From a bacterium (lineage in GTDB: Bacteria; SAR324; JACQKK01): 64,000 bases of DNA. The stretch spans positions 96,001 to 160,000 of the forward strand of contig OZ251219.1 in NCBI GenBank assembly GCA_965240465.1, read 5' to 3'. Shown here piece after piece: positions 1-64,000 of this stretch (position 1 is its first letter; every line of letters starts with the position of its first letter). The notes beneath the pieces were generated by a model, which saw nothing but the letters and a program-made list of their open reading frames with translations, made no database searches and was not told where the DNA came from. The position numbers were made by a program, and so were the translations under genes.

Positions 1-358
1 TTTTAATCACTTTTTCTATCAACTCAGGTACATCATCTGAAACACTAAGTCCAGAAACATCCATACCTTTTCCCAGAGCAGGCCCTTTGCCCGCGGTTCC
101 TAATTTTCCGACTACGGCATCTCCGGCTATTTTCTTTTGTTCAGCTACCGTTTTTTTAGATGGCAATGTTTTGGCTAATGTCGCTTTAGTAGCAATTTCT
201 TTGGCAACAGCCTTCTTCTTGGCTACTATTGCTTTAACTGCTGCTGCTTTGACTATAGCTTCCTGAGCCGCCGCCTTATCCTTGGTGACTGCATCCTCTT
301 CAGCCCTATCAACAGCATTTTTTTCTGCTACAGATTTAGATTTATTATCTTCGCTCAT
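1..358 (-). CDS. rpsE: 30S ribosomal protein S5, 5' part (runs off window), with long Ala/Lys-rich N-terminal extension
   Basis: Hand translation from ATG at 358: MSEDNKSKSVAEKNAVDRAEEDAVTKDKAAAQEAIVKAAAVKAIVAKKK...DDVPELIEKVIK. ELIEKVI matches the start of the S5 core, and the gene follows rplR as in the spc operon. Confidence 0.8.
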   Translation of the reverse strand, partial: MSEDNKSKSVAEKNAVDRAEEDAVTKDKAAAQEAIVKAAAVKAIVAKKKAVAKEIATKATLAKTLPSKKTVAEQKKIAGDAVVGKLGTAGKGPALGKGMDVSGLSVSDDVPELIEKVIK

Positions 359-433
359 GTTCAAATTACTCTAGACAAAATGTAATAAATAGCTATCAGT
401 GTTTATATTTTACACCAAAAATCTACAAACTAG

Positions 434-805
434 TTACAATTGCAAGCCTTCTTTTCTAGCAGCTTCTGCCAGAGCCTTCACCCGCCCATGATACAAGTTA
501 CCATTGCGATCAAACACTGCTTTAGAAATACCTTTCTGTTTTAGGCGTTTGGCAATCGTCTCTCCTATCAGGCTGGCAGCTTGGGTGTTGCCTGTTTTAT
601 TGGACATTTGAACCCGTAAATCCTTATCTACAGTAGAAGCAGAAGCCACAGTCTTTCCGTGGACATCGTCGACGGCTTGAACATAGATATGTTGTAGTGA
701 ACGGAATACACTTAAACGCGGCCGCGAGGCAATTCCTGATATCTTTTTGCGAACTCGCCATTTACGTCTTTGTCTTCTAAATAGTTTGCTGAAAGAATGT
801 GTCAT
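434..805 (-). CDS. rplR: 50S ribosomal protein L18
   Basis: [29 protein letters not shown] motifs; spc operon position. Confidence 0.97.
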
Positions 806-913
806 GGATCCTTATGGGGTAAAAGATTTAACGGTCTAAAAATATGCCTGCTAAGTTTGGTTATCGTAGGAAGTTATCAGGCTTAAAGGGCGATAAAAAA
901 GGTATGTTTGAAA

Positions 914-1459
914 TCATTTTTTGCCAGATTTTCCAGCTTTTCTCAGAATACGTTCACCCTCGTAGCTAACACCCTTACCCAGGTATGGCTCTGGTGGACG
1001 CCAAGCACGAATCTGGGCTGCAAATTGCCCTATACTAACCAAATTATCTCCAGAAAGAGTAATCAGGGTGTTATTGCTTTCTGTTTTTGCCGAAACCCCT
1101 TGAGGTAATTCCAACTTAACAGGGTGAGAATATCCTAAGCTTAATTCTAGGTAATTACCACTCGCAGCCGCACGATAGCCAACTCCTATCAATTTGAGCC
1201 TGCGAGTGAACCCCTCTGAAACTCCTTTAACCATGTTAGCTAACACGGACCTAGTAGTACCCATCATAGCTCGCGCACGGAGGTTGTTTTGATAATCAGC
1301 ACGCAAATGAAGTTGTTGATCTAGTTGCTCTACGGCAACCAAGGGATGCAAATTCATGTGCTGCTCACCCTTGGGACCTTTTACAGATACTGTCCTTCCG
1401 CCACACTCCACATCTACCCCTTCGGGAAGGGGGATGGGCTGTTTTCCTACTCGGGACAT
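914..1459 (-). CDS. rplF: 50S ribosomal protein L6
   Basis: MSRVGKQPI, GVGYRA, LGYSHP, RPPEPYLGKG. Confidence 0.98.
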   Translation of the reverse strand: MSRVGKQPIPLPEGVDVECGGRTVSVKGPKGEQHMNLHPLVAVEQLDQQLHLRADYQNNLRARAMMGTTRSVLANMVKGVSEGFTRRLKLIGVGYRAAASGNYLELSLGYSHPVKLELPQGVSAKTESNNTLITLSGDNLVSIGQFAAQIRAWRPPEPYLGKGVSYEGERILRKAGKSGKK

Positions 1460-1545
1460 GTTGTTTTGCTCAAAATATTGGTGCCTTAAATAAATTCTCT
1501 TAAAAAATTTACAGATTCAATCAGCTGTCTAGATACTGGAACAAT

Positions 1546-1947
1546 CTACCAAAATTCGCATAGGATTTCTCCACCCATTTTTTGAAAACGGCATTCGGCA
1601 TCTGTAAGTAAGCCTTTGGAAGTAGTGACAATGGCAATTCCTTGCCCATTGAAAACTAAGGGCATATGCTGAGCACCATGATACTTACGCAAACCAGGTT
1701 TGCTGACACGCTTCAAGCCCCGAATCACACTTTCACCAGCTGAGGTATACTTAAGGTTCAATTGAATTAAAGGGTGCTGGCGTCCATCTTTAGTAAGCTT
1801 CCAGCTATTGATGAATCCTTCGGTTTCCAGCACGCATGCTATTTGTTTTTTCATGCCAGAAAGAGGTGCTTCTACTCGCTTTTGTTCACGCATTATCGCA
1901 TTACGAATGCGAGTAAGAAAATCAGCGATGGGGTCATTCATGGACAT
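1546..1947 (-). CDS. rpsH: 30S ribosomal protein S8
   Basis: DPIADFLTRIRNA, RVSKPGLR, GGEILC. Confidence 0.98.
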   Translation of the reverse strand: MSMNDPIADFLTRIRNAIMREQKRVEAPLSGMKKQIACVLETEGFINSWKLTKDGRQHPLIQLNLKYTSAGESVIRGLKRVSKPGLRKYHGAQHMPLVFNGQGIAIVTTSKGLLTDAECRFQKMGGEILCEFW

Positions 1948-2010
1948 AGGATTATTCTTGTTAGAAAAATAAATCGGAATAAAATATTATTTTAAGAAAT
2001 ATGAAAACAA

Positions 2011-2196
2011 TTACCAGCTTGATTTTGTGATACCCGGTAGCCGTCCTTGAAGAGCCAATTTACGGAAACAAAGCCGACAAACTCCGAATTTCCTCATAAA
2101 GCTACGGGCTCGACCACATTGTCCACAGCGATTATAGGCACGGGAACTAAACTTTGCAGGGCGGCGGGCTTTAGCGATAAGACTCTTTTTTGCCAT
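2011..2196 (-). CDS. rpsN: 30S ribosomal protein S14, short zinc-binding (type Z) form
   Basis: 61 aa, RCGQCGR...CRLCFR, ends GITKSSW. Confidence 0.97.
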
Positions 2197-2296
2197 AAAA
2201 ATTTCCTTAATAATATGCAGTGATGATCCACAGAATTTTGCAAAATAAACCAGACTAAAATTGCTTATAATTTGTCAAAGGTCAAAATATAAGAGA

Positions 2297-2866
2297 CTAC
2301 TGCCTACGAAAGGGAAGTCCCAATAATTCCAGCAATCTGAGGCCTTCCTGGTTGGTAAGGGCAGTGGTATGAAAAGTAATGTTCATGCCACGTATGCCTT
2401 CAATATCATCAAAATCTAGTTCAGGGAATATCAATTGTTCTTTCAAACCGATAGTGTAATTTCCATTGCCATCAAAACTTTTGCGAGGGACGCCTCTAAA
2501 ATCTCTTACTTGAGGCAAAGCAATGGTTAACAGCTTATCAAGAAAGTACCACATGCGTTCTCGCCTTAAAGTGACCATCATGCCGATGGGCATGCCTGTT
2601 CTAATCTTGAAAGATGCAATGGATTTTTTGGCACGGGTTAGCACCGGTTTTTGCCCCGCAATTCGCGTCAGTTCTTTTTGCACGTGATCCAGAACTTTGG
2701 CATTGTGGGACGCCTCACCAGCACCCACATTGAGGGTAACTTTCACCACGGCTGGAGTTTGGCTGGGGTTGTCATAATCAAATTCTTTTACCATAGCTGG
2801 AAATACCTGCTTGAGATATTTCTCAGCTAACCTAGGTTTATTAATTTTTCTGGAAGCAACTGCCAT
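2297..2866 (-). CDS. rplE: 50S ribosomal protein L5
   Basis: [37 protein letters not shown]. Confidence 0.98.
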
Positions 2867-2904
2867 GGACGAAATAAGAAAATAAAGAAAGTTAATAAAA
2901 ATAC

Positions 2905-3162
2905 TTAATTTTTTAACAACACCTTAACATTTGAAATATGTACGGGCGATTCTATAGGGAAAATGCCCCCTTTTTCTCCTTGACTGCGAGGTTTACTGTG
3001 TCGCTTACAAAGGTTGATACCCTCTATGATGACGGTGTGTTGCCTTACATTAATGCGTTGGACCTTACCTGTCTTCCCCTTGTCCTTGCCAGTGATGACT
3101 TGGACTTCATCGCCAATGCGAAAGGGTCTTTTACTCAGCGGAGGTTGTTTGGTAATAGGCAT
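2905..3162 (-). CDS. rplX: 50S ribosomal protein L24 (short, 85 aa)
   Basis: KOW motif [25 protein letters not shown]. Confidence 0.95.
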
Positions 3163-3244
3163 TAGAACAAAGGGCGATAATAAGGTTGAGCAACTTAGAT
3201 AAAACTTTGTTAAGCAAAAAATCCATTATCAGTGGAATTAGACA

Positions 3245-3613
3245 CTAAATAACTTCTGGTGCTAGGGATACTATTTTCATAAAGCGCTTAGCTCTCAATT
3301 CCCGGGCTACAGGACCAAAAATACGGGTACCAATGGGCTCTCGCTTGGGATCAATCAGCACAGCAGCATTCTCATCAAATTTAATGTAAGAGCCATCCTG
3401 TCGTCCTACTTCTTTTGCCGTGCGTACAACTACCGCACGTACCACCGAACCCGTTTTGATGCGGCTATTAGGTACAGCCTCGCGTACAGAAGCTACTACT
3501 ACATCGCCCAAGAAAGCGTATCTTCTTTTTGAACCACCCAGCACCTTTATGCACATCAGCAGGGTAGCACCAGTGTTATCAGCAACTTTCAGACGGGACT
3601 GTACTTGTATCAT
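3245..3613 (-). CDS. rplN: 50S ribosomal protein L14
   Basis: MIQ...[27 protein letters not shown]. Confidence 0.99.
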
Positions 3614-3616
3614 TGA

Positions 3617-3922
3617 TTATCCTGTTGGCTGAATATCTTTAGATTTTTGGGTAGAAATGAGCACCTTGATAAGTCGCCAGCGTTTGGTACGACTCAGAGA
3701 ACGACATTCCATAATGCTGACAGTATCACCCACTTGGCACTCATTATTTTCATCGTGGGCGTGATAGCGTTTGCTACGGCGGATAGTCTTTTTATAAAGA
3801 GGATGAACGGTTATTCTTTCCACCCGTACCACAATAGATTTATCCATGCTGTTGCTGACAACGGTGCCTCGCCTGGTTTTTCGCGTCAGGCGTTCTGTAG
3901 CATTACTTTTTATTTGAGACAT
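3617..3922 (-). CDS. rpsQ: 30S ribosomal protein S17
   Basis: [41 protein letters not shown]. Confidence 0.97.
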
Positions 3923-4115
3923 CTTTGATTTCTTGTTCTCTTATCAGGGTTTTTATACGGGCGATGCTACGACGTAACTTAGGGATCTGGCTAGTATCGG
4001 TTTGCTGCCCTACAGACTTGCTACAACATGCCTGAAATAGTTGTTTTTCACTTTTATCCAGCAAAGATTTGATATCTGAAATGGACATATCCCTCAATTT
4101 TCCAATTTTTTCCAT
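3903..4115 (-). CDS. rpmC: 50S ribosomal protein L29
   Basis: [10 protein letters not shown]; lies between rplP and rpsQ. Confidence 0.9.
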
Positions 4116-4137
4116 GAACTATCCATTCTAGGTTACG

Positions 4138-4545
4138 CTAAACCCGGCTGAGCACATTACAAGCAAATGGTAATTTATAAGAAGCAGCCCGCAAAGCAGC
4201 CACAGCAATTGATTTTTCCACACCGTCCATTTCAAACAACACCCGACCCGGCTTTATTTTTGCCGACCAGTGATCAACAGCACCCTTACCGCTTCCCATA
4301 CGAACTTCTGCAGGGCGTTGGGTAATGGGCTTGTCGGGGAAAATGGTAATCCAAATTTTACCCTTTCTTTTTATCTGCCGTGCCAAAGTGCGTCGTACTG
4401 CTTCTATTTGTCTCGCAGTCATCATGCCAGATTGGGCTGCTTGCAACCCATAAGCCCCGAAGTACAACTTGTTGGCTCGCTGGGCTTTCCCGCGCAGGCG
4501 ACCCTTCATTTGTTTTCTAAATTTGGTGCGTTTAGGCATTAACAT
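4138..4545 (-). CDS. rplP: 50S ribosomal protein L16
   Basis: Start reassigned to ATG at 4545 ([16 protein letters not shown]); IFPDKP, RMGSGKG. Confidence 0.98.
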
Positions 4546-4555
4546 AACAGATTCA

Positions 4556-5242
4556 TCAACTAGTCTTGTTATCGGCAGCAGGATCACCAGGACGACGGCG
4601 GAAGGCGGCACGCGGCTGGTTATGTTCTTCTCCCTTGTAAATCCACACTTTTACCCCTATGATGCCGAAAGTGGTGGCCGCCTCTGCGGTGCCATAATCA
4701 ATGTTGATCCGCAAGGTATGTAGAGGAATACGCCCTTCACGCACCCACTCGCACCGAGACATCTCTGCTCCATTTAAGCGGCCCGACACCATTATTTTGC
4801 ACCCCTGTACGTTCAAACGCATGGTGTTGGCCAAAGTTCTGCGAATAGCCCGACGAAATGTAACTCGCCTTTCCAGCTGACCAGCGATATTCTCTGCTAC
4901 CAGTTGAGCGTCAATATCCGGGCGACGCACTTCCTTGATATTCACCTTTACCCGACATTTAGCCAACTGGGTTAGCTGGAGCTTGAGAACATCGGCAGAT
5001 TCGCCCTTGCGACCAATGATAATCCCTGGCCGAGAGGCATGAATATTAACAGTCATCTGCTGAGAGGTGTGTTCGGTCTCTACCCGAGAAATACCGGCAT
5101 TCTTATGGTGTTTGCGAATGTATTTCTCTATACCAAGATCAATATTAAGTAACCTGGCGTAATCACTTTCAGCAAACCACTTACTCTGCCACTGTTTTGT
5201 AAGGCTTAGACGCATGCCTATAGGATGTACTTTTTGACCCAT
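4556..5242 (-). CDS. rpsC: 30S ribosomal protein S3
   Basis: Start reassigned to ATG at 5242 ([12 protein letters not shown]); [29 protein letters not shown]. Confidence 0.98.
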
Positions 5243-5244
5243 AA

Positions 5245-5748
5245 CTAACCCACCTTCAGGGTTACATGGCAGGAACGCTTCCGGATTGGAGCCGATCTTC
5301 CATATGCTCTGGCTCGCCATCGCTTTAGTGTGCGGCCCTGATTGACGAAAATACACTTTATTTTTAACTGTTCCAATTTTACACTTCCACCGCTACTTCG
5401 TTCTGCATTGGAAATAGCTGACTTCAAAAGATTTTTCACTGCTGGGCTTGATCCTTTTTTCACATTATCCAAAATTCCCAGTGCCTGTACCACATTCTGA
5501 TTGCGAATCAACCCTGCAACCAATCGCACCTTGCGAGGAGAAGTGTGGAAATTACGCAATACTGCCCGATACAAAACACCAGTAGAAGTTTCGGCAACCT
5601 GAGGTATTTGCTCAGAAATGGTTTTTTTATTGGCTTTTCTATCCGCGTCTCTTTGCTCCACGGATGCTTTTACAACGGCCTTATTGAGAGGATCTTTCGG
5701 GTTCGCCTTAGTACCGTCTGATCTGATATGAGGGGGTTTTGCATTCAT
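5245..5748 (-). CDS. rplV: 50S ribosomal protein L22 with N-terminal extension
   Basis: SPRKVRLVA.LIR, LLKSAISNAE, RARAYGR...IRKRSCH. Confidence 0.95.
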   Translation of the reverse strand: MNAKPPHIRSDGTKANPKDPLNKAVVKASVEQRDADRKANKKTISEQIPQVAETSTGVLYRAVLRNFHTSPRKVRLVAGLIRNQNVVQALGILDNVKKGSSPAVKNLLKSAISNAERSSGGSVKLEQLKIKCIFVNQGRTLKRWRARAYGRSAPIRKRSCHVTLKVG

Positions 5749-5762
5749 GGCAATTTTTAGGT

Positions 5763-6047
5763 TTAGCGCCTCTGGGCACGGGCATCTGATTTAGTGGTAT
5801 GGCCACGATAAGTACGAGTAGGAGCAAATTCCCCTAGCTTATGACCAACCATATTCTCGGTAACAGACACCGGTATAAATTTGCGTCCATCATAGACAGC
5901 TAAATTCAAGCCCACAAAATCAGGCAACACCATGGAACGTCTGGACCAAGTACGAATCAAGCGTCTTTCATTGGTTTCCTTAGCACGCAAAGCCTTGGCC
6001 AACAAGTGTTGGTCTACAAAAGGTCCTTTTTTTAATGATCTTGGCAT
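5763..6047 (-). CDS. rpsS: 30S ribosomal protein S19
   Basis: Start at ATG 6047: [31 protein letters not shown]. Confidence 0.99.
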
Positions 6048-6372
6048 AATAAAAAAAAAAATCACTAATTAATAATCATTTGAACTCAAAACAAAAAATG
6101 CGTGCCAGATCGTCTATTCAAAATACCTGCTAGTGCAACTCTGGGATCACATCCCCTAAGTGTAGACCATAACTCACCTCGTTTGGCAACAAAAAACGTT
6201 AGAGATTATGTATTATCCCGCAAGAATAAATTGACTTTTTGTATTGTAGGTTATATCGGTGGTAGGGAAGGATGCTTGTTTTGGAAGGGTGTCAATTTGA
6301 GATTAGATAAAAATTGGCAATAAAGAAGCATAGCAAGAAAGTTTAACGGACGCTTAACAAGGAAGTACAGCA

Positions 6373-7608
6373 ATGCGTCAACGAGATTTAGTTGTAGCAG
6401 GATTAGATATAGGCACAACAAAGGTGTGTGCGTTGGCGGCAGAGGTGACCGTAGCAGGGGATTTGCGTGCGATAGGTTTTGGGCAGGTTCCCTCCGATGG
6501 GATGCGTAAGGGAGTGGTGGTAAATATAGAAAAAGCGGTGGGGGCAGTGCGTGGTGCAGTAACAGAATGTGGGCGTATGTGTGGCTCACCATTAAAGAGT
6601 GTTTATGTAGGCATAGCAGGTCAGCATGTTCAAGGAACAAATGAGCACGGCATGGTAGCAGTACAAAATGGCACAATTTCAGAAGATGATATTCGTAGAA
6701 CTATAGAGTCAGCACAAGCTATCAGCATTCCATCGGACCGAGAAGTTTTGCATATTCTGCCTCGGGATTTTATTGTAGATGACCAAGATGGAGTTCAAAG
6801 TCCATTGGGAATGTCAGGGATACGCTTGGAAGTGGATGTACATATTGTCACATGCGCGGCTACCAGCGGGCAAAATATTGTGAAGTGCTGTAACTCAGCC
6901 GGTTTAGAGGTAGCTGACATTGCATTGGAGCCCCTGGCTAGTGCGGGTGCAGTATTGAGTAAGGATGAAAAGGAATTAGGGGTGGTGTTATTAGATATCG
7001 GCGGCGGAACAACGGACATGGTAGTGTATTCAGGTGGCAACCTTGTCCACACGGCAGTCTTGGCAGTAGGGGGGAATCACATAACGCACGATGTGGCCAT
7101 TGGTTTGTGTACACCATTGCCAGAAGCAGAGCTGATTAAGCATGAACACGGGGTCGCTATGCGCAACATGGTGCCGTCTTATGACACCATACAGGTACCG
7201 TCTGTAGGAGGTAGACGGGAGCGTAATATGGACAGGCGAGTGTTGGCGATCGTAATTGAAGAGCGATTATGTGAGATTTTTGAATTGGTGGATGCAGAGA
7301 TTCGCCGAGCAGGATGTTACGGTATGATTGCCTCAGGAGTAGTTTTAACAGGGGGATGTGCACTACTAGAGGGGATTGATGATTTGGCACATAAAGTGAT
7401 GGAACTTCCTGCACGGGTAGGTTATCCACGTAGGATTAGTGGCCTAGATGATATGATTCATTCGCCCGCCTACGCCACAGTTACCGGATTGTTGCATTAT
7501 GCCCAAGGAAATGGTGATTCTCGCAAGTACCCTTTTATGATGCGTGAACCACATTTCTTTGGACGCATGACTCGTAATGTGCGGCATTGGATGGACGATT
7601 TGTTTTAG
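6373..7608 (+). CDS. ftsA: Cell division protein FtsA
   Basis: GLDIGTTKV, DIGGGTTD, GVVLTGG actin-like motifs; directly upstream of ftsZ. Confidence 0.98.
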   Translation: MRQRDLVVAGLDIGTTKVCALAAEVTVAGDLRAIGFGQVPSDGMRKGVVVNIEKAVGAVRGAVTECGRMCGSPLKSVYVGIAGQHVQGTNEHGMVAVQNGTISEDDIRRTIESAQAISIPSDREVLHILPRDFIVDDQDGVQSPLGMSGIRLEVDVHIVTCAATSGQNIVKCCNSAGLEVADIALEPLASAGAVLSKDEKELGVVLLDIGGGTTDMVVYSGGNLVHTAVLAVGGNHITHDVAIGLCTPLPEAELIKHEHGVAMRNMVPSYDTIQVPSVGGRRERNMDRRVLAIVIEERLCEIFELVDAEIRRAGCYGMIASGVVLTGGCALLEGIDDLAHKVMELPARVGYPRRISGLDDMIHSPAYATVTGLLHYAQGNGDSRKYPFMMREPHFFGRMTRNVRHWMDDLF

Positions 7609-7638
7609 TAGGTATGTTTTCCCAGTAATAACAGGAGT

Positions 7639-9012
7639 TTGAGTGATATGTCAGCAGGGATGCAGATTCAAGACATCAAAGAACATAGTGTACATGCCCC
7701 TTTGATTAAGGTGGTAGGAATTGGAGGCGGAGGTGGCAATGCCGTCAATCGCATGATGGAAGCTGGCCTTGATTCAGTTGATTTCGTAGTAGGTAACACT
7801 GATCTACAAGATCTAAATGCTTCTCATGCTCCATATAAGATACAGTTTGGTCCAAAATGTACTCGGGGGTTGGGTGCAGGTTCAAAACCGAATTTGGGTC
7901 GCGAGGCGGCGGTGGAAGATTTGAATAGCATTAAGGAATGTTTAAGAGGGGCTGATATGGTGTTCATCACTGCCGGTTTGGGGGGAGGCACGGGTTCTGG
8001 AGCGACACCGGTAGTAGCTGAAGTAGCTAGTGAGCTTAATTGTCTCACTGTATGTGTGGTGACAAAGCCATTTCGTTTTGAAGGGGCTGCTCGTTGTCGT
8101 AATGCGGAGGAAAGCATTGTCCAAATTAGAAAGCACGTGGACACTTTGATTGTAATTCCCAATGATAATCTCTTGGGTCTTTCGGGTAAAGAGACTTCTA
8201 TTTTAGAGGCTTTCAGCATGGCAGATGATGTTTTGCGGGTGGCTATCCAGGGCATTTCTGACCTTATTACAAAAGATGCCCTCATCAATTTAGATTTTGC
8301 GGATGTTCGTACTGTAATGGGTGGAATGGGGCAAGCGATTATGGGTATTGGAGTAGGAGAAGGAGAAAATAGGGCTCTGGAAGCCGCAGAAAAAGCCATC
8401 CACAGCCCCTTGCTGGATGATTGCCGCATTGATGGAGCAAAGGGAATTTTGATTAATGTCTCGGGTTCCGCCAGTCTAGGCATACTGGAAGCAAATGAAG
8501 CAGTGAGCTACATCACCGAATTAGCAGATAAAGATGCCAATGTGATTTTTGGGGCCAACATTAAGCCTGATATGCCTGAAGAGAAACTGGAAGTGACCGT
8601 AATTGCCACAGGATTTGATAGTACCAAAGATCAGAAAACGGGAACTGCTGAAGCGGGGCCTGTTTATTATCTAGGGACAGATAAAAACAGCAGATCGGAA
8701 AGATTAGAAAATGTGGAAGATCATCATTCTCACCTGGGCGAATTGAAGTCTGTGCCAGACAGCTTAGCTGAAGAGCATTTGGCCTTCGTTGACAAGGAGA
8801 ATGTCAGTGAAATTCTTGAAGCGGATAAAGATGCTACGGCAAGTGTGTCTGATATTGCTTGCCAAGCAGAGGATAAAGGTGCCGCTGAAGCTCCACTGGA
8901 AACTGAGCCCAGCATTCCTTCTAGTTATCAAAACGATGACAACCAAAACTTGTATGCAAATAATCTGGATGTTCCTGCTTTTATCCGCCGTCGCAACCAC
9001 CGTGTACGGTAG
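7639..9012 (+). CDS. ftsZ: Cell division protein FtsZ with long acidic linker
   Basis: GGGGGNAVNRM, GGGTGSG tubulin signature, INLDFAD, C-terminal LDVPAFIRR peptide. The start may be the ATG at 7648. Confidence 0.99.
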   Translation: MSDMSAGMQIQDIKEHSVHAPLIKVVGIGGGGGNAVNRMMEAGLDSVDFVVGNTDLQDLNASHAPYKIQFGPKCTRGLGAGSKPNLGREAAVEDLNSIKECLRGADMVFITAGLGGGTGSGATPVVAEVASELNCLTVCVVTKPFRFEGAARCRNAEESIVQIRKHVDTLIVIPNDNLLGLSGKETSILEAFSMADDVLRVAIQGISDLITKDALINLDFADVRTVMGGMGQAIMGIGVGEGENRALEAAEKAIHSPLLDDCRIDGAKGILINVSGSASLGILEANEAVSYITELADKDANVIFGANIKPDMPEEKLEVTVIATGFDSTKDQKTGTAEAGPVYYLGTDKNSRSERLENVEDHHSHLGELKSVPDSLAEEHLAFVDKENVSEILEADKDATASVSDIACQAEDKGAAEAPLETEPSIPSSYQNDDNQNLYANNLDVPAFIRRRNHRVR

Positions 9013-9162
9013 AATCAAGTTAATTAGAAAATAGCTTGATAAGCTAAAAAAGAAATGAACCAAAAAATAGTTAATAAGTATAGCAGTTTTGTAGATAGGT
9101 ATTTTGCCTAGACTAGGATATTTTTGATGAAGGTGAATGAAAACCATGTTTTCATCCGCTGA

Positions 9163-10164
9163 ATGCTAGTGAAGTATCCTGTAAATGGAAAGATAAAAAT
9201 TATGATTATGTCTTGGCACCTGCGTTTGTGTTTGAGGTTGGGGTTAAGGTTGGGCATATGGGGAATTTTGCTGAGCGTGTTTGCTGTAATGTTGTGGCAG
9301 CTGCTGTGGATATGGCTGGCAGTTCCGTTGGTAGGGGGGACGCTATTGGTTGGTTTATGGGAGGCATGGCGGTTGATGCATCAGCATGGGAGTGGTAGGT
9401 TGAAGGGGTGGGTGTATGGAGCATTTAAGGGAGCGGCAATGAGTGGGCTGGCGTTTTATGCTTCGTTTTTGATGTCGCGACCAGAGTGGTTCTGGCCTTT
9501 GCTGTTGGCATTGGTTGCTGGGAGTTGTGGAGGGTATCGAAAATATCGGCTGAGCGGGTTAAAACATTATTTGCTTAGCTGGGGTCTGGGTGTTGTAGTT
9601 GGTGGAGCGTGGGCTTGGGTATTACTGAGCTTGTTACCATGGTTGGTATTTGTATTAGGGTTGTGGAGTGTGGGATGGCTATGGTGGTGGATTTTGTTAC
9701 CCAAGCTATTAGCTCGTAGCTGGGTGCGAGTACTAAATGGACCCTTAGAGGACATGTGTTATCCGCTGCGGGGCGAGCTAATAAAGATTGGTGCGGATGC
9801 AGATAACCACGTGGTGTTGGAGAATTACGCTAGAGTTTACCCTTTTCATGGCTGTGTATCTAGTTCTAAAGGATGCTATAGGCTGATAGGTGACCAACAG
9901 AGGAGCGAAGTATTGGTTAATTATCGTCAGTTTGCACAGCATAAATTAGAGAGTGGAGATTTACTTAAGTTGGGTGACGCACTGCTTCAAGTGGGAGGCA
10001 AGCTACCAACAGAAGATTCTGTCCCGGCAAGACAGAAAAATCGGGGGAGATATGGAAGGAACAGAAGTTCCCGTTATAGAGGTAGGCACAGCAGGGGACA
10101 AGATGCTGCTAGAGAGTACGGCAGAGGACGTCGGACACAAGGGTTTAGAAGCAGTAATAAGTAA
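9163..10164 (+). CDS. Multi-pass membrane protein with C-terminal degenerate FHA-like domain and Arg-rich tail
   Basis: About six hydrophobic segments, then IKIGADADNHVVL...HG.V...VLVN......KLESGDLLKLGDALL (FHA beta-sandwich pattern). Confidence 0.65.
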   Translation: MLVKYPVNGKIKIMIMSWHLRLCLRLGLRLGIWGILLSVFAVMLWQLLWIWLAVPLVGGTLLVGLWEAWRLMHQHGSGRLKGWVYGAFKGAAMSGLAFYASFLMSRPEWFWPLLLALVAGSCGGYRKYRLSGLKHYLLSWGLGVVVGGAWAWVLLSLLPWLVFVLGLWSVGWLWWWILLPKLLARSWVRVLNGPLEDMCYPLRGELIKIGADADNHVVLENYARVYPFHGCVSSSKGCYRLIGDQQRSEVLVNYRQFAQHKLESGDLLKLGDALLQVGGKLPTEDSVPARQKNRGRYGRNRSSRYRGRHSRGQDAAREYGRGRRTQGFRSSNK

Positions 10165-10209
10165 ATTGCTGAGGTCAGTTATGACACCTTTTTTATATTA
10201 AGTTAGGTT

Positions 10210-11259
10210 TTGGTGATGAATGTTTTGTTAATAAGAATAATAAATATAGCTGCATATTTGAAGATTATTAATTGGAGGATTACAGGGATATTTGCAGTAA
10301 CAATGTTGCTCCCTAAGCAGGTGATGGCAACAGACAGTTTTAGTGCATCAATTTCAATGGAAGTAGTCATAATACTCCTATCTTTGCTGGGGCTTGTTAT
10401 ATGCTGGATATGCTTTCGGCAAGGATGGAACATAAAAAATATGCAAAGTCCTGGGTTGGAGGTTATTTCTCCTACTGAGAAGCGTCATTTTTTGTCGCTT
10501 CCGCAATTACCATGTAACTTGGAATTTATTTCCCAGCGGTTGAAATATTCGCAACTGCGTATTTCTGGGGGCTTAAATCGGGTACTGATGAAGAAGGACC
10601 CACGGGGAAATGTGATGTTGGAAGACAAAAACAATCGCAGTGTTATGTTGCACAATCGCCGTCGACTGGAACACATAAAATTGCTGATATATGATGTGCT
10701 GGATTTTGGTGAAATTACTCTAATGTATCGTGATTCCAATCTTGAAGCACATTCTAAGGAGGCATCAAGCCTGATATCAAAATTTATGGCAATGCTCAGA
10801 TCAAAGTCTACTGTGTACAAGGCTCCCAACCAATGGTCTGTCAGTAAAAAGTCTATCGCAGAGCCAACAGCTACAGGAATATCTTTTTGTCAACCGTTGA
10901 TGCCTATGCCAAAGCAAGCACCTTCGTTTATTTCTACGAGGAATCGAGAACAAGTATTCTTCATTACCAAAAATGTGGTGTTTATTGGTAGCTCTTCTAT
11001 CAACGATTTAGTATTGAAATCCCCAGATGTAGCTCTCAAGCATGCCAAACTGGAGCGTGTCAGTGACCGTTACAAGTTGGTACAACTGAGCCCTCGTGCT
11101 CACATTACCATCAACAGACGACGGGTGGAGCAAGGATATCTTAGGGCCGGAGACGAAGTGTATTTTGAAGGAACAGGCTTTATTTTTCGCTCCGAAACCA
11201 GTACTCAGGATCCAAAAGAAAAAAATACAAGTGATAAAGGCCATGTTCTAGCATCGTAG
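10210..11259 (+). CDS. Membrane-anchored protein with two FHA-like domains
   Basis: TM segment VVIILLSLLGLVICWICF; FIGSSSINDLVL....VALKHAKL...INRRRV....LRAGDEVYF; a weaker FHA-like unit ending HNRRR...LLIYDVLDFGEITLMY. Start uncertain. Confidence 0.7.
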   Translation: MVMNVLLIRIINIAAYLKIINWRITGIFAVTMLLPKQVMATDSFSASISMEVVIILLSLLGLVICWICFRQGWNIKNMQSPGLEVISPTEKRHFLSLPQLPCNLEFISQRLKYSQLRISGGLNRVLMKKDPRGNVMLEDKNNRSVMLHNRRRLEHIKLLIYDVLDFGEITLMYRDSNLEAHSKEASSLISKFMAMLRSKSTVYKAPNQWSVSKKSIAEPTATGISFCQPLMPMPKQAPSFISTRNREQVFFITKNVVFIGSSSINDLVLKSPDVALKHAKLERVSDRYKLVQLSPRAHITINRRRVEQGYLRAGDEVYFEGTGFIFRSETSTQDPKEKNTSDKGHVLAS

Positions 11260-11434
11260 GTATTGACACCTCGGTAATCACAGTCGTAGATGGCTTCTAG
11301 TAGTGTTCGGTTCAGCTAAAAACTTACCACCCGTAGCACAGTTCCATAAGAATCACTGGCTGGATATTGTTGCCAATTCCCACTGAAAACCATAATCTGC
11401 TCGTTTTTGAGCGGAGATCGTGCCTGTGGCTGGG

Positions 11435-11908
11435 TTATTTGCTGTCTTGCTCTTCTAAATCTTGAACACCTTCCAGTTGTTCTTCATAAAATGAGCGTCC
11501 CATGAGTCTTTCCTGTTGTTGCTGAAATTCCAAGCTATAGAGAGTGAGCGGCATCAGTAGCAACCTACGAGGATTGATAACCTCATCAGTTCCTTCACAA
11601 AGGCCATAGGTACCTTGAGCCATACGATCAAATGCTTCTTCAATATGTTGCAAGCGGCGCAAATGGCGTTGATGCATAATCAAGTTCATTTCTCTATCAC
11701 GTTCCTCAGAAGCATGGTCTAGGGCATCTCCGACCTCCTTGCCTACGTTTTCGGGAAACTCGCTGTGCAGATGATTATTTATCACCTGTTCGCTGTCAGC
11801 ACGCATCTTTTCAAGCTTGGCAATAATTTCACGTAACACATCCGCATCTAAGTGCTGGAGGTTATATACAGGGGGAGTATTGATCCTGGTGGCTTTCTGC
11901 TTGTCCAT
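11435..11908 (-). CDS. dksA: DksA/TraR family RNA polymerase-binding factor, single-Cys (zinc-independent-type)
   Basis: Coiled-coil tip DALDHA (DxxDxA); GTYGLCEGTDEVINPRRL...P.TLYSLEFQ. Confidence 0.85.
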   Translation of the reverse strand: MDKQKATRINTPPVYNLQHLDADVLREIIAKLEKMRADSEQVINNHLHSEFPENVGKEVGDALDHASEERDREMNLIMHQRHLRRLQHIEEAFDRMAQGTYGLCEGTDEVINPRRLLLMPLTLYSLEFQQQQERLMGRSFYEEQLEGVQDLEEQDSK

Positions 11909-12258
11909 ATAATCTGCTTCCTTTGCGTTAGGTAATCAAAAAATCACTGAAAAAATAAATGCTGGTAATGTATTTTTATCAATACTATCAAATCACGCTT
12001 CCAAACGGTGCCAATGTAGCCTACAGACAGGCACCATCGGTCCCAATCCACAACGGAATCCTACCATATTCTTCCTTGATAAGATAGGTCTTTATTTATA
12101 TCTGTATTAAAGATACTCCTAATCCCCCAGCTACATAGATTATTTTAGACGGCAGAGTTTCAACGCAGAAAATGCAACACCTTAAAAACATCGGTAGTCT
12201 CTAGAATCAGTATGATGAATAATAAAAATTGATGAGATGCTTTCCAAAAACCGGCAAT

Positions 12259-14364
12259 CTAACCAAAGAATACCTGAAACAACCCCTCTCCAAAACTATG
12301 AGCAAAAACCAGACTAACAATGGCCTGTAGCTTTATAAGGATATTCAAAGAAGGTCCGGAGGTATCTTTGAGTGGATCACCAACTGTATCTCCAATGACA
12401 GCAGCCGCATGAGCATCGGATCCTTTGCCACCCAAATGTCCTTGCTCAATTAATTTTTTAGCATTGTCCCACGCACCACCCGCATTAACTGATGAGGTAG
12501 CTAGTACCACCCCTGAGGCAAGGCTACCTATCAACAAACCTGCCAGAGGCTCCACTCCAAATAAAAAACCTACCGCCAGAGGAACCAGCAATACTTGGAT
12601 GGCAGGGACAATCATATTTCTTAAGGCTGATTTAGTGGCTATATCCACGCAACGGCGGTAGTTGGGAAGAACGGTGGAAGTTTCTTCTTCTTCCCCATCA
12701 TCATCTTCTTCTGTTGATACATTTTTAAGACCAGGGATGGTAGCAAACTGGCGGCGTGATTCGTTAATAAGTTCTTTGGCAGTACGTCCTACAGCTCTGA
12801 GCATCATGGAAGTAAAGGAGAATGGTAGCATGGCACCGATCACCAGCAGGGAAATGACGCTTGGTTTTAGAATATCAAGGGTATCAATACCTGAGCGTAC
12901 CAAGAAGGCAAATATCAGTGCTAAAGAAGTCAGTGCGGCAGATCCGATGGCAAATCCTTTACCTACCGCGGCAGTGGTATTACCCGCGGCATCAAGGGCA
13001 TCGGTGCGGCGGCGTACGACACTGTCCATGCTCGCCATTTGAGCAATGCCTCCAGCATTATCCGCAACGGGACCAAAAGCATCAATGGTGAGGGTCATGA
13101 TAATTGCCCCCAGCATGCCGATAGCCGACAGTGCTATTCCGTACATTCCTGCCGCAGAAAAACCTATGAAAACTGTGATACCCAACAGGATCACGGGAAT
13201 TACGCTACTACGATGACCGAGTGCCATACCAATCACGATGTTTGTAGCGGCACCAGTACGGGAAGCAGAAGCTATTTCACGAACCGGACGTTTGTGGGAG
13301 GAGGTGTAAAATTCAGTTACGATGCCAATCAGCAAACCTGATAACAATCCGCTTAGCACCGATAAATAAACTCCCATTCGTGAGATATTTTTCACCCCTA
13401 TGACAAATTCTTCTGGCAAAGAAAAAAGAGTTACTATCAAAGTCACAAAGGCCATCAAGACAGTTGAGGCAAACAAAGAGAATTTCAAGGCAGATTCTGC
13501 TCTGCGTGCTGTGTTAGCACGTACAAAAAAAGCAACTACCAAGGCCACGGGCACCCCAAAAGCAGTGAGAGTAATGGGGTAAAGCAGTGCTAATTCGGTA
13601 GAAAAAATGGTAGCTCCAATTACTAAGGCAGCACAGGTGCTCTCTGTGATAGAACCAAATAAATCGGCACCCATGCCAGCTACATCACCTACGTTATCAC
13701 CCACATTATCTGCAATTACAGCGGGATTGCGAGGATCATCTTCAGGGATGTTCTGTTCAATTTTGCCTACTAAATCGGCACTCATATCGGCAGCTTTGGT
13801 AAAAATCCCTCCGCCTACACGGGCAAACAACGCTATGCTGGAGCCTCCTAAAGCAAATCCTGCTATAGCTTCCATCAAGTGCCTAGTATCTTTGATGAAT
13901 GGTTTATATAAAAGGTACATGATTATCAGGCCCAGCAGGGCAATGCCCACCAGACCAAAACCCATTACTGCACCAGATTGGAATGCTCTACGAAAAGCTA
14001 ATCTCAGCGAACGCCTAGCAGCAACAGCAGTCCGAATATTGCCCTCGGTAGCAGCTCGCATACCCAACCATCCCGCCCCAATAGAGCAAAATGCCCCTAC
14101 AGCAAATGAAAATGCAGAGCCAAAATCTACCACCAGAAACACTAGTAAGCCAAACCCTATGATAAATACCAGCATGTGACGAAATTCTCGTTTTAGAAAT
14201 GCTTGTGATCCTAAAGAAATGGCTCCAGAAATTTGAACCATTCGTTCTGCCTGAGATTTGGGGATGCCTTTGGTTGGATCTTGCTTTATGACCTGCCTCA
14301 GAAAAACAAAGGCCGTCAGCAGTGACAATAATCCCAAGATAACAATAGTTGTTTCAACAGACAT
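12259..14364 (-). CDS. hppA: Membrane-integral ion-translocating pyrophosphatase (K+-dependent type)
   Basis: [61 protein letters not shown]. Confidence 0.97.
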
Positions 14365-14605
14365 GGAGTTTCCTTTTGGTTAGTAAGATAATAATAAAAA
14401 TCGCTGGACAAAAATACTCATATTTTGAAAATATTAAAAAGCCGTAGATATAGCCAGCTACGAGAATCATGCCATGAAAAATTATACGGCTTATGCGGAA
14501 AAAATAAAAACATTTTTTGAAAATCAACTTAACTTGGATATTATATGGGCAATAGTGTTTAGTGTCTAGTTTCTTTTTCGGTGACTTTCTAATATTTAGT
14601 GAGTA

Positions 14606-15370
14606 TTGGGTATGAAAATTGATTTATCAAAGTGTGTGGTTATGTGGCAGCAGGTAAAGTTGAAACTTATAGTATTGGTTAACATGGGAGTACTTTACCT
14701 ATTGGCAGTGACAATAGCAGGGACGATAGGGACTACAGGATGCTCTACAGCACGGAAACGGTATAAGGCAAATACTGTACGCAGTTTGTTGAAGTATCGT
14801 GATAATGAGACAGCTAGGTTATTTAAGCGTACTCATCGGAGTGGAAATTTGTACATTAATTTTCGTCCTGCTCTAGAATTAGATGCGGTTTTTATGGATA
14901 GACGACTACGTGAGGTGACTGTAAAGCGTTATGTGGATAATTTTTTGTTGTCTAAGAAGCAGAGTGACGTGTTGCATGCAGAACAAGTAAAGGCCTTTGA
15001 TAATATCATTGAGATGTTGGTGTTTGTGTACGAAGGAAACAACAAGCGTAGTAATCTGACCAATGATGATTCTCCATGGCGAATTCTTCTGAGAGATGAT
15101 GACGGACGACTGCACCCTCCCACGGAGATAAAGCAGTTGAAAAAAAATAGTTCACAATATCAGTTACTAGAGAAAAATTTTACGGTTTTAGACCGTTGGA
15201 CGCAGGTGTACCAAATAACATTTACCAAGTTGGCAAAGGGTGTTTTGAGCCAGCAATTGGGAGATCAGCCATTTGAGCTGATATTTACAGGCATCAAAGG
15301 CTCAGTAACGTTGAGTTGGAAAGATCTGTCCTTATTCTATCGTCTGGATGGTTCTAACTCTAAAACTTAA
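14606..15370 (+). CDS. Hypothetical lipoprotein
   Basis: Hydrophobic stretch followed by lipobox-like TTG-C; a likely start is the ATG at 14684. Confidence 0.6.
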   Translation: MGMKIDLSKCVVMWQQVKLKLIVLVNMGVLYLLAVTIAGTIGTTGCSTARKRYKANTVRSLLKYRDNETARLFKRTHRSGNLYINFRPALELDAVFMDRRLREVTVKRYVDNFLLSKKQSDVLHAEQVKAFDNIIEMLVFVYEGNNKRSNLTNDDSPWRILLRDDDGRLHPPTEIKQLKKNSSQYQLLEKNFTVLDRWTQVYQITFTKLAKGVLSQQLGDQPFELIFTGIKGSVTLSWKDLSLFYRLDGSNSKT

Positions 15371-15453
15371 ACAGATGGACAATTGGAGAAAAATTACACA
15401 TCAATTTCTCGCGTGTGCTATGCTTCGTTGGTTAAGTAGAAAATTAAATTTTC

Positions 15454-15481
15454 TTGTATTTTTTCTTGTATATTGTATAAA
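15454..15481 (+). promoter_or_regulatory. Candidate sigma70 promoter for cfpA-like gene
   Basis: TTGTAT-N16-TATAAA preceded by an AT-rich tract, about 175 bp upstream of the ATG. Confidence 0.3.
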
Positions 15482-15657
15482 AGCGTAGTACCGAGTACAG
15501 ACACTCAAGGAGTACAGATTGGTTTTCGTGTTTCTTGAGGCTATTTTTTAATGTTGTTTTTATTTGTAGGTTTTTTTGTTATCATGTAGCCTAATGGCAT
15601 GAAGCAGATGTCTGCAATATGCGTGTTCAGCAAGATTCCGTTTTGGAGTAAATAATT

Positions 15658-17508
15658 ATGGTTCGAGATACTATTACCCGTGGTCCCAATCTCATACATC
15701 CTGAGAAACCCAGTGCTGTTGGCTCGCGCAACAGTCTTAATCGGGATAATCGCAATGAATATGAGGAATCTAAGCTCCTTATTGATGAAGAAGTGGACAA
15801 GACACTCAACCACATCCACGCCAAACTTCCACCTGAGGTTTTGGAAAAATTGGACATCATGGGTAGCATCAAGTCCAAGTTACACAATTACTTCAACCAG
15901 AACTTCCAGAATATGTACAACCGCTATCTCACCACCATGGAGGATGAGCTTTCCAAAAAAGTTCGTGATTTGGTAGATAAGGAGGAATATCGTTCCCTCA
16001 ACCGTTATACTCCACGAGAAATTTCAGAAATTCTAGACAAAATAGGCGGCTTGGAGAAATTCAACACCGGTGAAATGGAAAAGTCCGTTGTCAATATTTA
16101 TGGTCACCTTCAAGGACACATCCAGCGCGGCATGTATGAACTGGAAAATGAAACTAATGCCTTGTTGCGACAAAAATCAGATGTGGGTGCTTTCGTCCGT
16201 GGTGAAAATGCTTATGCCATCGCCAAGTGTTCTTTCAAGAACAATTTCTACAGGCCGAAAAATGTGATGGATGTGAAACTGGCTATCAACATTCTGGATT
16301 CAGAGCTGATTAGCCCTATTTACCACTATCAAATTCCTACTGAAACCATCATCAAGGATGTCATTAGCAAGCACGTCCATGAACTAATTGAACGCGAAGT
16401 GGAAGAGCTCAACACTACCCTCATAGATGAAGGGAAAGAGGAACTTACCACCACCGAGTCCATGTTTGAAAAAATAAAGGCTCTTGACAATTACCTGGAT
16501 GATGACACAGAAAATGAGCAGTCTAAGCGGTACCAGTTTGTCGCTAAGCGTTTCATGGATCGTATTGAAGGCCTGCAGGCTGAGGTAGATCCTGACGATT
16601 ATGATCCTCTTAATGTACGTGAAAGTATTCAGGGTGTAATCGATAACGAGAACATTCGTAACCGAGGGTTCAATACCGCTATTAATAACCTCACTGCCGT
16701 TTTGGACACATCTCGCATGGGTTACCAACACGTAGAAAACTTCAAAAATGCCCGTCAGGCTGTTGTTCGTGAGTACGAAGATACTGATGTTACCAATCTT
16801 CCTGATGAGCGCTACGCTGTTCGCCTTTCATACTATGATGCTGAGCAAGTACGTTCCATGCGTAATGCGTACGATGTCCAAATGCAAGAGATGCAAGCCG
16901 AGATTGTTAAAGTCTATGATGTGGTAAATATTCTATATGAAGACTACAAAGGTCGCACAGGCAAAAGAGACTACGATGATATCGCTCGCCATTATGCAGA
17001 GAAAAATAAAAAGACTGGCGGAATTTTAAGGTGGTTCTCTACTGAGCTGGAAGAAGAAGAGGTTACTCCTAAGCTATGGAATGAAATAACTTTCGTTCCA
17101 CCAAAAAGTACCATCGTTGAGGAAAGTAATCGCACTGATGTCCATCTGATTGAAGAACTCAGAAAGCGTATCTTTGAAAGTCGTAAGAAAGTGGCAGGTA
17201 TATTTGGTAATCACTATCCTGCTGATCGTAATATTGTTGATACCCGTATCAGCTTTATGGAAAGCCAGTTCGAAGAGTTTGAGTCTAGGGTGAACCCTTA
17301 TCACATCCTTCCTGGTCTGGTACTGGAAATTGATATTACCTCAGTTAAGAGAAAACGCACTACCATGCTATCCATGGCTAATGTACTTAATGAGTTCCTT
17401 TATTCAGTCTCTAAAGGTTTCCAAGATACCGCTTTTGCTGAATTCTCCCGCAGACGCTCTACTGTTCGTGAGGATATTGCTCAGACCTTTGATAGAAGTA
17501 CAGAGTAA
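15658..17508 (+). CDS. cfpA: Cytoplasmic filament protein CfpA homologue
   Basis: Blocks recalled from Treponema CfpA: HPEKPSAVGSRNSL, NYFNQNFQNMYNRY, KFNTGEMEKSVVNIYGHLQGHIQRG, LLRQKSDVGAFVRGENAY, NRGFNTA, MANVLNEFL, FSRRRST. Confidence 0.88.
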   Translation: MVRDTITRGPNLIHPEKPSAVGSRNSLNRDNRNEYEESKLLIDEEVDKTLNHIHAKLPPEVLEKLDIMGSIKSKLHNYFNQNFQNMYNRYLTTMEDELSKKVRDLVDKEEYRSLNRYTPREISEILDKIGGLEKFNTGEMEKSVVNIYGHLQGHIQRGMYELENETNALLRQKSDVGAFVRGENAYAIAKCSFKNNFYRPKNVMDVKLAINILDSELISPIYHYQIPTETIIKDVISKHVHELIEREVEELNTTLIDEGKEELTTTESMFEKIKALDNYLDDDTENEQSKRYQFVAKRFMDRIEGLQAEVDPDDYDPLNVRESIQGVIDNENIRNRGFNTAINNLTAVLDTSRMGYQHVENFKNARQAVVREYEDTDVTNLPDERYAVRLSYYDAEQVRSMRNAYDVQMQEMQAEIVKVYDVVNILYEDYKGRTGKRDYDDIARHYAEKNKKTGGILRWFSTELEEEEVTPKLWNEITFVPPKSTIVEESNRTDVHLIEELRKRIFESRKKVAGIFGNHYPADRNIVDTRISFMESQFEEFESRVNPYHILPGLVLEIDITSVKRKRTTMLSMANVLNEFLYSVSKGFQDTAFAEFSRRRSTVREDIAQTFDRSTE

Positions 17509-17534
17509 TCGAATTTCTTACATTATCTCAATAC

Positions 17535-17573
17535 AAAAATCCCGCCTTCTTAAACAGAAGGCGGGATTTTTTT
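17535..17573 (+). terminator. Rho-independent terminator after cfpA, probably bidirectional (also for gnd)
   Basis: Perfect inverted repeat AAAAATCCCGCCTTCT-taaac-AGAAGGCGGGATTTTT with a T-run on both strands. Confidence 0.9.
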
Positions 17574-17681
17574 GGTGTCGCATCATTCCAGTGATAAAAT
17601 ATATATACGGGAAGGGCATCAGAAACACTGCCGCATTACGTCAGCAAATTTTCATTAAATTTTCATTTGCATAGTGGGTAA

Positions 17682-19112
17682 CTAATTATTCCATTTAGTA
17701 TGAAAATTCCCAGTTTTATCTAATCTTTGGTAAGTATGAGCACCAAATAAGTCGCGCTGGGCTTGGATGATGTAAGCCGGAAGACGTTTGGCATGCAGAG
17801 CGTCGTAGTAGGAGAGTGCAGAAAATATGGCCGCCAGTGGGTTACCTTTTTGTAGGGCAACCGCAACAAAATTACGCCAAGGGGGTTGCCTTTTTTTAAC
17901 TTCTTTGTAGAAATAAGCATCCATCAGCAAATTTTCCAGTTGCGGTTGTTGAGAAAAAGCATGCTGAATACTATCCAGAAGTCGTGCTCGGATAATGCAA
18001 CCTGCCGTCCAAATACCTGCAATCTTTGATAGAGGAAGTTTCCACCCAAATTCCTTAGAGGCCATGTGCAATAATGACATTCCCTGAGCATAACAGCATA
18101 CTTTAGAACAAAATAGGGCTTCTTGGGCTTGCTTAATAAGAGTGTCATCGGTAATGACATCGGTCTCGTCAGCTGTTTTTCTTACAGTTTTTGCATTAAG
18201 TAACTGGGAGGCTCTTTGTCTCAGATCAAATTGAGCACTCATCAAACGTGAATCTACCGCCGCAGCAATGGTGGGAACACATGCTCCTCTGGCAAGAGCA
18301 TCCTTCACCGTCCAGATGCCTGTACCTTTCATAGGTGCAATGTCCTTTATCATTTCTACTAGCAGGCGATCCTTATCACAATTGTCTGGTTGACGTAGCA
18401 CTCGCGCTGTGATTTCAACCAAAAATGATTCCAATTGGCCTTTATTCCAATCTTCAAATGTATCAGCCAACCGAGCGGGGCCTTGCGTGTCAATTAACAC
18501 ATCGCAAATTTCTGCAATTAACTGCATATCCGCATATTCAATGCCATTATGAACCATTTTTACATAATGCCCGGCTCCACCAGGCCCCATGTATTCTACA
18601 CAAGCACCATGGCTTCCCACAGCTGCAATGCATTCTAGTAACGGTGCCAATTCTTGATACGCGGTTTTGTCTCCGCCTGGCATCAGGCTAGGGCCTTTGA
18701 GAGCTCCTTCTTCACCTCCGCTCACCCCACACCCAATAAAGCGCAATCCCTTGGATATCATTCTTTGTTCACGGTTGTTGGTATCTACATAAAAAGAATT
18801 TCCACATTCTATAATCACATCATCCTTATCCAGACGTTGGCTGAGATCTTCTAACACTGCTTCAGTAGCTTGACCTGCAGGCACCAAAACAAAAATTTTC
18901 CGCGGTCTACTAAGCTTCTTCAGTAGACTATTGTAATCTTTGGCAGTATCCAAAAGGTTGTTGCTGTTAGCATAGCGGTGAGCAAATGAGTCCACCGTAG
19001 CAACAGAACGAGAAATTCCTACCCCTGATATTCCATTGTTGGCAAAGTTACGAAGTAAATTCGCACCCATTACCCCCAAACCAACCATCCCTATTTGATA
19101 TGGCTCACTCAT
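17682..19112 (-). CDS. gnd: 6-phosphogluconate dehydrogenase, decarboxylating (NADP-type)
   Basis: GLGVMG, GVSGGEEGA, GHYVKMVHNGIEY, IQAQRD.FGAHTY. True start is ATG 19112; the longer track ORF runs through the tRNA. Confidence 0.97.
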   Translation of the reverse strand: MSEPYQIGMVGLGVMGANLLRNFANNGISGVGISRSVATVDSFAHRYANSNNLLDTAKDYNSLLKKLSRPRKIFVLVPAGQATEAVLEDLSQRLDKDDVIIECGNSFYVDTNNREQRMISKGLRFIGCGVSGGEEGALKGPSLMPGGDKTAYQELAPLLECIAAVGSHGACVEYMGPGGAGHYVKMVHNGIEYADMQLIAEICDVLIDTQGPARLADTFEDWNKGQLESFLVEITARVLRQPDNCDKDRLLVEMIKDIAPMKGTGIWTVKDALARGACVPTIAAAVDSRLMSAQFDLRQRASQLLNAKTVRKTADETDVITDDTLIKQAQEALFCSKVCCYAQGMSLLHMASKEFGWKLPLSKIAGIWTAGCIIRARLLDSIQHAFSQQPQLENLLMDAYFYKEVKKRQPPWRNFVAVALQKGNPLAAIFSALSYYDALHAKRLPAYIIQAQRDLFGAHTYQRLDKTGNFHTKWNN

Positions 19113-19169
19113 GTTTTCAGTGTCATTTGTTGATTTTTTAGGAACAGTTCTTGAGTTCAAGGACAAAAA

Positions 19170-19253
19170 TGCCGAGGGCGGGGGTCGAACCCGCACTCTC
19201 GTGAGAGAACTGGATTTTGAGCCCAGCGCGTCTGCCAGTTTCGCCACCTCGGC
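19170..19253 (-). tRNA. tRNA-Leu(CAA), CCA not encoded
   Basis: GCCGAGG acceptor, anticodon arm CTGGG-CTCAAAA-TCCAG, long variable arm, GGTTCGAC T-loop. Confidence 0.95.
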
Positions 19254-19255
19254 CT

Positions 19256-19900
19256 TTAAGCAACACGAGCTTTAGGCTTGGTAAGGGTAGAGGTGTGCTT
19301 ATCTGTTGTCAAGCTTGAGAGTGGCTTTCTAAAAAATAGATTGTCAAAGCCATGACGCCCCAGGGTGTCTAGGACAGCTACTGCGGTTTTGATAGAGTCT
19401 CGGTTGACCAAAGGCACGCTTAAATGAGCTTGTTGATATTGGGGCTGACGTTCTTCAAACAAGCAGGTGATATAATCCCGCCATTCTTCATTGGTCTGTT
19501 GTTTGTTGTTAATCAGGGGACGGTGGCTGTTGCGTTTTAAGCGAGTAAAAAGGGTGTTGAGGTCTGCTTCCAAATATACGACTGTTCCTGCTTTCCGCAG
19601 TATCTCCATTCCGCATGGGTTGATGGGCATGCCACCACCAGTAGCTACCACATGTTTTTCAAGATACAGAAAACGATTCATCATTTTAAGTTCTATTTTA
19701 CGGAAAAATGCTTCTCCATGAGTAAGGAATATATCGGCTATGGACATGTTGAGGGTGTCCTCGATCAGTTGGTCTGTGTCTATAAAGTGATATTTAAGCT
19801 GGCGGGATATATATTTTCCCACAGTGCTTTTCCCTGAAGTCATAAATCCAGTTATCAAGATATTACTGGATTTCGTATTAATGTAGCTCAACTGTGTCAT
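19256..19900 (-). CDS. aroK: Shikimate kinase
   Basis: GFMTSGKSTVG Walker A, DTD, GEAFFR, ATGGG, RPL. Confidence 0.93.
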   Translation of the reverse strand: MTQLSYINTKSSNILITGFMTSGKSTVGKYISRQLKYHFIDTDQLIEDTLNMSIADIFLTHGEAFFRKIELKMMNRFLYLEKHVVATGGGMPINPCGMEILRKAGTVVYLEADLNTLFTRLKRNSHRPLINNKQQTNEEWRDYITCLFEERQPQYQQAHLSVPLVNRDSIKTAVAVLDTLGRHGFDNLFFRKPLSSLTTDKHTSTLTKPKARVA

Positions 19901-21096
19901 GGTGCACTATGTAGCATCGAAGATTGTGAGTGTCTGGGATGAGTATTTTTATTGCTTAGTAATGGTGGATGCCCGGTGGTTTGGTAAGGAGACTCAATCC
20001 ATCCGCCCCCCAGCAAGTGATGGCGATCATAGAATACTACTGCTTGTCCTGGAGTGATAGCCCTGACTGGATCATGGAAGCGTACTTTTACTCGGCTGTG
20101 AGGTTGAGGAATAACAAGTGCTGGTTGCGGTTTGTGAGAATAACGTACCTTGGCTTCCACGGTAAAAGGATATCTAGGAGGTTCACAAGAAACCCAATTT
20201 ACTCGTTTAACGGATAAGCTTTTTGAGAACAAGGCTTCTTCTGCTCCCAGTACTACTTCTTGGGTATGTGGTTTAATATCTACCACAAACATGGGACCGT
20301 TGCTATTTATTCCCAGGTGCCGTCTTTGTCCGATAGTGAAATAGGCAATGCCAGGGTGCATGCCAAGGAATGACCCTTCCATGTCCACAAGAGCACCAGG
20401 CATGCTGGGGAGCGATTCTTTTTTGAGGAAACTACGATAATCTTTTGAGATGAAACATATTTCTTGGCTTTCAGGCTTGTCCCATGTTTTAATTTTAAGG
20501 CGGTGAGCGATGTCTCTTACCGTGGACTTACTAATTTCTGCCAGGGGGAAGAGCAGCCAAGGTAGCTCTTTCCTTAGGGTAGTGAAGAGGAAATAAGTTT
20601 GGTCCTTATGGGTATCGTAGGGACGAGAGAGTTTCCAACCGCTGGATATATGTTCCAGACGGGCATAATGCCCAGTAGCCAGGTAAGAACATCCGAATTG
20701 ACGAGCCTGAGATAATAGCAACCCGTGTTTGATGGAGTCATTGCACATCACGCAAGGATTGGGAGTCAACCCATGTTGATAATCACTAATAAAATTATCA
20801 ATTACTTGCTCACGGAAAGATTTTATATGGTTAACAACATAAAATGGGATTCCCAGCTGGGAACAGACTCTGCGAGCATCCAGGGAGTCATCCACAGAAC
20901 AGCATTTTTTGTTGCTCTTTTCAGATTCTGGAATGTCGTGCAATTTCATGTGAATGCCGATTACATCCCAGCCTTGTTCCACCAACAAGGCTGCCGCCAC
21001 CGAAGAATCCACTCCTCCACTCATGGCTACCGCCACACGTCCTGAGGATTTATCAATATCGGTAGCAGGAGAAACAACCATGGTTTTCAGTAACAC
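19897..21096 (-). CDS. mnmA: tRNA 2-thiouridylase MnmA
   Basis: AMSGGVDSS, TPNPCVMCN, ATGHYA, KDQTYFL, ESQEICF, TPGQ. Confidence 0.97.
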   Translation of the reverse strand: MLLKTMVVSPATDIDKSSGRVAVAMSGGVDSSVAAALLVEQGWDVIGIHMKLHDIPESEKSNKKCCSVDDSLDARRVCSQLGIPFYVVNHIKSFREQVIDNFISDYQHGLTPNPCVMCNDSIKHGLLLSQARQFGCSYLATGHYARLEHISSGWKLSRPYDTHKDQTYFLFTTLRKELPWLLFPLAEISKSTVRDIAHRLKIKTWDKPESQEICFISKDYRSFLKKESLPSMPGALVDMEGSFLGMHPGIAYFTIGQRRHLGINSNGPMFVVDIKPHTQEVVLGAEEALFSKSLSVKRVNWVSCEPPRYPFTVEAKVRYSHKPQPALVIPQPHSRVKVRFHDPVRAITPGQAVVFYDRHHLLGGGWIESPYQTTGHPPLLSNKNTHPRHSQSSMLHSAP

Positions 21097-21142
21097 AAAA
21101 TTAGTAATGCAAGATTGAAAATATAATAAAAACCAACCAGCA

Positions 21143-22225
21143 TTACAATGAATTTAGCAAAACACTCTCATAAATTTGTATATTTGATCTTTTTCTGAGT
21201 TTTGTCAGCCATTTTTGATAGCTTTGTGTTTGTCGTGCAAGCACCATGATTCTACGAATTTGAGGCCGCGATTGGGCATAGGTCAACAAGCGTGCGGGGT
21301 GTTTTTTTTCCAATCGGAATAGATGAAAACCCATCTGGGTACGCACCGGTTGTCCTCCAGGATTTGTTTCTCCAATATTTTTTAGAGAAAACACCATTCC
21401 ATCAAATTCAACCGGCAACACCCCTCTTTCTACCAAACCTAAATCTCCACCCAAATTGCGATCAGGAGTAGTGGAGTACTTGCGTGCCAATTGGGCAAAA
21501 TCGGATCCTAAATGCAACTGCCGTAGCACATTATCATACAATCTTTTTGTCCCCACGGCGATATGCCTTGCTTGGCGCATTTCCGATTGGCGAAACCCAT
21601 GTAGATTACGTTGATAATACAAGCGCATTTCTTTCTCAGAAATAGGAATATTATTAAGTACTTCTTGATTAACCAGCTTTTCATGTAGCAACCGCTTGCG
21701 GACATGCTCTCTCCAGCTACGTTGCATTTCTATAGGTACAAAATTAGACGGCTGAACACCATATTCACCACCCAAGAGTTTTTTTAACATTTCATCCAGA
21801 TCCACGTCTGTAATATGCAATCCCCTACTACGAGCCTCCTGACTCAGAAGTCTATCATCAATCAGCTTATTTAATATCAACTTCGCTAATGTTTGCTTTT
21901 CTTCCTTATTACTAGTCAGCAAATGTTCCCAATGCGTAGAAGAATATTGATATGCTTTTTCATACTCTCCAAAATAAATAGACTCGTTGTTAACCGTGGC
22001 CACTAACTTACTGGTGGAAGAACTTAATTTCTGCTTTCCATAACGTGGCTTGCTGACTCCCACCCATACCACCAACAAAAGAAACATCCCAATCGTTAAA
22101 AACAGAAGTCTAAGTCTACGCCGTGGCCAGCCTTTACTTTGCTTACTTGTGCCAAGAATCAGTCTAGATGATTTAGCTTCCTTTTCTATCAGCTTATTTT
22201 TCATCTCATTCTTTTTCATAGTCAT
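21143..22225 (-). CDS. Parvulin-type peptidyl-prolyl isomerase (SurA/PrsA-like), membrane-anchored
   Basis: N-terminal TM; VATVN; ARHI...FAQLARKYS...GGDLG...F....F...RTQMGFH rotamase motifs. Confidence 0.88.
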   Translation of the reverse strand: MTMKKNEMKNKLIEKEAKSSRLILGTSKQSKGWPRRRLRLLFLTIGMFLLLVVWVGVSKPRYGKQKLSSSTSKLVATVNNESIYFGEYEKAYQYSSTHWEHLLTSNKEEKQTLAKLILNKLIDDRLLSQEARSRGLHITDVDLDEMLKKLLGGEYGVQPSNFVPIEMQRSWREHVRKRLLHEKLVNQEVLNNIPISEKEMRLYYQRNLHGFRQSEMRQARHIAVGTKRLYDNVLRQLHLGSDFAQLARKYSTTPDRNLGGDLGLVERGVLPVEFDGMVFSLKNIGETNPGGQPVRTQMGFHLFRLEKKHPARLLTYAQSRPQIRRIMVLARQTQSYQKWLTKLRKRSNIQIYESVLLNSL

Positions 22226-22511
22226 ACCATTAAGCTACAATAGAACTGCTAATCTTCATTATGTTATAATTTCAACCCTGACACCAAATATTTAGACATA
22301 AAAAGGATACTATCTTTATGCCGTATTGCTTAGAAGATGTTTGTTGTTCGTAAAGTTGGTATTATATCAATCAATGTTTGACTGTATCTGCTTGGCAGGA
22401 ATAGGGATCATGGCGTTAACAAAAGATTATCCATAGACGACAGATGCAGTCAAATATCCAATGACGTGCCAAAACAACCTAAAGATTGAGCAATTATTAA
22501 CACTGAATGCA

Positions 22512-22610
22512 GGAGATGGATGAGTCACTGGTGGGCTCCCCGGGCTTCAAACCCGTGTGCGAGATGCTAACCCCGTCTTGGGTGGGTTCGATTCCCACAC
22601 ATCTCCGCCA
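22512..22610 (+). tRNA. selC: tRNA-Sec(UCA)
   Basis: Extended acceptor GGAGATG/CATCTCC, G73-CCA encoded, long D stem, anticodon loop CTTCAAA, very long variable arm; selB is in the same window. Confidence 0.95.
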
Positions 22611-22650
22611 TGTTTTTGGTGGATGTCATTATTACCAGTTGTGATTATGA

Positions 22651-23268
22651 TCAGGCTTTGGTCTTATTCCAGCGTATTTTTAATTCCTGGTCGTAGCCAG
22701 GGTGAGTAGCACAAAGCAGAGTGTGTGCGTACAACTGTATATTTTTGGATTTCATCATTTTGAAAGCCGTCTCAATATTGTGATCAAAGAGTGGTTCTGG
22801 AGAAGGAAGGGTAGCCTGTTGATGAGCCGAGTGAACAAATTCCAAGTAAATATTAAAATCTGTAGCTGGCATGTCAAGACTTTGGGAAACTGAACGAAGT
22901 AAATCAATTTCCTCATCAGCTAACACGCCGTCAGCCATCGCCATTCCCATCAGATCTAACATTAGACTAACTGTCAGACCCGAATCGCTCATTCTTTTTT
23001 CAATCTTGTCGCGATTTCCAAGTTCTTCTTGCTGAGCAATATCCATAATTTTTTTGCCTTGGGATTCATCCAGTTCAAAGTCTTTTATCCAGCGTTTTAG
23101 CAGGCTATTCTCCTTAGGGTCCAAGGTTCCGTCGCTACTGGCAATGCTTGCCACCAGCATTAGATATTCTTTCCTAGTATCAACAGGGAGATCCGACATA
23201 TTAGGCATGCCAGAAAAAACATTCAATTTTATTCGTCTACGATGTTTTTGTTTATCGAGCCAGTCCAT
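22651..23268 (-). CDS. TerB-like domain protein
   Basis: Two TerB motifs, IASSDGTLDPKE and MAMADGVLADEE. Confidence 0.75.
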   Translation of the reverse strand: MDWLDKQKHRRRIKLNVFSGMPNMSDLPVDTRKEYLMLVASIASSDGTLDPKENSLLKRWIKDFELDESQGKKIMDIAQQEELGNRDKIEKRMSDSGLTVSLMLDLMGMAMADGVLADEEIDLLRSVSQSLDMPATDFNIYLEFVHSAHQQATLPSPEPLFDHNIETAFKMMKSKNIQLYAHTLLCATHPGYDQELKIRWNKTKA

Positions 23269-24391
23269 AACTAATCACTCTGACTTTATGTTGAAAATAT
23301 AGTTGAAGCACAAGGTTACCGGCGAGTAGAGCAAAATAATCTGCTTTTTTCAAGGACAATCTTACCCAATGGTATCTATATTGTCCAGCGTTTTGCTTGG
23401 CTTGATAGCGACCAAAATCTACTACTGCCATCCGCTGGTCCCCCCCAATGTATAGGAAGCGAGGCAAAAAGTCACTATATTTTGTATTTACTGGGCGGGC
23501 AGAGTTTGAGCTAAGAATTAAGGAATAGCTGGAGTTGGCAGTGGGTTGGTAAGTAGAGAATTTGGTATTGGCATCTTTAATAGCTTGTCTGTGTTGAATT
23601 ATAGAAGGAAACTGTTTGTCCACGGTACCGAATTTTCCGCTAAGATCGGCTACTGTGGGAGCACCGTAATCAGCCAATTTTAGGCTAATCGTATTCGCCG
23701 CTTTGGAAGAAAGAGATTTTTGTTCATTACTGGGGGTGGAGTAGAATACATTATTTAATGGAGTTTGGGTAAGGTAGACGACAACTGAATTTAGAGAATA
23801 GAGGCTTAGCTGTTCTGGAGGGATCTTATACAGTAAATCTTCTACAAAAAATATTCCTGTCGATGGGCTAAGGATGGCCTCTATGGTTCTTCCTGGAATT
23901 GGAGTATTGATTTTTACGATTAGTTGTACGGTGTCAGAGTTATTGAGTGATTTACGGAAGTTTTTTGTAAGTTCAATGTCTATTTGTCCAGCTATCAGTA
24001 TTTTTGTCCATTTATTTAATTCTTGGCGAGCTTCTACGAGGTCAGGTTTTTGTAGCAAGGTATATTCAAGCCGAGCGTAAGCTTTATGCAGTTTTTCTTG
24101 AGTAAGATAACGAAGGTAAGCCTTAAAGTTCTCAGGAGCAGCTTTTTGATTTACCCGTACCAATGATTCCTTAAAACGACTATTACGCGGTTTTCTTGCT
24201 ACCGCGTGCTGATAGGCAACAGAAGCCTCCTCAAAGCGTTGTTCTTTTTCCAGCTTTAATCCTTCGCGATAATGCTCCGCACAACCGGAGATTAATAAGG
24301 ACCAGGCAAATAAATACAGCCCCTGTTTCCTAAACCGTAGTTTATGATAGCTAGTCTGTAGCAGGAAAAAGCGGATAATTAGGAGCTTCAT
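23252..24391 (-). CDS. Hypothetical TPR-containing lipoprotein
   Basis: Lipobox LISG-C then TPR-like helices (YREG..LE...RFEEA...YQHAV...P); start uncertain, overlaps the guaB 3' end. Confidence 0.65.
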   Translation of the reverse strand: MKLLIIRFFLLQTSYHKLRFRKQGLYLFAWSLLISGCAEHYREGLKLEKEQRFEEASVAYQHAVARKPRNSRFKESLVRVNQKAAPENFKAYLRYLTQEKLHKAYARLEYTLLQKPDLVEARQELNKWTKILIAGQIDIELTKNFRKSLNNSDTVQLIVKINTPIPGRTIEAILSPSTGIFFVEDLLYKIPPEQLSLYSLNSVVVYLTQTPLNNVFYSTPSNEQKSLSSKAANTISLKLADYGAPTVADLSGKFGTVDKQFPSIIQHRQAIKDANTKFSTYQPTANSSYSLILSSNSARPVNTKYSDFLPRFLYIGGDQRMAVVDFGRYQAKQNAGQYRYHWVRLSLKKADYFALLAGNLVLQLYFQHKVRVISYGLAR

Positions 24392-25868
24392 CAATAACAT
24401 GGACGTCATGTACGTGACTTTCACGTAGGCCATAATTGGTCATACGAACAAAGCGGGTACGTTTATACAAAGAAGGAATATCAGTAGCCCCCACATATCC
24501 CATGCCAGCACGAACTCCTCCCAGACATTGGTGAATGCTCTCAGACAAAGGACCTCTATATGGCACGCGACTTTCTACACCCTCAGGCACCAATTTGCCA
24601 GATTCTACTCCCATTGAATTTTCTTGCTCCTGAACATTTTCTTTATCTTGCTCTTGAAAATAGCGATCCCGAGAACCTTGATTCATCGCAGATAATGACC
24701 CCATACCACGATACTTCTTGTAACGACGACCTTTGTATAATATCACCTGACCGGGAGTTTCATCTGTGCCTGCAAACAAATTACCTAGCATCACGCTATC
24801 CGCACCTGCTGCCAGTGCCTTAACAATATCTCCTGAATATTTAATTCCCCCATCTGAAACCACAGGAACCTCTTGAGAACGGGACACCGAAACCACCGCT
24901 TGAATAGCTGTTAACTGCGGCATACCCACACCAGTAACCACCCGAGTGGTACAAATTGAACCCCCACCCACCCCCACCTTTATAGCATCTACACCAATCT
25001 TTAACAATTCCTCCGCTGCCTCAGCCGTGGCAATATTACCCACCATTAACTCCAAGTCAGGGTATTTCGTACGGATTTCCTTAGTTACTTTCAACACCTT
25101 TTCTGAATGACCGTGGGCAGTATCCAAAACAATCAAATCAACTCCTGCAGACACCAACGCCTCGACTCGCAACATAACCTCCTTGCCCGGTCCTACCGCA
25201 GCTCCCACCCGTAGACGACCTTTACTGTCCTTGCAAGAATTCGGATAAAGACGAGCTTTTTCAATGTCCTTCACCGTAATCATTCCCACTAGTTCGTATT
25301 CATCATTGACAACCAATAGCTTTTCAATGCGGTGCTTGTGCAAAAGCATCTTGGAATCATTCAAGTTAATATTATTCTTCACGGTCACCAGATTGTCTTT
25401 ACCTTTAGTCATCAATGCTGAAACCGACTGACTAGCATTGGTCTCAAAGCGTAAATCACGATTAGTGAGAATACCCACCAATACCTTACCTCTGGTAACA
25501 GGAACGCCAGATATGCGGTAACGATTCATCAACTCTAAAGCCTTACTAATAGGGGCATCAGGATCAATGGTGATGGGATCCGAAATCATACCGCTTTCAG
25601 AACGTTTAACTAAGTCTACTTGTCTGGCTTGTTTTTCAATTTCCATGTTTTTATGAATCACTCCTATGCCTCCCTCCTGAGCCAGACAGATTGCCGTCCT
25701 ATATTCGGTTACGGTGTCCATAGCAGCACTTAACAAAGGAATGTTGATATCTATGTTTCTGCTGAGGCGGGTGTGTAGATTGACTTGCTGAGGAAGTACG
25801 GAAGACGCCTCCGGAACAAGGATGACATCATCAAAGGTCAAACCTTCTTCTATACGTTCGGTAAGCAT
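24351..25868 (-). CDS. guaB: IMP dehydrogenase
   Basis: [17 protein letters not shown] pair, GSICTTR, DGGIK.SGD, YRGMGS, ESHVHDV. Confidence 0.99.
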
Positions 25869-26165
25869 ATGCTAGACTGGAGCCTTAAAATAACAGGTTG
25901 AGGAAAGCGAATGAAATATCATGGATTAGAAAGTAGTTGTAAAAATGCAGGCACACAAAATATCGTGCTTCAAACAACCATCAAACACGAAATGAACATA
26001 AATAGTCCTCAATATACACCTATAAGTACCACCCCTGATTGTATTATACCCACTATTCATAATGCAACTTATGGTGCTCATGATAGTTTGTAGGATGATA
26101 TTTTGGGAGTAAATTTGGTGAAACAGGAGTTCAGAGTCAGGAAGGAAAAATTATTACAGGAGGAC

Positions 26166-29100
26166 ATGGGGAAGGTTGCAAAAGTAATACAAAAATTATC
26201 TCATCAAAATACAGTAGAGGTAGGAGGACTAACACCAGAAGCCCATGCTTGGTGGCTGCAGCAATTAGCTGAATCTGCTAGCACACAACATTTGTGGATA
26301 GTGACGGATTCTTTTAGCCGTGCCCAGCAATTGAGGAAAGATTTGACATTTTTTTCACATACTGCAGGCAATCATAGAAACTCACGAGAGGTTTTTGCAT
26401 TTCCCCATTGGGACACTATGCCATTTGAGTTTTTTTCTCCTTCTCAAGAGGTTATGGCTCAGCGTTTGACAGCCATTGATACCATACAGCAAGGAACCAC
26501 GACACTAGGAGTAACCTCTGTACAAGGCTGGATGCAGGCTACATTGCCTAAGAAAGTAATCACAGACAGTGCCTTCACCTTATCTATAAATCAGCAAGTG
26601 GAGCGTAAATGGTTGCTCGAGAAATTGATAAATAGTGGCTATACACGAGTGGAACTAGTGGAGGCGGTAGGGGAATTTTCTGTAAGAGGTCATTTGGTAG
26701 ATGTTTTTTCTCCTCAGCAAAAGCACCCATTGCGTTTAGATTTCTTTGATGACGAAATCAAAACCATGCGTCTGTTTAATGCCGCCTCACAAGTAAGCCT
26801 GACAGAAGTAGCAGAACAACGCATTCTTCCCGCCCGTGAGGCTTATTTAAATCCCACCAGTGCAAAACTAGCCATGATGTATTTGCGTCAACATAAAGCA
26901 CAAATCAATCCTCAGTGGTATCAGCAATTGTGGTCGCAACTGGAAGATGGATCTCCTTTTGCGGGCTGTGAGCAACTTATATCCCTCTACCATGGAAAAT
27001 CCGAGTGGCTACATCAATATTTACCGTTGCAGTCGCTGGTGGTTTTGGAAGAGCCCGAGTCCGTGTGGAGGTCTGCCCAAGCATTTGAAGCAGACTTTAT
27101 GCGCGAAGCTGAGCATGCCCAACAGAAAGGTCTGATGCTTTTTTCTCCAGAGACCATGTTTTTAAGTACGTCTCAATTAAAAAAGAGCTGGGAGTCTCAC
27201 AAAACAGTGCTGGTGCGTGCATTGATGAGCTCTCATAAACAAACTGAGTCTATCAATGTACTTACTGCAGACAATAATTCACTAAGGTTGCATGCTATGG
27301 AAACGCCGACAAGAGGCACAGACAAAAAATCATCCTTGCATGTGGATACCACAAAATTAGCCAAGCTGATGGATAAGTGGCAAAGTGAGGGTTCTCGCAT
27401 CCTGTTGGCTACATATTCTGGGGTGGCAGCCGAGCGCTTCCAAAAAAATCTGAAGGCTTGTGGGTTATCGGCTAAGCTTTGTCAGGCGAATGAAGAATCG
27501 GTGTTGTCTGCTTGGAGGAACCCCTACAAATCACCTTCTCAAGGCAAGTCATGGGAAATATTGTTACTGAATAAAACACCCAGTAAAGGATTTCGTCTAC
27601 TGGATGAAAATGGTAATACCCGATTTTGTCTTATTACCGAATCTGAATGGCTAGGAGAAACAAGACCTTTACGACCTAAACCTCAGAGTGGTAACAACAA
27701 CAGAAACTTTGCAACCACCATAGCTGAATTACAATCAGGGCAACTGGTGGTACATGTGGATTATGGTATCGGTCGCTATCAAGGATTGAAAAAATTAACC
27801 GTAGAGAACATAGATAGTGAATGCTTGGAGATAAATTATGCTACCGGAGGAAAGATCTATGTTCCCGTATCGCGTCTTCATTTGGTGCAAAAATATGTAG
27901 GCTCCGCCGGCGAAGATCCCCCGTTGAATAAACTAGGAGATGGCAGATGGCAACGCACCTGCTCACTAGCAAGAAAAGTAGTACAAGACATGGCACGTAG
28001 GCTAGTGGATGTTCAAGCGGCTCGCCAAGCACACACAGGTCCTATGTTTTTGCCTTCTTCATCTTTGCTAGATGAATTTTCACAAGGATTCCAATTTCAA
28101 GAAACCCCAGACCAACAAAAAGCCATTGAAGAGGTTCTCAAAGATCTAGCACAAAGACAGCCCATGGACAGACTAGTCTGTGGGGAAGTGGGCTTTGGTA
28201 AAACAGAGGTCGCTATGCGGGCTGCTTTTGCCGTAACCATAGAAAATGGACAAGTGATGTTACTCTGCCCAACAACTGTTTTGGCTCAACAGCATTACAC
28301 TAATTTTCACCAACGCTTTCACCATCTGGGAATACGAGTAGAAATCTTGAGCCGTTTTGTGCAACCTAAACAGCAAAAAAAAACCTTAAGAGAATTTCAA
28401 AACAGTGAAATTGATATCCTTATCGGCACCCACCGTCTGCTCTCCAAAGACGTCAAAATCCCTGAAAATCTTGGACTATTAGTGATAGATGAAGAACAAC
28501 GCTTTGGAGTTATCCACAAAGAGCGGATTAAAACATTGAGAACAAATATTAACATTCTTACTCTCTCTGCCACTCCGATTCCCAGAACACTACACATGTC
28601 TATGATGGGAATTAGAGACCTCAGCCTCATAAGTACTCCTCCGCATAATAGACTATCCGTACGTACCCGCATTGCTCGCTATAGCGAGCACATAATACGT
28701 GAATGCATAGAACGCGAAATCAGGCGTGATGGGCAAGCATTTTTTCTACACAATAGGGTGGAAAGTATTTATTCCCAAGCCCGATACATAAAAAATCTGT
28801 TGCCCGACATTTATATGGAAATAGCCCATGGGCAAATGCCAGAATCTAAATTAGAGACCACAATGCAGGAATTCGTGGCAGGACGTATTCAATTACTGGT
28901 TTGCACAGCTATAATTGAATCAGGCTTGGATATTCCTCGTGCTAATACCATAATTATTAATCAAGCGGAAAACTTTGGTCTAGCACAATTGCACCAACTG
29001 CGCGGCAGAGTAGGACGTTCTCATAAGCAGGGCTACGCTTGGCTACTTACCCATCCCACAAAACCTCTACAAATCCAAGCACGCAAGAGATTAAACCTGC

Positions 29101-29726
29101 TACAAGAATTTAGTGCCTTGGGAGCCGGCTTTCGCATTGCCACCCATGATCTAGAAATACGAGGAGCAGGTAATCTATTGGGAGCAGAGCAAACTGGTCA
29201 TATGCACAAAGTTGGGTTGGAACTTTTCACTAAAATGGTCACAGAAACAGTAGCCATTTTGAAAGGAAAAACCACCACCACTCGTTGCCGCTTAGAACTT
29301 CCATTTTCCTATCTCTTGCCAGAAACATATGTTATTGGGACTAGACAACGCTTGGAAATATACAAACGACTCGCAGAAATAAGCCACCTAGAAGAACTGT
29401 GGCAACTACGACAAGAAATGGAAGATCGTTTCGGAATGCCCATTGAGGAAACTAATAACCTATTCACCATGGTACAAGTTCGCTTGTGTGCAGAATCCTA
29501 TGGTATAGGCTATCTCAAGGCAGATCAGCATATCCTTAAAGCCCGCTTTAGACAACCAGAACGCATCAACATGCAGGCCCTCATGGCATTGATTAAAGAT
29601 CACGATAATCCTTTGCAACTTCAACCAGAAAACTGGCTCATTCTAGGTCCCATGCCTGTAACCCCTGTTGTTTTATTGGATGAGCTGGAAACATTATCTA
29701 ATTTCATTCAGCCCCAAGTAGCTTAG
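26166..29726 (+). CDS. mfd: Transcription-repair coupling factor
   Basis: VVHVDYGIGRY, ETPDQ, MDRLVCG.VGFGKTEVA, DEEQRFGV, SATPIPRTL, QLRGRVGRS. Start placed at the ATG after AGGAGG; the track ORF begins at 26103. Confidence 0.97.
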   Translation: MGKVAKVIQKLSHQNTVEVGGLTPEAHAWWLQQLAESASTQHLWIVTDSFSRAQQLRKDLTFFSHTAGNHRNSREVFAFPHWDTMPFEFFSPSQEVMAQRLTAIDTIQQGTTTLGVTSVQGWMQATLPKKVITDSAFTLSINQQVERKWLLEKLINSGYTRVELVEAVGEFSVRGHLVDVFSPQQKHPLRLDFFDDEIKTMRLFNAASQVSLTEVAEQRILPAREAYLNPTSAKLAMMYLRQHKAQINPQWYQQLWSQLEDGSPFAGCEQLISLYHGKSEWLHQYLPLQSLVVLEEPESVWRSAQAFEADFMREAEHAQQKGLMLFSPETMFLSTSQLKKSWESHKTVLVRALMSSHKQTESINVLTADNNSLRLHAMETPTRGTDKKSSLHVDTTKLAKLMDKWQSEGSRILLATYSGVAAERFQKNLKACGLSAKLCQANEESVLSAWRNPYKSPSQGKSWEILLLNKTPSKGFRLLDENGNTRFCLITESEWLGETRPLRPKPQSGNNNRNFATTIAELQSGQLVVHVDYGIGRYQGLKKLTVENIDSECLEINYATGGKIYVPVSRLHLVQKYVGSAGEDPPLNKLGDGRWQRTCSLARKVVQDMARRLVDVQAARQAHTGPMFLPSSSLLDEFSQGFQFQETPDQQKAIEEVLKDLAQRQPMDRLVCGEVGFGKTEVAMRAAFAVTIENGQVMLLCPTTVLAQQHYTNFHQRFHHLGIRVEILSRFVQPKQQKKTLREFQNSEIDILIGTHRLLSKDVKIPENLGLLVIDEEQRFGVIHKERIKTLRTNINILTLSATPIPRTLHMSMMGIRDLSLISTPPHNRLSVRTRIARYSEHIIRECIEREIRRDGQAFFLHNRVESIYSQARYIKNLLPDIYMEIAHGQMPESKLETTMQEFVAGRIQLLVCTAIIESGLDIPRANTIIINQAENFGLAQLHQLRGRVGRSHKQGYAWLLTHPTKPLQIQARKRLNLLQEFSALGAGFRIATHDLEIRGAGNLLGAEQTGHMHKVGLELFTKMVTETVAILKGKTTTTRCRLELPFSYLLPETYVIGTRQRLEIYKRLAEISHLEELWQLRQEMEDRFGMPIEETNNLFTMVQVRLCAESYGIGYLKADQHILKARFRQPERINMQALMALIKDHDNPLQLQPENWLILGPMPVTPVVLLDELETLSNFIQPQVA

Positions 29727-29806
29727 CTGTGGTGGTTTATCATTCTGGTATTTATACCCTATATGCAATAGATATATCGGGATATTGCCTTTACACAAGG
29801 TACTGC

Positions 29807-29836
29807 TTGACATCAGCAAGTTAATTGCGATGGAAT
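29807..29836 (+). promoter_or_regulatory. Candidate sigma70 promoter for tRNA-Ala/rpmB
   Basis: Perfect TTGACA at 29807, weak -10 (TGGAAT) 18 bp later, just upstream of the tRNA. Confidence 0.35.
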
Positions 29837-29851
29837 ACTCCCTAGTAGTAT

Positions 29852-29924
29852 GGGGATGTAGCTCAGCTGGGAGAGCACGACGCTGGCAGCGTCGGGGTCA
29901 GGGGTTCGAGCCCCCTCATCTCCA
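29852..29924 (+). tRNA. tRNA-Ala(GGC), CCA not encoded
   Basis: GGGGATG/CATCTCC acceptor with G3-U70; anticodon arm CGACG-CTGGCAG-CGTCG. Confidence 0.96.
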
Positions 29925-29969
29925 TGCACATTGTGGCTGATTGTACTATTTTTTATAAGGTATTTTCCG

Positions 29970-30197
29970 ATGAGTAAAAGATGTCAAATTACCGGGAAAC
30001 GTGGTCTAGCAGGAAACCGGGTTTCTCATGCAAAAAATAGAAGTCGCCATGTGCAGCAACTGAATCTGCATAAAAAACGTGTTTGGGTAGAAGAAAAGAA
30101 ACGCTGGGTGACAGTGCGTATCAGTTCACAAGGACTACGCATTTTACAACGGAAGGGAGCATTTCAAACCTTGAAAGAAGCAGGCTTGATTGACTAG
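29970..30197 (+). CDS. rpmB: 50S ribosomal protein L28
   Basis: MSKRCQITGK...GNRVSHAKNRSR; start at ATG 29970. Confidence 0.96.
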   Translation: MSKRCQITGKRGLAGNRVSHAKNRSRHVQQLNLHKKRVWVEEKKRWVTVRISSQGLRILQRKGAFQTLKEAGLID

Positions 30198-30272
30198 CCT
30201 TATCCTGATGACCTGGTAGCACCGGACTGAGTATTGCACTGATAGCAAGTATCTTGTTTTGCCTGTTTAACA

Positions 30273-31040
30273 CTAGACCATGCTGTTAATTAATTTTACC
30301 AGTGGGGAGAGCAATCCATGGATTTGCTGATGGGAGTAGCCTCGCTGTAATTCATAGGTGAGTAGCAAAAGCGGGGGATTAGTATGACGAGCATAGCTTC
30401 CCAGCGAACCTGGCGTAGGGTATCCGATGGATCTTTTTAAGGGAACTTTGGCTGAAGTACAGAAGCACTTAATAGCCTGCTGGGTGTCTGTGGTCAGCGT
30501 TTGGAGGGGTCTTTCTATTTCCAGTAGAGTTTCTTTGTAGCTGTGCAAGCTCAAGATAGTGGTAGCACGAGAAAGCTTGAGAGCTTTCAAAAGGGCCTGA
30601 TTTTCGGGTTCTGAAGATGGTTTGTCACCGGGTGGATAGCGTGAATTGAGGGGTTCAGGAGACCAGTCTGGGGTAGGTAGATTACGATTAAGGTCTACGT
30701 TACGTTGATTCCATCGTTGATGAAGTAGTGTGCCATCGGGATTCAAGCAGGGCAGTATGCATATATGTGGAACATAATGCAATAGCAGTTGTGCTAGTAG
30801 CATGCCTTCATGTTCATCGCCGTGGACGCCCGCCAGTACCAATAGGGGAGAGTATCTGTTGACACCAAACAGTTTGATGGTCTGTCCCAAAACAGAGAAA
30901 CCTACTTTACGGCTACTGACGGATAAGGCTTTATTCCAAGTGGGTGGTTCAATTAAGAGTGGCATGGGTATCAATTTGGAAGTCAAATTGGTTTTTGACT
31001 CAGATGTTGATGTCACAGCAGTAACTTTTTTGACAGGCAT
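30273..31040 (-). CDS. mpaA: Murein peptide amidase A-like M14 zinc carboxypeptidase
   Basis: GVHGDE, NPDG, NVDLNRN, SEPE, LSLHS, IGYPTPGSLG, TYEL. Confidence 0.8.
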   Translation of the reverse strand: MPVKKVTAVTSTSESKTNLTSKLIPMPLLIEPPTWNKALSVSSRKVGFSVLGQTIKLFGVNRYSPLLVLAGVHGDEHEGMLLAQLLLHYVPHICILPCLNPDGTLLHQRWNQRNVDLNRNLPTPDWSPEPLNSRYPPGDKPSSEPENQALLKALKLSRATTILSLHSYKETLLEIERPLQTLTTDTQQAIKCFCTSAKVPLKRSIGYPTPGSLGSYARHTNPPLLLLTYELQRGYSHQQIHGLLSPLVKLINSMV

Positions 31041-31352
31041 GTTCTAACAAAGTAAGAAAGCGAAAAACAAAAAAACCTATTATAGATTCTCTTACAAATA
31101 CGATGAACTAAGCAAAAAACAAAGATTTACTAGAATCAGACTAACGAAATTACATAAGAATCCATAGCTGTCCTTCACTTGATTTAAGTTCTTTGTTGGA
31201 AGTGGGTACTTAATAGAATTTACTGTAAGTCTCGAGCATCACTGGTGAGCATGAAGCTATTATTCTCTTACTTTTGAGTGCTATGCTGGTAACTATACCC
31301 AAATAACAAGACTTAGTAGCTGGTTTGTTGATAGAAGGAAGAGAAAATTATC

Positions 31353-31814
31353 ATGGCTGAAAAACAAAAATGGCTACAGGATATTCTTAAGAAAGGAAAT
31401 AGGTTGCTGGCCCAAATGTCCCCTTACGCCAATGACGTAGGAGAACACGTGCGAGGTATATTTGGTTCTTCCCCCAGTGAGATATTAGAGCGTGCTGGTG
31501 ACAAAGGACGCTCCATGCGTATGCGTATCATGCAACGGGATTTGGAGCATCAACTGGGTAGGATCTATATCAGGATAGGAAAGTTAGCTTGTAGAAATAT
31601 AAGCGAGGATAAAAATAAAAAAGGTAAGCATGGATTCAGTGAAATGATGCTGTCAGAAATAGTGACCGCAGAAGATGTCCTAAAACAGTTGGATCTCTTG
31701 CGTAAAGAAGCTGAACGAGTGTCTAGAGAAAGGACTACCGGGGCTAAAAAGCAATCTAGTCAAATAGTAAAACCAGGCTTAAAACAAAAAATTAAGAGAC
31801 AAGATGTAAAATAA
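31353..31814 (+). CDS. Hypothetical helical/coiled-coil protein
   Basis: 153-codon ORF with purine-rich RBS filling the gap before tRNA-Leu; no family recognised. Confidence 0.6.
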   Translation: MAEKQKWLQDILKKGNRLLAQMSPYANDVGEHVRGIFGSSPSEILERAGDKGRSMRMRIMQRDLEHQLGRIYIRIGKLACRNISEDKNKKGKHGFSEMMLSEIVTAEDVLKQLDLLRKEAERVSRERTTGAKKQSSQIVKPGLKQKIKRQDVK

Positions 31815-31830
31815 GAGCATTAAAATCCGA

Positions 31831-31914
31831 GCCGACGTGGTGGAATTGGTAGACACGCTGTCTTGAGGGGGCAGTGGGAGAAATCTCGTGGGAGTTCAAG
31901 TCTCCCCGTCGGCA
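31831..31914 (+). tRNA. tRNA-Leu(GAG), CCA not encoded
   Basis: GCCGACG/CGTCGGC acceptor, anticodon arm CTGTC-TTGAGGG-GGCAG, long variable arm. Confidence 0.95.
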
Positions 31915-31940
31915 TGATGCTGGAATATTTTTATGGGTTA

Positions 31941-33740
31941 TTATTTTTGACAATGCTGGGAAAGTCTGTCTAGTTCTTCTTGAATAATAGAGGATTCTAA
32001 TTTCTGAAACAGAGGCTTTGGAGAAGCCAGGGGGATGCCTTTAGGTAGCAAGCAAGGCTTCCAACGAAATTTTGCCGCCCGGTAATCTCCTGTAATTATT
32101 TGCCAAGAACGTGTTCCTTGGGTGACTGTTTCCATGCGTGCTTCTCCCTGCAGAAAATCCTGATAGCCAAGCATTTGGTGAAGCTGCTGGCAAGAAAAAG
32201 GTAAGAAAGGAGACATCATCAGTTTTAGATTGTTTATGGCCGAAAGAGCTGCATAGATGACCGCTTTCGCCTCAGGTTCGGATGAAGGGATTTTAAGCAA
32301 GCTCCATGGTTCTCTTTGATTAAGATAACGGTTCACTTCATTTGCAAGACGCAGAACTTCATTTATGGCAGCCTTGAGAGAACCTTTTTCTATCATGGTA
32401 CCTACTGTGTCAAAACCGCCGTTGATGGTATTTATCAGATTTTCTTCTTTTAGTCCCAGTGGTGGGGGTTCTGGGATAGCATTATAGTGCTGGTGAGCCA
32501 TACTTAACACACGATGTACTAAGTTACCCCAGCAGGCTACCAATTCATCGTTATTGCGGCGTACAAATTCTGCCCAGGTAAAATCAGTGTCTTGATTTTC
32601 TGGGCCTGCAATGGAAATAAAGAAACGTAAGGTGTCCGGATGGTAGCGTTCCAGGAAATCTCTCACATAAATGACTACTCCTCTGCTACTACTGAATTTT
32701 TTACCCTCCATTGTAAGAAATTCTGATGAGAATATATTGGTAGGTGTTTGCAAGGGAGAGCCTTTTTCACCGCCTATAGTGGAGGGTAACCCATTGCCAA
32801 AACCCATAAGCATGGTAGGCCAGATAAGGGAGTGAAAGACCACATTGTCTTTGCCCATGAAATAAAAATGTTCTGTTTTTGAGTCTTGCCACCAATCTTT
32901 CCAGCCATCAGGGTTACCATTGCGTTGAGCCCATTCTACACTGGCAGAAAAATAGCCGATTACAGCATCAAACCAGACGTATATTCGCTTATCATTTCGG
33001 TTTTCGTATTCTGGCAAAGGAATTGGGATGCCCCATGACATATCTCGGGTTATTGCCCTTGGTTTAAGTTGTTTTATGATACCTAGTGAGAACTCACGTA
33101 CATTAGCACGCCAATGAGATTTCTCTGTCAGCCATTGTTTAAGTTGCTCTGCAAATGTTGGCAGGTCTAGAAAGAAGTGTTCACTGTCTTTGAATATTGG
33201 TGCTTGTCCGTCAATGCGAGAACGAGGCTCAATTAATTCCTCTGGGTCTAGTTGGTTACCGCAGTTATCACATTGATCGCCGCGGGCGTTTTTATCTTTG
33301 CAGTGAGGGCATGTTCCTTCTATGTAGCGGTCTGGCAAGGTAGCCCCAGTGGCCTTGCTGAAAGCTCCCACGGTTGTCTGACGAATCAAAAATCCCTTTT
33401 TATGCAGGACGCGAAAAAAATCTTGTACTTGGCGGCGATGGTTATCAGTAGTGGTGCGGGTAAATAAGTCGTAATTGATTCCTAATTTGAACAGATCCTG
33501 GGAAATCACCTCCTGGTAACGGTCTACCAGTTGTTGCGGGGAAATGTCTTCTTCATCAGCCTGCACAGTAATGGGGGTGCCAAATTCATCCGTGCCGCTG
33601 ACCATCAACACCTCGTTGCCAGCCATGCGTTGATAACGGGCAAATACATCACTAGGAACTCCAAATCCGGCCACATGTCCAATATGCCGAGGTCCATTAG
33701 CGTAGGGCCACGCAACACATACCATTATCTTTTTTGTCAT
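31941..33740 (-). CDS. metG: Methionine--tRNA ligase (no C-terminal Trbp111-like domain)
   Basis: [12 protein letters not shown], zinc knuckles CPHC...CDNC, YVWFDA, GKDN, KFSSS. Confidence 0.97.
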
Positions 33741-33899
33741 AAATATATTTTTGCTAGAATCTAAGGCTCACAAAGTTTCTGTAATGGCACTTTGATAGCA
33801 AGATGTATCCCCGTTTGCAATGACTGTGATCTATTGTAACCCTTCAGAATACTACAAACATATTGCTGAGAGACATTGTTATTTTCTACAGTCAAAATT

Positions 33900-35252
33900 T
33901 CATACCGATTTCACCCAGGTGGGGTACAATTGTCTAAGGAATATACCCAAGCTAATCGCACGGGCAATGTACATACCTTGAAAGGAAGCCCAGAGGCCAT
34001 GAATACCGAACCAGCTACCCAATAACCACGTTAATGGTAAGAAAACTACCACTGTAGAGAACAACATGGAGTTTCGCATGTGGCGGGCAGCGGAAGCACC
34101 AATGAAGATGCCGTCCAGACTGAAGCAAATATTTCCAATAATGGGTACCAGCAATATCCAAGGTAGTTGTTCTAGCAGAATGGCTAGTACCGAGGACTGA
34201 TTGGTGAACCAGTTTTGCCACCATGGCCACAGTAGTCCATAGGATAGTGTTATCAGAAACCCGCTGAGCATACCCCATGCCAGCACCCGCATTATGACAT
34301 TGCGTAACACAGATTCCTTTTTTAGACCAATGGCTTGCCCCGTCAGTACTTCTGCAGCGTGAGCGAAGCCATCCAACAGATATGAAGCCAAGATGGTAAG
34401 CTGCCAGCCTATAGTAAATGCTGCCAGAGTGATCTCACCAAAGGTAGCTGCCTGTGAAGACAAGTACAAAATTGAAAATTGCAAGCACAAGGTACGAACA
34501 AATAAATTAGCATTGATCCCTATCAGCTTTTTGAATTTTTCTCTTTCAAGTACTGCCTTGAGCATTTTCTTCATACTAGGTAGCAGAATTTGTTCTCGTT
34601 CATTTTTGTAAAACCAGATCAGCCCTAGTAGCAAGGTAATACATTGAGAAAATACTGCAGCCCAAGCCAATCCTGTACTGCTTAGTCCCATTTTTCCTAC
34701 CAGCAAGAAATCCAACCCCGCATTGAGTATATTTGCGAATATCACCAGAGTTACAGCTGGTAGCACTCGCCCTTTTCCAAAAAACCAAGATTGCAATAGC
34801 ACAATGCAAAATGCAGCAGGTATTGCTAGCAATCGTACCTCCAGATAGCTTTTCATATCGGTTTCCAGTCGAGGGCTAGACTCTACCCACCAACCAGCCA
34901 AATTTGTCAACAATGGAGAAAATGCCACTATCAAAAAACCCACCAGCAATCCCAAAGAGGCCGCCTGCACCAGCAACACCCAAGCTTGCCCTTCATCTTT
35001 TTGACTATGCAAACGAGCAAACCAGCCCACCGTAGACATCCGCAGTACGCTTAACAACCAAAACACCAAATTGTAAAACAAAGACCCCAAACCAATGGCA
35101 CCAATTTGATAGGCACTCAAAAAGTGACCCGCAACAGCTGTGTCCACAGCACTAAGCAGGGGGATAGATAGATTCATAAAAATAGAAGGAATAGCAATCC
35201 TTAGAATGCTTCCTTGCCATTTGATGGATTCCTTACTACCAATATCAGACAT
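33900..35252 (-). CDS. MATE family transporter (DinF-like)
   Basis: PLLSAVDTAVAGH, LRMSTVG, LDGFAHAAE, LDGIFIGA; about 12 TM segments. Confidence 0.9.
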   Translation of the reverse strand: MSDIGSKESIKWQGSILRIAIPSIFMNLSIPLLSAVDTAVAGHFLSAYQIGAIGLGSLFYNLVFWLLSVLRMSTVGWFARLHSQKDEGQAWVLLVQAASLGLLVGFLIVAFSPLLTNLAGWWVESSPRLETDMKSYLEVRLLAIPAAFCIVLLQSWFFGKGRVLPAVTLVIFANILNAGLDFLLVGKMGLSSTGLAWAAVFSQCITLLLGLIWFYKNEREQILLPSMKKMLKAVLEREKFKKLIGINANLFVRTLCLQFSILYLSSQAATFGEITLAAFTIGWQLTILASYLLDGFAHAAEVLTGQAIGLKKESVLRNVIMRVLAWGMLSGFLITLSYGLLWPWWQNWFTNQSSVLAILLEQLPWILLVPIIGNICFSLDGIFIGASAARHMRNSMLFSTVVVFLPLTWLLGSWFGIHGLWASFQGMYIARAISLGIFLRQLYPTWVKSV

Positions 35253-35386
35253 TACTTACTTTTTATGGGAAGAAGACAAAGTTTTAAAAAACTTTCCTGT
35301 GTATTCTAGTATTGCTAACTAGTACTCATTCAAGCATTACTTCTCTGCTGGTTAAATTTTGCTATCCCGAACAAGCAAGTAATGCT

Positions 35387-37342
35387 TTATTTTGGAAAAG
35401 GACGAAGCATACGGTGGTTCTCTAGTCTGATGGTGAGGTGTTGGGAATCAAAGTATTCTAACAGATCAACGGCATGTTTGCGGCTGATATTAGCTAGTGA
35501 TTTGAACTCAATCACTGTAATGCTCTGGTTTTTATCTAGGTAATTACACAGAGTGAAGGTAAGTCGTTGGATTGTCTGGGGAAGATAGTATAGATCAGGC
35601 TTGATACGAATTAGTTGTTTAGTTTTTGTGGCTGTAGCGAGGAGATTGGCGGTGTACGAAGAAGACAGATTAGTAATTTTAAGCAGGGAATTTAACCGAG
35701 GAGGTTGTATAGCGGAACGAATGGTATCTATTAGGCGTTCTAAGTCTTGTTTTTTTTGGGGAGAAATGGCCACTTGGTGTTGGAGTAATTGAAAATGGTC
35801 TTGGTACTGGGTTATTTCACCTTGGGTTACCATATATTCCAGCAGGACTTGCGTACCTGATGTCCCAAATGAGGGAGGCATTTTTCCCGCTATTTCTACC
35901 GCTTTCATACCATTTTTTTCTGGATGTTGACGGTGAAAACAAAACAGGATTTTTTTTAAGTACTCACCATTTTGTTTTTGTGCTTGGGTATGTAACCAGC
36001 CAGTGTCTTTAGGAAGATCAAAAGTAAGCATACTTTGAGATGCAAGTTTTACTCTCAATTTTGGGAGGTCTTTTGGTAGGATGGCCGTGCGCGGGTTGAT
36101 TTGGCTTTGTAGTAACAGTCCATGGGGCCTGATCAAGGCAGCCGCAGTTATTTTTTCAGCAATTGATGCTTGATGTAGCCGTTGCAAACATTCAGCAATC
36201 GGTACACCCCTAATGGCAGAATCCCCGTGGCTTTTTAAGGCATCTGGTTCAATTACCACCCCGCCACCGATGGTACATAAGGGCGAGTAAGAACGGAGTA
36301 CAAAACGGTCAAGAAATTTTGTGCTAAGAGATTTTTCCAATCTTAGTTGGATATATTGCGTCTGGCCTGGCTTCCATGAAGCTGTTTCTAAAGGAATAAC
36401 GCGTGCCATTACCTCATTGGCATAAAGATGCATTCGCAGTCGTGACCGTTGACTCAGAGTCTGAGGGGCTGTTTTCGATAGTTTTGCTTGGGCATTTATC
36501 AAGCTACCTGTCAACAAACATCCCCTGGCAGCCAGTTGGTTTCCCCGATGAATATCTTGATGAGAAAATCCTACTACGTTGATGGCTGCTCTTTGTCCTG
36601 TTCTGACTACGTCTACCTCTTTGCCATGAACCTCCATTTTCCTCACTCGTACTGCTTGATGATGCGGATACAACCAAGCTGTCTCCTTAAGAGTAAAATC
36701 CCCGGATAACACAGTTCCTGTTATCACTGTGCCAAATCCTTTCATGTGGAAGCTACGGTCAATCACCATGCGAAAAGGTTGCTGGGCATCAAGGATACGA
36801 TTGTGTTGAAAATTATTAGTCAACAAATCCCGTAGTTTATCCAATCCATTTCCGCTTTTGATGCTTATCGCCTGCAGAGGAGCATTCTCTAAAAATGTGC
36901 CTGCAAAAGCTTTCTTTACCTCATTCTCTCGGTCTTTCAGTGCATTATCTGAAACCAAATCTGCCCGAGATAACACTACTATCCCTTTAGAAATTCCCAG
37001 CAATTCACAGATGTTTAAGTGCTCTATTGTTTGAGGCATAACCCCTTCATCTGCGGCTACTACCATCAAAACTGCATCAATGCCTGCCACGCCAGCCAGC
37101 ATGGTGTGGATGAACCCCTCGTGGCCTGGAACATCCACAAACGCTAATGGCTGACCGTTGCTACTAAGGCCATGGGTAAAACCCAATTCAATGGTCATAC
37201 CACGCCGTTTTTCTTCTTTCAGTCGGTCTGGGTCCATACCAGTGAGAGCCATCACCAACGAGCTTTTCCCGTGATTTACATGACCACCGGTGCCAAACAC
37301 CAAATGGGTAGTTTGTTTTGCACTAGCAATATACTGTGCCAT
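35387..37342 (-). CDS. selB: Selenocysteine-specific elongation factor
   Basis: [32 protein letters not shown]-terminal winged helix SRKHAV.LLEYFD. Confidence 0.96.
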
Positions 37343-37359
37343 CAGCAGTGCCTACCTGA

Positions 37360-37698
37360 CTATATTTTTCTAGCAGAAACCAAACGACAATAACCCTGCA
37401 AACGCCCCCCTTCTTCTATACACAAACGACTGGTAACAATATCGCCATTTAGCACACCAGCAGACAGTACATGGGTTTCCTCGGTGGTTATAACATCACC
37501 CTTTATACACCCATTCAATACCAAACTATGGGCTTTCACAGAGCCTTTCACTTGGCTGTGTTGACCTATGCGAAGCAAATCTTCCACATGTAGGCTACCC
37601 TTTAAATTTCCATTAAGGTGAAGATTACCCTTTAAACGTAGATTCCCCTTAATATCTACACTGGTGGAAATAATACTGGTGGTAGGATAGAAAGCCAT
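37360..37698 (-). CDS. Bactofilin (polymer-forming cytoskeletal protein)
   Basis: Beta-helix repeats IKGNL..LHLNG.LKGSL..LRIG..SQVKGSV...LNGCIKGDV...LNGDI...LCIEEGGRLQG.C. Confidence 0.9.
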   Translation of the reverse strand: MAFYPTTSIISTSVDIKGNLRLKGNLHLNGNLKGSLHVEDLLRIGQHSQVKGSVKAHSLVLNGCIKGDVITTEETHVLSAGVLNGDIVTSRLCIEEGGRLQGYCRLVSARKI

Positions 37699-37738
37699 AC
37701 TAAGAAACTATGTGAAAAACGGAAAATAGTAGAAATTT

Positions 37739-38608
37739 TTAAGAATTTTCTTTATTAAACAGCGAATAAAGGCGATTGAAGTCAGATTCAGAGTAGAATT
37801 GCAAGTGTATTTCACCATGGCGTATTTTTTTTTGGCTATTCGTTTTAGAGCAAGCAGGCATGATAACTTTCACTTTGGTGCCTAGCATCTGTGATAAGGA
37901 TCGTTCTGCAGCTTGATAATGTAGTCGTAACCTCAAATCTTGTGAAGGGGCGTCTTGTTTAGCAGTTGTTTTGGGTGGGTGATAAGACAAGTGCAGTTCT
38001 CGCTCAACAAGATGCTCGGTTTCCCTGACCGAGAGATTGTCTTGACACACCAAATTTCGCAAGACTAGCTGCTGCTCAGCACGAGGAAGAGCCAGTAGTG
38101 TGCGTGCGTGTCCTATGCTTAATCGGCCTGTTTTCAAGTCTTCTTTAAGCAGGGGAGGCAGTGATAGCAAACGCATAATGTTGGCTACTGTGGAACGGTC
38201 TTTTCCCACTCTCTTTGATAACTCTTCTTGGGTAAGGTCCAGGCTGGTCATGAGCAGTCTGTAGGCTGAGGCTTCTTCAATGGGGTTAAGCGGTTCGCGC
38301 TGGATATTTTCTACCAGAGCCATTTCCAATAGTTTTTCATCGGGGATTTGTCGCACCAAAGCAGTGACTACCTTCCATCCCAGCAGACGCATGGCACGTA
38401 CACGGCGTTCACCAGCAATGAGTTGATAATGTTCACTTACATGAGGATGTGGCCTGAGGACTATGGGCTGTACTACCCCTTGTTGAGCGATGGAATCAGC
38501 CAGCCTCTTTAAGGCATCATCTGAGATTATTACTCTGGGCTGAAGAGGGTTTTCATGTACCTGCTCCAGTTTAACTTTGACAAAAACGCTGTGTGGCTGG
38601 TCATTCAT
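37739..38608 (-). CDS. parB: Chromosome partitioning protein ParB
   Basis: NPLQPR, GVVQPI, IAGERRVRA, ENIQRE.LNPIEEA, HTH TQEELSKRVGKDRSTVAN, GHARTLL. Confidence 0.96.
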   Translation of the reverse strand: MNDQPHSVFVKVKLEQVHENPLQPRVIISDDALKRLADSIAQQGVVQPIVLRPHPHVSEHYQLIAGERRVRAMRLLGWKVVTALVRQIPDEKLLEMALVENIQREPLNPIEEASAYRLLMTSLDLTQEELSKRVGKDRSTVANIMRLLSLPPLLKEDLKTGRLSIGHARTLLALPRAEQQLVLRNLVCQDNLSVRETEHLVERELHLSYHPPKTTAKQDAPSQDLRLRLHYQAAERSLSQMLGTKVKVIMPACSKTNSQKKIRHGEIHLQFYSESDFNRLYSLFNKENS

Positions 38609-38677
38609 TCAGCGGGATAGGATTGAAAATATGAAAAAAAATTAAGTACCTAACGGGTGATTAGAGCCATGGGATAT

Positions 38678-39523
38678 TTACCTTACTCCTTGCCGAATAC
38701 GTTTCTGTAAGCGGGTGATTCTTTTTTTTAGCAATGTGACATTCTCATGAGGTATTTTTTCAGCTTGTCGGAAAATAGATAGGGCTTGTTTCATTTTTCC
38801 TTGTTGCTCCAGTGTATCAGCGATGAATATCAGTGCCTCACCAGCAATGGGGTGTTGAGGAAATGATTTAGCTATTTTTCTAAAGGAGATAATGGCAAGA
38901 TCGGTATGTCCTTCTAAGAAGTAGCTGTGTGCAGCAAGGTAGTGTGCTCGGGGAGTCTGGGCAGACTTAGGATATTTTGTGATCAGGGTGTATAGACTAG
39001 TTCGTGCTTGGAGAAACAATTGGTGTTGAAGAGCAACCTTTGCAGTTTCCAGCAGGAAAGATGGTTTTTCTGCCTGAGGAGCATCTTTGATGATTTCTTG
39101 GTAGATACTGATAGCCTTACGGACGGTTTTGGTATCTTGGGCATAGATTTGGGCTAAATTTTCTCTAGTTTGGAGGGTATATTTGCCATTCGGATATTCT
39201 TTCAGGTGTCTTTCATAGAGATGTACTGCTCCTTTGTGATTTTTAAGATAATTGTGTTCTAGGCTAGCGGCCCAATAGAGAGATTGGGGTGCTTTGCGTG
39301 AGCGGGGGTAAAAATCTGCGAGAATGAGAAAATAGCGGGCAGCATCTTCGTATCGGGACTCATTCCACATTTTGGTTCCTTTTTTGTGTAGTTCACTGGC
39401 ACGGAGTCCGTTTTGGCAAGTGGCGTATCCAAACAAGAGTGCTATCCCCAAGAATACAACGATCAGTAGCGTCCATTTAATGGCTAAGGACGACGATCTG
39501 GATTTTTGTAGTAGTTTTTTCAC
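38678..39523 (-). CDS. Membrane-anchored TPR protein (BamD/CpoB-like repeats)
   Basis: N-terminal TM then repeated YP.S..A..A TPR units. Confidence 0.8.
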   Translation of the reverse strand: MKKLLQKSRSSSLAIKWTLLIVVFLGIALLFGYATCQNGLRASELHKKGTKMWNESRYEDAARYFLILADFYPRSRKAPQSLYWAASLEHNYLKNHKGAVHLYERHLKEYPNGKYTLQTRENLAQIYAQDTKTVRKAISIYQEIIKDAPQAEKPSFLLETAKVALQHQLFLQARTSLYTLITKYPKSAQTPRAHYLAAHSYFLEGHTDLAIISFRKIAKSFPQHPIAGEALIFIADTLEQQGKMKQALSIFRQAEKIPHENVTLLKKRITRLQKRIRQGVR

Positions 39524-39556
39524 GATTGCATGAAAATAGCACAGAATAGAGTGGAA

Positions 39557-42025
39557 CTATTCGGGGGATTCATTTTGTTCTTTAGCTAGGGTGGCAACTG
39601 CAGCCACTGTTTCTCCTGTTTCCAGTTGTACCATCCGTACTCCTTGCGTATGGCGGCCAATTTCACGCAGTTTGTTTAATTTCATACGAATGAGCTTGCC
39701 TGTTTTGGATATAACCATCACTTCTTGGTTATGGCTAACTTCCAGTATTCCAACCACTCGGCCATTGCGTCGGTTGGTTTTTATGGTATAGACCCCTTTA
39801 TTACCACGACTGCCGAGGGGATATTCATGGATGGGAGTTTTTTTACCAAATCCGTTTTCGGTAAGGGTAAGGATAGCCCCTTCTCCACTAAGAATCTCCA
39901 TGCCCACTACTTTGTCATCTAAATTTAGCCTAATGCCTATCACGCCGCGGGCGTTCCGTCCTAGTGGACGCAATTGCGATTCTGGAAAACGCACTGACAT
40001 GCCTCTTTCAGTAGCCAAGAACACCTGTTGCTTGGGTTGGCATAGTTTGGCAACCTGTAAGGAATCATCTTTATCTATGTTGATAGATCTAATACCTATG
40101 CGGCGAATATTGGCAAAAGCACTGAGAAGGGTTTTTTTGAGGATACCGTTCTTGGTAACCATTAGAACAGTGCAGTCTTCACTAAGTCCACTGACATTAA
40201 GGTAGGCACGTGCTTGTTCTTTATCTGACAATGTTAATAGACTGGCTACAGATTTTCCCTTAGAAGCTCGTGCAGCAATAGGCAGCTCGTAGACTTTTTT
40301 CTGATAACACTTGCCAATGGAAGTAAAAAACAGCAATTTGTCGTGGGTAGACGCTACGAACATGTTAGTTACGAAATCTTCTTCTCTGGTGGTCATGCCA
40401 ATTGAACCCTTACCCCCCCGATGTTGAGTGCGATAAGCCGAAACAGGAGTACGCTTGATAAATCCCTTATGAGAAATTGTCACTACTACTTCTTCTTCTG
40501 TGACCATGTCCTCATCGTTCAATTCTTCTGCAGCTTCCATTATTTGAGTTCTACGGTGGTGTGAATTGCTATATTGCTCACGCAAGGCATTTGTTTCTGC
40601 ACGAATAATATCCAGTACTTTGCTTCTTTCAGCTAGAATGACACGATATTCTTCCATCAGTTTTTGCAAATTGCTGTATTCTTCTTCTATTTTGCGTTGC
40701 TCTAAACCAGTGAGGCGACTGAGACGCATGTCCAATATTTCTTTGGCCTGTATCTCTGTTAATTGAAACTGCTTTATGAGTCCTTTACGGGCAGAAGCAT
40801 TATCTGGTGAATTTTTAATCAAAGCAATGATAGCCTCCAAGTTTCTAAGTGCCACCAGCAGACCTTTTAGTACGTGGGTTCTCTGAGTAGCCTTGGCGAG
40901 TTCAAAACGAGTGCGGCGTTCTACAACTTCAACACGATGTGCTAAAAAGCGTTGTAATATGTCTACCAATGGCATCACGCGGGGCTGGTTATCATCCACG
41001 GCCAGCATTATTACTCCATAAGAATTCTGGAGTTTGGTGAGTTTGAATAAATTGTTTAGTAGTACATCTGTGTTGAAATTCTTTTTTACCTCAACCACCA
41101 TGCGCATGCCTTTGCGATCTGACTCATCTCGCAAATCGGATACCCCTTCCAGTTTTTTATCTCTCACTAAGTCGGCAATCTTTTCTATCAGCCGAGCTTT
41201 ATTCACCATGTAAGGCAACTCTGAAAACACAATCAGCTCCCTGTCACGCTTTTTGTCCGTCTCCACGTCTGCACATGCACGTAAGGTGATAATCCCTCGC
41301 CCTGTTCTATAAGCTTCATAAATGCCTTTTTTTCCCATAATTAAACCGCCAGTGGGAAAATCTGGTCCTGGCAGTAGTTGCATCAAGTGGCTTAACTGGG
41401 GATTGTCTTGGTTGTCAACGACGTACAAAAAGGCATCTAGTGTCTCCAGCAAATTGTGAGGGGGAATATTACTAGCCATGCCTACTGCAATGCCCGTTGC
41501 TCCATTGACTAATACATGGGGAAACCTTGCGGGTAGCACAGTGGGTTCTTGTAAAGATTCATCGTAATTGGGCTGAAAATTAACAGTGTCTTTCTCTAAA
41601 TCTTCCAGTAATTGGTGTGCCAGACGGGTCATGCGTACCTCTGTGTAACGCATGGCAGCCGCAGGATCTCCGTCAACGGAGCCAAAATTACCTTGACCGT
41701 CTACTAAGGGTACTCGCATGGAAAAATCTTGTGCCATACGTACTATGCTGTCATACACTGCAGATTCCCCATGAGGGTGGTATTTACCAATCACCTCACC
41801 GGCTACACGGGCTGATTTTCTATAAGGCTTATTGTAATGGTTGCCTTGCTCGTGCATGGCATACAACACCCGTCTATGTACGGGCTTTAGTCCATCACGA
41901 ACATCAGGCAAGGCACGCCCGATAATCACACTCATGGCGTACTCCATGTACGACTGGCACATTTCATCTTCAATATGCACCAGCGTGACGCCGTCGCGGG
42001 GTTTTTGTAGGTCTTCCATGAGCAC
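39557..42025 (-). CDS. gyrA: DNA gyrase subunit A
   Basis: [23 protein letters not shown] catalytic Tyr, GyrA-box QHRGGKG, C-terminal pinwheel repeats. Confidence 0.99.
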
Positions 42026-42134
42026 TTTAAGGGGTACGGGATTAAATCAACAACGAAAAAGAAGAGTTTAACAGGGCATTCTACCGCAAAGAGGCTTAGC
42101 AAACAAGCAACTCTGCTGAGATTTATATAAAAAA

Positions 42135-42734
42135 CTACTCCTCAAAAAGCTGTTTCCGTAGTATATCTAAGGGAAATGCAGGACCGGGGTCTGATTTGCG
42201 ATGAGAGGATATTTCTTCATGTCCCACAATCCAGCGGATGGGATAGGTTTTCATGAGCAACTGGCATATATTGCGTACCAGGCGTATTTGCTTACTAGGA
42301 TAACGATGCCAGTAGCATGGTGAATCCTCGTGGCGATGGGTGAGGAAAAGTGTTTCTGTAGGAGGATATTTTTGTCCTTGCCAAGAGAAGAATTGTCCTT
42401 GACGGTTATCTAGGTGACCTGCATTGTCAATTTCTATTCCTAGTGCATAATTATTCAATTGTTTACGCTGATTATGCTCACTCTGGCCAGCATGCCAAGT
42501 AATAGTATCAAAGGGAACCAACTGCCTCAAGCTACCATTACGGGCAACGACTAAGTGAGCAGCAGCTTTATGTTGAGGAGAACACAACAGATTAACAGCC
42601 TGCTGACAGCTGTCCATGGCGGTATAATGTAACACCAGGGTGTCTGGCAGACCAGGGGGAAAGGATTTACCTATGTTGGGGGTGGGAATATGACGAATTC
42701 CCTTGGCTATAAGCCAGTGGTCAACAATTCGCAT
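42135..42734 (-). CDS. N-acetylmuramoyl-L-alanine amidase (Amidase_2, AmpD-like)
   Basis: VLHYTA, WHAG.S, LGIEI.N, VGHEEI...RKSDPG. Confidence 0.92.
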   Translation of the reverse strand: MRIVDHWLIAKGIRHIPTPNIGKSFPPGLPDTLVLHYTAMDSCQQAVNLLCSPQHKAAAHLVVARNGSLRQLVPFDTITWHAGQSEHNQRKQLNNYALGIEIDNAGHLDNRQGQFFSWQGQKYPPTETLFLTHRHEDSPCYWHRYPSKQIRLVRNICQLLMKTYPIRWIVGHEEISSHRKSDPGPAFPLDILRKQLFEE

Positions 42735-42877
42735 GGTATTTTACTTAATGAGAATAAGGTGTTCTTTACATTATTATACACATCGCTTATTACTGCCAAA
42801 GATCAAAAAACAGCGAATAAATATCTAATCCATATAAGTACTAATAATAGGTTAGACAGTCTAAATAAACAAGAAAA

Positions 42878-42950
42878 TGGGCGGTACAAGGATTGAACTT
42901 GTGGCCTCCGGCATGTGACGCCGGCGCTCTCCCATCTGAGCTAACCGCCC
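42878..42950 (-). tRNA. tRNA-Val(CAC), CCA not encoded
   Basis: GGGCGGT/ACCGCCC acceptor, anticodon arm CCGGC-GTCACAT-GCCGG, T arm ACAAG-TTCAATC-CTTGT. Confidence 0.93.
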
Positions 42951-43087
42951 TTATTTTTTATGCACTGATAGAGAAAATTTGTCCATGTCTTTGATTGACG
43001 GAGAATAATCTTTCAGAGTAAATATGATTGTTGTATTCTGAGAATCCATTGAGCATAACCATTGAAGAATGCCGTCGTAAGAATATC

Positions 43088-44227
43088 TTAAAAGGGCAGA
43101 TTAGCGGCTGGTTCCAAGGAAAGTGAATTAAATTTTCGGGCTTTGAAGTATTCAAATGCAAGACGAGCAACCATAACAGCATTATCGGTGCAAAGTTGAG
43201 GAGGTGGGATAAAGAGGGGTTTTTGCTGTTTGAAGGCCTGCTGGAATGTTTGCCTCAGTTTGGTACTAGCGACTAACCCTCCTGATAGAGTAATAGCTTG
43301 GTGAGGAAATTTCTGGCATGCATGTAGGGTTTTTTGCACCAGTACCGTTATAACGCTCTCAAAAAATGCTGAGAGAACATTTTCAGCAGCAGCACTAGGA
43401 TGATCTCGGTGGTAATAACGTAAGGCAGTCTTTAGACCACTAAAAGAAAAATTGAGATTGGGTTGATCAAGCATGGGAGTAGGAAATTTGTGGTTGACAG
43501 GAGGGTATTTAAGGGCAAATTCATCAACGATGGGTCCCCCGGGGAAAGGGTAGCCAAAAATCTTTGCAGCTTTGTCTACGCATTCTCCAGCGGCATCATC
43601 TAGGGTGCGTCCGACAATATCCCAGTCAAAATGCTGGCGTTGATAGATGAGTAAGGTGTGTCCTCCGGCGGCTACTAAGTGCAGTAGCGGAAAAGGTAGT
43701 TCGCTGTGGTTAATGAAGTTAGCATAAGGATGGGCTTCAATATGATTGATGCCAATCAAAGGTTTGTTGAGTCTCCATGCGAGTGTTTTAGCGGTGGTCA
43801 TGCCGACTAGAATAGAACCTATTAATCCTGGTAAGTGAGAAACGGCAATATAATCCAAGGCTTTCCAAGCCAATGGTGGTTGAATATCAAGGCTACTGGC
43901 TGCCTGATACAAAGCCTGATTAAGGAGAACAGGCATGGCTTCTAGGTGCTTGCGTGAAGCACGCTCTGGTACGACACCACCGAATTCGTAATGGTCCGAG
44001 TATTGTGACAAAGTCAAGTTTGCCAAGATTTCTTGGTGCCCTCTTATGATGGCTATCGAAGTGTCATCGAAGGTGGTGTCTATCGCCAGTCCAATACTTT
44101 GTAAGCAGGATGGTGATGCTGATGACGAGGCTATTTCTGACCTGGATGGCATGTGGGTATCATTGATTAGGAAATGGATTATCAGGTGCAAAGGGGTAGA
44201 TAAGAAACTTTGTGTCAAGGTTTCCAA
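43088..44227 (-). CDS. tsaD: tRNA N6-adenosine threonylcarbamoyltransferase TsaD
   Basis: FGGVVPERASRKH, NHIEAH, GGHT, TLDDAAGE, FSFSGLKT, CTDNAVMVA; start uncertain. Confidence 0.95.
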   Translation of the reverse strand: METLTQSFLSTPLHLIIHFLINDTHMPSRSEIASSSASPSCLQSIGLAIDTTFDDTSIAIIRGHQEILANLTLSQYSDHYEFGGVVPERASRKHLEAMPVLLNQALYQAASSLDIQPPLAWKALDYIAVSHLPGLIGSILVGMTTAKTLAWRLNKPLIGINHIEAHPYANFINHSELPFPLLHLVAAGGHTLLIYQRQHFDWDIVGRTLDDAAGECVDKAAKIFGYPFPGGPIVDEFALKYPPVNHKFPTPMLDQPNLNFSFSGLKTALRYYHRDHPSAAAENVLSAFFESVITVLVQKTLHACQKFPHQAITLSGGLVASTKLRQTFQQAFKQQKPLFIPPPQLCTDNAVMVARLAFEYFKARKFNSLSLEPAANLPF

Positions 44228-44976
44228 CTGCGGAAGGCTTCGTTTTTTAAATATAAGGGTTTAGGGAATTGAGATAGCTGGGTTGCAGGAGTAAATTTCT
44301 GGGTTTGAGGATGCTGCAAATATTGCTCAATGCCTGCTTCTAACAGTAAGGCAGCCCGATTTTTTTGGTGGTAAGCAGGCTGTAGATGAGAAAAAAATAC
44401 GTTCCCTTGAGGAAAACACTCTAAAATTAGAGGTGCTATTTTCTTGGATATTTCTGTGATTTTTTTCTTGGCCTGTTCAAATGGCAGTAGACAAGGTGGA
44501 TGAAGTTGTTTGAGAGAATTCCATGCTTTGGTTTTTTCCCATTGCCAGGTTGCGTGATAAATATCTTCGCCAACACAATTTCTCCAACTGTGAAAATAGC
44601 CAGAAGTTAAATTAGGGTCGGAACGCAAAGCAAGTAGCTTGAGGTTATCCACCCCTGCAATAGGAATATTGTTGATTTGAGCCAAAATAAAAGCAGTCGC
44701 CATGCCTATTCTCACGCCCGTAAATGAACCAGGACCAATGGCCACAACTATTAATCGCAATTCTTGCGGGCGTAGCTGACACTGCATTAGCAGTCTTTCA
44801 AGGTGCTCTAGCAAAATACTATTAGCAAGTATTCCGCAATCTTGATAAATATCTGCTACCAGCTTTCCCTGCCGGGCGATACCCAATGTTAGCCAAGGAC
44901 CAGAGGTATCTATTGCCAAAGTAGGCAGAAAAAAATGCTTGCTGGTGTTTATCAAACAGTCAGGTGGAACGGTCAT
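44215..44976 (-). CDS. tsaB: t6A biosynthesis protein TsaB
   Basis: LAIDTS, GPGSFTGVRIG, C-terminal PLYL. Confidence 0.9.
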   Translation of the reverse strand: MTVPPDCLINTSKHFFLPTLAIDTSGPWLTLGIARQGKLVADIYQDCGILANSILLEHLERLLMQCQLRPQELRLIVVAIGPGSFTGVRIGMATAFILAQINNIPIAGVDNLKLLALRSDPNLTSGYFHSWRNCVGEDIYHATWQWEKTKAWNSLKQLHPPCLLPFEQAKKKITEISKKIAPLILECFPQGNVFFSHLQPAYHQKNRAALLLEAGIEQYLQHPQTQKFTPATQLSQFPKPLYLKNEAFRSWKP

Positions 44977-44981
44977 TGTAG

Positions 44982-45527
44982 TTAAAATATGTTATCCAGT
45001 AAATCTGCAAAATGGGATGATCCCCAGAATGAAAACATTCGTGCTTCAGCAACACTTTTGTTGTTCTTAGGGTAAAGAATGTTTATCCAGAGACATTCCT
45101 CTGGGGGAAGCAACCCAACCGCAAGAGCAGGCCATTCTATTAGGGTAATTCCATTGAGATTATGCCAGTCATTGATATCTATTTGCAGCAAGTCTTGGCT
45201 GTCTTCCAGACGATATAAATCTACATGATAGATTGGGTTGGTTTTTAGGGTAGGATATACATTAACCAGGGTATAGGTAGGCGAAGTAACTATCATAGGA
45301 TCAACGCCTAAACCATGGCAGATTCCTTTGCACAAGGTGGTTTTTCCACTACCCAAAGAACCATCCAGTAAAACCGTATGAGAACCGTGCAGAGTAGACA
45401 ATGCTTGTCCTATTCTAAAAGCAAATTCCTGCGTGGCTGCTAGCGAAGATAAGGTAAGGATTTTGTCAGGGGGGCTCGGCGGCTTGCATTTCAAAGACAT
45501 TGGTCTGTCTAATAGGAAGGTAATCAA
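44982..45527 (-). CDS. tsaE: t6A biosynthesis ATPase TsaE
   Basis: GSLGSGKTT, VTSPTYTL, HVDLYRL, IEWP. Confidence 0.95.
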   Translation of the reverse strand: MITFLLDRPMSLKCKPPSPPDKILTLSSLAATQEFAFRIGQALSTLHGSHTVLLDGSLGSGKTTLCKGICHGLGVDPMIVTSPTYTLVNVYPTLKTNPIYHVDLYRLEDSQDLLQIDINDWHNLNGITLIEWPALAVGLLPPEECLWINILYPKNNKSVAEARMFSFWGSSHFADLLDNIF

Positions 45528-46183
45528 GTAGAGTTTTGCCAGACATGTTCAATATCTTGGGTTGAAATCTTCCCGACGCGTAATAATCTCCAGCCATGTT
45601 GAGGGTTACTAAGATCTACCACCGTAGATGGTAGTGTCGCAGGAGAGACAGGGCTGTTGATAACCCAAGCAGGGGAGAGAGTGGCCGAAATTATTTTTGG
45701 ATCATTGAGTGGCGATTGTCCGCTAATATTAGCACTGGTACCTATTATGGGAGATTGAGACATCCTAGTGAGAGCTTGCACAACTGGATGCGAACTCCAG
45801 CGGAGAGCTATTTTGCCTGTGTCGCTGACCAAATGAGCGGGAGCTTTCTTAGAAGCAACCAACACCAAGGTTAGAGATCCTGGCCAATAATGATGTATTA
45901 ACGCTTGTGCTTGGGGAATCAGTGTTTCAGCCCAGTCTTTTGCACGGTGGGGGTTATCTAACAAGGTAGGCAACGGATGATCTTCAGCTCGTTTTTTCAG
46001 GTGATACACAGTTTCAGCAGTTTTTTTAAGGAGTGCATTTCCGCCTAATCCATAGCAGGTTTCCGTTGGAAAAGCTCCCACCTCTCCGCGTTGCAAGGAA
46101 TCACTTAGCCAATCTGCCCATTGGATATCACATGGCCAGTCAATCAGCTGGGGTGAATTTGATTTTTTGGTGATCTGGAGCAT
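45524..46183 (-). CDS. tsaC: Threonylcarbamoyl-AMP synthase (YrdC/Sua5 family, short form)
   Basis: FPTETCYGL, K.R, WPGSLT, TSANISG, PSTVVD. Confidence 0.92.
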   Translation of the reverse strand: MLQITKKSNSPQLIDWPCDIQWADWLSDSLQRGEVGAFPTETCYGLGGNALLKKTAETVYHLKKRAEDHPLPTLLDNPHRAKDWAETLIPQAQALIHHYWPGSLTLVLVASKKAPAHLVSDTGKIALRWSSHPVVQALTRMSQSPIIGTSANISGQSPLNDPKIISATLSPAWVINSPVSPATLPSTVVDLSNPQHGWRLLRVGKISTQDIEHVWQNST

Positions 46184-46304
46184 AGAGTTTACTCAAATTA
46201 ATTCCAAAACAGGCTATCAGGATATCATCACAGCAAATGGATCTGACAGCAATTTGTAGTCTCAGCTATGGATTTTGTTTAAGTACCTGACAAAAGCCCT
46301 AGGA

Positions 46305-47207
46305 TTAGACATTAAAAAATTTATAATTAGTACACACCAAGGATTTTCTCATGACCTCCAATGGAGCAGTTTTATTAGTCCAAAAATGGAAGGTATGTGC
46401 TCCCTGATGAAGCAACATTCCCAAACCATTGAGGTGTTTAAGTCCTATTTTTTTAGCTTGTTTCAACAATGGAGTTTCCAAGGGGGAGTAGATAATATCC
46501 ACCACCATTTCTTGGATATTGAGCTTTTCCAGAGAAACAGGGCTGCTTTGGTTATTTGTACCAACACTAGTAGTATTGATGAGTAAATCAGCAGTAAGTT
46601 GGTCGGTATCACGAAGAGAGATGGCTTGTATGTAAGGAACCCTTGATGTTAAATTATTAGTAGCATGATGCCCAAAGTACTGCTGCATATCTGCCACCAG
46701 CAAAGTAGCTTTCTTAACTGTGCGATTAGCCACCCACAACTGAGAACAGCCATCTTTTATCATGGAAAAAGCGATAGAACGGGCAGCACCACCAGCACCT
46801 AGCAACAACACCCGCTTGTTTTTTGATTGCCACCCCTGAGCTTCTTTCAAGGAGTCTAGGAATCCTAGACCATCAGTGTTATGCCCTCGCATATGGATAC
46901 GGTTTTCTTTGTGTCCACAAAGCACCGTGTTTACCGACTGTACCGTTTTTGCTTCAGGTGTCATTTCGTCAAGCAGGGGAAGAATAAGCTGCTTATAGGG
47001 AGCGGTCAAATTAAACCCGCTTAAACCCGCCCATCCTAAAGATTTCATTGCCTCCAGTAGCCGTTCAGGAACAATACGAAAAGGTACATAAACAGCGTTA
47101 ATGTTAGCAGCTACAAAGGCAGCATTTTGCATCAAAGGTGACAAACTGTGAGACAGAGGCATGCCAACTATACCATAAAGTTGACTTTTTCCGTTAACTG
47201 TCAACAT
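46305..47207 (-). CDS. aroE: Shikimate dehydrogenase
   Basis: HSLSP.MQN, N.TAPYK, NTDG.G, GAGGAA, NRT, GLGMLLHQG. Confidence 0.96.
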   Translation of the reverse strand: MLTVNGKSQLYGIVGMPLSHSLSPLMQNAAFVAANINAVYVPFRIVPERLLEAMKSLGWAGLSGFNLTAPYKQLILPLLDEMTPEAKTVQSVNTVLCGHKENRIHMRGHNTDGLGFLDSLKEAQGWQSKNKRVLLLGAGGAARSIAFSMIKDGCSQLWVANRTVKKATLLVADMQQYFGHHATNNLTSRVPYIQAISLRDTDQLTADLLINTTSVGTNNQSSPVSLEKLNIQEMVVDIIYSPLETPLLKQAKKIGLKHLNGLGMLLHQGAHTFHFWTNKTAPLEVMRKSLVCTNYKFFNV

Positions 47208-47294
47208 GATTTGACTGCTAAAAATTTTCCACTCAGTGGTATACCCATGACGCTCAGTGCTGTTACTTCCTGCTAAATTACCTTCACTGAAAGA

Positions 47295-48443
47295 TTACAT
47301 TGCTTGACGTAACTGGTCTATCTTATCAGTTTTTTCCCAAGTGAAGGACGGCAGAGAACGACCAAAATGTCCATAAGTTGCAGTTTGTTGATAAATCGGA
47401 CGCAATAAATCCAGCGTTTCAATAATTTCTGAGGGTTTCAGTCCAAACACTTCTCTCACTATTAGTGCTAGGCGTTCATCACCAACCTCTCCTGTGCCAA
47501 AGGTGTTTACCATCACAGAGATAGGATCCGCAATGCCAATGGCGTAGGCAAACTGGACTTCACAACGCTTCGCTAGCGAGGCAGCCACGACGTTTTTTGC
47601 CACATAGCGTGCCATATAAGCTGCCGAGCGATCCACCTTGGAAGGGTCTTTTCCCGAAAACGCCCCTCCTCCATGACGACCCATTCCTCCATAAGTGTCT
47701 ACAATCACCTTTCTGCCCGTCAACCCTGCATCACCATAAGGACCGCCTATCACAAATCTGCCGCTAGGGTTAACAAAGTATTTAGTATCTTTGTTAATTA
47801 ATCTTTTTGGGATTACCGTCTCAATTACATATTGCTTGATGTCAGAGTAAATTTGTTTTTGCGTTACATTTTCTGAGTGCTGACAGGAAATTACTACTGC
47901 AGACACGGCTACAGGATTTTCTCCCTCATAGCGTATAGACACCTGTGACTTGCCATCAGGTCCTAAATAATCCAGTACTCCTTTTTTGCGTACTTCTGCC
48001 AACCTCATAGCCAAACGGTGAGATAACTCAATAGGCATGGGCATGAGGTTTTCAGTTTCTTGGCAGGCATAGCCAAACATCAGACCTTGGTCGCCAGCTC
48101 CTTGTTCTTTATTAAGCTTGCTGTCAACTACTTGGGCAATGTCCTGAGATTGCTTGCCAATGCAAACCATTATGGCACAAGCATCTCCATCAAAACCAAA
48201 TTTGGAATCGGTGTAACCAATATCTCTAACTGTTTTGCGAACCAACTGGATTATGTCTACAGACCCTCTACTGGTAATCTCACCTCCCAGCACAATCAAT
48301 CCAGTGGCGGTAAATGTCTCGCAAGCCACCCGACTGTAGCAATCTTGAGCTAGCATGGAATCCAGAACAGCATCTGAAATCTGGTCACACATCTTGTCGG
48401 GATGCCCTTCAGTGACGCTTTCCGAACTGAATATTTTCTTCAT
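47295..48443 (-). CDS. metK: S-adenosylmethionine synthetase
   Basis: [33 protein letters not shown]; start ATG 48443. Confidence 0.99.
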
Positions 48444-48700
48444 AAACCTACGCTCACAGATACAATGTAAACAGGAAACCAACGTCCTCCATCAATTTAC
48501 ATAAATTGGGAGCGTCCCTAAATTTCAGCCAATTTGCAAGCTATATTTAATCAAAGTACTTATAAAATATTATGCAGGATAAGATTTTGTTTTCCATTTC
48601 TTGTTAGAGTGAGTATCAGAAATATGACACTTATCAATTGAAAACTTACTAAATTGGCATCAACGATTGTGTAACCAAATTATAATGAGGACATACAGGA

Positions 48701-50539
48701 ATGAAAGACAAAAAAGCTAAAGAATCGGGTTCTAAGTCGGAGCCAAAATTTGCCAGTCAATCTGCTTTGCGAGTGGATGAATTGCGTAAATTAATGTCTG
48801 AGCAAGGTTTGTCGGCTTTTGTACTGTTGTACGGGAGTGCTCATCATGCTGAATATATTGCCCCGCATCTTCGTCGTTTGGAATCCATGAGCGGTTTTAG
48901 CGGCTCAGCTGGAACAATAGTAATTGGATTGAAAGAGGCACATTTGTGGGTGGATTCCCGCTACTACTTGCAAGCAGAGGATGAGGTTCCTTCGTTTTTT
49001 GAGATTCACAAGCTGGGTTCACAAGGGGTAAAGAGTTGGCAAGATTGGCTAATTGAAGATTTTGCAGCTCAAAATGCAGGAGCAAGAATCGGTGGCGACG
49101 CTTTTCAAATGTCGGTGTTGCAGGCTCGCAAATTGCGGAGTGCATTTGAATCCAAGGGCTGTGTACTGAAATTATTACCTGAGAACTTGGTGGATGTTGT
49201 TTGTAAGCTAAAGAAGGGAAGAAGTGCTCCCTTACGAACAATCCCTATTTCTTGGAGCGGGAAGCCTGCCCAAGAAAAACTCAAGATGCTACGTGCAGAA
49301 ATGGAAAAAATTAATGCTGATGCACTGGTGTTGAGCAAACTTGATCGGGTAGCTTGGATGCTCAATCTTCGGGGCGGTGATATGCCTATGGATCCTGTGT
49401 TTGAAGGCTGGTTGCTGCTGACAAAAAAGAATGCAATCTGTTTTACTGACGCTCCTGCTCCATCTGAGGTAGAAACATATGCTAAGGGTTGGCTAAGTTT
49501 TCGTCCGTATCAGGATCTGAAAGAGGCACTCGTGCCTCTGGCTACTAAAGGAGCTAAAGTTTGGTTGGAAGAAGCAGATACCTGTGAAGCGATCAACGGC
49601 ATGCTGAAAGGAGCAACCTGCCTGTACCAACCGCAGCAGCCAGTTGATAGATGGAAAGCCATAAAAAATCCATCAGAAATTGCTTGTTCTAAAGCAGCTA
49701 ATATATCGGCAGGGTTGGCCAAGGTGCGTCTTTTTGCACACTTGGAGACTACGGCTGATGAACTATCTGAGGCAGATGTTGCTGACATGATGCAATCTGA
49801 GTATGCCAGAGAAGCTGGCTTTGAAAGTCTGAGCTTTGAAACAATATGCGGCTATGGAGCAAATGCTGCCATTGTTCACTATTCCAAGCCATCCAAAGAT
49901 GTTCTGCTGAAACCAGGGGGGATGCTTCTATTAGATTCGGGTATCCAACTGGGTGGAGGAACCACCGATGATACCCGCACTGTCCACATTGGTACACCTA
50001 CTGAAGAACTACGACGCTATTACACTGCAGTGTTGCGAGCACATATTAACTTGGCAAAGCAAATTGTCCCTGAGGGAGTAACTGGGGCTGAGCTGGATGG
50101 CATAACACGAACCCCCCTTTGGAATATTGGGGAAGATTATGGACACGGGACTGGTCATGGTGTAGGAGCCATGCTCCATGTTCATGAGGGTCCGCAGTCT
50201 ATTGGTCGTTGGTCTAGCGTACCATTTGAAGAGGGCATGATTATCTCCAATGAACCCGGTTATTATCGCGAGGGGTGGGGGGGTATAAGGTTGGAAAATC
50301 TCTATTTAGTAGAAAAAGCCTTGGAAGTTCCTACCCAACCAAATGGCAAAGGCTGGCTGAAATTTAGTGCCCTTACCATGACTCCCTTTGACAACGCCCT
50401 AATAGATTGGCTGTCTCTGACTAAGGATGAGAAGCAATGGCTCCAAGGCTACCATCAACTGGTATACAACAATCTATCTGACAAATTACCCCCCTCAGCA
50501 AAAAAGTGGCTACAAAAATCATGTAGTTCGCCTACCTAA
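48701..50539 (+). CDS. Xaa-Pro aminopeptidase (M24B, long aminopeptidase P type)
   Basis: SGFSGSAG, DSRYYLQA, DSG.Q...GTTD.TRT, HGTGHGVG..L.VHEGP, SNEPGYY, GIRLEN. Confidence 0.95.
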   Translation: MKDKKAKESGSKSEPKFASQSALRVDELRKLMSEQGLSAFVLLYGSAHHAEYIAPHLRRLESMSGFSGSAGTIVIGLKEAHLWVDSRYYLQAEDEVPSFFEIHKLGSQGVKSWQDWLIEDFAAQNAGARIGGDAFQMSVLQARKLRSAFESKGCVLKLLPENLVDVVCKLKKGRSAPLRTIPISWSGKPAQEKLKMLRAEMEKINADALVLSKLDRVAWMLNLRGGDMPMDPVFEGWLLLTKKNAICFTDAPAPSEVETYAKGWLSFRPYQDLKEALVPLATKGAKVWLEEADTCEAINGMLKGATCLYQPQQPVDRWKAIKNPSEIACSKAANISAGLAKVRLFAHLETTADELSEADVADMMQSEYAREAGFESLSFETICGYGANAAIVHYSKPSKDVLLKPGGMLLLDSGIQLGGGTTDDTRTVHIGTPTEELRRYYTAVLRAHINLAKQIVPEGVTGAELDGITRTPLWNIGEDYGHGTGHGVGAMLHVHEGPQSIGRWSSVPFEEGMIISNEPGYYREGWGGIRLENLYLVEKALEVPTQPNGKGWLKFSALTMTPFDNALIDWLSLTKDEKQWLQGYHQLVYNNLSDKLPPSAKKWLQKSCSSPT

Positions 50540-50566
50540 TCCTCCCGTATAAAATCCGGGAAGAAT

Positions 50567-50932
50567 CTACTCCTCCAACGGATCTTTTTCTAGCGATATA
50601 GATGAGTTCTTTTCTGGATCTATCAGCTCGTAGACCTGGCGAAGATATTCGCCTTCTGGTCCCTCAGGGATAACCACAGGATTGGTAATGTGGTTGTATA
50701 GATGGCTAACACGGTAAATATCTTCGCTTAAGCGTTCATCAATTCCTACCAAACCTGCATAGCGACGATATTTATCGTCATCTGCAACTGGCAACCGCGA
50801 ACGGGAACCACCACTGATAGGAACATAACGACCCGAGTCTACGTCGTACTTGCCTGCATTTTTCTTTTCCGGCTTTCTATGAATTTTCATGCTTTCTGCC
50901 TTTTTTAATATTTTAATTTTATTTTTTACCAT
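50567..50932 (-). CDS. Hypothetical protein
   Basis: 121-codon ORF with GGA RBS, co-oriented downstream of the SelW-like gene; no family recognised. Confidence 0.55.
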   Translation of the reverse strand: MVKNKIKILKKAESMKIHRKPEKKNAGKYDVDSGRYVPISGGSRSRLPVADDDKYRRYAGLVGIDERLSEDIYRVSHLYNHITNPVVIPEGPEGEYLRQVYELIDPEKNSSISLEKDPLEE

Positions 50933-51035
50933 CCAACCATACCTAAAATTAGAGAAATAAAAAATAACAATCCGAGGGCATGGTATAGGCTTTCAACAAA
51001 AAAACCTAGATGAGAAACACTGCCCCTGTTCCCAT

Positions 51036-51254
51036 CTACTCTGGCAACAGCCCCGCAATCTCTCCCGGTTCAGGAAACCGCCCAGTATCAGTACGAGAAT
51101 ACACTAATTCACCATCAATTCTCACATCAAAAATACCATTTTGGCCATCTATCAACTCCGGTATTATCTCACAACTTTCCCCAATTTCTGCCGAGACACG
51201 CTCAGCATGGGGTCTATAATTTCAAACTACACAGTATTCAATGCTAATGTGCAT
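51036..51254 (-). CDS. SelW/Rdx-family selenoprotein (CxxU), in-frame TGA at 51222-51224
   Basis: Hand translation MHISIEYCVV(U)NYRPHAERVSAEIGESCEIIPELIDGQNGIFDVRIDGELVYSRTDTGRFPEPGEIAGLLPE*; matches the Rdx pattern IEYCxxU, G.FDV..DG.LV.S, GRFP. Confidence 0.92.
51189..51207 (-). promoter_or_regulatory. Candidate bacterial SECIS hairpin
   Basis: UGCUGAG-CGUGU-CUCGGCA, a 7-bp stem with a GU-containing loop starting 14 nt after the UGA. Confidence 0.7.
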
Positions 51255-51469
51255 AGTACTTTCTACTTGAAATAAGGAAAATAACGGGCAATTCTTGTTT
51301 AAAATCTTACTTTAACTGTCGCTGAGTATCAATTCTACGGCCTCATCATAAATGACTAACGAACATCATAGCATAACAAAAGGTATTTAGGTTAATAAAT
51401 AGAAAATATTTTCTAATATTTTAAGATACTGTAATCAATGTTGTTGGTGTGTATATATAGGTATTTAGT

Positions 51470-52888
51470 GTGTGTGAATTAACTGAAAAAGCGGGTGAGA
51501 TTCGTTGCCCGATTCACGGTTCCATTGGCTTGAATGCCCTTGAACGCGAAATCTTAGATCATCCATTGGTACAAAGGCTACGTCATGTTAGTCAACTAGG
51601 TTTGGGGAGTTTAGTCTTTCCAGGGGCTACTCATAGTCGGCTGGCACACTCTTTAGGGGTGATGCACTTGGCAGAAGATATTTTTCAGCAGGCTTGGCAA
51701 ACAGGCTGTCGAGCGGATCCTGATTTATCAAAACTATTTAATAAAGAGTATTTGCTAAAGGTGGTGCGACTGGCGGGCTTACTGCACGATTTGGGACACC
51801 CACCTTTCTCACACACTTGTGAGAAAATATTGTTAAATCCACCGGGTAAAACCAGTTCTAGATTTAACACTCCCCAAGAGGTTTCACATGAAACTTACTC
51901 TGTGGAAATGATTAAAAGAATTGGGCAGGATATTCCATCAGACCTGCCAGAAGAGCTGACACAAGATGTATGCTCGCTCATTTCTGCTTCGGTAGAGCCA
52001 TCTGATAGACTTTGGAATAAAACAGACACGCGGCATTGTATACACCATTTTCTTAAACAGGTGATCGCTGGAGAAATTGATGCTGACCGCATGGATTATC
52101 TGCATCGGGATGCCCACTTTACTGGAACTTCCTACGGCTGGTTTGACCGCGAGCGTTTGATTAAAGGTCTGTCTTGCTGTTGGCAACGTGATCATGGCTG
52201 GGTGATGAGCTTGGAAAGAGATACTCTTAATGCCTACGAGGATTTTTTGATGTCACGCATCCACATGACTATCCAAGTGTACCACCATAAGACCGTGCTA
52301 TGCTTCAATGAGTGCCTAAAGTACTCCTTAAGGGAGGGAGAGATAAGATTTCCAATATCTGCTGATACATTCTTACAGGCACGTGAAGATTCCCTGTGGG
52401 ATTTGTTGCATCGGGCTACAGAAGAATATGAACAAAAACGTCGTGATGGCAAAAATCATCCATTATCTTGGGCTGAACGAGTGGTACGGCGCAAGCCATT
52501 GAAGTTATTACTTTATCAGCGGATAGATTCTCAAGAGAAAAACAAGCCTCTTTGGGTGAAAGTAGCCTTGAAAACCTTAGAAAGGTTTGATGTTTATTTG
52601 GTAATATCCAGTGCAAAGCTTTCCAGCCAAGGTCAGCCTGGAGAACCCCCGGTGTTGGTACATCGGCAGTGGCTAGGAGAAAATAAATACACCCCGTTGA
52701 GGGAAGTATCTAGTCTCCTTAAACAATACAACAGCGATTTCTCCTTTTGGGGACTATTTTATAGACCCAAAGATCTGCAAAATGAAGACTTTGGCATACT
52801 CTCCGAGATATATGAAAAATTGCGAAGAATTCCCGAATTGAAAAAAGCGGATGACATCCTATCTGGGACAAAGAGACCCGGGAAGTAA
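51470..52888 (+). CDS. HD-domain phosphohydrolase (dNTP triphosphohydrolase-like)
   Basis: QRLRHVSQLG, HSRLAHSLG, LLHDLGHPPFSH, DADRMDYL.RD, VYHHK. Confidence 0.92.
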   Translation: MCELTEKAGEIRCPIHGSIGLNALEREILDHPLVQRLRHVSQLGLGSLVFPGATHSRLAHSLGVMHLAEDIFQQAWQTGCRADPDLSKLFNKEYLLKVVRLAGLLHDLGHPPFSHTCEKILLNPPGKTSSRFNTPQEVSHETYSVEMIKRIGQDIPSDLPEELTQDVCSLISASVEPSDRLWNKTDTRHCIHHFLKQVIAGEIDADRMDYLHRDAHFTGTSYGWFDRERLIKGLSCCWQRDHGWVMSLERDTLNAYEDFLMSRIHMTIQVYHHKTVLCFNECLKYSLREGEIRFPISADTFLQAREDSLWDLLHRATEEYEQKRRDGKNHPLSWAERVVRRKPLKLLLYQRIDSQEKNKPLWVKVALKTLERFDVYLVISSAKLSSQGQPGEPPVLVHRQWLGENKYTPLREVSSLLKQYNSDFSFWGLFYRPKDLQNEDFGILSEIYEKLRRIPELKKADDILSGTKRPGK

Positions 52889-52940
52889 GAACGAGAACAA
52901 GACACCCTGATGCTATAAATCTGAACTTCTACTTGGTTTT

Positions 52941-53426
52941 TTACTTGTCAACATTGTCTTTACTAGCATTGTCTTTGCTAGCATTGACTTTGCCAGTTTT
53001 ATCCTTGCCTGCTGAGGCTTTTGCCGACTGTTTGTCTTTTGGGTGTTCTATGTTGCTGAAGGGGTCCTTGGGACTATCCACCAATACCGATATAGCCATA
53101 GAAGCAGAATCGCCACGACGAACTCCAGTAGGCAACACACGGCTGTAACCGCCAGCACGAGATTTATAACGCAACGCCAATTCTCCAAATAAGATTGCTG
53201 GAGCTTTTTTGCCTTTTACAAAACGCATCGCATGGCGACGAGCATTTAAATCTCCCCGCTTGCCTAGGGTGATCATCTTATCCACATAGCGACGCATTTC
53301 CTTAGCACGTGCCAAGGTAGTTTCAATTTTTTCATGTACCAACAAACTGGTAACTAGGTTGCGTAACATCGCTCTGCGATGTGATGGGTTCACCCCTAAG
53401 CTCTTTCCTTTTGCTAGATGTCGCAT
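52941..53426 (-). CDS. rplQ: 50S ribosomal protein L17 with low-complexity C-terminal tail
   Basis: MRH...HRRAMLRNL, TTLARAKE, R.GGYSR, RRGD. Confidence 0.98.
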   Translation of the reverse strand: MRHLAKGKSLGVNPSHRRAMLRNLVTSLLVHEKIETTLARAKEMRRYVDKMITLGKRGDLNARRHAMRFVKGKKAPAILFGELALRYKSRAGGYSRVLPTGVRRGDSASMAISVLVDSPKDPFSNIEHPKDKQSAKASAGKDKTGKVNASKDNASKDNVDK

Positions 53427-53475
53427 GGCGAATCTCCCTCTGCATCAAATAATGAATTGAAAGCAGTGATTGTTT

Positions 53476-54456
53476 TTAGTGGGTTTTCTCTCTATCTTCA
53501 GGCTGCATTCCCAAATGTAAATCCATACCATTTAGAATATCTTTAATTTCGTTCAAGGATTTACGCCCAAAATTCTTGGTCTTCAACATGTCCTGCTCAG
53601 ACCTCAATACCAATTCTCCAATGGTTTTAATGTTGGCATTCTGCAGGCAATTGATGGAGCGCACCGATAAATCCAATTCACTAACTGAGCGATCCCAATC
53701 TGCATTGACACTCTCATTCTGTTGATCCTTGCTTTTCACTATAGCATCAGCTTCTTCCTCATCAAAAGTGATAAATACATTCATGTGCTCTTTTAAGATC
53801 TTAGCTGAATAAGCTAAGGCATCTGAGGGTTGAAACGCACCATTAGTCCAAATTTCAAAAATCAAGCGGTCATAATCGGTACGTTGGCCCACGCGAGCGT
53901 TTTCTACTTCATAGTTAATACGCTTGATGGGTGTATGTACTGAATCGAGGTAAATAACATCGGCGGGTAGTTCTGGGAATTTGTTTTCTTCAGCAGGAAC
54001 ATATCCCTTATTCAAGGTGACAAAGATACGCATTTGCAATTCTGCCCCTTCATCTAGATTGGCGATAACATAATCGGGATTTTTAACCTCAACCTTACCC
54101 CCAGTAACAATGTCTGAAGCCTTGAGTATTGCAGGTCCGGCTCCAACCAATTCCATTTCGTGTACTCCTTCTTCCAGTTGTTTAAGTTGCAGGTTTTTCA
54201 GGTTTAGGACCAGCTGAACAACATCCTCACGGACACCGTTGATGGACTCAAACTCATGAGCGACCCCCTCTATTTTTACAGCCACCACGGCACAACCTTG
54301 CATAGAAGATAGTAGAACGCGCCTAAGAGCATGTCCTATGGTGATACCAAAACCTTTTTCTAAAGGCTCCACGATAAAGCGACCATAATCGGGAGAAGAT
54401 TTGATCAATTCAATGTTGTTAGGTTTTTGGAGATTTTCCCAATTTCTGGTGTACAT
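53476..54456 (-). CDS. rpoA: RNA polymerase alpha subunit
   Basis: EPLEKGFGITIG..LRR.LLSS, ARVGQRTDYDRL, LSVRS.NCL, NFGRKSL.EI. Confidence 0.99.
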   Translation of the reverse strand: MYTRNWENLQKPNNIELIKSSPDYGRFIVEPLEKGFGITIGHALRRVLLSSMQGCAVVAVKIEGVAHEFESINGVREDVVQLVLNLKNLQLKQLEEGVHEMELVGAGPAILKASDIVTGGKVEVKNPDYVIANLDEGAELQMRIFVTLNKGYVPAEENKFPELPADVIYLDSVHTPIKRINYEVENARVGQRTDYDRLIFEIWTNGAFQPSDALAYSAKILKEHMNVFITFDEEEADAIVKSKDQQNESVNADWDRSVSELDLSVRSINCLQNANIKTIGELVLRSEQDMLKTKNFGRKSLNEIKDILNGMDLHLGMQPEDREKTH

Positions 54457-54538
54457 TAAAATATCCTGAGTGTGGTGATGGTCAGAGAGGATCTAAGATA
54501 GACAAAGATTTTCGTTATAGAGGTCAAAAATATAATTA

Positions 54539-55168
54539 TTAACGTGAATAAAGTTCAACGATTAGTTGTTCTTGAATAGGCAGAGTTATTTCTTCTCGTT
54601 TTGGTTCTGAGATAACTACCCCTTGATAGTCTTGAAGGTTCACTTCAAGCCAGCTTGGTTGTGGTCTTTGTGCAGCAGTGGCGATGGATTCATTGATATG
54701 AGAATGCTGGCGACTTTTTTCACAGATAGAGATTACATCTTGGGTACGCACCACAATGGATGGTGTATTGGCACGTTTACTATTGAGGAGGACATGCCCA
54801 TGAGTGACAAGTTGCCGTGCTTGGCTACGCGAGGAGGCAAACCCCATACGATAGATGACATTGTCCAAGCGTTTTTCGAGCAACATGAGCAAGTTATTTC
54901 CACTCATGCCTTTTTTGCGTGCTGCGATAGAGAAGAAACGGCGGAATTGTTTTTCCAAAACTCCATAAATGCGTTTCACTTTTTGTTTTTCCCGCAATTG
55001 GATTCCGAACTCAGAACGTTTGGAGCGAAAGCCTAATTTGTGCATTCCGGGGGGGTGATTACGTTTCTCGATGGCACACTTGTCCGTATAGCAACGTTCT
55101 CCTTTGAGAAATAATTTAGTGCCTTCACGGCGACAGAGACGACAGACAGGGTCAGTGTAGCGAGACAA
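54539..55168 (-). CDS. rpsD: 30S ribosomal protein S4 (zinc-ribbon form, TTG start)
   Basis: CRLCRREG.KLFLKGERC, QLREKQK, RLDNV.YR, IVELYSR. Confidence 0.99.
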   Translation of the reverse strand: MSRYTDPVCRLCRREGTKLFLKGERCYTDKCAIEKRNHPPGMHKLGFRSKRSEFGIQLREKQKVKRIYGVLEKQFRRFFSIAARKKGMSGNNLLMLLEKRLDNVIYRMGFASSRSQARQLVTHGHVLLNSKRANTPSIVVRTQDVISICEKSRQHSHINESIATAAQRPQPSWLEVNLQDYQGVVISEPKREEITLPIQEQLIVELYSR

Positions 55169-55228
55169 GAGAGTTTATATCCTATACAAAGAGGTTGGAG
55201 GTAATGGGTTTCTGGTATGAGAAAAAGG

Positions 55229-55618
55229 TTATATGCGACGCATTTTTGGGGACTGGCAACCATTGTGAGGAATGGGGGTTATATCACGAATAAAAGAGAC
55301 CTTCATACCCTCACTAGCAAGTGCTCTTAAGGCAGCTTCTCTACCTGAGCCAGGGCCTTTGACGTTCACATCTACTTGTTGCATGCCGTGTTCGCGTGCC
55401 TTTCTAATGGCATTTTCTGCCGCAGTGCGGGCTGCAAAAGGAGTGCTTTTGCGTGAACCTTTGAACCCATTGGCACCAGTGCTTGACCAGGCAATAACGT
55501 TTCCTTTCATATCTGTGAAAGAAACAATGGTATTATTCAGAGTAGCCAAAATATGGCAAATCCCGACTGGAACATTTTTCTTTTCGCGCTTTTTGGTGCT
55601 TTTTTTAGATTTATCCAT
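55229..55618 (-). CDS. rpsK: 30S ribosomal protein S11
   Basis: [30 protein letters not shown]. Confidence 0.99.
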
Positions 55619-55744
55619 AGTTATTTGGGTGACGCAAGTAATTAATTATCGGTTAAAATCGTGGTTGTAAAATGATGAGATGTATCATATTTGGATGGTT
55701 AATGTTACCGAAACATATCACCATCTACGGTATTATTTGTGCTA

Positions 55745-56107
55745 CTAGCCTTTCCCTCGTCCTACCGAGCGGCCAGGCCCTTTACGAGTTCTGGCATTTG
55801 TTTTGGTTCGCTGTCCTCTAACAGGCAGTCCCCGGCGATGACGTAACCCCCGATAATTTCCTAAGTCCATCAGGCGTTTGATGTTCATTTGCACTTCGCT
55901 ACGCAGTTCACCTTCTACTTTGTATTCTTGAATAGCACTTCTTAATCGGGTAATCTGTCCATCGTCCAGCCGACTGGGGCGGATATTTTCATCTACATTT
56001 GCCTTGCTCAAAATTCGGGATGATGCGTGATAGCCAATTCCATAAACATAGGTCAGTGCAATAACCATGCGTTTCTCTGGTAAGTCTACACCAACAATTC
56101 GTACCAC
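55745..56107 (-). CDS. rpsM: 30S ribosomal protein S13 (GTG start)
   Basis: [42 protein letters not shown]. Confidence 0.99.
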
Positions 56108-56149
56108 GACAGATCCCTTTCTTCGTTTAGTAGCTTTATCATAAGTTTT

Positions 56150-56263
56150 TTAACCTTGGCGTTGCTTGTGGCGAGGGTTCTTGCAAATCACCCGCAGTAC
56201 TCTCTTGCGGCGTACCAACCTGCAGGAAGAACACATCTTCTTTACTGAAGACCTTACTTTCAT
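56150..56263 (-). CDS. rpmJ: 50S ribosomal protein L36 (zinc-binding form; below ORF-track cutoff)
   Basis: Hand translation [37 protein letters not shown]. Confidence 0.97.
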
Positions 56264-56398
56264 TATTTACCTTCGTCGCTCACCTTTGAATCAATCTCCA
56301 GTGATATACATTGCATCAAACATCTTGCATTCTCCACTTGCCCTGTTTAATGGACGCATGGGAATACCATCAAATCCTAAGCGGGCGACCAACAGAAC

Positions 56399-56427
56399 AT
56401 TCTCCATATATGGTTTGTGTGTGTCAA
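56399..56427 (-). promoter_or_regulatory. Candidate sigma70 promoter of the rpmJ-alpha operon
   Basis: Minus strand TTGACA-N17-GAGAAT, about 135 bp upstream of rpmJ. Confidence 0.55.
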
Positions 56428-56607
56428 GTAATAATTCCGATAATTGTACGCTTTACCATACAAAATAACGCAACCTCGTGTGTGTCGGTGGTGAAATAGT
56501 AGGCTTGTATGCAAGACGATTAGTATTGATACTTGCAAGATGAGCTGTTTTATATTACCGTGACCTCCTGCAGTAAAACCTGTTGTAGAATTTAAGAAGG
56601 TTTCCTG

Positions 56608-57927
56608 ATGTCTATAAATGTTGAAGTACTCACTAAAGGTCAATTTATGGGTGTTATGCCTTTCTCTGTGTATTGCTTACCCAATGGCATGAGTATTCTG
56701 TTGTTGCAAAATGAAATCAGCCCAGTGGTTTCTTCGTTGTTGTATTACAAGGTGGGTAGTGCCTACGAAAACGATTCCCAGCGTGGTTTGGCTCATTTTC
56801 TTGAACACATGATGTTTAGAGAAACAACATCCCACACTGATAGCAGTTTTGATCGCAGTGTATCAAGAATGGGAGGAGTAGGCCTGAATGCTTTTACCTC
56901 TTGTGATGCCACGGTTTATCTCGTAGAATTACCTACAAACAAATTACAAAATTTGCTGGAGCTGGAAGCTGATCGCATGGCGAATTTAAAGCTTGATGAA
57001 TCTCAAATTGATACAGAAAGAGGTGCCGTACTAGGGGAAATTGACATGTACAATGACATGCCTGTTACCCAGATTTACGACCGTATGATGGAAGAAGCTT
57101 TCTATCCGCATGTATACAGGCACCCGGTTATTGGGTATTGCGAACAAGTTAGGAATTTTAAGCAAGATGATTTTAAGCGTTTTTACAGAAGGTTTTACTC
57201 ACCTAATAACGCCTTCTTAGTGATAGCAGGTGGTTTTGAGGAAAAGCAGGTGATCGAGTGGATATGGTCTTCATTTGCCCACCTGAGTGCCAGCCGACCA
57301 CAAGAAGAAGCTTTACAAATAGAGCCTCGCACGAAAAGTGATCCTTGGAAGGAAAATCGCTGGGTTGAATTAAAGAATCCTTCGGTTCAAACCGAAACAT
57401 TGATCGTGAGCTGGCGTTCTCCCGGTGTTTTAAATGCAGATTATCCTGCTTTGACTCTGATGGCATCTTGGCTGGGAACGGGGCAGTCTTCGCCCTTATA
57501 TCAGGAATTAGTGCTAAGCGGCTTGGTAGCCAATTACACCATTACTCTACAAGAGCAAGAAATGTTGTGGCTCGACCCAGCTCTAATTATCATGGATGCC
57601 AGACTGAGTCCCGGTGTCTCTTCAGAACAGGTGAATGATAAGATTAACAAACTGCTACAAAAGCTGGTAAAAAACCCTCCCGGATCGGAAGACATGGCTC
57701 GTGCTCTTAATCAATTGCGTTTGGAGACGTATGCAGTAATAGGAAATAATTACAACATGTCCTGCATGCTGGGGGGAGGTTTCTTAACCCAAGGTGACCC
57801 TCTTTATTGGGAAAAACAACTACAGAATATAGAAAAGGTCACTGCTATTCAGGTACAACAAGTACTGCAAAAGTGGTTGCTGGATTGCCCCCAAATATGT
57901 GTTTGTCAACGCCATGTTCAAAAATAA
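56608..57927 (+). CDS. M16 family zinc peptidase, catalytic subunit
   Basis: GLAHFLEHMMF (HxxEH), NAFTS.D.T.Y, LEADRM, HPVIG, FYSPNNA. Confidence 0.95.
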   Translation: MSINVEVLTKGQFMGVMPFSVYCLPNGMSILLLQNEISPVVSSLLYYKVGSAYENDSQRGLAHFLEHMMFRETTSHTDSSFDRSVSRMGGVGLNAFTSCDATVYLVELPTNKLQNLLELEADRMANLKLDESQIDTERGAVLGEIDMYNDMPVTQIYDRMMEEAFYPHVYRHPVIGYCEQVRNFKQDDFKRFYRRFYSPNNAFLVIAGGFEEKQVIEWIWSSFAHLSASRPQEEALQIEPRTKSDPWKENRWVELKNPSVQTETLIVSWRSPGVLNADYPALTLMASWLGTGQSSPLYQELVLSGLVANYTITLQEQEMLWLDPALIIMDARLSPGVSSEQVNDKINKLLQKLVKNPPGSEDMARALNQLRLETYAVIGNNYNMSCMLGGGFLTQGDPLYWEKQLQNIEKVTAIQVQQVLQKWLLDCPQICVCQRHVQK

Positions 57928-57954
57928 TCTTAAACTACAACAAATGTCGTCACT

Positions 57955-59280
57955 ATGAATATCATTCATCAACACGCACTCACTAGTCGCATTAGCCAAA
58001 TTCAGCTAGTGCTACCACGCACCGGCTATTGCTTAGATCCCAATTCGCTAGACGGATTGACCCGTGTGACACTACGCATGCTAGAACAAGGTGCCGGAGG
58101 TATGGATGCACAAACCTTCAACGCCCAGTTGGAAAAATTAGGTGCCAACATTGGTCATACGCTCGCCAATGACCATATCAGAGTTTTCCTTAGCGTATTG
58201 ACAGAAAACATTGAAGTAGCAATAGAAATGTTCGCTAAAGCACTCTTTCAACCGAATTTTACCCAACAATGTTTGACACAACTGAAACAAGAACTCATAA
58301 GCACCTGGATTACCGAACGACAACAATCTAAGCATCTACGAGCGATAGAAGTTCTCTTTGTCAACCTCCACAAAGGAGGACCACAAGGAAAATCAGCAGA
58401 CGGTAACCCTACTGGAATAAATAATATCACTCTGGAAAATGTCCAAAGCCAGTATAAAAAGATTTTTGTCTCTCCAAAAGCCTTCTTTGCAATTGTTTCT
58501 AATCTTCCAAAAAAGCAATTGGAAACCATGCTGGAACCTTTGGAAAAATTTATTGCTACATCTAAACCTACACCATTTACTCATCCATGGGATGAGTATA
58601 ACCCACTTACCCCCCCAGGAAGGCGTGTAACCATTGTTCCTGAAGCAAATACCAACACTGATGAGATCCTCTTATCTCGCTTTGCTGCCAATGAATCCAA
58701 AAATGATTGGTACATCCAACAGCTAGCAAATTTCATCCTTGGTGGAAGTATGTTTTCACGTCTGTTTCATGAAATTCGCGGTAAACGAGGTTATTCCTAC
58801 GGTGCATCTGCCTCGCAAGACAATCGCAGTGGCAAAACACCCCGAAACGTAAATGCTCCTATCATTATTTACACCTTCCCCAGTGCCGATAAAACTATAA
58901 AGGCTCTACCTCTCGCCCTTAAAATTTATGAAGACTGGGCACAAAAAGGAATTACTCAAGAAGAACTTGATCTGGCTAGCAAATCCCTCATACAATCCTA
59001 CCCCTTCCAAAATAATACCCCTCATAAACAACTGGGCTGGCAAATAATACAACAATTATATGGAATTCAGATCACTCCTAAAGACAAATACCAGCAACAG
59101 CTGGAAGACCTTACCACTAAGGACGTTTTCAAAGCTGTTCAAGCAGTACACAATACCTCGGACTTGGAAATAGTACTGTTGGGAGACCAAAAAAGATTGA
59201 ACAAAGTGGTTGATTCCATCCATACCATTACAGAGGTACGTACTGTAAAATATCCCGAAGAAACAACTATCGCAGCTTAA
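57955..59280 (+). CDS. M16 family peptidase, non-catalytic partner subunit
   Basis: No HxxEH; ILGGSMFSRLF.EIR.KRGYSYG motif; tandem with the catalytic subunit. Confidence 0.88.
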   Translation: MNIIHQHALTSRISQIQLVLPRTGYCLDPNSLDGLTRVTLRMLEQGAGGMDAQTFNAQLEKLGANIGHTLANDHIRVFLSVLTENIEVAIEMFAKALFQPNFTQQCLTQLKQELISTWITERQQSKHLRAIEVLFVNLHKGGPQGKSADGNPTGINNITLENVQSQYKKIFVSPKAFFAIVSNLPKKQLETMLEPLEKFIATSKPTPFTHPWDEYNPLTPPGRRVTIVPEANTNTDEILLSRFAANESKNDWYIQQLANFILGGSMFSRLFHEIRGKRGYSYGASASQDNRSGKTPRNVNAPIIIYTFPSADKTIKALPLALKIYEDWAQKGITQEELDLASKSLIQSYPFQNNTPHKQLGWQIIQQLYGIQITPKDKYQQQLEDLTTKDVFKAVQAVHNTSDLEIVLLGDQKRLNKVVDSIHTITEVRTVKYPEETTIAA

Positions 59281-59316
59281 TTCCTACCTACAGGATTAAG
59301 CACTCCCTGCTGTGGG

Positions 59317-61167
59317 TTAGGTTATCTTGCTACAGAGTTTTTGCAGTTGCTGATGTCTGGTGTGTGAAATCTGGAAATCGGTTTTGATCTCAATCATTTC
59401 AATGCCCTTGTTCCGAGTCGTTTCAACGATGATGCGAGAAAGTTCCGCTAGGCTTGTTGGTTGATAATAGTCAATATCATGGGCTTGGGCTAGTTTTTGA
59501 AATTGAGTGTGGTGTGGGGCTAGAAATAATGATTTAAACTGGGGATGGTGCTTAATAGGCAGAGTATAAAAAATACCACCACCATTGTTATTTATGAGAA
59601 TAATTTTAAGGGGGATTTTTGTTTGTTGATTCATGCAGAGTACATTACTGTCATGGAGAAGTGCTGTATCACCGATGAGTAAGAAGGAAGACTTAGCATT
59701 ATGTTTTGCTGCTCCAAGAGCGGTGGAGATAGTGCCATCAATGCCATTGGTGCCTCTATTGGATAGGTGTGTAATGGGAGGAGCATTTTGAGGCCAGTAT
59801 TGTGAGAGGTATCTAAGGCAAAGACTGCTGGCAGTAAAAATAAGGGAGTGTTGAGGTATCAGGGACGCAAGCTGGATGATTAATTGACCTTCAAACCAGC
59901 TGTGTTGGGGAGGTTGGGGCAGATAAGAATTTTGCTGGAGATTTTGGTTGATGATTTGCTGAATATCCTGTTTAGCAGAAGAGAAAATAGAGAGCCACTG
60001 GGGATCTCTATGAGATTTATTGATGGAGTTAATGGACTGGAGGAGTTGTTTGATAGTAAGAGTTGGCTCCGCGTGCAGATGTTGAGAGTGAGGATGATGA
60101 TGATGATCGTTCCAGCGACCTTGGGGATCTATTATTGTTTGAGGTGTATCTGGCTGTGACAGTAGGCTATCTAGTTCAGCGTCCACGGGCATAGCCCCAA
60201 AGCGAAGGATATATTGTGGGGGCATAGCCTGTTGTACAGCTTTGGTTTGAAGTGTAGCACTGGGGTGTGGAATAAGGTTGGGATGGGTACCATTTTGCCA
60301 AATACCGCTTGAAGGTTCTGCAAAAATTGGCCATCCCAGCTGGTAAGCCAGCGAGGTAATGCTCTGTGCAAATGATTTGAGGGGAAAGGTAGTATCCAGG
60401 GTGGAGATAGGAGAATGAGGACCACCAACTATTATGCCTCTGGGGATATTGGATATAGTTTCCGCAAGGGATGAGAAAACTTTAAACGATAGTTTAGGGA
60501 TGGCTGGATTAGCAGAAACTTGCAGTGGGACGGAATAATCTTGTTGTAACAGTTGAGCAGCTATTTTTATTACCGAGGACGGTAATTTTTCAGCAGTCGT
60601 TGATGGTTCAAGTGGTTTTGGGAAAGGGAAGTTGATGTGAACAGGCCCTTGCGGAATACAAAGAGCTTTTTTAAGAAGTTTGGGTGCAAGACTAAATAGA
60701 GCAAGCAATGCTGAGGCAGTCATGCGAGGCTCACCTGGGTTAACGTGCCAGTGGTCGTAAGAGGCAAACATGCCATCTTGATGGGTGGTTTGATTAGCTC
60801 CACAGTGATGCAGTTGTGGTGGTCTGTCGGCTGAAATTACAATGAGAGGAATACAAGAGTTATGAGCTTCAACGATCGCAGGTAAGAAATTGGCAGGTGC
60901 TGTTCCGGACGTACAGAGTACTGCTACTGGTTTGTGGCTACTTTTTGCTATTCCCATGGCAAAGAATGCCGCAGAGCGTTCATCAATTATAAGATGAGTC
61001 CTTAAGCTAGTGTGAGCCGCACATGCCAAGGATATTGGTGCTGAACGAGAACCTGGACTAATACAAATATCGCGTATACCCGAAAGGCTTAGGGCATGAA
61101 CAAATATAGATGCCCATAAAGTATTGGCGTTGGCTAAATAATCGTGGTCACGAAAGGCGGTGAACAT
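59317..61167 (-). CDS. menD: SEPHCHC synthase
   Basis: SPGSRSAP, DERSAAFFA, TSGTA, ADRP, NRGTNGIDG, GD...NNNGG. Confidence 0.96.
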   Translation of the reverse strand: MFTAFRDHDYLANANTLWASIFVHALSLSGIRDICISPGSRSAPISLACAAHTSLRTHLIIDERSAAFFAMGIAKSSHKPVAVLCTSGTAPANFLPAIVEAHNSCIPLIVISADRPPQLHHCGANQTTHQDGMFASYDHWHVNPGEPRMTASALLALFSLAPKLLKKALCIPQGPVHINFPFPKPLEPSTTAEKLPSSVIKIAAQLLQQDYSVPLQVSANPAIPKLSFKVFSSLAETISNIPRGIIVGGPHSPISTLDTTFPLKSFAQSITSLAYQLGWPIFAEPSSGIWQNGTHPNLIPHPSATLQTKAVQQAMPPQYILRFGAMPVDAELDSLLSQPDTPQTIIDPQGRWNDHHHHPHSQHLHAEPTLTIKQLLQSINSINKSHRDPQWLSIFSSAKQDIQQIINQNLQQNSYLPQPPQHSWFEGQLIIQLASLIPQHSLIFTASSLCLRYLSQYWPQNAPPITHLSNRGTNGIDGTISTALGAAKHNAKSSFLLIGDTALLHDSNVLCMNQQTKIPLKIILINNNGGGIFYTLPIKHHPQFKSLFLAPHHTQFQKLAQAHDIDYYQPTSLAELSRIIVETTRNKGIEMIEIKTDFQISHTRHQQLQKLCSKIT

Positions 61168-61223
61168 GTAAAGAAGAGGTTTTTGGAGTGAAAATTTTTT
61201 GGATAAATTGTCAATAAATATGG

Positions 61224-62672
61224 TTATAGGGAAGGATTTATAGCTGATATCATGGGTTGGAGTTTCAATTGTAGCTCATGCCACTCATCCTGAGGTTTGG
61301 AGGCTTCCAAGATGCCTGCTCCTACAAATAAGTAGGCTTGATTAGGTCTCAGTAACCCGCAACGCAGGGCAACCGCAAACTCACCATGCCGAGGACCTTG
61401 TAGCCATCCAATCGGAGAAGCAAACCAACCCCGCTCAAATTGCTCTAATTCTGCAATGGCTTGTAATGCCTGTTCACGAGGATATCCTCCCACTGCAGGG
61501 GTGGGATGCAATTTGCCGAGTAAAGTCAATGGAGATATGTCACCACGTGGAAAAAAAACAATCGGGGTGTGCAAATGCTGAACATTAGCAAGTTGCATCA
61601 AGCAAGGCTCGGTAGAAAAACTAACCTCACCATAAGAAGATAACAAACCGGTTATTTCATCCACTACCACACGGTGCTCTTCCCTATCTTTAGCACTGTG
61701 GAAAAGACGTTGGGCGTACTGATTGTCATCAGCAGGATCACTACCTCTGGAGGCTGTTCCTGCCAGAGCACTCAAGCATGCTTTGTTTCCCTCAAAAGAA
61801 ATCAACCTCTCAGGTGAAGCCCCTACAAATATTCCATTCCCAGACTCAGCCCCAGTCTTAGACTCGGGCACAATGCAAAAACAATAGCAGTCTGGGTACT
61901 GCTTTCGTAATCGGGCACTAACTTGATAGGCATCCGTGCACACGGAATAGTACATTACTTGTGTCAAGACTGCCTTATGTAAATCGCTTGATGCCATCTT
62001 ATGCTGCAAGGCTTTTACCATCATATTCCAAGCATGCGATTGTTTCTCTTTACTCAATGCTTCCAGTTCACCAGTATTTTTCCACTCCACCTGAGACACT
62101 TCACTCTGGAACACAGAACTGAGCATTCTTAAACCCTCTTCCAGCCGGTTATGTACGACATTTGATTCATCCATGGTTTCTACCCAAGACTGCACCATGC
62201 CCCACAACTTGTTACCACGACGCACCAAAGCTACTTTTGGTAAAATCATCCGAGCTACTCCAAACTCAGACCATAAATCATCTGTAACCTCAGAGAAAAA
62301 AGAAAATCCACCCACTAGTAACGGATACTCCACTGCCCCCTGAAAACCAGAACCGCATACTGCTTCTTGCTGTAATCTCTCAACCTGAGTTGCCAATTTC
62401 TCAAAACGCTCATCCCCTTTAGAGCTCAACACATGGCTACTTCCGCCTGTAGCTAAGCCCTCGTTCACACTTGGGTGTTCCCAGTAAAAAGAATTTCCCT
62501 CTAAATCTTGCAAAATCCGAGCACAATTTAATATATCAACCCCTTGAAATTGCGATAGATCTATCATCTGTACTACAGCACAACCCCTTCCTAATCTAAC
62601 TGCCTGTGCTAACCCTCGTTCACATAATCCGCCTAGATCAGGAACACGAATTTGTACCATATCACACCACAC
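61224..62672 (-). CDS. menF: Isochorismate synthase
   Basis: GASPERL, ALAGT, KDREEH.VV, NVQHL.T, LHPTPAVGG, GEFAVALR, GAGI; co-oriented upstream of menD. Confidence 0.92.
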   Translation of the reverse strand: MWCDMVQIRVPDLGGLCERGLAQAVRLGRGCAVVQMIDLSQFQGVDILNCARILQDLEGNSFYWEHPSVNEGLATGGSSHVLSSKGDERFEKLATQVERLQQEAVCGSGFQGAVEYPLLVGGFSFFSEVTDDLWSEFGVARMILPKVALVRRGNKLWGMVQSWVETMDESNVVHNRLEEGLRMLSSVFQSEVSQVEWKNTGELEALSKEKQSHAWNMMVKALQHKMASSDLHKAVLTQVMYYSVCTDAYQVSARLRKQYPDCYCFCIVPESKTGAESGNGIFVGASPERLISFEGNKACLSALAGTASRGSDPADDNQYAQRLFHSAKDREEHRVVVDEITGLLSSYGEVSFSTEPCLMQLANVQHLHTPIVFFPRGDISPLTLLGKLHPTPAVGGYPREQALQAIAELEQFERGWFASPIGWLQGPRHGEFAVALRCGLLRPNQAYLFVGAGILEASKPQDEWHELQLKLQPMISAINPSL

Positions 62673-62962
62673 CTAGAGCTAAACTCTCTAACTAACCTAC
62701 CCATTAACTTGTAATACATACTGCCTAATCACTATTATCATTAGTCAGTTAACCACGAATTTATTCATATCGTCTCATTAATTTTTAGCAAAACCCCGAT
62801 TACAAAACCATCATGCCTCTATTAAATATGAGAATCTCATTCTGTTACAAACACCCCTCGCTGTAAAAGGCATGATAAACTACTTCTTGTTAGCATTCTA
62901 ATAAGATTTGATAAAACCAACCCAGCACTACAATAACCACCACCACCCAACCCCCGCCCGCT

Positions 62963-63766
62963 ATGAATACTGCTTATAAAGATATTTACTACCAAGTCCA
63001 AGCAGGAGTATCTACAGTGACCATCAATCGCCCAGAAGTGCTCAATGCCTTCCGTCCTCAAACGGTGGATGAAATACTGGAAGCATTCCAACAAGCATGG
63101 GATGATGAATCAGTCGGAGTGGTAGTGCTGACAGGAGCTGGTGGTAATTTCTGCAGTGGTGGAGATCAAAAACTTCGCGGGGACAGCGGCTATTTAGATA
63201 AATCTCAGAACCGCAACCGACTCCAAGTTCGTCATCTTCATAGAATGATAAGAGATATTCCCAAGCCTGTAATTGCGATGGTTGATGGCTGGTGCGTCGG
63301 GGGTGGTCATGTGTTGCATATTCTATGCGACTTAACTATTGCTTCTGAGCGTGCGAAGTTTGGTCAAACTGGTCCCAAAGTAGGAAGCTTTGATGCTGGA
63401 TTTGGCACCATACAATTGGCACGCATTGTAGGAGAAAAAAAAGCCCGCGAAATATGGTTTCTCTGTGAATCCTACAACGCTGAAGAAGCACTCTTGATGG
63501 GGCTAGTCAATAAAGTTGTACCCCTTGAAGAATTGACTTCCACCACCAAGCAATGGTGCGAAAAAATATTGTCTCGCAGTCCAACCGCATTAAGGTTTTT
63601 GAAAGCATCCTTCAATGCCGATACCGATCATGTCTATGGTCTGCAAAACATAGCCCACGGAGCGGTGCACTTATTTTACGGTAGCGAAGAAAGTAAAGAA
63701 GGGCGCCAAGCTTGGAAAGAAAAACGAACTCCTGATTTTTCATCATTTAGAAGAATGCCTTGGTAA
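62963..63766 (+). CDS. menB: 1,4-dihydroxy-2-naphthoyl-CoA synthase
   Basis: [41 protein letters not shown]. Confidence 0.98.
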
Positions 63767-63783
63767 CCTCCAAGCCAAATATT

Positions 63784-64000
63784 TTAGAGAGCAAAAAATA
63801 CCTGCTTCCCTTGCACCCGAAATGAATTTATTCTTTTCTTGCCATTGGGAGAATAGAGCCAATCCAACCAACGCCCGGCTAATGATGTTTGCAAATGCCG
63901 ATGTTTGTTGGGGTTGACAATGATAGCACTATAAGTGTTTTTGGGTCCTGATTTTGGCGGGAAAAATTGGCGAAGCTGTTGCTTATTCTTAAAAGCATGC
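63784..64000 (-). CDS. 3' end of a tungstate ABC transporter substrate-binding protein (TupA-like), runs off window
   Basis: Hand translation ...KNTYSAIIVNPNKHRHLQTSLAGRWLDWLYSPNGKKRINSFRVQGKQVFFAL* resembles the TupA C-terminal pattern N.Y..I.VNP.KH......A..F.DWL.S..G...I..F...G.Q.FF. Confidence 0.65.
   Translation of the reverse strand, partial: HAFKNKQQLRQFFPPKSGPKNTYSAIIVNPNKHRHLQTSLAGRWLDWLYSPNGKKRINSFRVQGKQVFFAL

What the first reader, a model, noticed from the sequence alone, without database searches (positions are those of the whole stretch)
8900..63200. Saw-tooth G/C strand skew that resets at gene boundaries irrespective of gene orientation
Seen, from hand counts of selected 60-nt lines on the + strand: 8941 G9/C17 then 9241 G24/C5 (boundary between two + genes); 35041 G7/C18 then 35641 G19/C6, decaying to 37381 G6/C21 (all - genes); 58981 G5/C21 then 60001 G20/C3, decaying to 62581 G6/C23 (convergent boundary). 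Similar C-to-G jumps are visible by eye near 6.2, 14.5, 19.25, 26.0, 30.25 and 43.1 kb. So sense strands start G/T-rich and end C/A-rich, and protein composition follows (Gly/Val/Trp-rich N-termini; Pro/Gln/His/Thr-rich C-termini, e.g. MenD). Known: a single-origin chromosome normally keeps one skew sign per replichore, and a C-to-G jump is the signature of an origin. Inference: a strand-asymmetric mutational process radiating from many intergenic sites, such as dispersed or R-loop-primed replication, or repair and resection tracts. The lines were chosen by eye, so this needs an unbiased test.
Basis: partly seen in the sequence, partly recalled or inferred. Interest (0 to 1): 0.7.

Follow-up and report, generated by a model that had tools for sequence, protein, structure and literature searches.

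The report
Gene-anchored G-to-C skew sawtooth
In this small-genome spirochaete and its sister species most genes run from G-rich to C-rich along their coding strand, even at silent codon positions; this is a strong, lineage-specific strand bias of unknown cause and not a sign of many replication origins.

Summary
All eight hand-counted lines are exact. The pattern holds across the whole 1.6-Mb genome. At fourfold-degenerate sites the sense-strand G-C skew falls from -0.06 to -0.33 across gene deciles, while A and T stay flat. The 5' half exceeds the 3' half in 486 of 678 genes of 900 nt or more. Sharp C-to-G jumps outnumber G-to-C jumps 38 to 10, and they sit at gene edges. The sister species G001 shows the same pattern. 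Two genomes of the same family (G008, G009) are flat, and E. coli shows a weak opposite trend.

The many-origins reading is not supported. dnaA lies at the single minimum of cumulative skew. The gradient is the same in both replichores and in leading- and lagging-strand genes.

The pattern is a gene-anchored bias in which G:C pairs are kept or lost according to their orientation. Its cause is open. I favour transcription-linked damage or repair asymmetry, with Rho-related selection on transcripts as the main rival. The closest published analogue is the intragenic skew gradient of yeasts, which has the opposite sign. Earlier notes of this scan describe similar sawteeth on other DNA.

The parts
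6066..6372 (.). C-to-G jump (about 6241; -0.07 to +0.38) in the divergent gap before ftsA
9013..9162 (.). C-to-G jump (about 9091; +0.13 to +0.53) between ftsZ and the next + gene
9163..11259 (+). Two-gene run. Plus-strand skew falls from +0.51 to -0.07; fourfold skew falls from +0.90 to -0.12. The first gene keeps its skew in the G001 ortholog (0.91/0.71/0.23 against 0.78/0.56/0.13) at 46% protein identity.
14300..14605 (.). C-to-G jump (about 14351; -0.17 to +0.29) at the divergent boundary between the pyrophosphatase gene and the 14606 gene
19256..22225 (-). Run of three minus-strand genes with one continuous decline. Plus-strand fourfold skew goes from +0.31 to -0.45, so the sense strand is G-rich at the 5' end and C-rich at the 3' end. 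Jumps at about 19111 and 22301 bound the run.
23252..25868 (-). Two genes with jumps at about 23451 and 25551 and a downward step at about 24121
26103..29726 (+). mfd. Fourfold skew falls to -0.77 at the 3' end. The gene is inverted in G001 and the gradient follows the gene.
35253..35386 (.). C-to-G jump (about 35261; -0.27 to +0.31) between two minus-strand genes
35387..37342 (-). selB. Plus-strand skew goes from +0.40 to -0.24 across the gene. The G001 ortholog has the same polarity.
37560..37760 (.). C-to-G jump (about 37661)
48483..48700 (.). C-to-G jump (about 48561) in a divergent gap
51270..51469 (.). C-to-G jump (about 51371)
59281..59550 (.). C-to-G jump (about 59451; -0.13 to +0.44) at the convergent boundary next to the 3' end of menD
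59317..62672 (-). menF-menD unit. The sense strand runs from +0.48 (5' end of menF) to about -0.41 (menD). MenD protein is visibly rich in Q, H, P and T.
62900..63100 (.). C-to-G jump (about 63001; -0.45 to +0.10) at a divergent boundary

Best explanation
Shown: a substitution bias anchored to genes and specific to this genus acts on G:C base pairs according to their orientation. Near a gene's start the coding strand keeps G and loses C. Towards its end it keeps C and loses G. A and T are untouched. Read on one strand, this gives a sawtooth that resets at gene boundaries, most fully at transcription-unit boundaries. It sits on top of an ordinary single-origin replication skew.

Inferred: the cause is mutational and linked to transcription. 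Damage or repair at G:C pairs is strand-asymmetric. The non-template strand would be the more exposed one near the 5' end. The template strand would be relatively more affected towards the 3' end, through antisense or read-through transcription or through a change in transcription-coupled repair along the gene. A shift of only about +-15% in the relative loss rates of sense G against sense C reproduces the compositions.
For: Nucleotide-level, not codon-level:
- All 8 fourfold families decline: -0.13 to -0.37 in G000, -0.15 to -0.27 in G001, and -0.06 to +0.13 in the control G008.
- All four following-base contexts decline.
- In most twofold purine-ending families G/(A+G) falls by about 0.1 (-0.08 to -0.13 in CAR, AAR, GAR and AGR; about 0 in TTR), and in pyrimidine-ending families C/(C+T) changes by -0.03 to +0.10.
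- First and second codon positions and amino-acid use move the same way but more weakly.
- The flip happens within about 40-80 nt after the stop codon.

Persistent and locus-bound: orthologs in G000 and G001 average 63% protein identity, yet fourfold skew correlates at r = 0.69 per gene and r = 0.36-0.43 for the 5'-minus-3' gradient, with a permutation sd of 0.05. T-A skew correlates at only r = 0.08.

Independent of replication direction, of protein conservation tercile and of neighbour type.

Lineage-specific: present in G000 and G001, absent in G008, G009 and E. coli.

The same genus also has a much stronger replication-strand asymmetry with the same G/C-only signature. Leading against lagging genes have C 0.240 against 0.299, G 0.204 against 0.159, and A 0.239 against 0.243. 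The plus/minus strand difference in the 400-kb samples of G008 and G009 is only 0.03-0.05. This argues for a general change in strand-asymmetric mutation, not for selection on transcripts.

A rate-matrix model in which all exits from G are scaled by k and all exits from C by 1/k (k = 0.86 at the 5' end, 1.16 at the 3' end) fits both end compositions with an rms error of 0.001.
Against: - No mutation spectrum resolved by position could be obtained. One search printed 40 of 852 differing places.
- A 'field' (fixation-bias or selection) model fits the compositions exactly as well, also with an rms error of 0.001.
- Simple known asymmetries fail. Pure C-to-T deamination asymmetry predicts a T-A skew change of -0.24 and pure 8-oxoG asymmetry predicts +0.27, against +0.01 observed. 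Direct G-C transversions are only 15 of 841 differences to the related strain X3.
- The change of sign needs two opposed influences, and nothing here shows antisense transcription.
- Genes followed tightly by another gene are shifted towards G. Their 3' third is at -0.18 against about -0.30 in G000, and -0.12 against about -0.25 in G001. A Rho-polarity selection model also predicts this.
- None of the repair or transcription genes checked tracks the trait.
- The dependence on gene length differs between the two species.
Confidence: 0.45

Rival explanations
1. Selection on the transcript's C-versus-G content through the terminator Rho. Rho loads on exposed RNA that is C-rich and G-poor. The 5' parts of transcription units are kept G-rich to avoid premature termination. 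C-rich tails are tolerated or used for termination in a compact genome that has few hairpin terminators.
For: The variable that changes is exactly C against G, with A and T untouched. The product of G and C frequencies stays constant, as expected for a selective field on C-minus-G.

Dierksheide et al. 2026 (PMC13323073; abstract and sections 7 and 8 read) show that stretches over 150 nt with C excess over G trigger Rho termination, and that Rho avoidance shapes coding-strand composition and codon use.

rho is present. Terminator-like hairpins are not enriched in window 5501-25500: 16 found against 17.3 expected.

Genes followed tightly by another gene are G-shifted, with less C-rich 3' ends, in both species. 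Windows of 150 nt with sense (C-G)/(C+G) of 0.35 or more rise from 2.5% to 8.6% along genes.
Against: - The decline starts at the very beginning of genes and runs their whole length; it is not a C-rich patch at the end.
- Only 22% of genes of at least 900 nt have a strongly C-rich window in their last 450 nt.
- The C-rich zone ends at the stop codon and is not in the untranslated tail.
- rho is equally present in relatives without the pattern.
- This model does not explain why replication-strand asymmetry of the same G/C-only kind rose in the same genus.
- It needs selection at thousands of sites in reduced genomes.
- The paper does not mention any positional gradient: 0 occurrences of 'gradient' or 'along the gene'.
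Confidence: 0.25
2. Many dispersed sites of DNA synthesis at gene boundaries (extra origins, R-loop-primed replication or long repair tracts), with random termination in between, as in the skew 'N-domains' of mammalian chromosomes.
For: The shape matches that of N-domains (recalled from the literature, not read here): sharp upward jumps at boundaries with a gradual, roughly linear decline between them. The G/C-only signature equals that of this genome's replication strands.
Against: - There is one dnaA, at the single minimum of cumulative skew, and a clear two-replichore pattern.
- The local gradient is additive to replication direction and independent of it.
- Reset strength depends on operon structure: fourfold-site reset is 0.06-0.09 at junctions under 20 nt and 0.17-0.26 at wider gaps.
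- The gradient follows an inverted gene, mfd.
- RNase HI is present.
- About 400 initiation sites per 1.6 Mb have no precedent. This last point rests on my own knowledge.
Confidence: 0.06
3. Codon-usage (translational) selection or amino-acid composition that changes along genes.
For: Some genes clearly carry a strong codon preference of their own. cfpA and the GLUG-motif giant genes have fourfold G-C skew of -0.5 to -0.95 together with T-A skew of +0.3 to +0.6. E. coli shows a weak positional trend, +0.04 to +0.16.
Against: - All 8 fourfold families and all base contexts shift alike.
- A- and T-ending codons do not shift.
- The amplitude is the same in slowly and fast evolving genes.
- Non-coding DNA after stop codons joins the next gene's regime.
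- The pattern is absent in larger-genome relatives.
- The genes with the strongest codon bias show no gradient or a reversed one.
Confidence: 0.03
4. A mosaic left by recent inversions or foreign DNA in a genome with strong replication skew.
For: Gene-to-gene variance in skew is large: the sd of fourfold skew is 0.33.
Against: A mosaic predicts blocks with as many downward as upward steps, and no polarity within genes. Observed are 38 upward against 10 downward steps, and 486 of 678 genes with the same polarity. The landscape is conserved in a syntenic sister species at 63% protein identity.
Confidence: 0.02

Closest known systems
[quoted passage not shown]
   Same: The skew gradient is oriented with the gene and changes sign within it. 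It is seen at fourfold sites, extends beyond the coding region and affects amino-acid use. AT skew is flat, which argues against simple C-to-T deamination. It is species-specific in strength. Its cause is open, with mutational and adaptive readings both proposed.
   Different: The polarity is reversed: fungi are C-rich at the 5' end and G-rich at the 3' end, whereas here it is G-rich then C-rich. Those are eukaryotes with RNA polymerase II. Here it is a bacterium with operons, partial carry-over across tightly joined genes, and an added replication skew.
Skew N-domains of mammalian chromosomes
   Same: Sawtooth shape: sharp upward jumps with a gradual decline between them.
   Different: The scale is about a megabase against 1-4 kb here. 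Jumps there are replication initiation zones. Here they are gene boundaries in a genome with one dnaA-linked origin.
Coding-strand purine bias from Rho avoidance under runaway transcription (Dierksheide et al. 2026, PMC13323073; abstract and sections 7 and 8 read)
   Same: C excess over G on the transcript is the key variable. The bias is tied to the direction of transcription and not to replication, and it reaches codon use.
   Different: That bias is uniform along genes and involves A and T as well. No positional gradient is described. Here only G and C change, and the sign reverses within genes.
Replication GC skew of bacterial chromosomes (established knowledge)
   Same: Strand asymmetry at synonymous sites. 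In this genome it has the same G/C-only signature.
   Different: It has one sign per replichore and flips only at the origin and terminus. The feature here flips about once per gene or operon and ignores replichore.

Membership tests
Replication origin (skew jump at oriC) | The jump coincides with dnaA or DnaA-dependent initiation and with the global minimum of cumulative skew | tested here: not met
   The only dnaA match is at genome position 605,074-606,393, at the single global minimum. The window (96-160 kb) holds 13 local jumps and no dnaA.
Replication origin (skew jump at oriC) | The skew sign stays constant over a whole replichore on either side | tested here: not met
   The sign reverses again within 1-4 kb. 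The gradient is identical in both replichores.
Mammalian-type skew N-domains | Sharp upward jumps with a gradual decline between them | tested here: met
   Step skewness is +0.37 (null sd 0.029). There are 38 upward and 10 downward jumps of 0.6 or more.
Mammalian-type skew N-domains | The jumps are replication initiation zones | not testable with these tools
   No marker-frequency or replication-timing data are available. Indirect evidence is against it.
Fungal intragenic GC-skew gradient (McLean and Tirosh 2011) | A monotonic change of coding-strand GC skew from gene start to gene end, also at fourfold sites | tested here: met
   Skew falls from -0.06 to -0.33 over deciles. The difference between first and last fifth is 0.242 against a shuffled value of 0.0006 +- 0.0105.
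Fungal intragenic GC-skew gradient (McLean and Tirosh 2011) | AT skew is uniform along genes | tested here: met
   Fourfold T-A skew is +0.10 to +0.14 in all deciles.
Fungal intragenic GC-skew gradient (McLean and Tirosh 2011) | Polarity: C-biased at the 5' end, G-biased at the 3' end | tested here: not met
   The polarity is the reverse in G000 and G001. The E. coli sample has the fungal polarity weakly, +0.04 to +0.16.
Rho-avoidance purine bias (Dierksheide et al. 2026) | rho is present in the genome | tested here: met
   Match of 690 bits, over the cut-off, at genome position 1,302,776-1,304,017. rho is also present in G001, G008, G009 and G004.
Rho-avoidance purine bias (Dierksheide et al. 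2026) | A uniform excess of purines (A and G) on the coding strand | tested here: not met
   At fourfold sites the purine share is 0.46 at gene starts and 0.39 at gene ends. A does not take part.
Rho-avoidance purine bias (Dierksheide et al. 2026) | RNA polymerase outruns ribosomes (runaway transcription), and C-rich stretches are terminated by Rho | not testable with these tools
   This needs transcript-end mapping with and without Rho inhibition.

The most novel reading that the evidence does not exclude
The skew landscape records RNA-polymerase polarity, as a transcriptional counterpart of replication N-domains. Sense transcription entering from the 5' boundary and antisense or read-through transcription entering from the 3' boundary each leave their non-template strand poorer in C. 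Rho ends C-rich RNA but not G-rich RNA, so each regime protects the transcripts that create it. The loop reinforces itself and divides every gene into a G-rich 5' domain and a C-rich 3' domain. That division then persists over long evolutionary times and even reshapes protein composition.
Probability: 0.12. Interest if true: 0.85.

Novelty: new variant of a known kind. Interest (0 to 1): 0.65.

Why it matters
If the cause is mutational, these genomes carry a natural, kilobase-resolution record of which DNA strand is at risk at each point of a gene. Such a record would be a handle on transcription-associated mutagenesis or repair in bacteria that cannot be grown.

If the cause is selective, it would extend the recent finding that Rho constrains coding-sequence composition to a positional code within genes.

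Either way the bias is strong enough to change protein composition; MenD and the FHA-domain-like membrane protein encoded at 9163-10164 are examples. It can mislead skew-based origin finding, codon-usage measures, detection of horizontal transfer and phylogenetic models.

Four literature searches (open-access PubMed Central and bioRxiv only) turned up no description of such a gradient in bacteria.

Tried and rejected
Search for close relatives. A scan of metagenome contigs with MenD found no relative, so no close genome was available for polarised substitutions there.

Sequencing runs. No RNA holder was listed. Contigs of four runs were laid on window 44001-64000. Run X3 is a relative about 4% diverged, with 841 differences. 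Only 40 of 852 differing places were printed, so no positional spectrum could be made. X4 and X5 covered the stretch only in small pieces.

Direct G-C transversions as the cause: rejected. They are 15 of 841 differences, and the model needs a 3.6-fold change and predicts a T-A shift.

Pure deamination asymmetry and pure 8-oxoG asymmetry: rejected because of the flat T-A skew.

Okazaki-fragment or head-on-collision models: rejected because both replichores and both gene orientations behave alike.

Candidate gene losses or gains. None tracks the trait:
- family-1 ung is absent in all 5 genomes searched;
- the recG model hits only mfd in all 5;
- mutY is missing in G000 but present in G001;
- rnhA, an RNase HII-like gene, a uracil-DNA glycosylase (Pfam family PF03167), rho, dnaA, topA, mutS, mutL and ogt are present in all 5;
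- uvrA and fpg are present in the genus;
- a Y-family polymerase is absent in the genus but also in G009, G006, G017 and G018.

Promoter and terminator scan of window 5501-25500: counts equal those of shuffles (42 against 41.9, and 16 against 17.3), so it gave no help in placing transcript ends.

Apparent lack of gradient in genes of 3 kb or more. This is explained by a paralogous family of GLUG-motif giant genes with their own extreme codon bias. Other long genes such as mutS and mfd show very strong gradients.

An earlier-notes look-up for this genome returned nothing on skew.

The script stopped with an error after printing the tables for a maximum gap of 20 nt. Only those tables were used.
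Full report
WHAT THE WINDOW IS

The window is positions 96,001-160,000 of a single-contig genome of 1,599,138 bases with 45.4% G+C. It carries ftsA, ftsZ, a membrane pyrophosphatase, gnd, mfd, gyrA, selB with a tRNA-Sec, menF and menD. It also carries cfpA, the cytoplasmic filament protein of treponemes. The organism is therefore a treponeme-like spirochaete with a small genome (marker completeness 83.6%). Its genus in the species-level collection holds one other genome, G001 (1.72 Mb, one contig). The other 17 genomes of its family are 2.3-5.2 Mb.

A 300-nt profile of the window shows repeated slow falls from about +0.4 to about -0.4 followed by abrupt rises.

With 600-nt flanks and a threshold of 0.35 the window has 13 upward and 3 downward steps. 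The sites near 30.25 and 43.1 kb do not reach the threshold.

For an unbiased test I called 1,206 non-overlapping ORFs of at least 100 codons, covering 89% of the genome. I then measured skew at fourfold-degenerate third positions.
- Sense-strand (G-C)/(G+C) falls monotonically from -0.06 to -0.33 over gene deciles, alike for plus- and minus-strand genes.
- C rises from 0.232 to 0.305 and G falls from 0.209 to 0.152. A (0.250 to 0.241), T (0.309 to 0.302) and G+C stay flat.
- The difference between first and last fifth is 0.242. Shuffling codons within genes gives 0.0006 +- 0.0105 (100 shuffles).
- The 5' half exceeds the 3' half in 486 of 678 genes of at least 900 nt (p = 3e-30), and in 23 of 26 such genes in the window.
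- The skewness of steps between adjacent 300-nt windows is +0.37 (permutation sd 0.029), which shows sharp rises and slow falls.
- Steps of 0.6 or more are 38 up against 10 down. At 0.5 or more, 69 of 79 upward steps lie in a gap or within 150 nt of a gene edge, where only 34% of the genome lies. By contrast, 28 of 44 downward steps lie deep in genes.

IT IS NOT ORDINARY

The sister species G001 (800 kb sampled) shows the same gradient, -0.02 to -0.25, and the same sawtooth asymmetry, +0.28. In G001, 248 of 355 genes have the same polarity.

The controls do not show it.
- G008 (3.0 Mb) and G009 (2.8 Mb), both of the same family with 400 kb sampled each, are flat: -0.17 to -0.20 and -0.05 to +0.02. 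Their asymmetry is zero, and G008 has no step of 0.5 or more.
- Four 50-kb stretches of E. coli K-12 (167 ORFs) show a weak trend of the opposite sign, +0.04 to +0.16, with local skew scatter close to the binomial expectation.
- Local skew scatter in 300-nt windows is 0.218 in G000, against 0.129, 0.105 and 0.096 in the three controls.

WHAT KIND OF FORCE IT IS

It acts on nucleotides, not on codons or proteins.
- All eight fourfold families decline in G000 and G001 and none does so consistently in G008. All four following-base contexts decline. In most twofold purine-ending families G/(A+G) falls by about 0.1 (none in TTR), and in pyrimidine-ending families C/(C+T) changes by -0.03 to +0.10.
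- First and second codon positions move the same way but less.
- Along proteins, P+Q+H+T rises from 15.6 to 18.4% and G+V+W+A+D+E falls from 35.5 to 32.0%. G001 does the same and the controls do not. Single genes can be extreme, as the MenD and MenF translations show.
- After a stop codon the skew turns positive within about 40-80 nt, even when the next gene is 200 nt or more away.

It is persistent and bound to the locus. G000 and G001 are syntenic but share only about 63% protein identity on average. Even so, fourfold skew correlates at r = 0.69 per gene and r = 0.36-0.43 for the 5'-minus-3' gradient (permutation sd 0.05), whereas T-A skew does not correlate (r = 0.08). The gene at 9163-10164 keeps 0.91/0.71/0.23 against 0.78/0.56/0.13 at 46% identity. 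mfd is inverted between the two genomes and its gradient follows the gene.

WHAT SETS THE UNITS

The within-gene drop is about the same whether the upstream neighbour is joined tightly (+0.26), is 100 nt or more away (+0.21) or is divergent (+0.30). It is also about the same for every kind of downstream neighbour. G001 repeats this.

There is also a carry-over across operons. Genes followed within 20 nt by another gene are shifted towards G: +0.10 to -0.18, against about -0.08 to -0.30 for other genes. The fourfold-site reset between the last and first 360 nt is 0.06-0.09 at junctions under 20 nt, against 0.17-0.26 at wider gaps. Some runs decline continuously across three genes, for example 19256-22225.

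Skew depends both on distance from the start and on distance to the stop. The slope is near -0.2 per kb in genes up to about 2-3 kb.

The apparent absence of a gradient in genes of 3 kb or more comes from a paralogous family of GLUG-motif giant genes. These have their own extreme preference for C- and T-ending codons. Other long genes have very strong gradients; mutS, for example, goes from +0.78 and +1.0 to -0.70.

The amplitude is the same in slowly and fast evolving genes.

REPLICATION

Cumulative skew has one minimum near 600 kb and one maximum near 1.55 Mb. The only dnaA match lies at 605,074-606,393.

Leading-strand genes run from +0.04 to -0.25 and lagging-strand genes from -0.17 to -0.41. 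That is a constant offset with the same slope. Both replichores have the same sawtooth sign.

The local sawtooth is therefore added to a normal single-origin skew and is independent of fork direction. This speaks against dispersed origins, against Okazaki-fragment models and against models based on head-on collisions.

rnhA, mutS, mutL, a uracil-DNA glycosylase (Pfam family PF03167), rho, topA and ogt are present here and in relatives without the pattern. The recG model finds only mfd in all five genomes. Family-1 ung is absent in all five. mutY is missing only in G000. A Y-family polymerase is absent in the genus but also in the flat control G009.

MUTATION OR SELECTION

A relative about 4% diverged (run X3) differs from window 44001-64000 at 841 places. 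Of these, 634 are transitions and only 15 are G-C transversions. The exchange of G for C at silent sites is therefore not made by direct G-C changes.

I built a rate matrix from these counts.
- Pure C-to-T deamination asymmetry that reproduces the G-C skew predicts a T-A skew change of -0.24.
- Pure 8-oxoG asymmetry predicts +0.27.
- The observed change is +0.01.
- Two models fit both end compositions with an rms error of 0.001. In one, all exits from sense G are scaled by k and all exits from sense C by 1/k (k = 0.86 to 1.16). In the other, a fixation 'field' favours G over C.

Composition alone therefore cannot separate an orientation-dependent mutability of G:C pairs from selection on C-minus-G.

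Two observations lean towards mutation. First, this genus also has a much stronger replication-strand asymmetry with the same G/C-only signature, while the samples of G008 and G009 have almost none. Second, the amplitude does not depend on how conserved a gene is.

Three observations lean towards Rho-linked selection. The variable is exactly the C-over-G excess that Dierksheide et al. 2026 show to trigger Rho termination. Operon-internal genes are G-shifted. Hairpin terminators are not enriched in the 20 kb scanned.

Against Rho-linked selection: the decline begins at the gene start. Only 22% of genes have a strongly C-rich window in the last 450 nt. The C-rich zone ends at the stop codon. That paper describes no positional gradient.

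COMPARISON WITH WHAT IS KNOWN

The nearest published phenomenon is the intragenic GC-skew gradient of unicellular fungi (McLean and Tirosh 2011). It shares the sense-oriented gradient, the fourfold sites, the flat AT skew, the amino-acid effects and the open cause. Its polarity is the opposite.

The shape recalls mammalian skew N-domains (recalled, not read here). The scale is wrong, and the link to origins does not fit here.

My four literature searches found no description of such a gradient in bacteria. They cover only open-access PubMed Central and bioRxiv.

Earlier notes of this scan describe similar gene-anchored sawteeth on other DNA: a giant-virus-like genome with the same polarity, a Planctomycetota lineage with the opposite polarity, a Bacteroidales giant gene and a large phage. 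Those are unchecked AI notes. One of them led me to the Rho paper.

VERDICT

I file it as a new variant of a known kind of feature, the gene-anchored skew gradient: bacterial, reversed in polarity, very strong and shared by a genus. The mechanism is unresolved.

Noticed in passing
window 22512-22606 (+) and 35387-37342 (-): A tRNA-Sec gene (67.5 bits) and selB lie 13 kb apart, so the organism probably makes selenoproteins.
   Followed up: no
window 15658-17508 (+); G000 genome 392,350-400,068: cfpA (877 bits) has further full-length or partial paralogs elsewhere in the genome. cfpA itself has a strong preference for C- and T-ending codons (fourfold G-C skew -0.49, T-A skew +0.50) and no gradient.
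   Followed up: partly
G000 genome 255,696-271,494 (outside the window): The RNase HI gene is followed by four tandem genes of about 2.7-5 kb; the one scanned has a CARDB domain. Fragments of the RNase H 3' end recur at about 261.3, 264.8, 267.9 and 271.4 kb between and after them. This looks like a tandem duplication that copied the end of rnhA each time.
   Followed up: partly
G000 genome 310-338, 691-714, 793-810, 886-905 and 1344-1355 kb (outside the window): About 20 genes of 2.7-7.9 kb lie in clusters. The four scanned are GLUG-motif proteins. Their fourfold G-C skew is -0.6 to -0.95 and T-A skew +0.3 to +0.6, with no gradient or a reversed one. Their codon regime differs from the rest of the genome.
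   Followed up: partly
G000 genome 562,883-568,477; G001 60,951-66,665: UvrA is encoded as two complete copies fused in one reading frame of about 1,870-1,960 residues, in both species of the genus.
   Followed up: no
G000, G001, G008, G009, G004 (whole genomes): The recG model matches only the mfd gene in all five genomes, and family-1 ung matches nothing in any of them. The whole family seems to lack both. mutY is missing in G000 alone.
   Followed up: partly
window 26103-29726 (+) against G001 420,365-424,031 (-): mfd is inverted between the two otherwise collinear genomes.
   Followed up: partly
L089-L092 (E. coli K-12, 4 x 50 kb): E. coli shows a weak 5'-to-3' rise of fourfold G-C skew (+0.04 to +0.16) and a negative sawtooth statistic (-0.25, sd 0.078). 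This is the fungal polarity in miniature.
   Followed up: partly
window 44001-64000: A public run from another study (X3) holds a relative about 4% diverged over the whole stretch. At sites where the two differ, G000 more often has the G (G>A 195 against A>G 144).
   Followed up: partly

Follow-up and report, generated by a model that had tools for sequence, protein, structure and literature searches.

Full-length members of the cytoplasmic filament protein family CfpA in the non-spirochaete phylum SAR324

CfpA is, to our knowledge, among the least understood bacterial cytoskeletal proteins: its structure has not been solved, it is not known to have partners, and work on it has been limited to treponemes, difficult organisms to handle. 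Reviews place it with the bacterial intermediate-filament-like proteins crescentin, FilP and Ccrp. The closest comparison is with the CfpA proteins of treponemes, namely TP0748 of T. pallidum (678 aa) and those of T. denticola and T. phagedenis. According to PMC3296230 and PMC2776988, treponemal CfpA builds cytoplasmic filaments, or a ribbon that lies beneath the inner membrane, its loss leads to division and nucleoid defects, and the protein is described as exclusive to spirochaetes. PMC3373638 puts TP0746 (PPDK) of T. pallidum on the strand that also carries TP0748 (CfpA), at a distance of two locus tags.

For SAR324, a literature search returned no paper pairing the name with 'cytoplasmic filament', and a non-exhaustive search returned no mention of cfpA tied to SAR324, Lambdaproteobacteria, Deltaproteobacteria or Desulfobacterota. 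The terms cfpA, filament and cytoskelet- occur 0 times in the main text of the phylum overview PMC9031357, whose supplements may list the gene, and no description of cell shape emerged from a search for cultures or images of SAR324. The assignment itself is already known from databases, as NCBI names SAR324 proteins CfpA.

The window analysed here, a stretch of 64,000 nucleotides, comes from a SAR324 phylum genome consisting of a single closed contig of 1.6 Mb. At 15658-17508 it encodes a genuine, full-length member of the CfpA family at orthologue level, which we call CfpA1. The gene and its immediate surroundings are as follows.

14606..15370, + strand: conserved lipoprotein gene directly upstream of cfpA1, 254 aa as listed, the real start possibly being an internal Met
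15371..15657, + strand: AT-rich upstream region of 287 bp, holding a GGAG Shine-Dalgarno sequence
15645-15648, + strand: the GGAG Shine-Dalgarno sequence, conserved in the congeneric genome
15658..17508, + strand: cfpA1, ATG start, 616 aa, match to NF040882
17535..17573, + strand: intrinsic terminator with a 16-bp stem, 5-nt loop and U7 run (hairpin 17535-17571)
17682-19247, - strand: gnd, the next gene, convergent to cfpA1

A first, sequence-only reading of this DNA had described a 616-aa acidic helical ORF whose conserved blocks matched CfpA, and both descriptions hold. The product has a pI of 5.24, a mass of 72 kDa and about 58% helix in an AlphaFold2 model, and its residues 6-611 align with positions 2-603 of the 605 in the equivalog model NF040882 (cfpA_ASD) at 877.5 bits (E 5.7e-264), well above the curated cut-off of 500 bits, which none of the 14 named control genomes reached. 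PF27473 is the precomputed family for this product and for all 120 relatives listed, and among the matches listed the name 'cytoplasmic filament protein CfpA' is carried by proteins of SAR324, Deltaproteobacteria and Spirochaetia MAGs. Identity to spirochaete-named proteins is 54-59% from end to end (residues 1 or 6 to 611-616), and this tier comprises 65 loci, 62 of them spirochaete-named, among the best 80 of 527 confirmed stretches found with a close 8-sequence alignment as query. As in treponemal CfpA, the family match covers the whole core, while the C-terminus of the stand-alone CfpA1 is about 45-60 residues shorter (616 aa versus 647-713 aa for the spirochaete-locus ORFs as called). DUF5872, the best Pfam match to CfpA1 in a Pfam copy that had no PF27473, fell below threshold (E 0.043) and was rejected, and a PDB sequence search gave 0 matches at E <= 1. 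The published spirochaete-only range of CfpA is too narrow, and this little-studied bacterial cytoskeleton protein is not confined to spirochaetes.

That the host is not a spirochaete, as had been suspected from the surrounding core genes, is borne out by three housekeeping proteins. In GyrA, the window shares 62-63% identity with MAGs named SAR324 cluster or Candidatus Lambdaproteobacteria versus 47% with two spirochaete genomes, and the corresponding values for the SAR324 side and for spirochaetes are 64% and 58-59% for MetK, and 69% and 52-53% for FtsZ. The host phylum (88 species genomes) is likewise separate from that of the spirochaete genomes. The label 'deltaproteobacterial' given to these core genes is outdated, SAR324 now being ranked as a phylum in its own right. 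Sequence constraint on CfpA1 is strong: within the family it is 75% identical, versus the SAR324-side values just given for GyrA, MetK and FtsZ, and within the genus its identity to the congeneric orthologue is 86.5%, versus 74% for PPase, 71% for DksA, 69% for Gnd and 67% for the lipoprotein.

Three loci of the host genome exceed the NF040882 cut-off, and CfpA1 is the most conserved of the three paralogues. CfpA2 and CfpA3, which are 44-48% identical to CfpA1, lie about 232 kb past the end of the window, and the gene order there, all on one strand, is cfpA2 - X - PPDK-like - cfpA3. X encodes a protein with a tandem HPr fold and is split in the host genome into ORFs of 177 and 109 aa; the PPDK-like gene encodes a divergent homologue of pyruvate-phosphate-dikinase (PPDK). 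This cassette is present in all 13 cluster loci fetched from f1, the family to which the window genome belongs, and in all three loci of families f3 and f6, where it is flanked by two cfpA copies as in f1. The order cfpA - X - PPDK-like is the arrangement behind cfpA in spirochaetes too: in the 54-59% tier a full-length X homologue is present in at least 58 of the 65 loci, just downstream of cfpA in those checked, and a PPDK-like gene lies 1.4-3.5 kb downstream of cfpA in 5/5 further spirochaete genomes. The likeness to treponemal CfpA extends to the cfpA - HPr-like - PPDK-like cassette of the genome, as set out below for X. CfpA1 itself lies outside the cassette, its gene being followed by the terminator and the convergent gnd, with no HPr-like or PPDK-like gene behind it.

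Of the 88 SAR324-phylum species genomes, 41 have CfpA, 30 of these with exactly three matches. By family, the positive genomes are 18/18 in f1 (in addition to the window genome), 0/45 in f2, 2/2 in f3, 1/1 in f4, 0/1 in f5, 1/1 in f6 and 18/19 in f7. Such a spread across most SAR324 families indicates that the system is old and has been kept vertically in the phylum, and its absence from every genome of f2, which belongs to the same order, indicates that it is dispensable in some SAR324. Copy number sets the phylum apart from the spirochaetes sampled, where 84 of 90 positive genomes have one match and only one has three full-length copies; here all three cfpA copies are retained in closed genomes of 1.6-1.7 Mb. 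SAR324 is thus a second CfpA phylum with strong constraint, three paralogues, the same two neighbour genes and genomes without the flagellar switch gene, and the residues and neighbours common to both phyla point to what is important in it.

Taken as a whole, these data are probably best explained by a SAR324 member of the CfpA family that belongs to an ancient cassette and has a putative filament role. By analogy with treponemal CfpA, CfpA1 would self-assemble into cytoplasmic filaments as their main structural subunit, and CfpA2 and CfpA3, whose roles are guessed, may act as co-assembling or modulating subunits. The filament's task would be in dividing the cell, arranging the nucleoid or giving the cell its shape; motility is disfavoured because a flagellar switch gene is missing from the genome. 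The pair of HPr-like and PPDK-like proteins would be a candidate module, for phosphotransfer or docking, by which the filament is coupled to metabolic state. The two phyla would share the system owing to an old event that preceded the radiation of the sampled lineages of both, whether descent from a common ancestor or transfer of the cassette. A bolder version, which we regard as unlikely in its full form, is that SAR324 has a three-subunit, flagella-independent CfpA cytoskeleton controlled or docked by a PTS-like pair, with the cassette being ancient and the spirochaete ribbon one specialised form of it. If this were true, a PTS-like pair on a CfpA cytoskeleton would link carbon or energy state to division or nucleoid handling, and the filament ribbon would be not a spirochaete invention but a form of a wider, older cytoskeletal system.

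The three paralogues may, alternatively, form separate homopolymers with no mixed filament, CfpA1 being paired with the lipoprotein gene and CfpA2 and CfpA3 with the cassette, an alternative that we consider possible but somewhat doubtful. Gene order sorts the copies in this way, as the lipoprotein gene and a stand-alone copy occur in f1, f4 and f7 (adjoining in one f4 and one f7 genome) and the cassette flanked by two copies in f1, f3 and f6. The paralogues are also well diverged, at the 44-48% identity to CfpA1 given above, and each f1 paralogue clade has a support of 100 in a CfpA tree of 97 rows, in which spirochaete CfpA forms one clade (support 99). Furthermore, an AU test does not reject a group formed by f1 CfpA1 and the stand-alone copies from other families (p-AU 0.365, for a group chosen by synteny after inspection of the tree). 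The CfpA trees, the second of which left out long-branched divergent representatives (11 of the first tree's 88 rows), have no outgroup and therefore do not give the order of duplications or the direction of any transfer. That 30 of the 41 positive genomes have exactly three matches, however, fits obligate partners equally well, and the lipoprotein has a signal peptide and a lipobox Cys kept in 10/10 homologues whose N-terminus falls in the locus, so that this exported protein is unlikely to contact a cytoplasmic filament directly. The lipoprotein matches no Pfam or NCBIfam family, and its atlas label is 'putative lipoprotein', again with no Pfam family.

The two genes between cfpA2 and cfpA3 resemble components of the phosphotransferase system (PTS), namely HPr and Enzyme I/PPDK, X having two HPr-like domains and the PPDK-like protein three PPDK domains with a phospho-histidine motif. 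In the model of X (pLDDT 87.5), the HPr-like domains stand in tandem; residues 69-162 align with HPr at Z 8.0-9.3 (rmsd 1.8-2.3 A over 79-81 residues) and residues 236-326 more weakly, at Z 6.7. A six-residue motif of the second domain that contains a His is invariant in 71 sequences, and this His lies about where His15 would fall, as judged from alignment ranges only; the first domain has no His at the equivalent position. Unlike the PTS proteins and PPDK, X has no model match in Pfam or NCBIfam, HPr PF00381 included, and the PPDK-like proteins fall below the TIGR01828 cut-off (402-684 bits versus 843.45). The phospho-histidine motif is present in 11/11 linked sequences aligned, including that of the host, but around the catalytic Cys and at the metal/PEP site the host's sequence is altered, and its family has lost these motifs. 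Residues invariant in canonical PPDK are kept at 43-54% in the host's family versus 77-81% in spirochaetes, and the loss of catalytic motifs in the PEP/pyruvate domain makes the phosphotransfer idea weaker for the host genome. A structure prediction of CfpA2 with X from one f1 genome scored 0.00 in both runs, under the mark, with no controls. The pair provides a concrete candidate for the regulation or anchoring of CfpA. Standard PPDK was rejected for the gene between CfpA2 and CfpA3, which scores 402.6-404.5 bits on TIGR01828, and a second, closer PPDK homologue elsewhere in the host genome is also below the cut-off at 749.6 bits. Two annotations can be corrected: judged with the curated model, the cfpA-linked 'PPDK' falls outside standard PPDK, and some CfpA proteins in public records are misnamed 'cytochrome C oxidase subunit II'.

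The AlphaFold2 monomer model of CfpA1 is of moderate confidence (pLDDT 72, pTM 0.58) and has an alpha+beta composition, with 8% strand besides the helix content given above, both counted from the model's element list. It comprises at least 18 helices and six strands, the latter at 187-213, 358-393 and 553-563, and hints at interwoven N- and C-terminal halves. The monomer model shows broken helices and a small sheet rather than an uninterrupted coiled-coil rod, although a monomer cannot show a rod formed on assembly. Foldseek gave 0 matches at E <= 0.001, and VIA-align against 48,161 chains gave a best Z of 7.9, inside the chance range. PaxB/XaxB and CorA, the top Foldseek rows, were rejected as fold relatives (TM <= 0.17). 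Like crescentin, FilP and Ccrp, CfpA1 is acidic, largely helical and presumably cytoplasmic, and is assumed by analogy to self-assemble without nucleotide; unlike them, it shows no sequence relation in Pfam and PDB sequence searches and no continuous coiled-coil rod in its model, so its place in the intermediate-filament-like group is one of analogy.

These features bear on whether SAR324 CfpA might instead be a non-filamentous scaffold or regulator of the PTS-like module, for example one that positions or sequesters a central-carbon enzyme, which we judge to be quite unlikely. Conservation of the cassette across two phyla would suit such a function, as would the two HPr-like domains of X with an invariant His in the second, the phospho-histidine motif in every linked PPDK-like sequence aligned, and a predicted CfpA1 fold with a small sheet, no intermediate-filament-like rod and no solved relative. 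Against it, CfpA1 matches, over its full length and at equivalog level, a family that supplies the filament subunit in treponemes, and it is conserved beyond housekeeping enzymes, as is common for polymer-forming proteins. The CfpA1 gene is also unlinked to the cassette, and the PPDK-like gene decays in the host's family while the CfpA genes do not. A filament-forming CfpA1 is the reading that we prefer.

Flagella and recent exchange between the phyla can be addressed by gene censuses and trees. FliG is present in 78 of the 88 SAR324-phylum genomes but was not found in the window genome, in its congener (both single contigs) or in f3 (0/2), all of which have three CfpA genes, while f2 has FliG in 41/45 genomes and CfpA in none. 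This census rules out a flagellar link of CfpA. Unlike the CfpA of spirochaetes, the protein described here thus resides in a host without FliG, so the CfpA system is not tied to flagella, and its function cannot be linked to either periplasmic flagella or the architecture of spirochaete cells. In a tree of PPDK-like proteins rooted on 5 canonical PPDKs, the linked proteins form a clade with a support of 100, within which the SAR324 phylum (16 rows, support 99) and Spirochaetota (18 rows, support 86) separate with no nesting, which shows that the sharing is ancient and due to neither contamination nor recent transfer.

At the cfpA1 locus itself there is no sign of the chimeric assembly that had been raised as a concern. 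GC content is even, a public-run contig of 22.9 kb covers 11500-20000 with 0 differences (the run is probably the source sample and not independent), and the gene order PPase - lipoprotein - cfpA is repeated in other genomes of the family, with PPase beside cfpA1 in 10/11 and the lipoprotein in 8/11 other f1 loci. It is therefore extremely improbable that the locus is spirochaete DNA acquired by mis-assembly, mis-binning or recent transfer, since the closed contig, the conserved neighbours, the occurrence of CfpA in 41 of 88 phylum genomes and the nesting of SAR324 copies in no spirochaete subclade outweigh the identity of CfpA1 to spirochaete CfpA, which is above that of GyrA and about that of MetK, and a contig labelled Candidatus Paceibacterota (L071) with a spirochaete-type cassette, which indicates that mis-binning of such loci happens.

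cfpA1 appears to be monocistronic. Its strong terminator, noted at the outset from the letters, is confirmed by a fold of -25.8 kcal/mol (z = -6.4; 0/200 shuffles fold as well) and a U run to 17573. A simple terminator scan overlooked this hairpin. Upstream, a T-rich block is kept in the congeneric genome besides the GGAG block; a sigma-70 promoter scan gave 0 sites versus 6.1 expected, so that a promoter of its own is an assumption, and an Rfam search of 14300-17800 gave no family match. High expression had also been proposed from a conspicuous use of C-ending codons (AAC, TTC, ATC, ACC). Set against 803 long ORFs from the host genome, cfpA1 is enriched in TTC (0.65 vs 0.31), CAC (0.71 vs 0.38) and TAC (0.45 vs 0.35), but not in AAC (0.36 vs 0.35) or ATC (0.33 vs 0.33); ACC is near-equal (0.47 vs 0.42) and GAC is below the genome (0.21 vs 0.31). 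The bias is thus confined to Phe, His and Tyr. Overall third-position C ranks at the 66th percentile of these ORFs, while GC3 ranks at the 35th. High expression is therefore not clearly indicated by codon usage.

Further genes of division, segregation and the cytoskeleton that had been remarked on in passing (FtsA/FtsZ, a ParB-linked bactofilin and FHA-like proteins) were all located in the window.

6373-9012: FtsA and FtsZ
9163-10164: weaker FHA-like protein
10210-11259: FHA-domain protein
37360-37698: bactofilin (PF04519, 82.7 bits), directly downstream of the ParB/Noc-like gene
37739-38608: ParB/Noc-like gene

The sequence-only reading had taken the product of cfpA1 for a cytoplasmic filament protein of the CfpA type, and this identity is borne out by a full-length match to the curated NCBIfam equivalog model NF040882 (cfpA_ASD, 'cytoplasmic filament protein CfpA'), which scores 877.5 bits (cut-off 500) and aligns residues 6-611 of CfpA1 with model positions 2-603 of 605. 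The model has matches in 0/14 named control genomes. A word-index search with CfpA1 yielded 2895 proteins at E <= 0.001 from 7999 scored candidates, and the Pfam CfpA family PF27473 is precomputed for 120/120 CfpA relatives among the matches listed. The family is narrow, because at 50% identity an all-against-all profile search among 1.84 billion representatives resolves it into no more than 212 clusters.

Named relatives at 71-76% identity to CfpA1 come from MAGs titled SAR324 cluster bacterium, Candidatus Lambdaproteobacteria and Deltaproteobacteria. Many SAR324-type relatives already carry the name CfpA via NCBI's pipeline, and our literature searches found no paper on CfpA in SAR324, nor any mention of it in the main text of the SAR324 overview PMC9031357. 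Three relatives (P0020, P0024 and P0074, from SAR324, Lambdaproteobacteria and Proteobacteria) are publicly named 'cytochrome C oxidase subunit II', which looks like an annotation error, as all three have PF27473 and 60-75% identity to CfpA1.

The gene and its terminator lie in the window as follows.

15658..17508, + strand: cfpA1 ORF, ATG start, 616 aa
17535-17573, + strand: cfpA1 terminator hairpin, 16-bp stem then U7, 26 bases past the stop codon

The ORF is acidic, as described from sequence (72 kDa, pI 5.24), and is preceded by a GGAG Shine-Dalgarno motif 9 nt 5' of the ATG that is kept in the congeneric genome. The strong terminator claimed for it was also confirmed, with a fold of -25.8 kcal/mol (z = -6.4) that 0/200 shuffles equalled in stability. 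The convergent orientation of the next gene, gnd, together with a 287-bp gap 5' of cfpA1, suggests a monocistronic unit; no sigma-70-like promoter was detected upstream. High expression had been read from a use of C-ending codons, a claim that holds for TTC but not for AAC or ATC when 803 long ORFs of the same genome serve as reference. Against these ORFs, TTC, CAC and TAC are enriched and GAC is depleted, and third-position C in cfpA1 falls at the 66th percentile.

The window's genome, a single contig of 1,599,138 bases, had been taken for that of a non-spirochaete, and its core genes agree: identities to SAR324-named MAGs versus spirochaetes are 62-63% vs 47% for GyrA, 64% vs 58-59% for MetK and 69% vs 52-53% for the FtsZ core. 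By the sequences of these core genes, the host sides with SAR324 and not with the spirochaetes. Several named MAGs have locus sequences identical to those of genomes of f1, the SAR324 family that includes the window's genome, so the submitters' SAR324-type labels apply to f1. The cfpA1 locus is no assembly artefact, and nothing indicated the chimeric assembly that had been raised as a possibility. GC is level across the locus, and a 22.9-kb contig of a public run spans 11500-20000 with zero differences. A 21.6-kb contig of a second run spans 11500-17538, broken only in the intergenic stretch past the terminator, where there are minor variants; the two runs are of one sample, probably the source of the assembly. 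Independently of these runs, among 11 other f1 loci cfpA1 is neighboured by an H+-pyrophosphatase gene in 10 and a lipoprotein gene in 8. At 17540-17710, the spacer past the terminator where contigs of one run break, several short contigs carry single-base differences and 1-nt indels, suggesting strain-level heterogeneity.

CfpA scores above the cut-off in 41/88 species genomes of the SAR324 phylum (one class). By family (f1-f7), it occurs in 18/18 genomes of f1, the window's genome apart, 0/45 of f2, which belongs to the same order as f1, 2/2 of f3, 1/1 of f4, 0/1 of f5, 1/1 of f6 and 18/19 of f7. In an even sample of the spirochaete phylum, 90/251 genomes have CfpA. Multiple copies are usual in SAR324 and exceptional in spirochaetes, since 30 of the 41 positive SAR324 genomes show exactly three matches and 84 of the 90 spirochaetes show one. 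The remaining SAR324 genomes show two (2 genomes) or four or five matches (9 genomes); for the window's genome and its congener, the count of four arises because a single gene is hit twice, once on each side of an acidic insert, and extra matches elsewhere are pieces at contig ends. Six spirochaete genomes have more than one match, which in three is a gene split over two contigs and in two a small second piece. One low-GC genome of the spirochaete sample (G097, 34-35% GC) carries three CfpA genes of spirochaete type, all full-length and each on its own contig (L134-L136), one of them followed by the two partner genes described below; paralogy therefore arose, or persisted, within the spirochaete phylum too.

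Two further CfpA paralogues of the window's genome, CfpA2 (607 aa, 44% identical to CfpA1) and CfpA3 (645 aa with the acidic insert, 48%), flank genes for X, a tandem-HPr-fold protein, and for a divergent pyruvate-phosphate-dikinase homologue (PPDK-like).

G000:C1:392317-400077 (window's genome, outside the window; L011 6318-14078), - strand: second CfpA locus, cfpA2 - X (two ORFs) - PPDK-like (867 aa) - cfpA3
L011 11104-12115 (window's genome) and L092 4992-5991 (congener): X split into two intact ORFs of 177 aa and 109 aa, break at a low-complexity linker

This order recurs in 13/13 f1 cluster loci fetched and in 3/3 loci of f3 and f6, and its first three genes, cfpA - X - PPDK-like, are the spirochaete arrangement too. 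We searched for related loci with one genome per GTDB species and considered the best 80 of 527 confirmed stretches. Fifteen of these, at 58-87% identity, are titled SAR324 (5), Lambdaproteobacteria (1), Deltaproteobacteria (2) or 'bacterium' (7); the other 65, at 54-59%, comprise 62 spirochaete-named loci, 2 titled 'bacterium' and 1 titled 'Candidatus Paceibacterota'. A full-length X homologue is present in at least 58 of these 65, directly 3' of cfpA where checked, and the loci hold 66 distinct PPDK-like ORFs longer than 780 aa. In 5/5 further spirochaete genomes the PPDK-like gene lies 1.4-3.5 kb downstream of cfpA, and PMC3373638 gives a 901-aa pyruvate, phosphate dikinase (TP0746) and the 678-aa CfpA (TP0748) as encoded on one strand, with locus tags that differ by two. 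Both the phylum-wide triple paralogy and a cassette common to two phyla are points that this analysis adds. The Paceibacterota-titled locus (L071, a 6.9-kb contig) is probably mis-binned, because its cassette is of spirochaete type and its PPDK-like gene sits beside that of a spirochaete MAG in the tree. Downstream of the second CfpA locus of the window's genome are T2SS-like genes (a T2SS-M domain protein, GspF-like and MltG-like).

Protein X has no family in Pfam or NCBIfam. In its model (pLDDT 87.5), two HPr-like domains come after a helical head; residues 69-162 superpose on HPr with Z 8.0-9.3 and rmsd 1.8-2.3 A over 79-81 residues, and residues 236-326 with Z 6.7. All 71 sequences compared share an unvarying six-residue motif with a His at a helix start of domain 2. 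The break of X in the window's genome and in the congener amounts to a natural domain split, with one ORF per conserved domain and a C-terminal piece 86% identical between the two genomes.

The PPDK-like proteins score 402-695 bits against TIGR01828 (cut-off 843), and a canonical PPDK is present elsewhere in most genomes that have them; the cfpA-linked gene is a separate PPDK paralogue and not the canonical enzyme. The cfpA-linked proteins (L011 8391-10994 and relatives L092-L107 and L113-L115) form a clade of their own in both phyla, and 11/11 of the aligned ones keep the phospho-histidine motif. In f1, the catalytic-Cys and PEP/metal-site motifs are eroded, and the PEP/pyruvate domain keeps 43-54% of canonical-invariant residues vs 77-81% in spirochaetes. 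The window's genome has a second PPDK homologue (C1:1245384-1247978) at 749.6 bits, also below the curated cut-off. In a 1.1-Mb spirochaete genome (G194, C1:810752-816533) the only PPDK gene is the cfpA-linked divergent one (608.5 bits, cut-off 843); it has no canonical PPDK, so its sole 'ppdK' belongs to the filament-linked clade.

Our CfpA trees, unrooted and without an outgroup, comprised 88 rows under a mixture model and 97 rows under LG+G4. Spirochaete CfpA forms one clade in both (support 84 and 99, respectively), and SAR324 CfpA forms five or six well-supported clades that track genomic context. Synteny of a stand-alone cfpA with the lipoprotein gene is found in f1, f4 and f7, and constraining the stand-alone copies to one clade, a group named after the tree was viewed, was not rejected (delta lnL 5.3, p-AU 0.365). 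The PPDK-like tree, rooted on canonical PPDKs, recovers the cfpA-linked clade with support 100 and divides it into two reciprocally monophyletic groups, one of 16 rows from the SAR324 phylum (support 99) and one of 18 rows from Spirochaetota (86). Between the phyla, the identity of CfpA1 (54-59%) resembles that of MetK (58-59%) and exceeds those of FtsZ and GyrA, so identity alone does not call for recent transfer. We infer that the sharing of this system between SAR324 and Spirochaetota is ancient; it may go back to common descent followed by many losses, or the cassette may have passed early on from either phylum to the other.

The treponemal ribbon runs beneath the periplasmic flagella, a position that might have suggested flagellar coupling. 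In SAR324 the CfpA system is uncoupled from flagella, because four genomes have CfpA without FliG and f2 has FliG without CfpA. FliG is present in 78/88 genomes of the phylum, including 41/45 of f2, where CfpA occurs in none; no FliG turned up in the window's genome, its congener or two f3 genomes, each of which keeps three CfpA genes. The rooted evidence for ancient sharing, this independence from flagella and the decay of the PPDK-like gene in f1 are likewise points that this analysis adds. FliG is found in 17/18 other f1 genomes and in neither single-contig genome (G000, the window's, and G001, its congener), whose genus seems to lack flagella and to have a reduced genome (1.6-1.7 Mb vs 2.3-5.2 Mb in the rest of f1).

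All three CfpA genes are retained in these closed 1.6-1.7 Mb genomes. Among the 16 proteins that we compared between the two, CfpA1 is the best conserved (86.5% identity), followed by the second HPr-like domain (86%), CfpA3 (77%), PPase (74%), CfpA2 (73%), DksA (71%), Gnd (69%), the lipoprotein (67%) and PPDK-like (63%). The CfpA1 model (pLDDT 72, pTM 0.58) is ~58% helix with six strands at 187-213, 358-393 and 553-563; residues 1-22 are disordered in the model, and many of them do not vary across an alignment of 8 sequences from both phyla. Searches by sequence and by fold returned no solved relative. Reviews place CfpA with intermediate-filament-like proteins (PMC3296230, PMC2776988), a grouping that the CfpA1 model, which is of a monomer only, does not support. 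Building on the demonstrated family membership, host, paralogy, cassette, distribution and constraint of CfpA1, we propose that it would polymerise into cytoplasmic filaments like its treponemal relatives, as the main subunit, and that CfpA2 and CfpA3 may co-assemble with it or modulate it. Such filaments could act in division, the nucleoid or cell shape, and the HPr-like and PPDK-like pair might dock to, or signal to, them.

Other loci noted in the window from sequence were largely recovered. A ParB/Noc-like gene with a 112-aa bactofilin (PF04519, 82.7 bits) immediately after it is present at 37360-38608 (-), with selB at 35387-37342 just downstream of the bactofilin. At 6373-11259 (+), ftsA and ftsZ precede two ORFs that resemble membrane proteins; as for the FHA-like membrane proteins noted from sequence, the second (349 aa) has an FHA domain (37.8 bits), and the first (333 aa) only a weak YscD/FHA-like match below the gathering score. 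Ribosomal-protein genes for L6, L5, L16, S3 and L22 occupy 914-5748 (-), ending directly before the divergent ftsA, and a second block (L17, rpoA, S4) lies 47 kb off at 52941-55168 (-); the usual long ribosomal-protein cluster thus seems broken up in this small genome.
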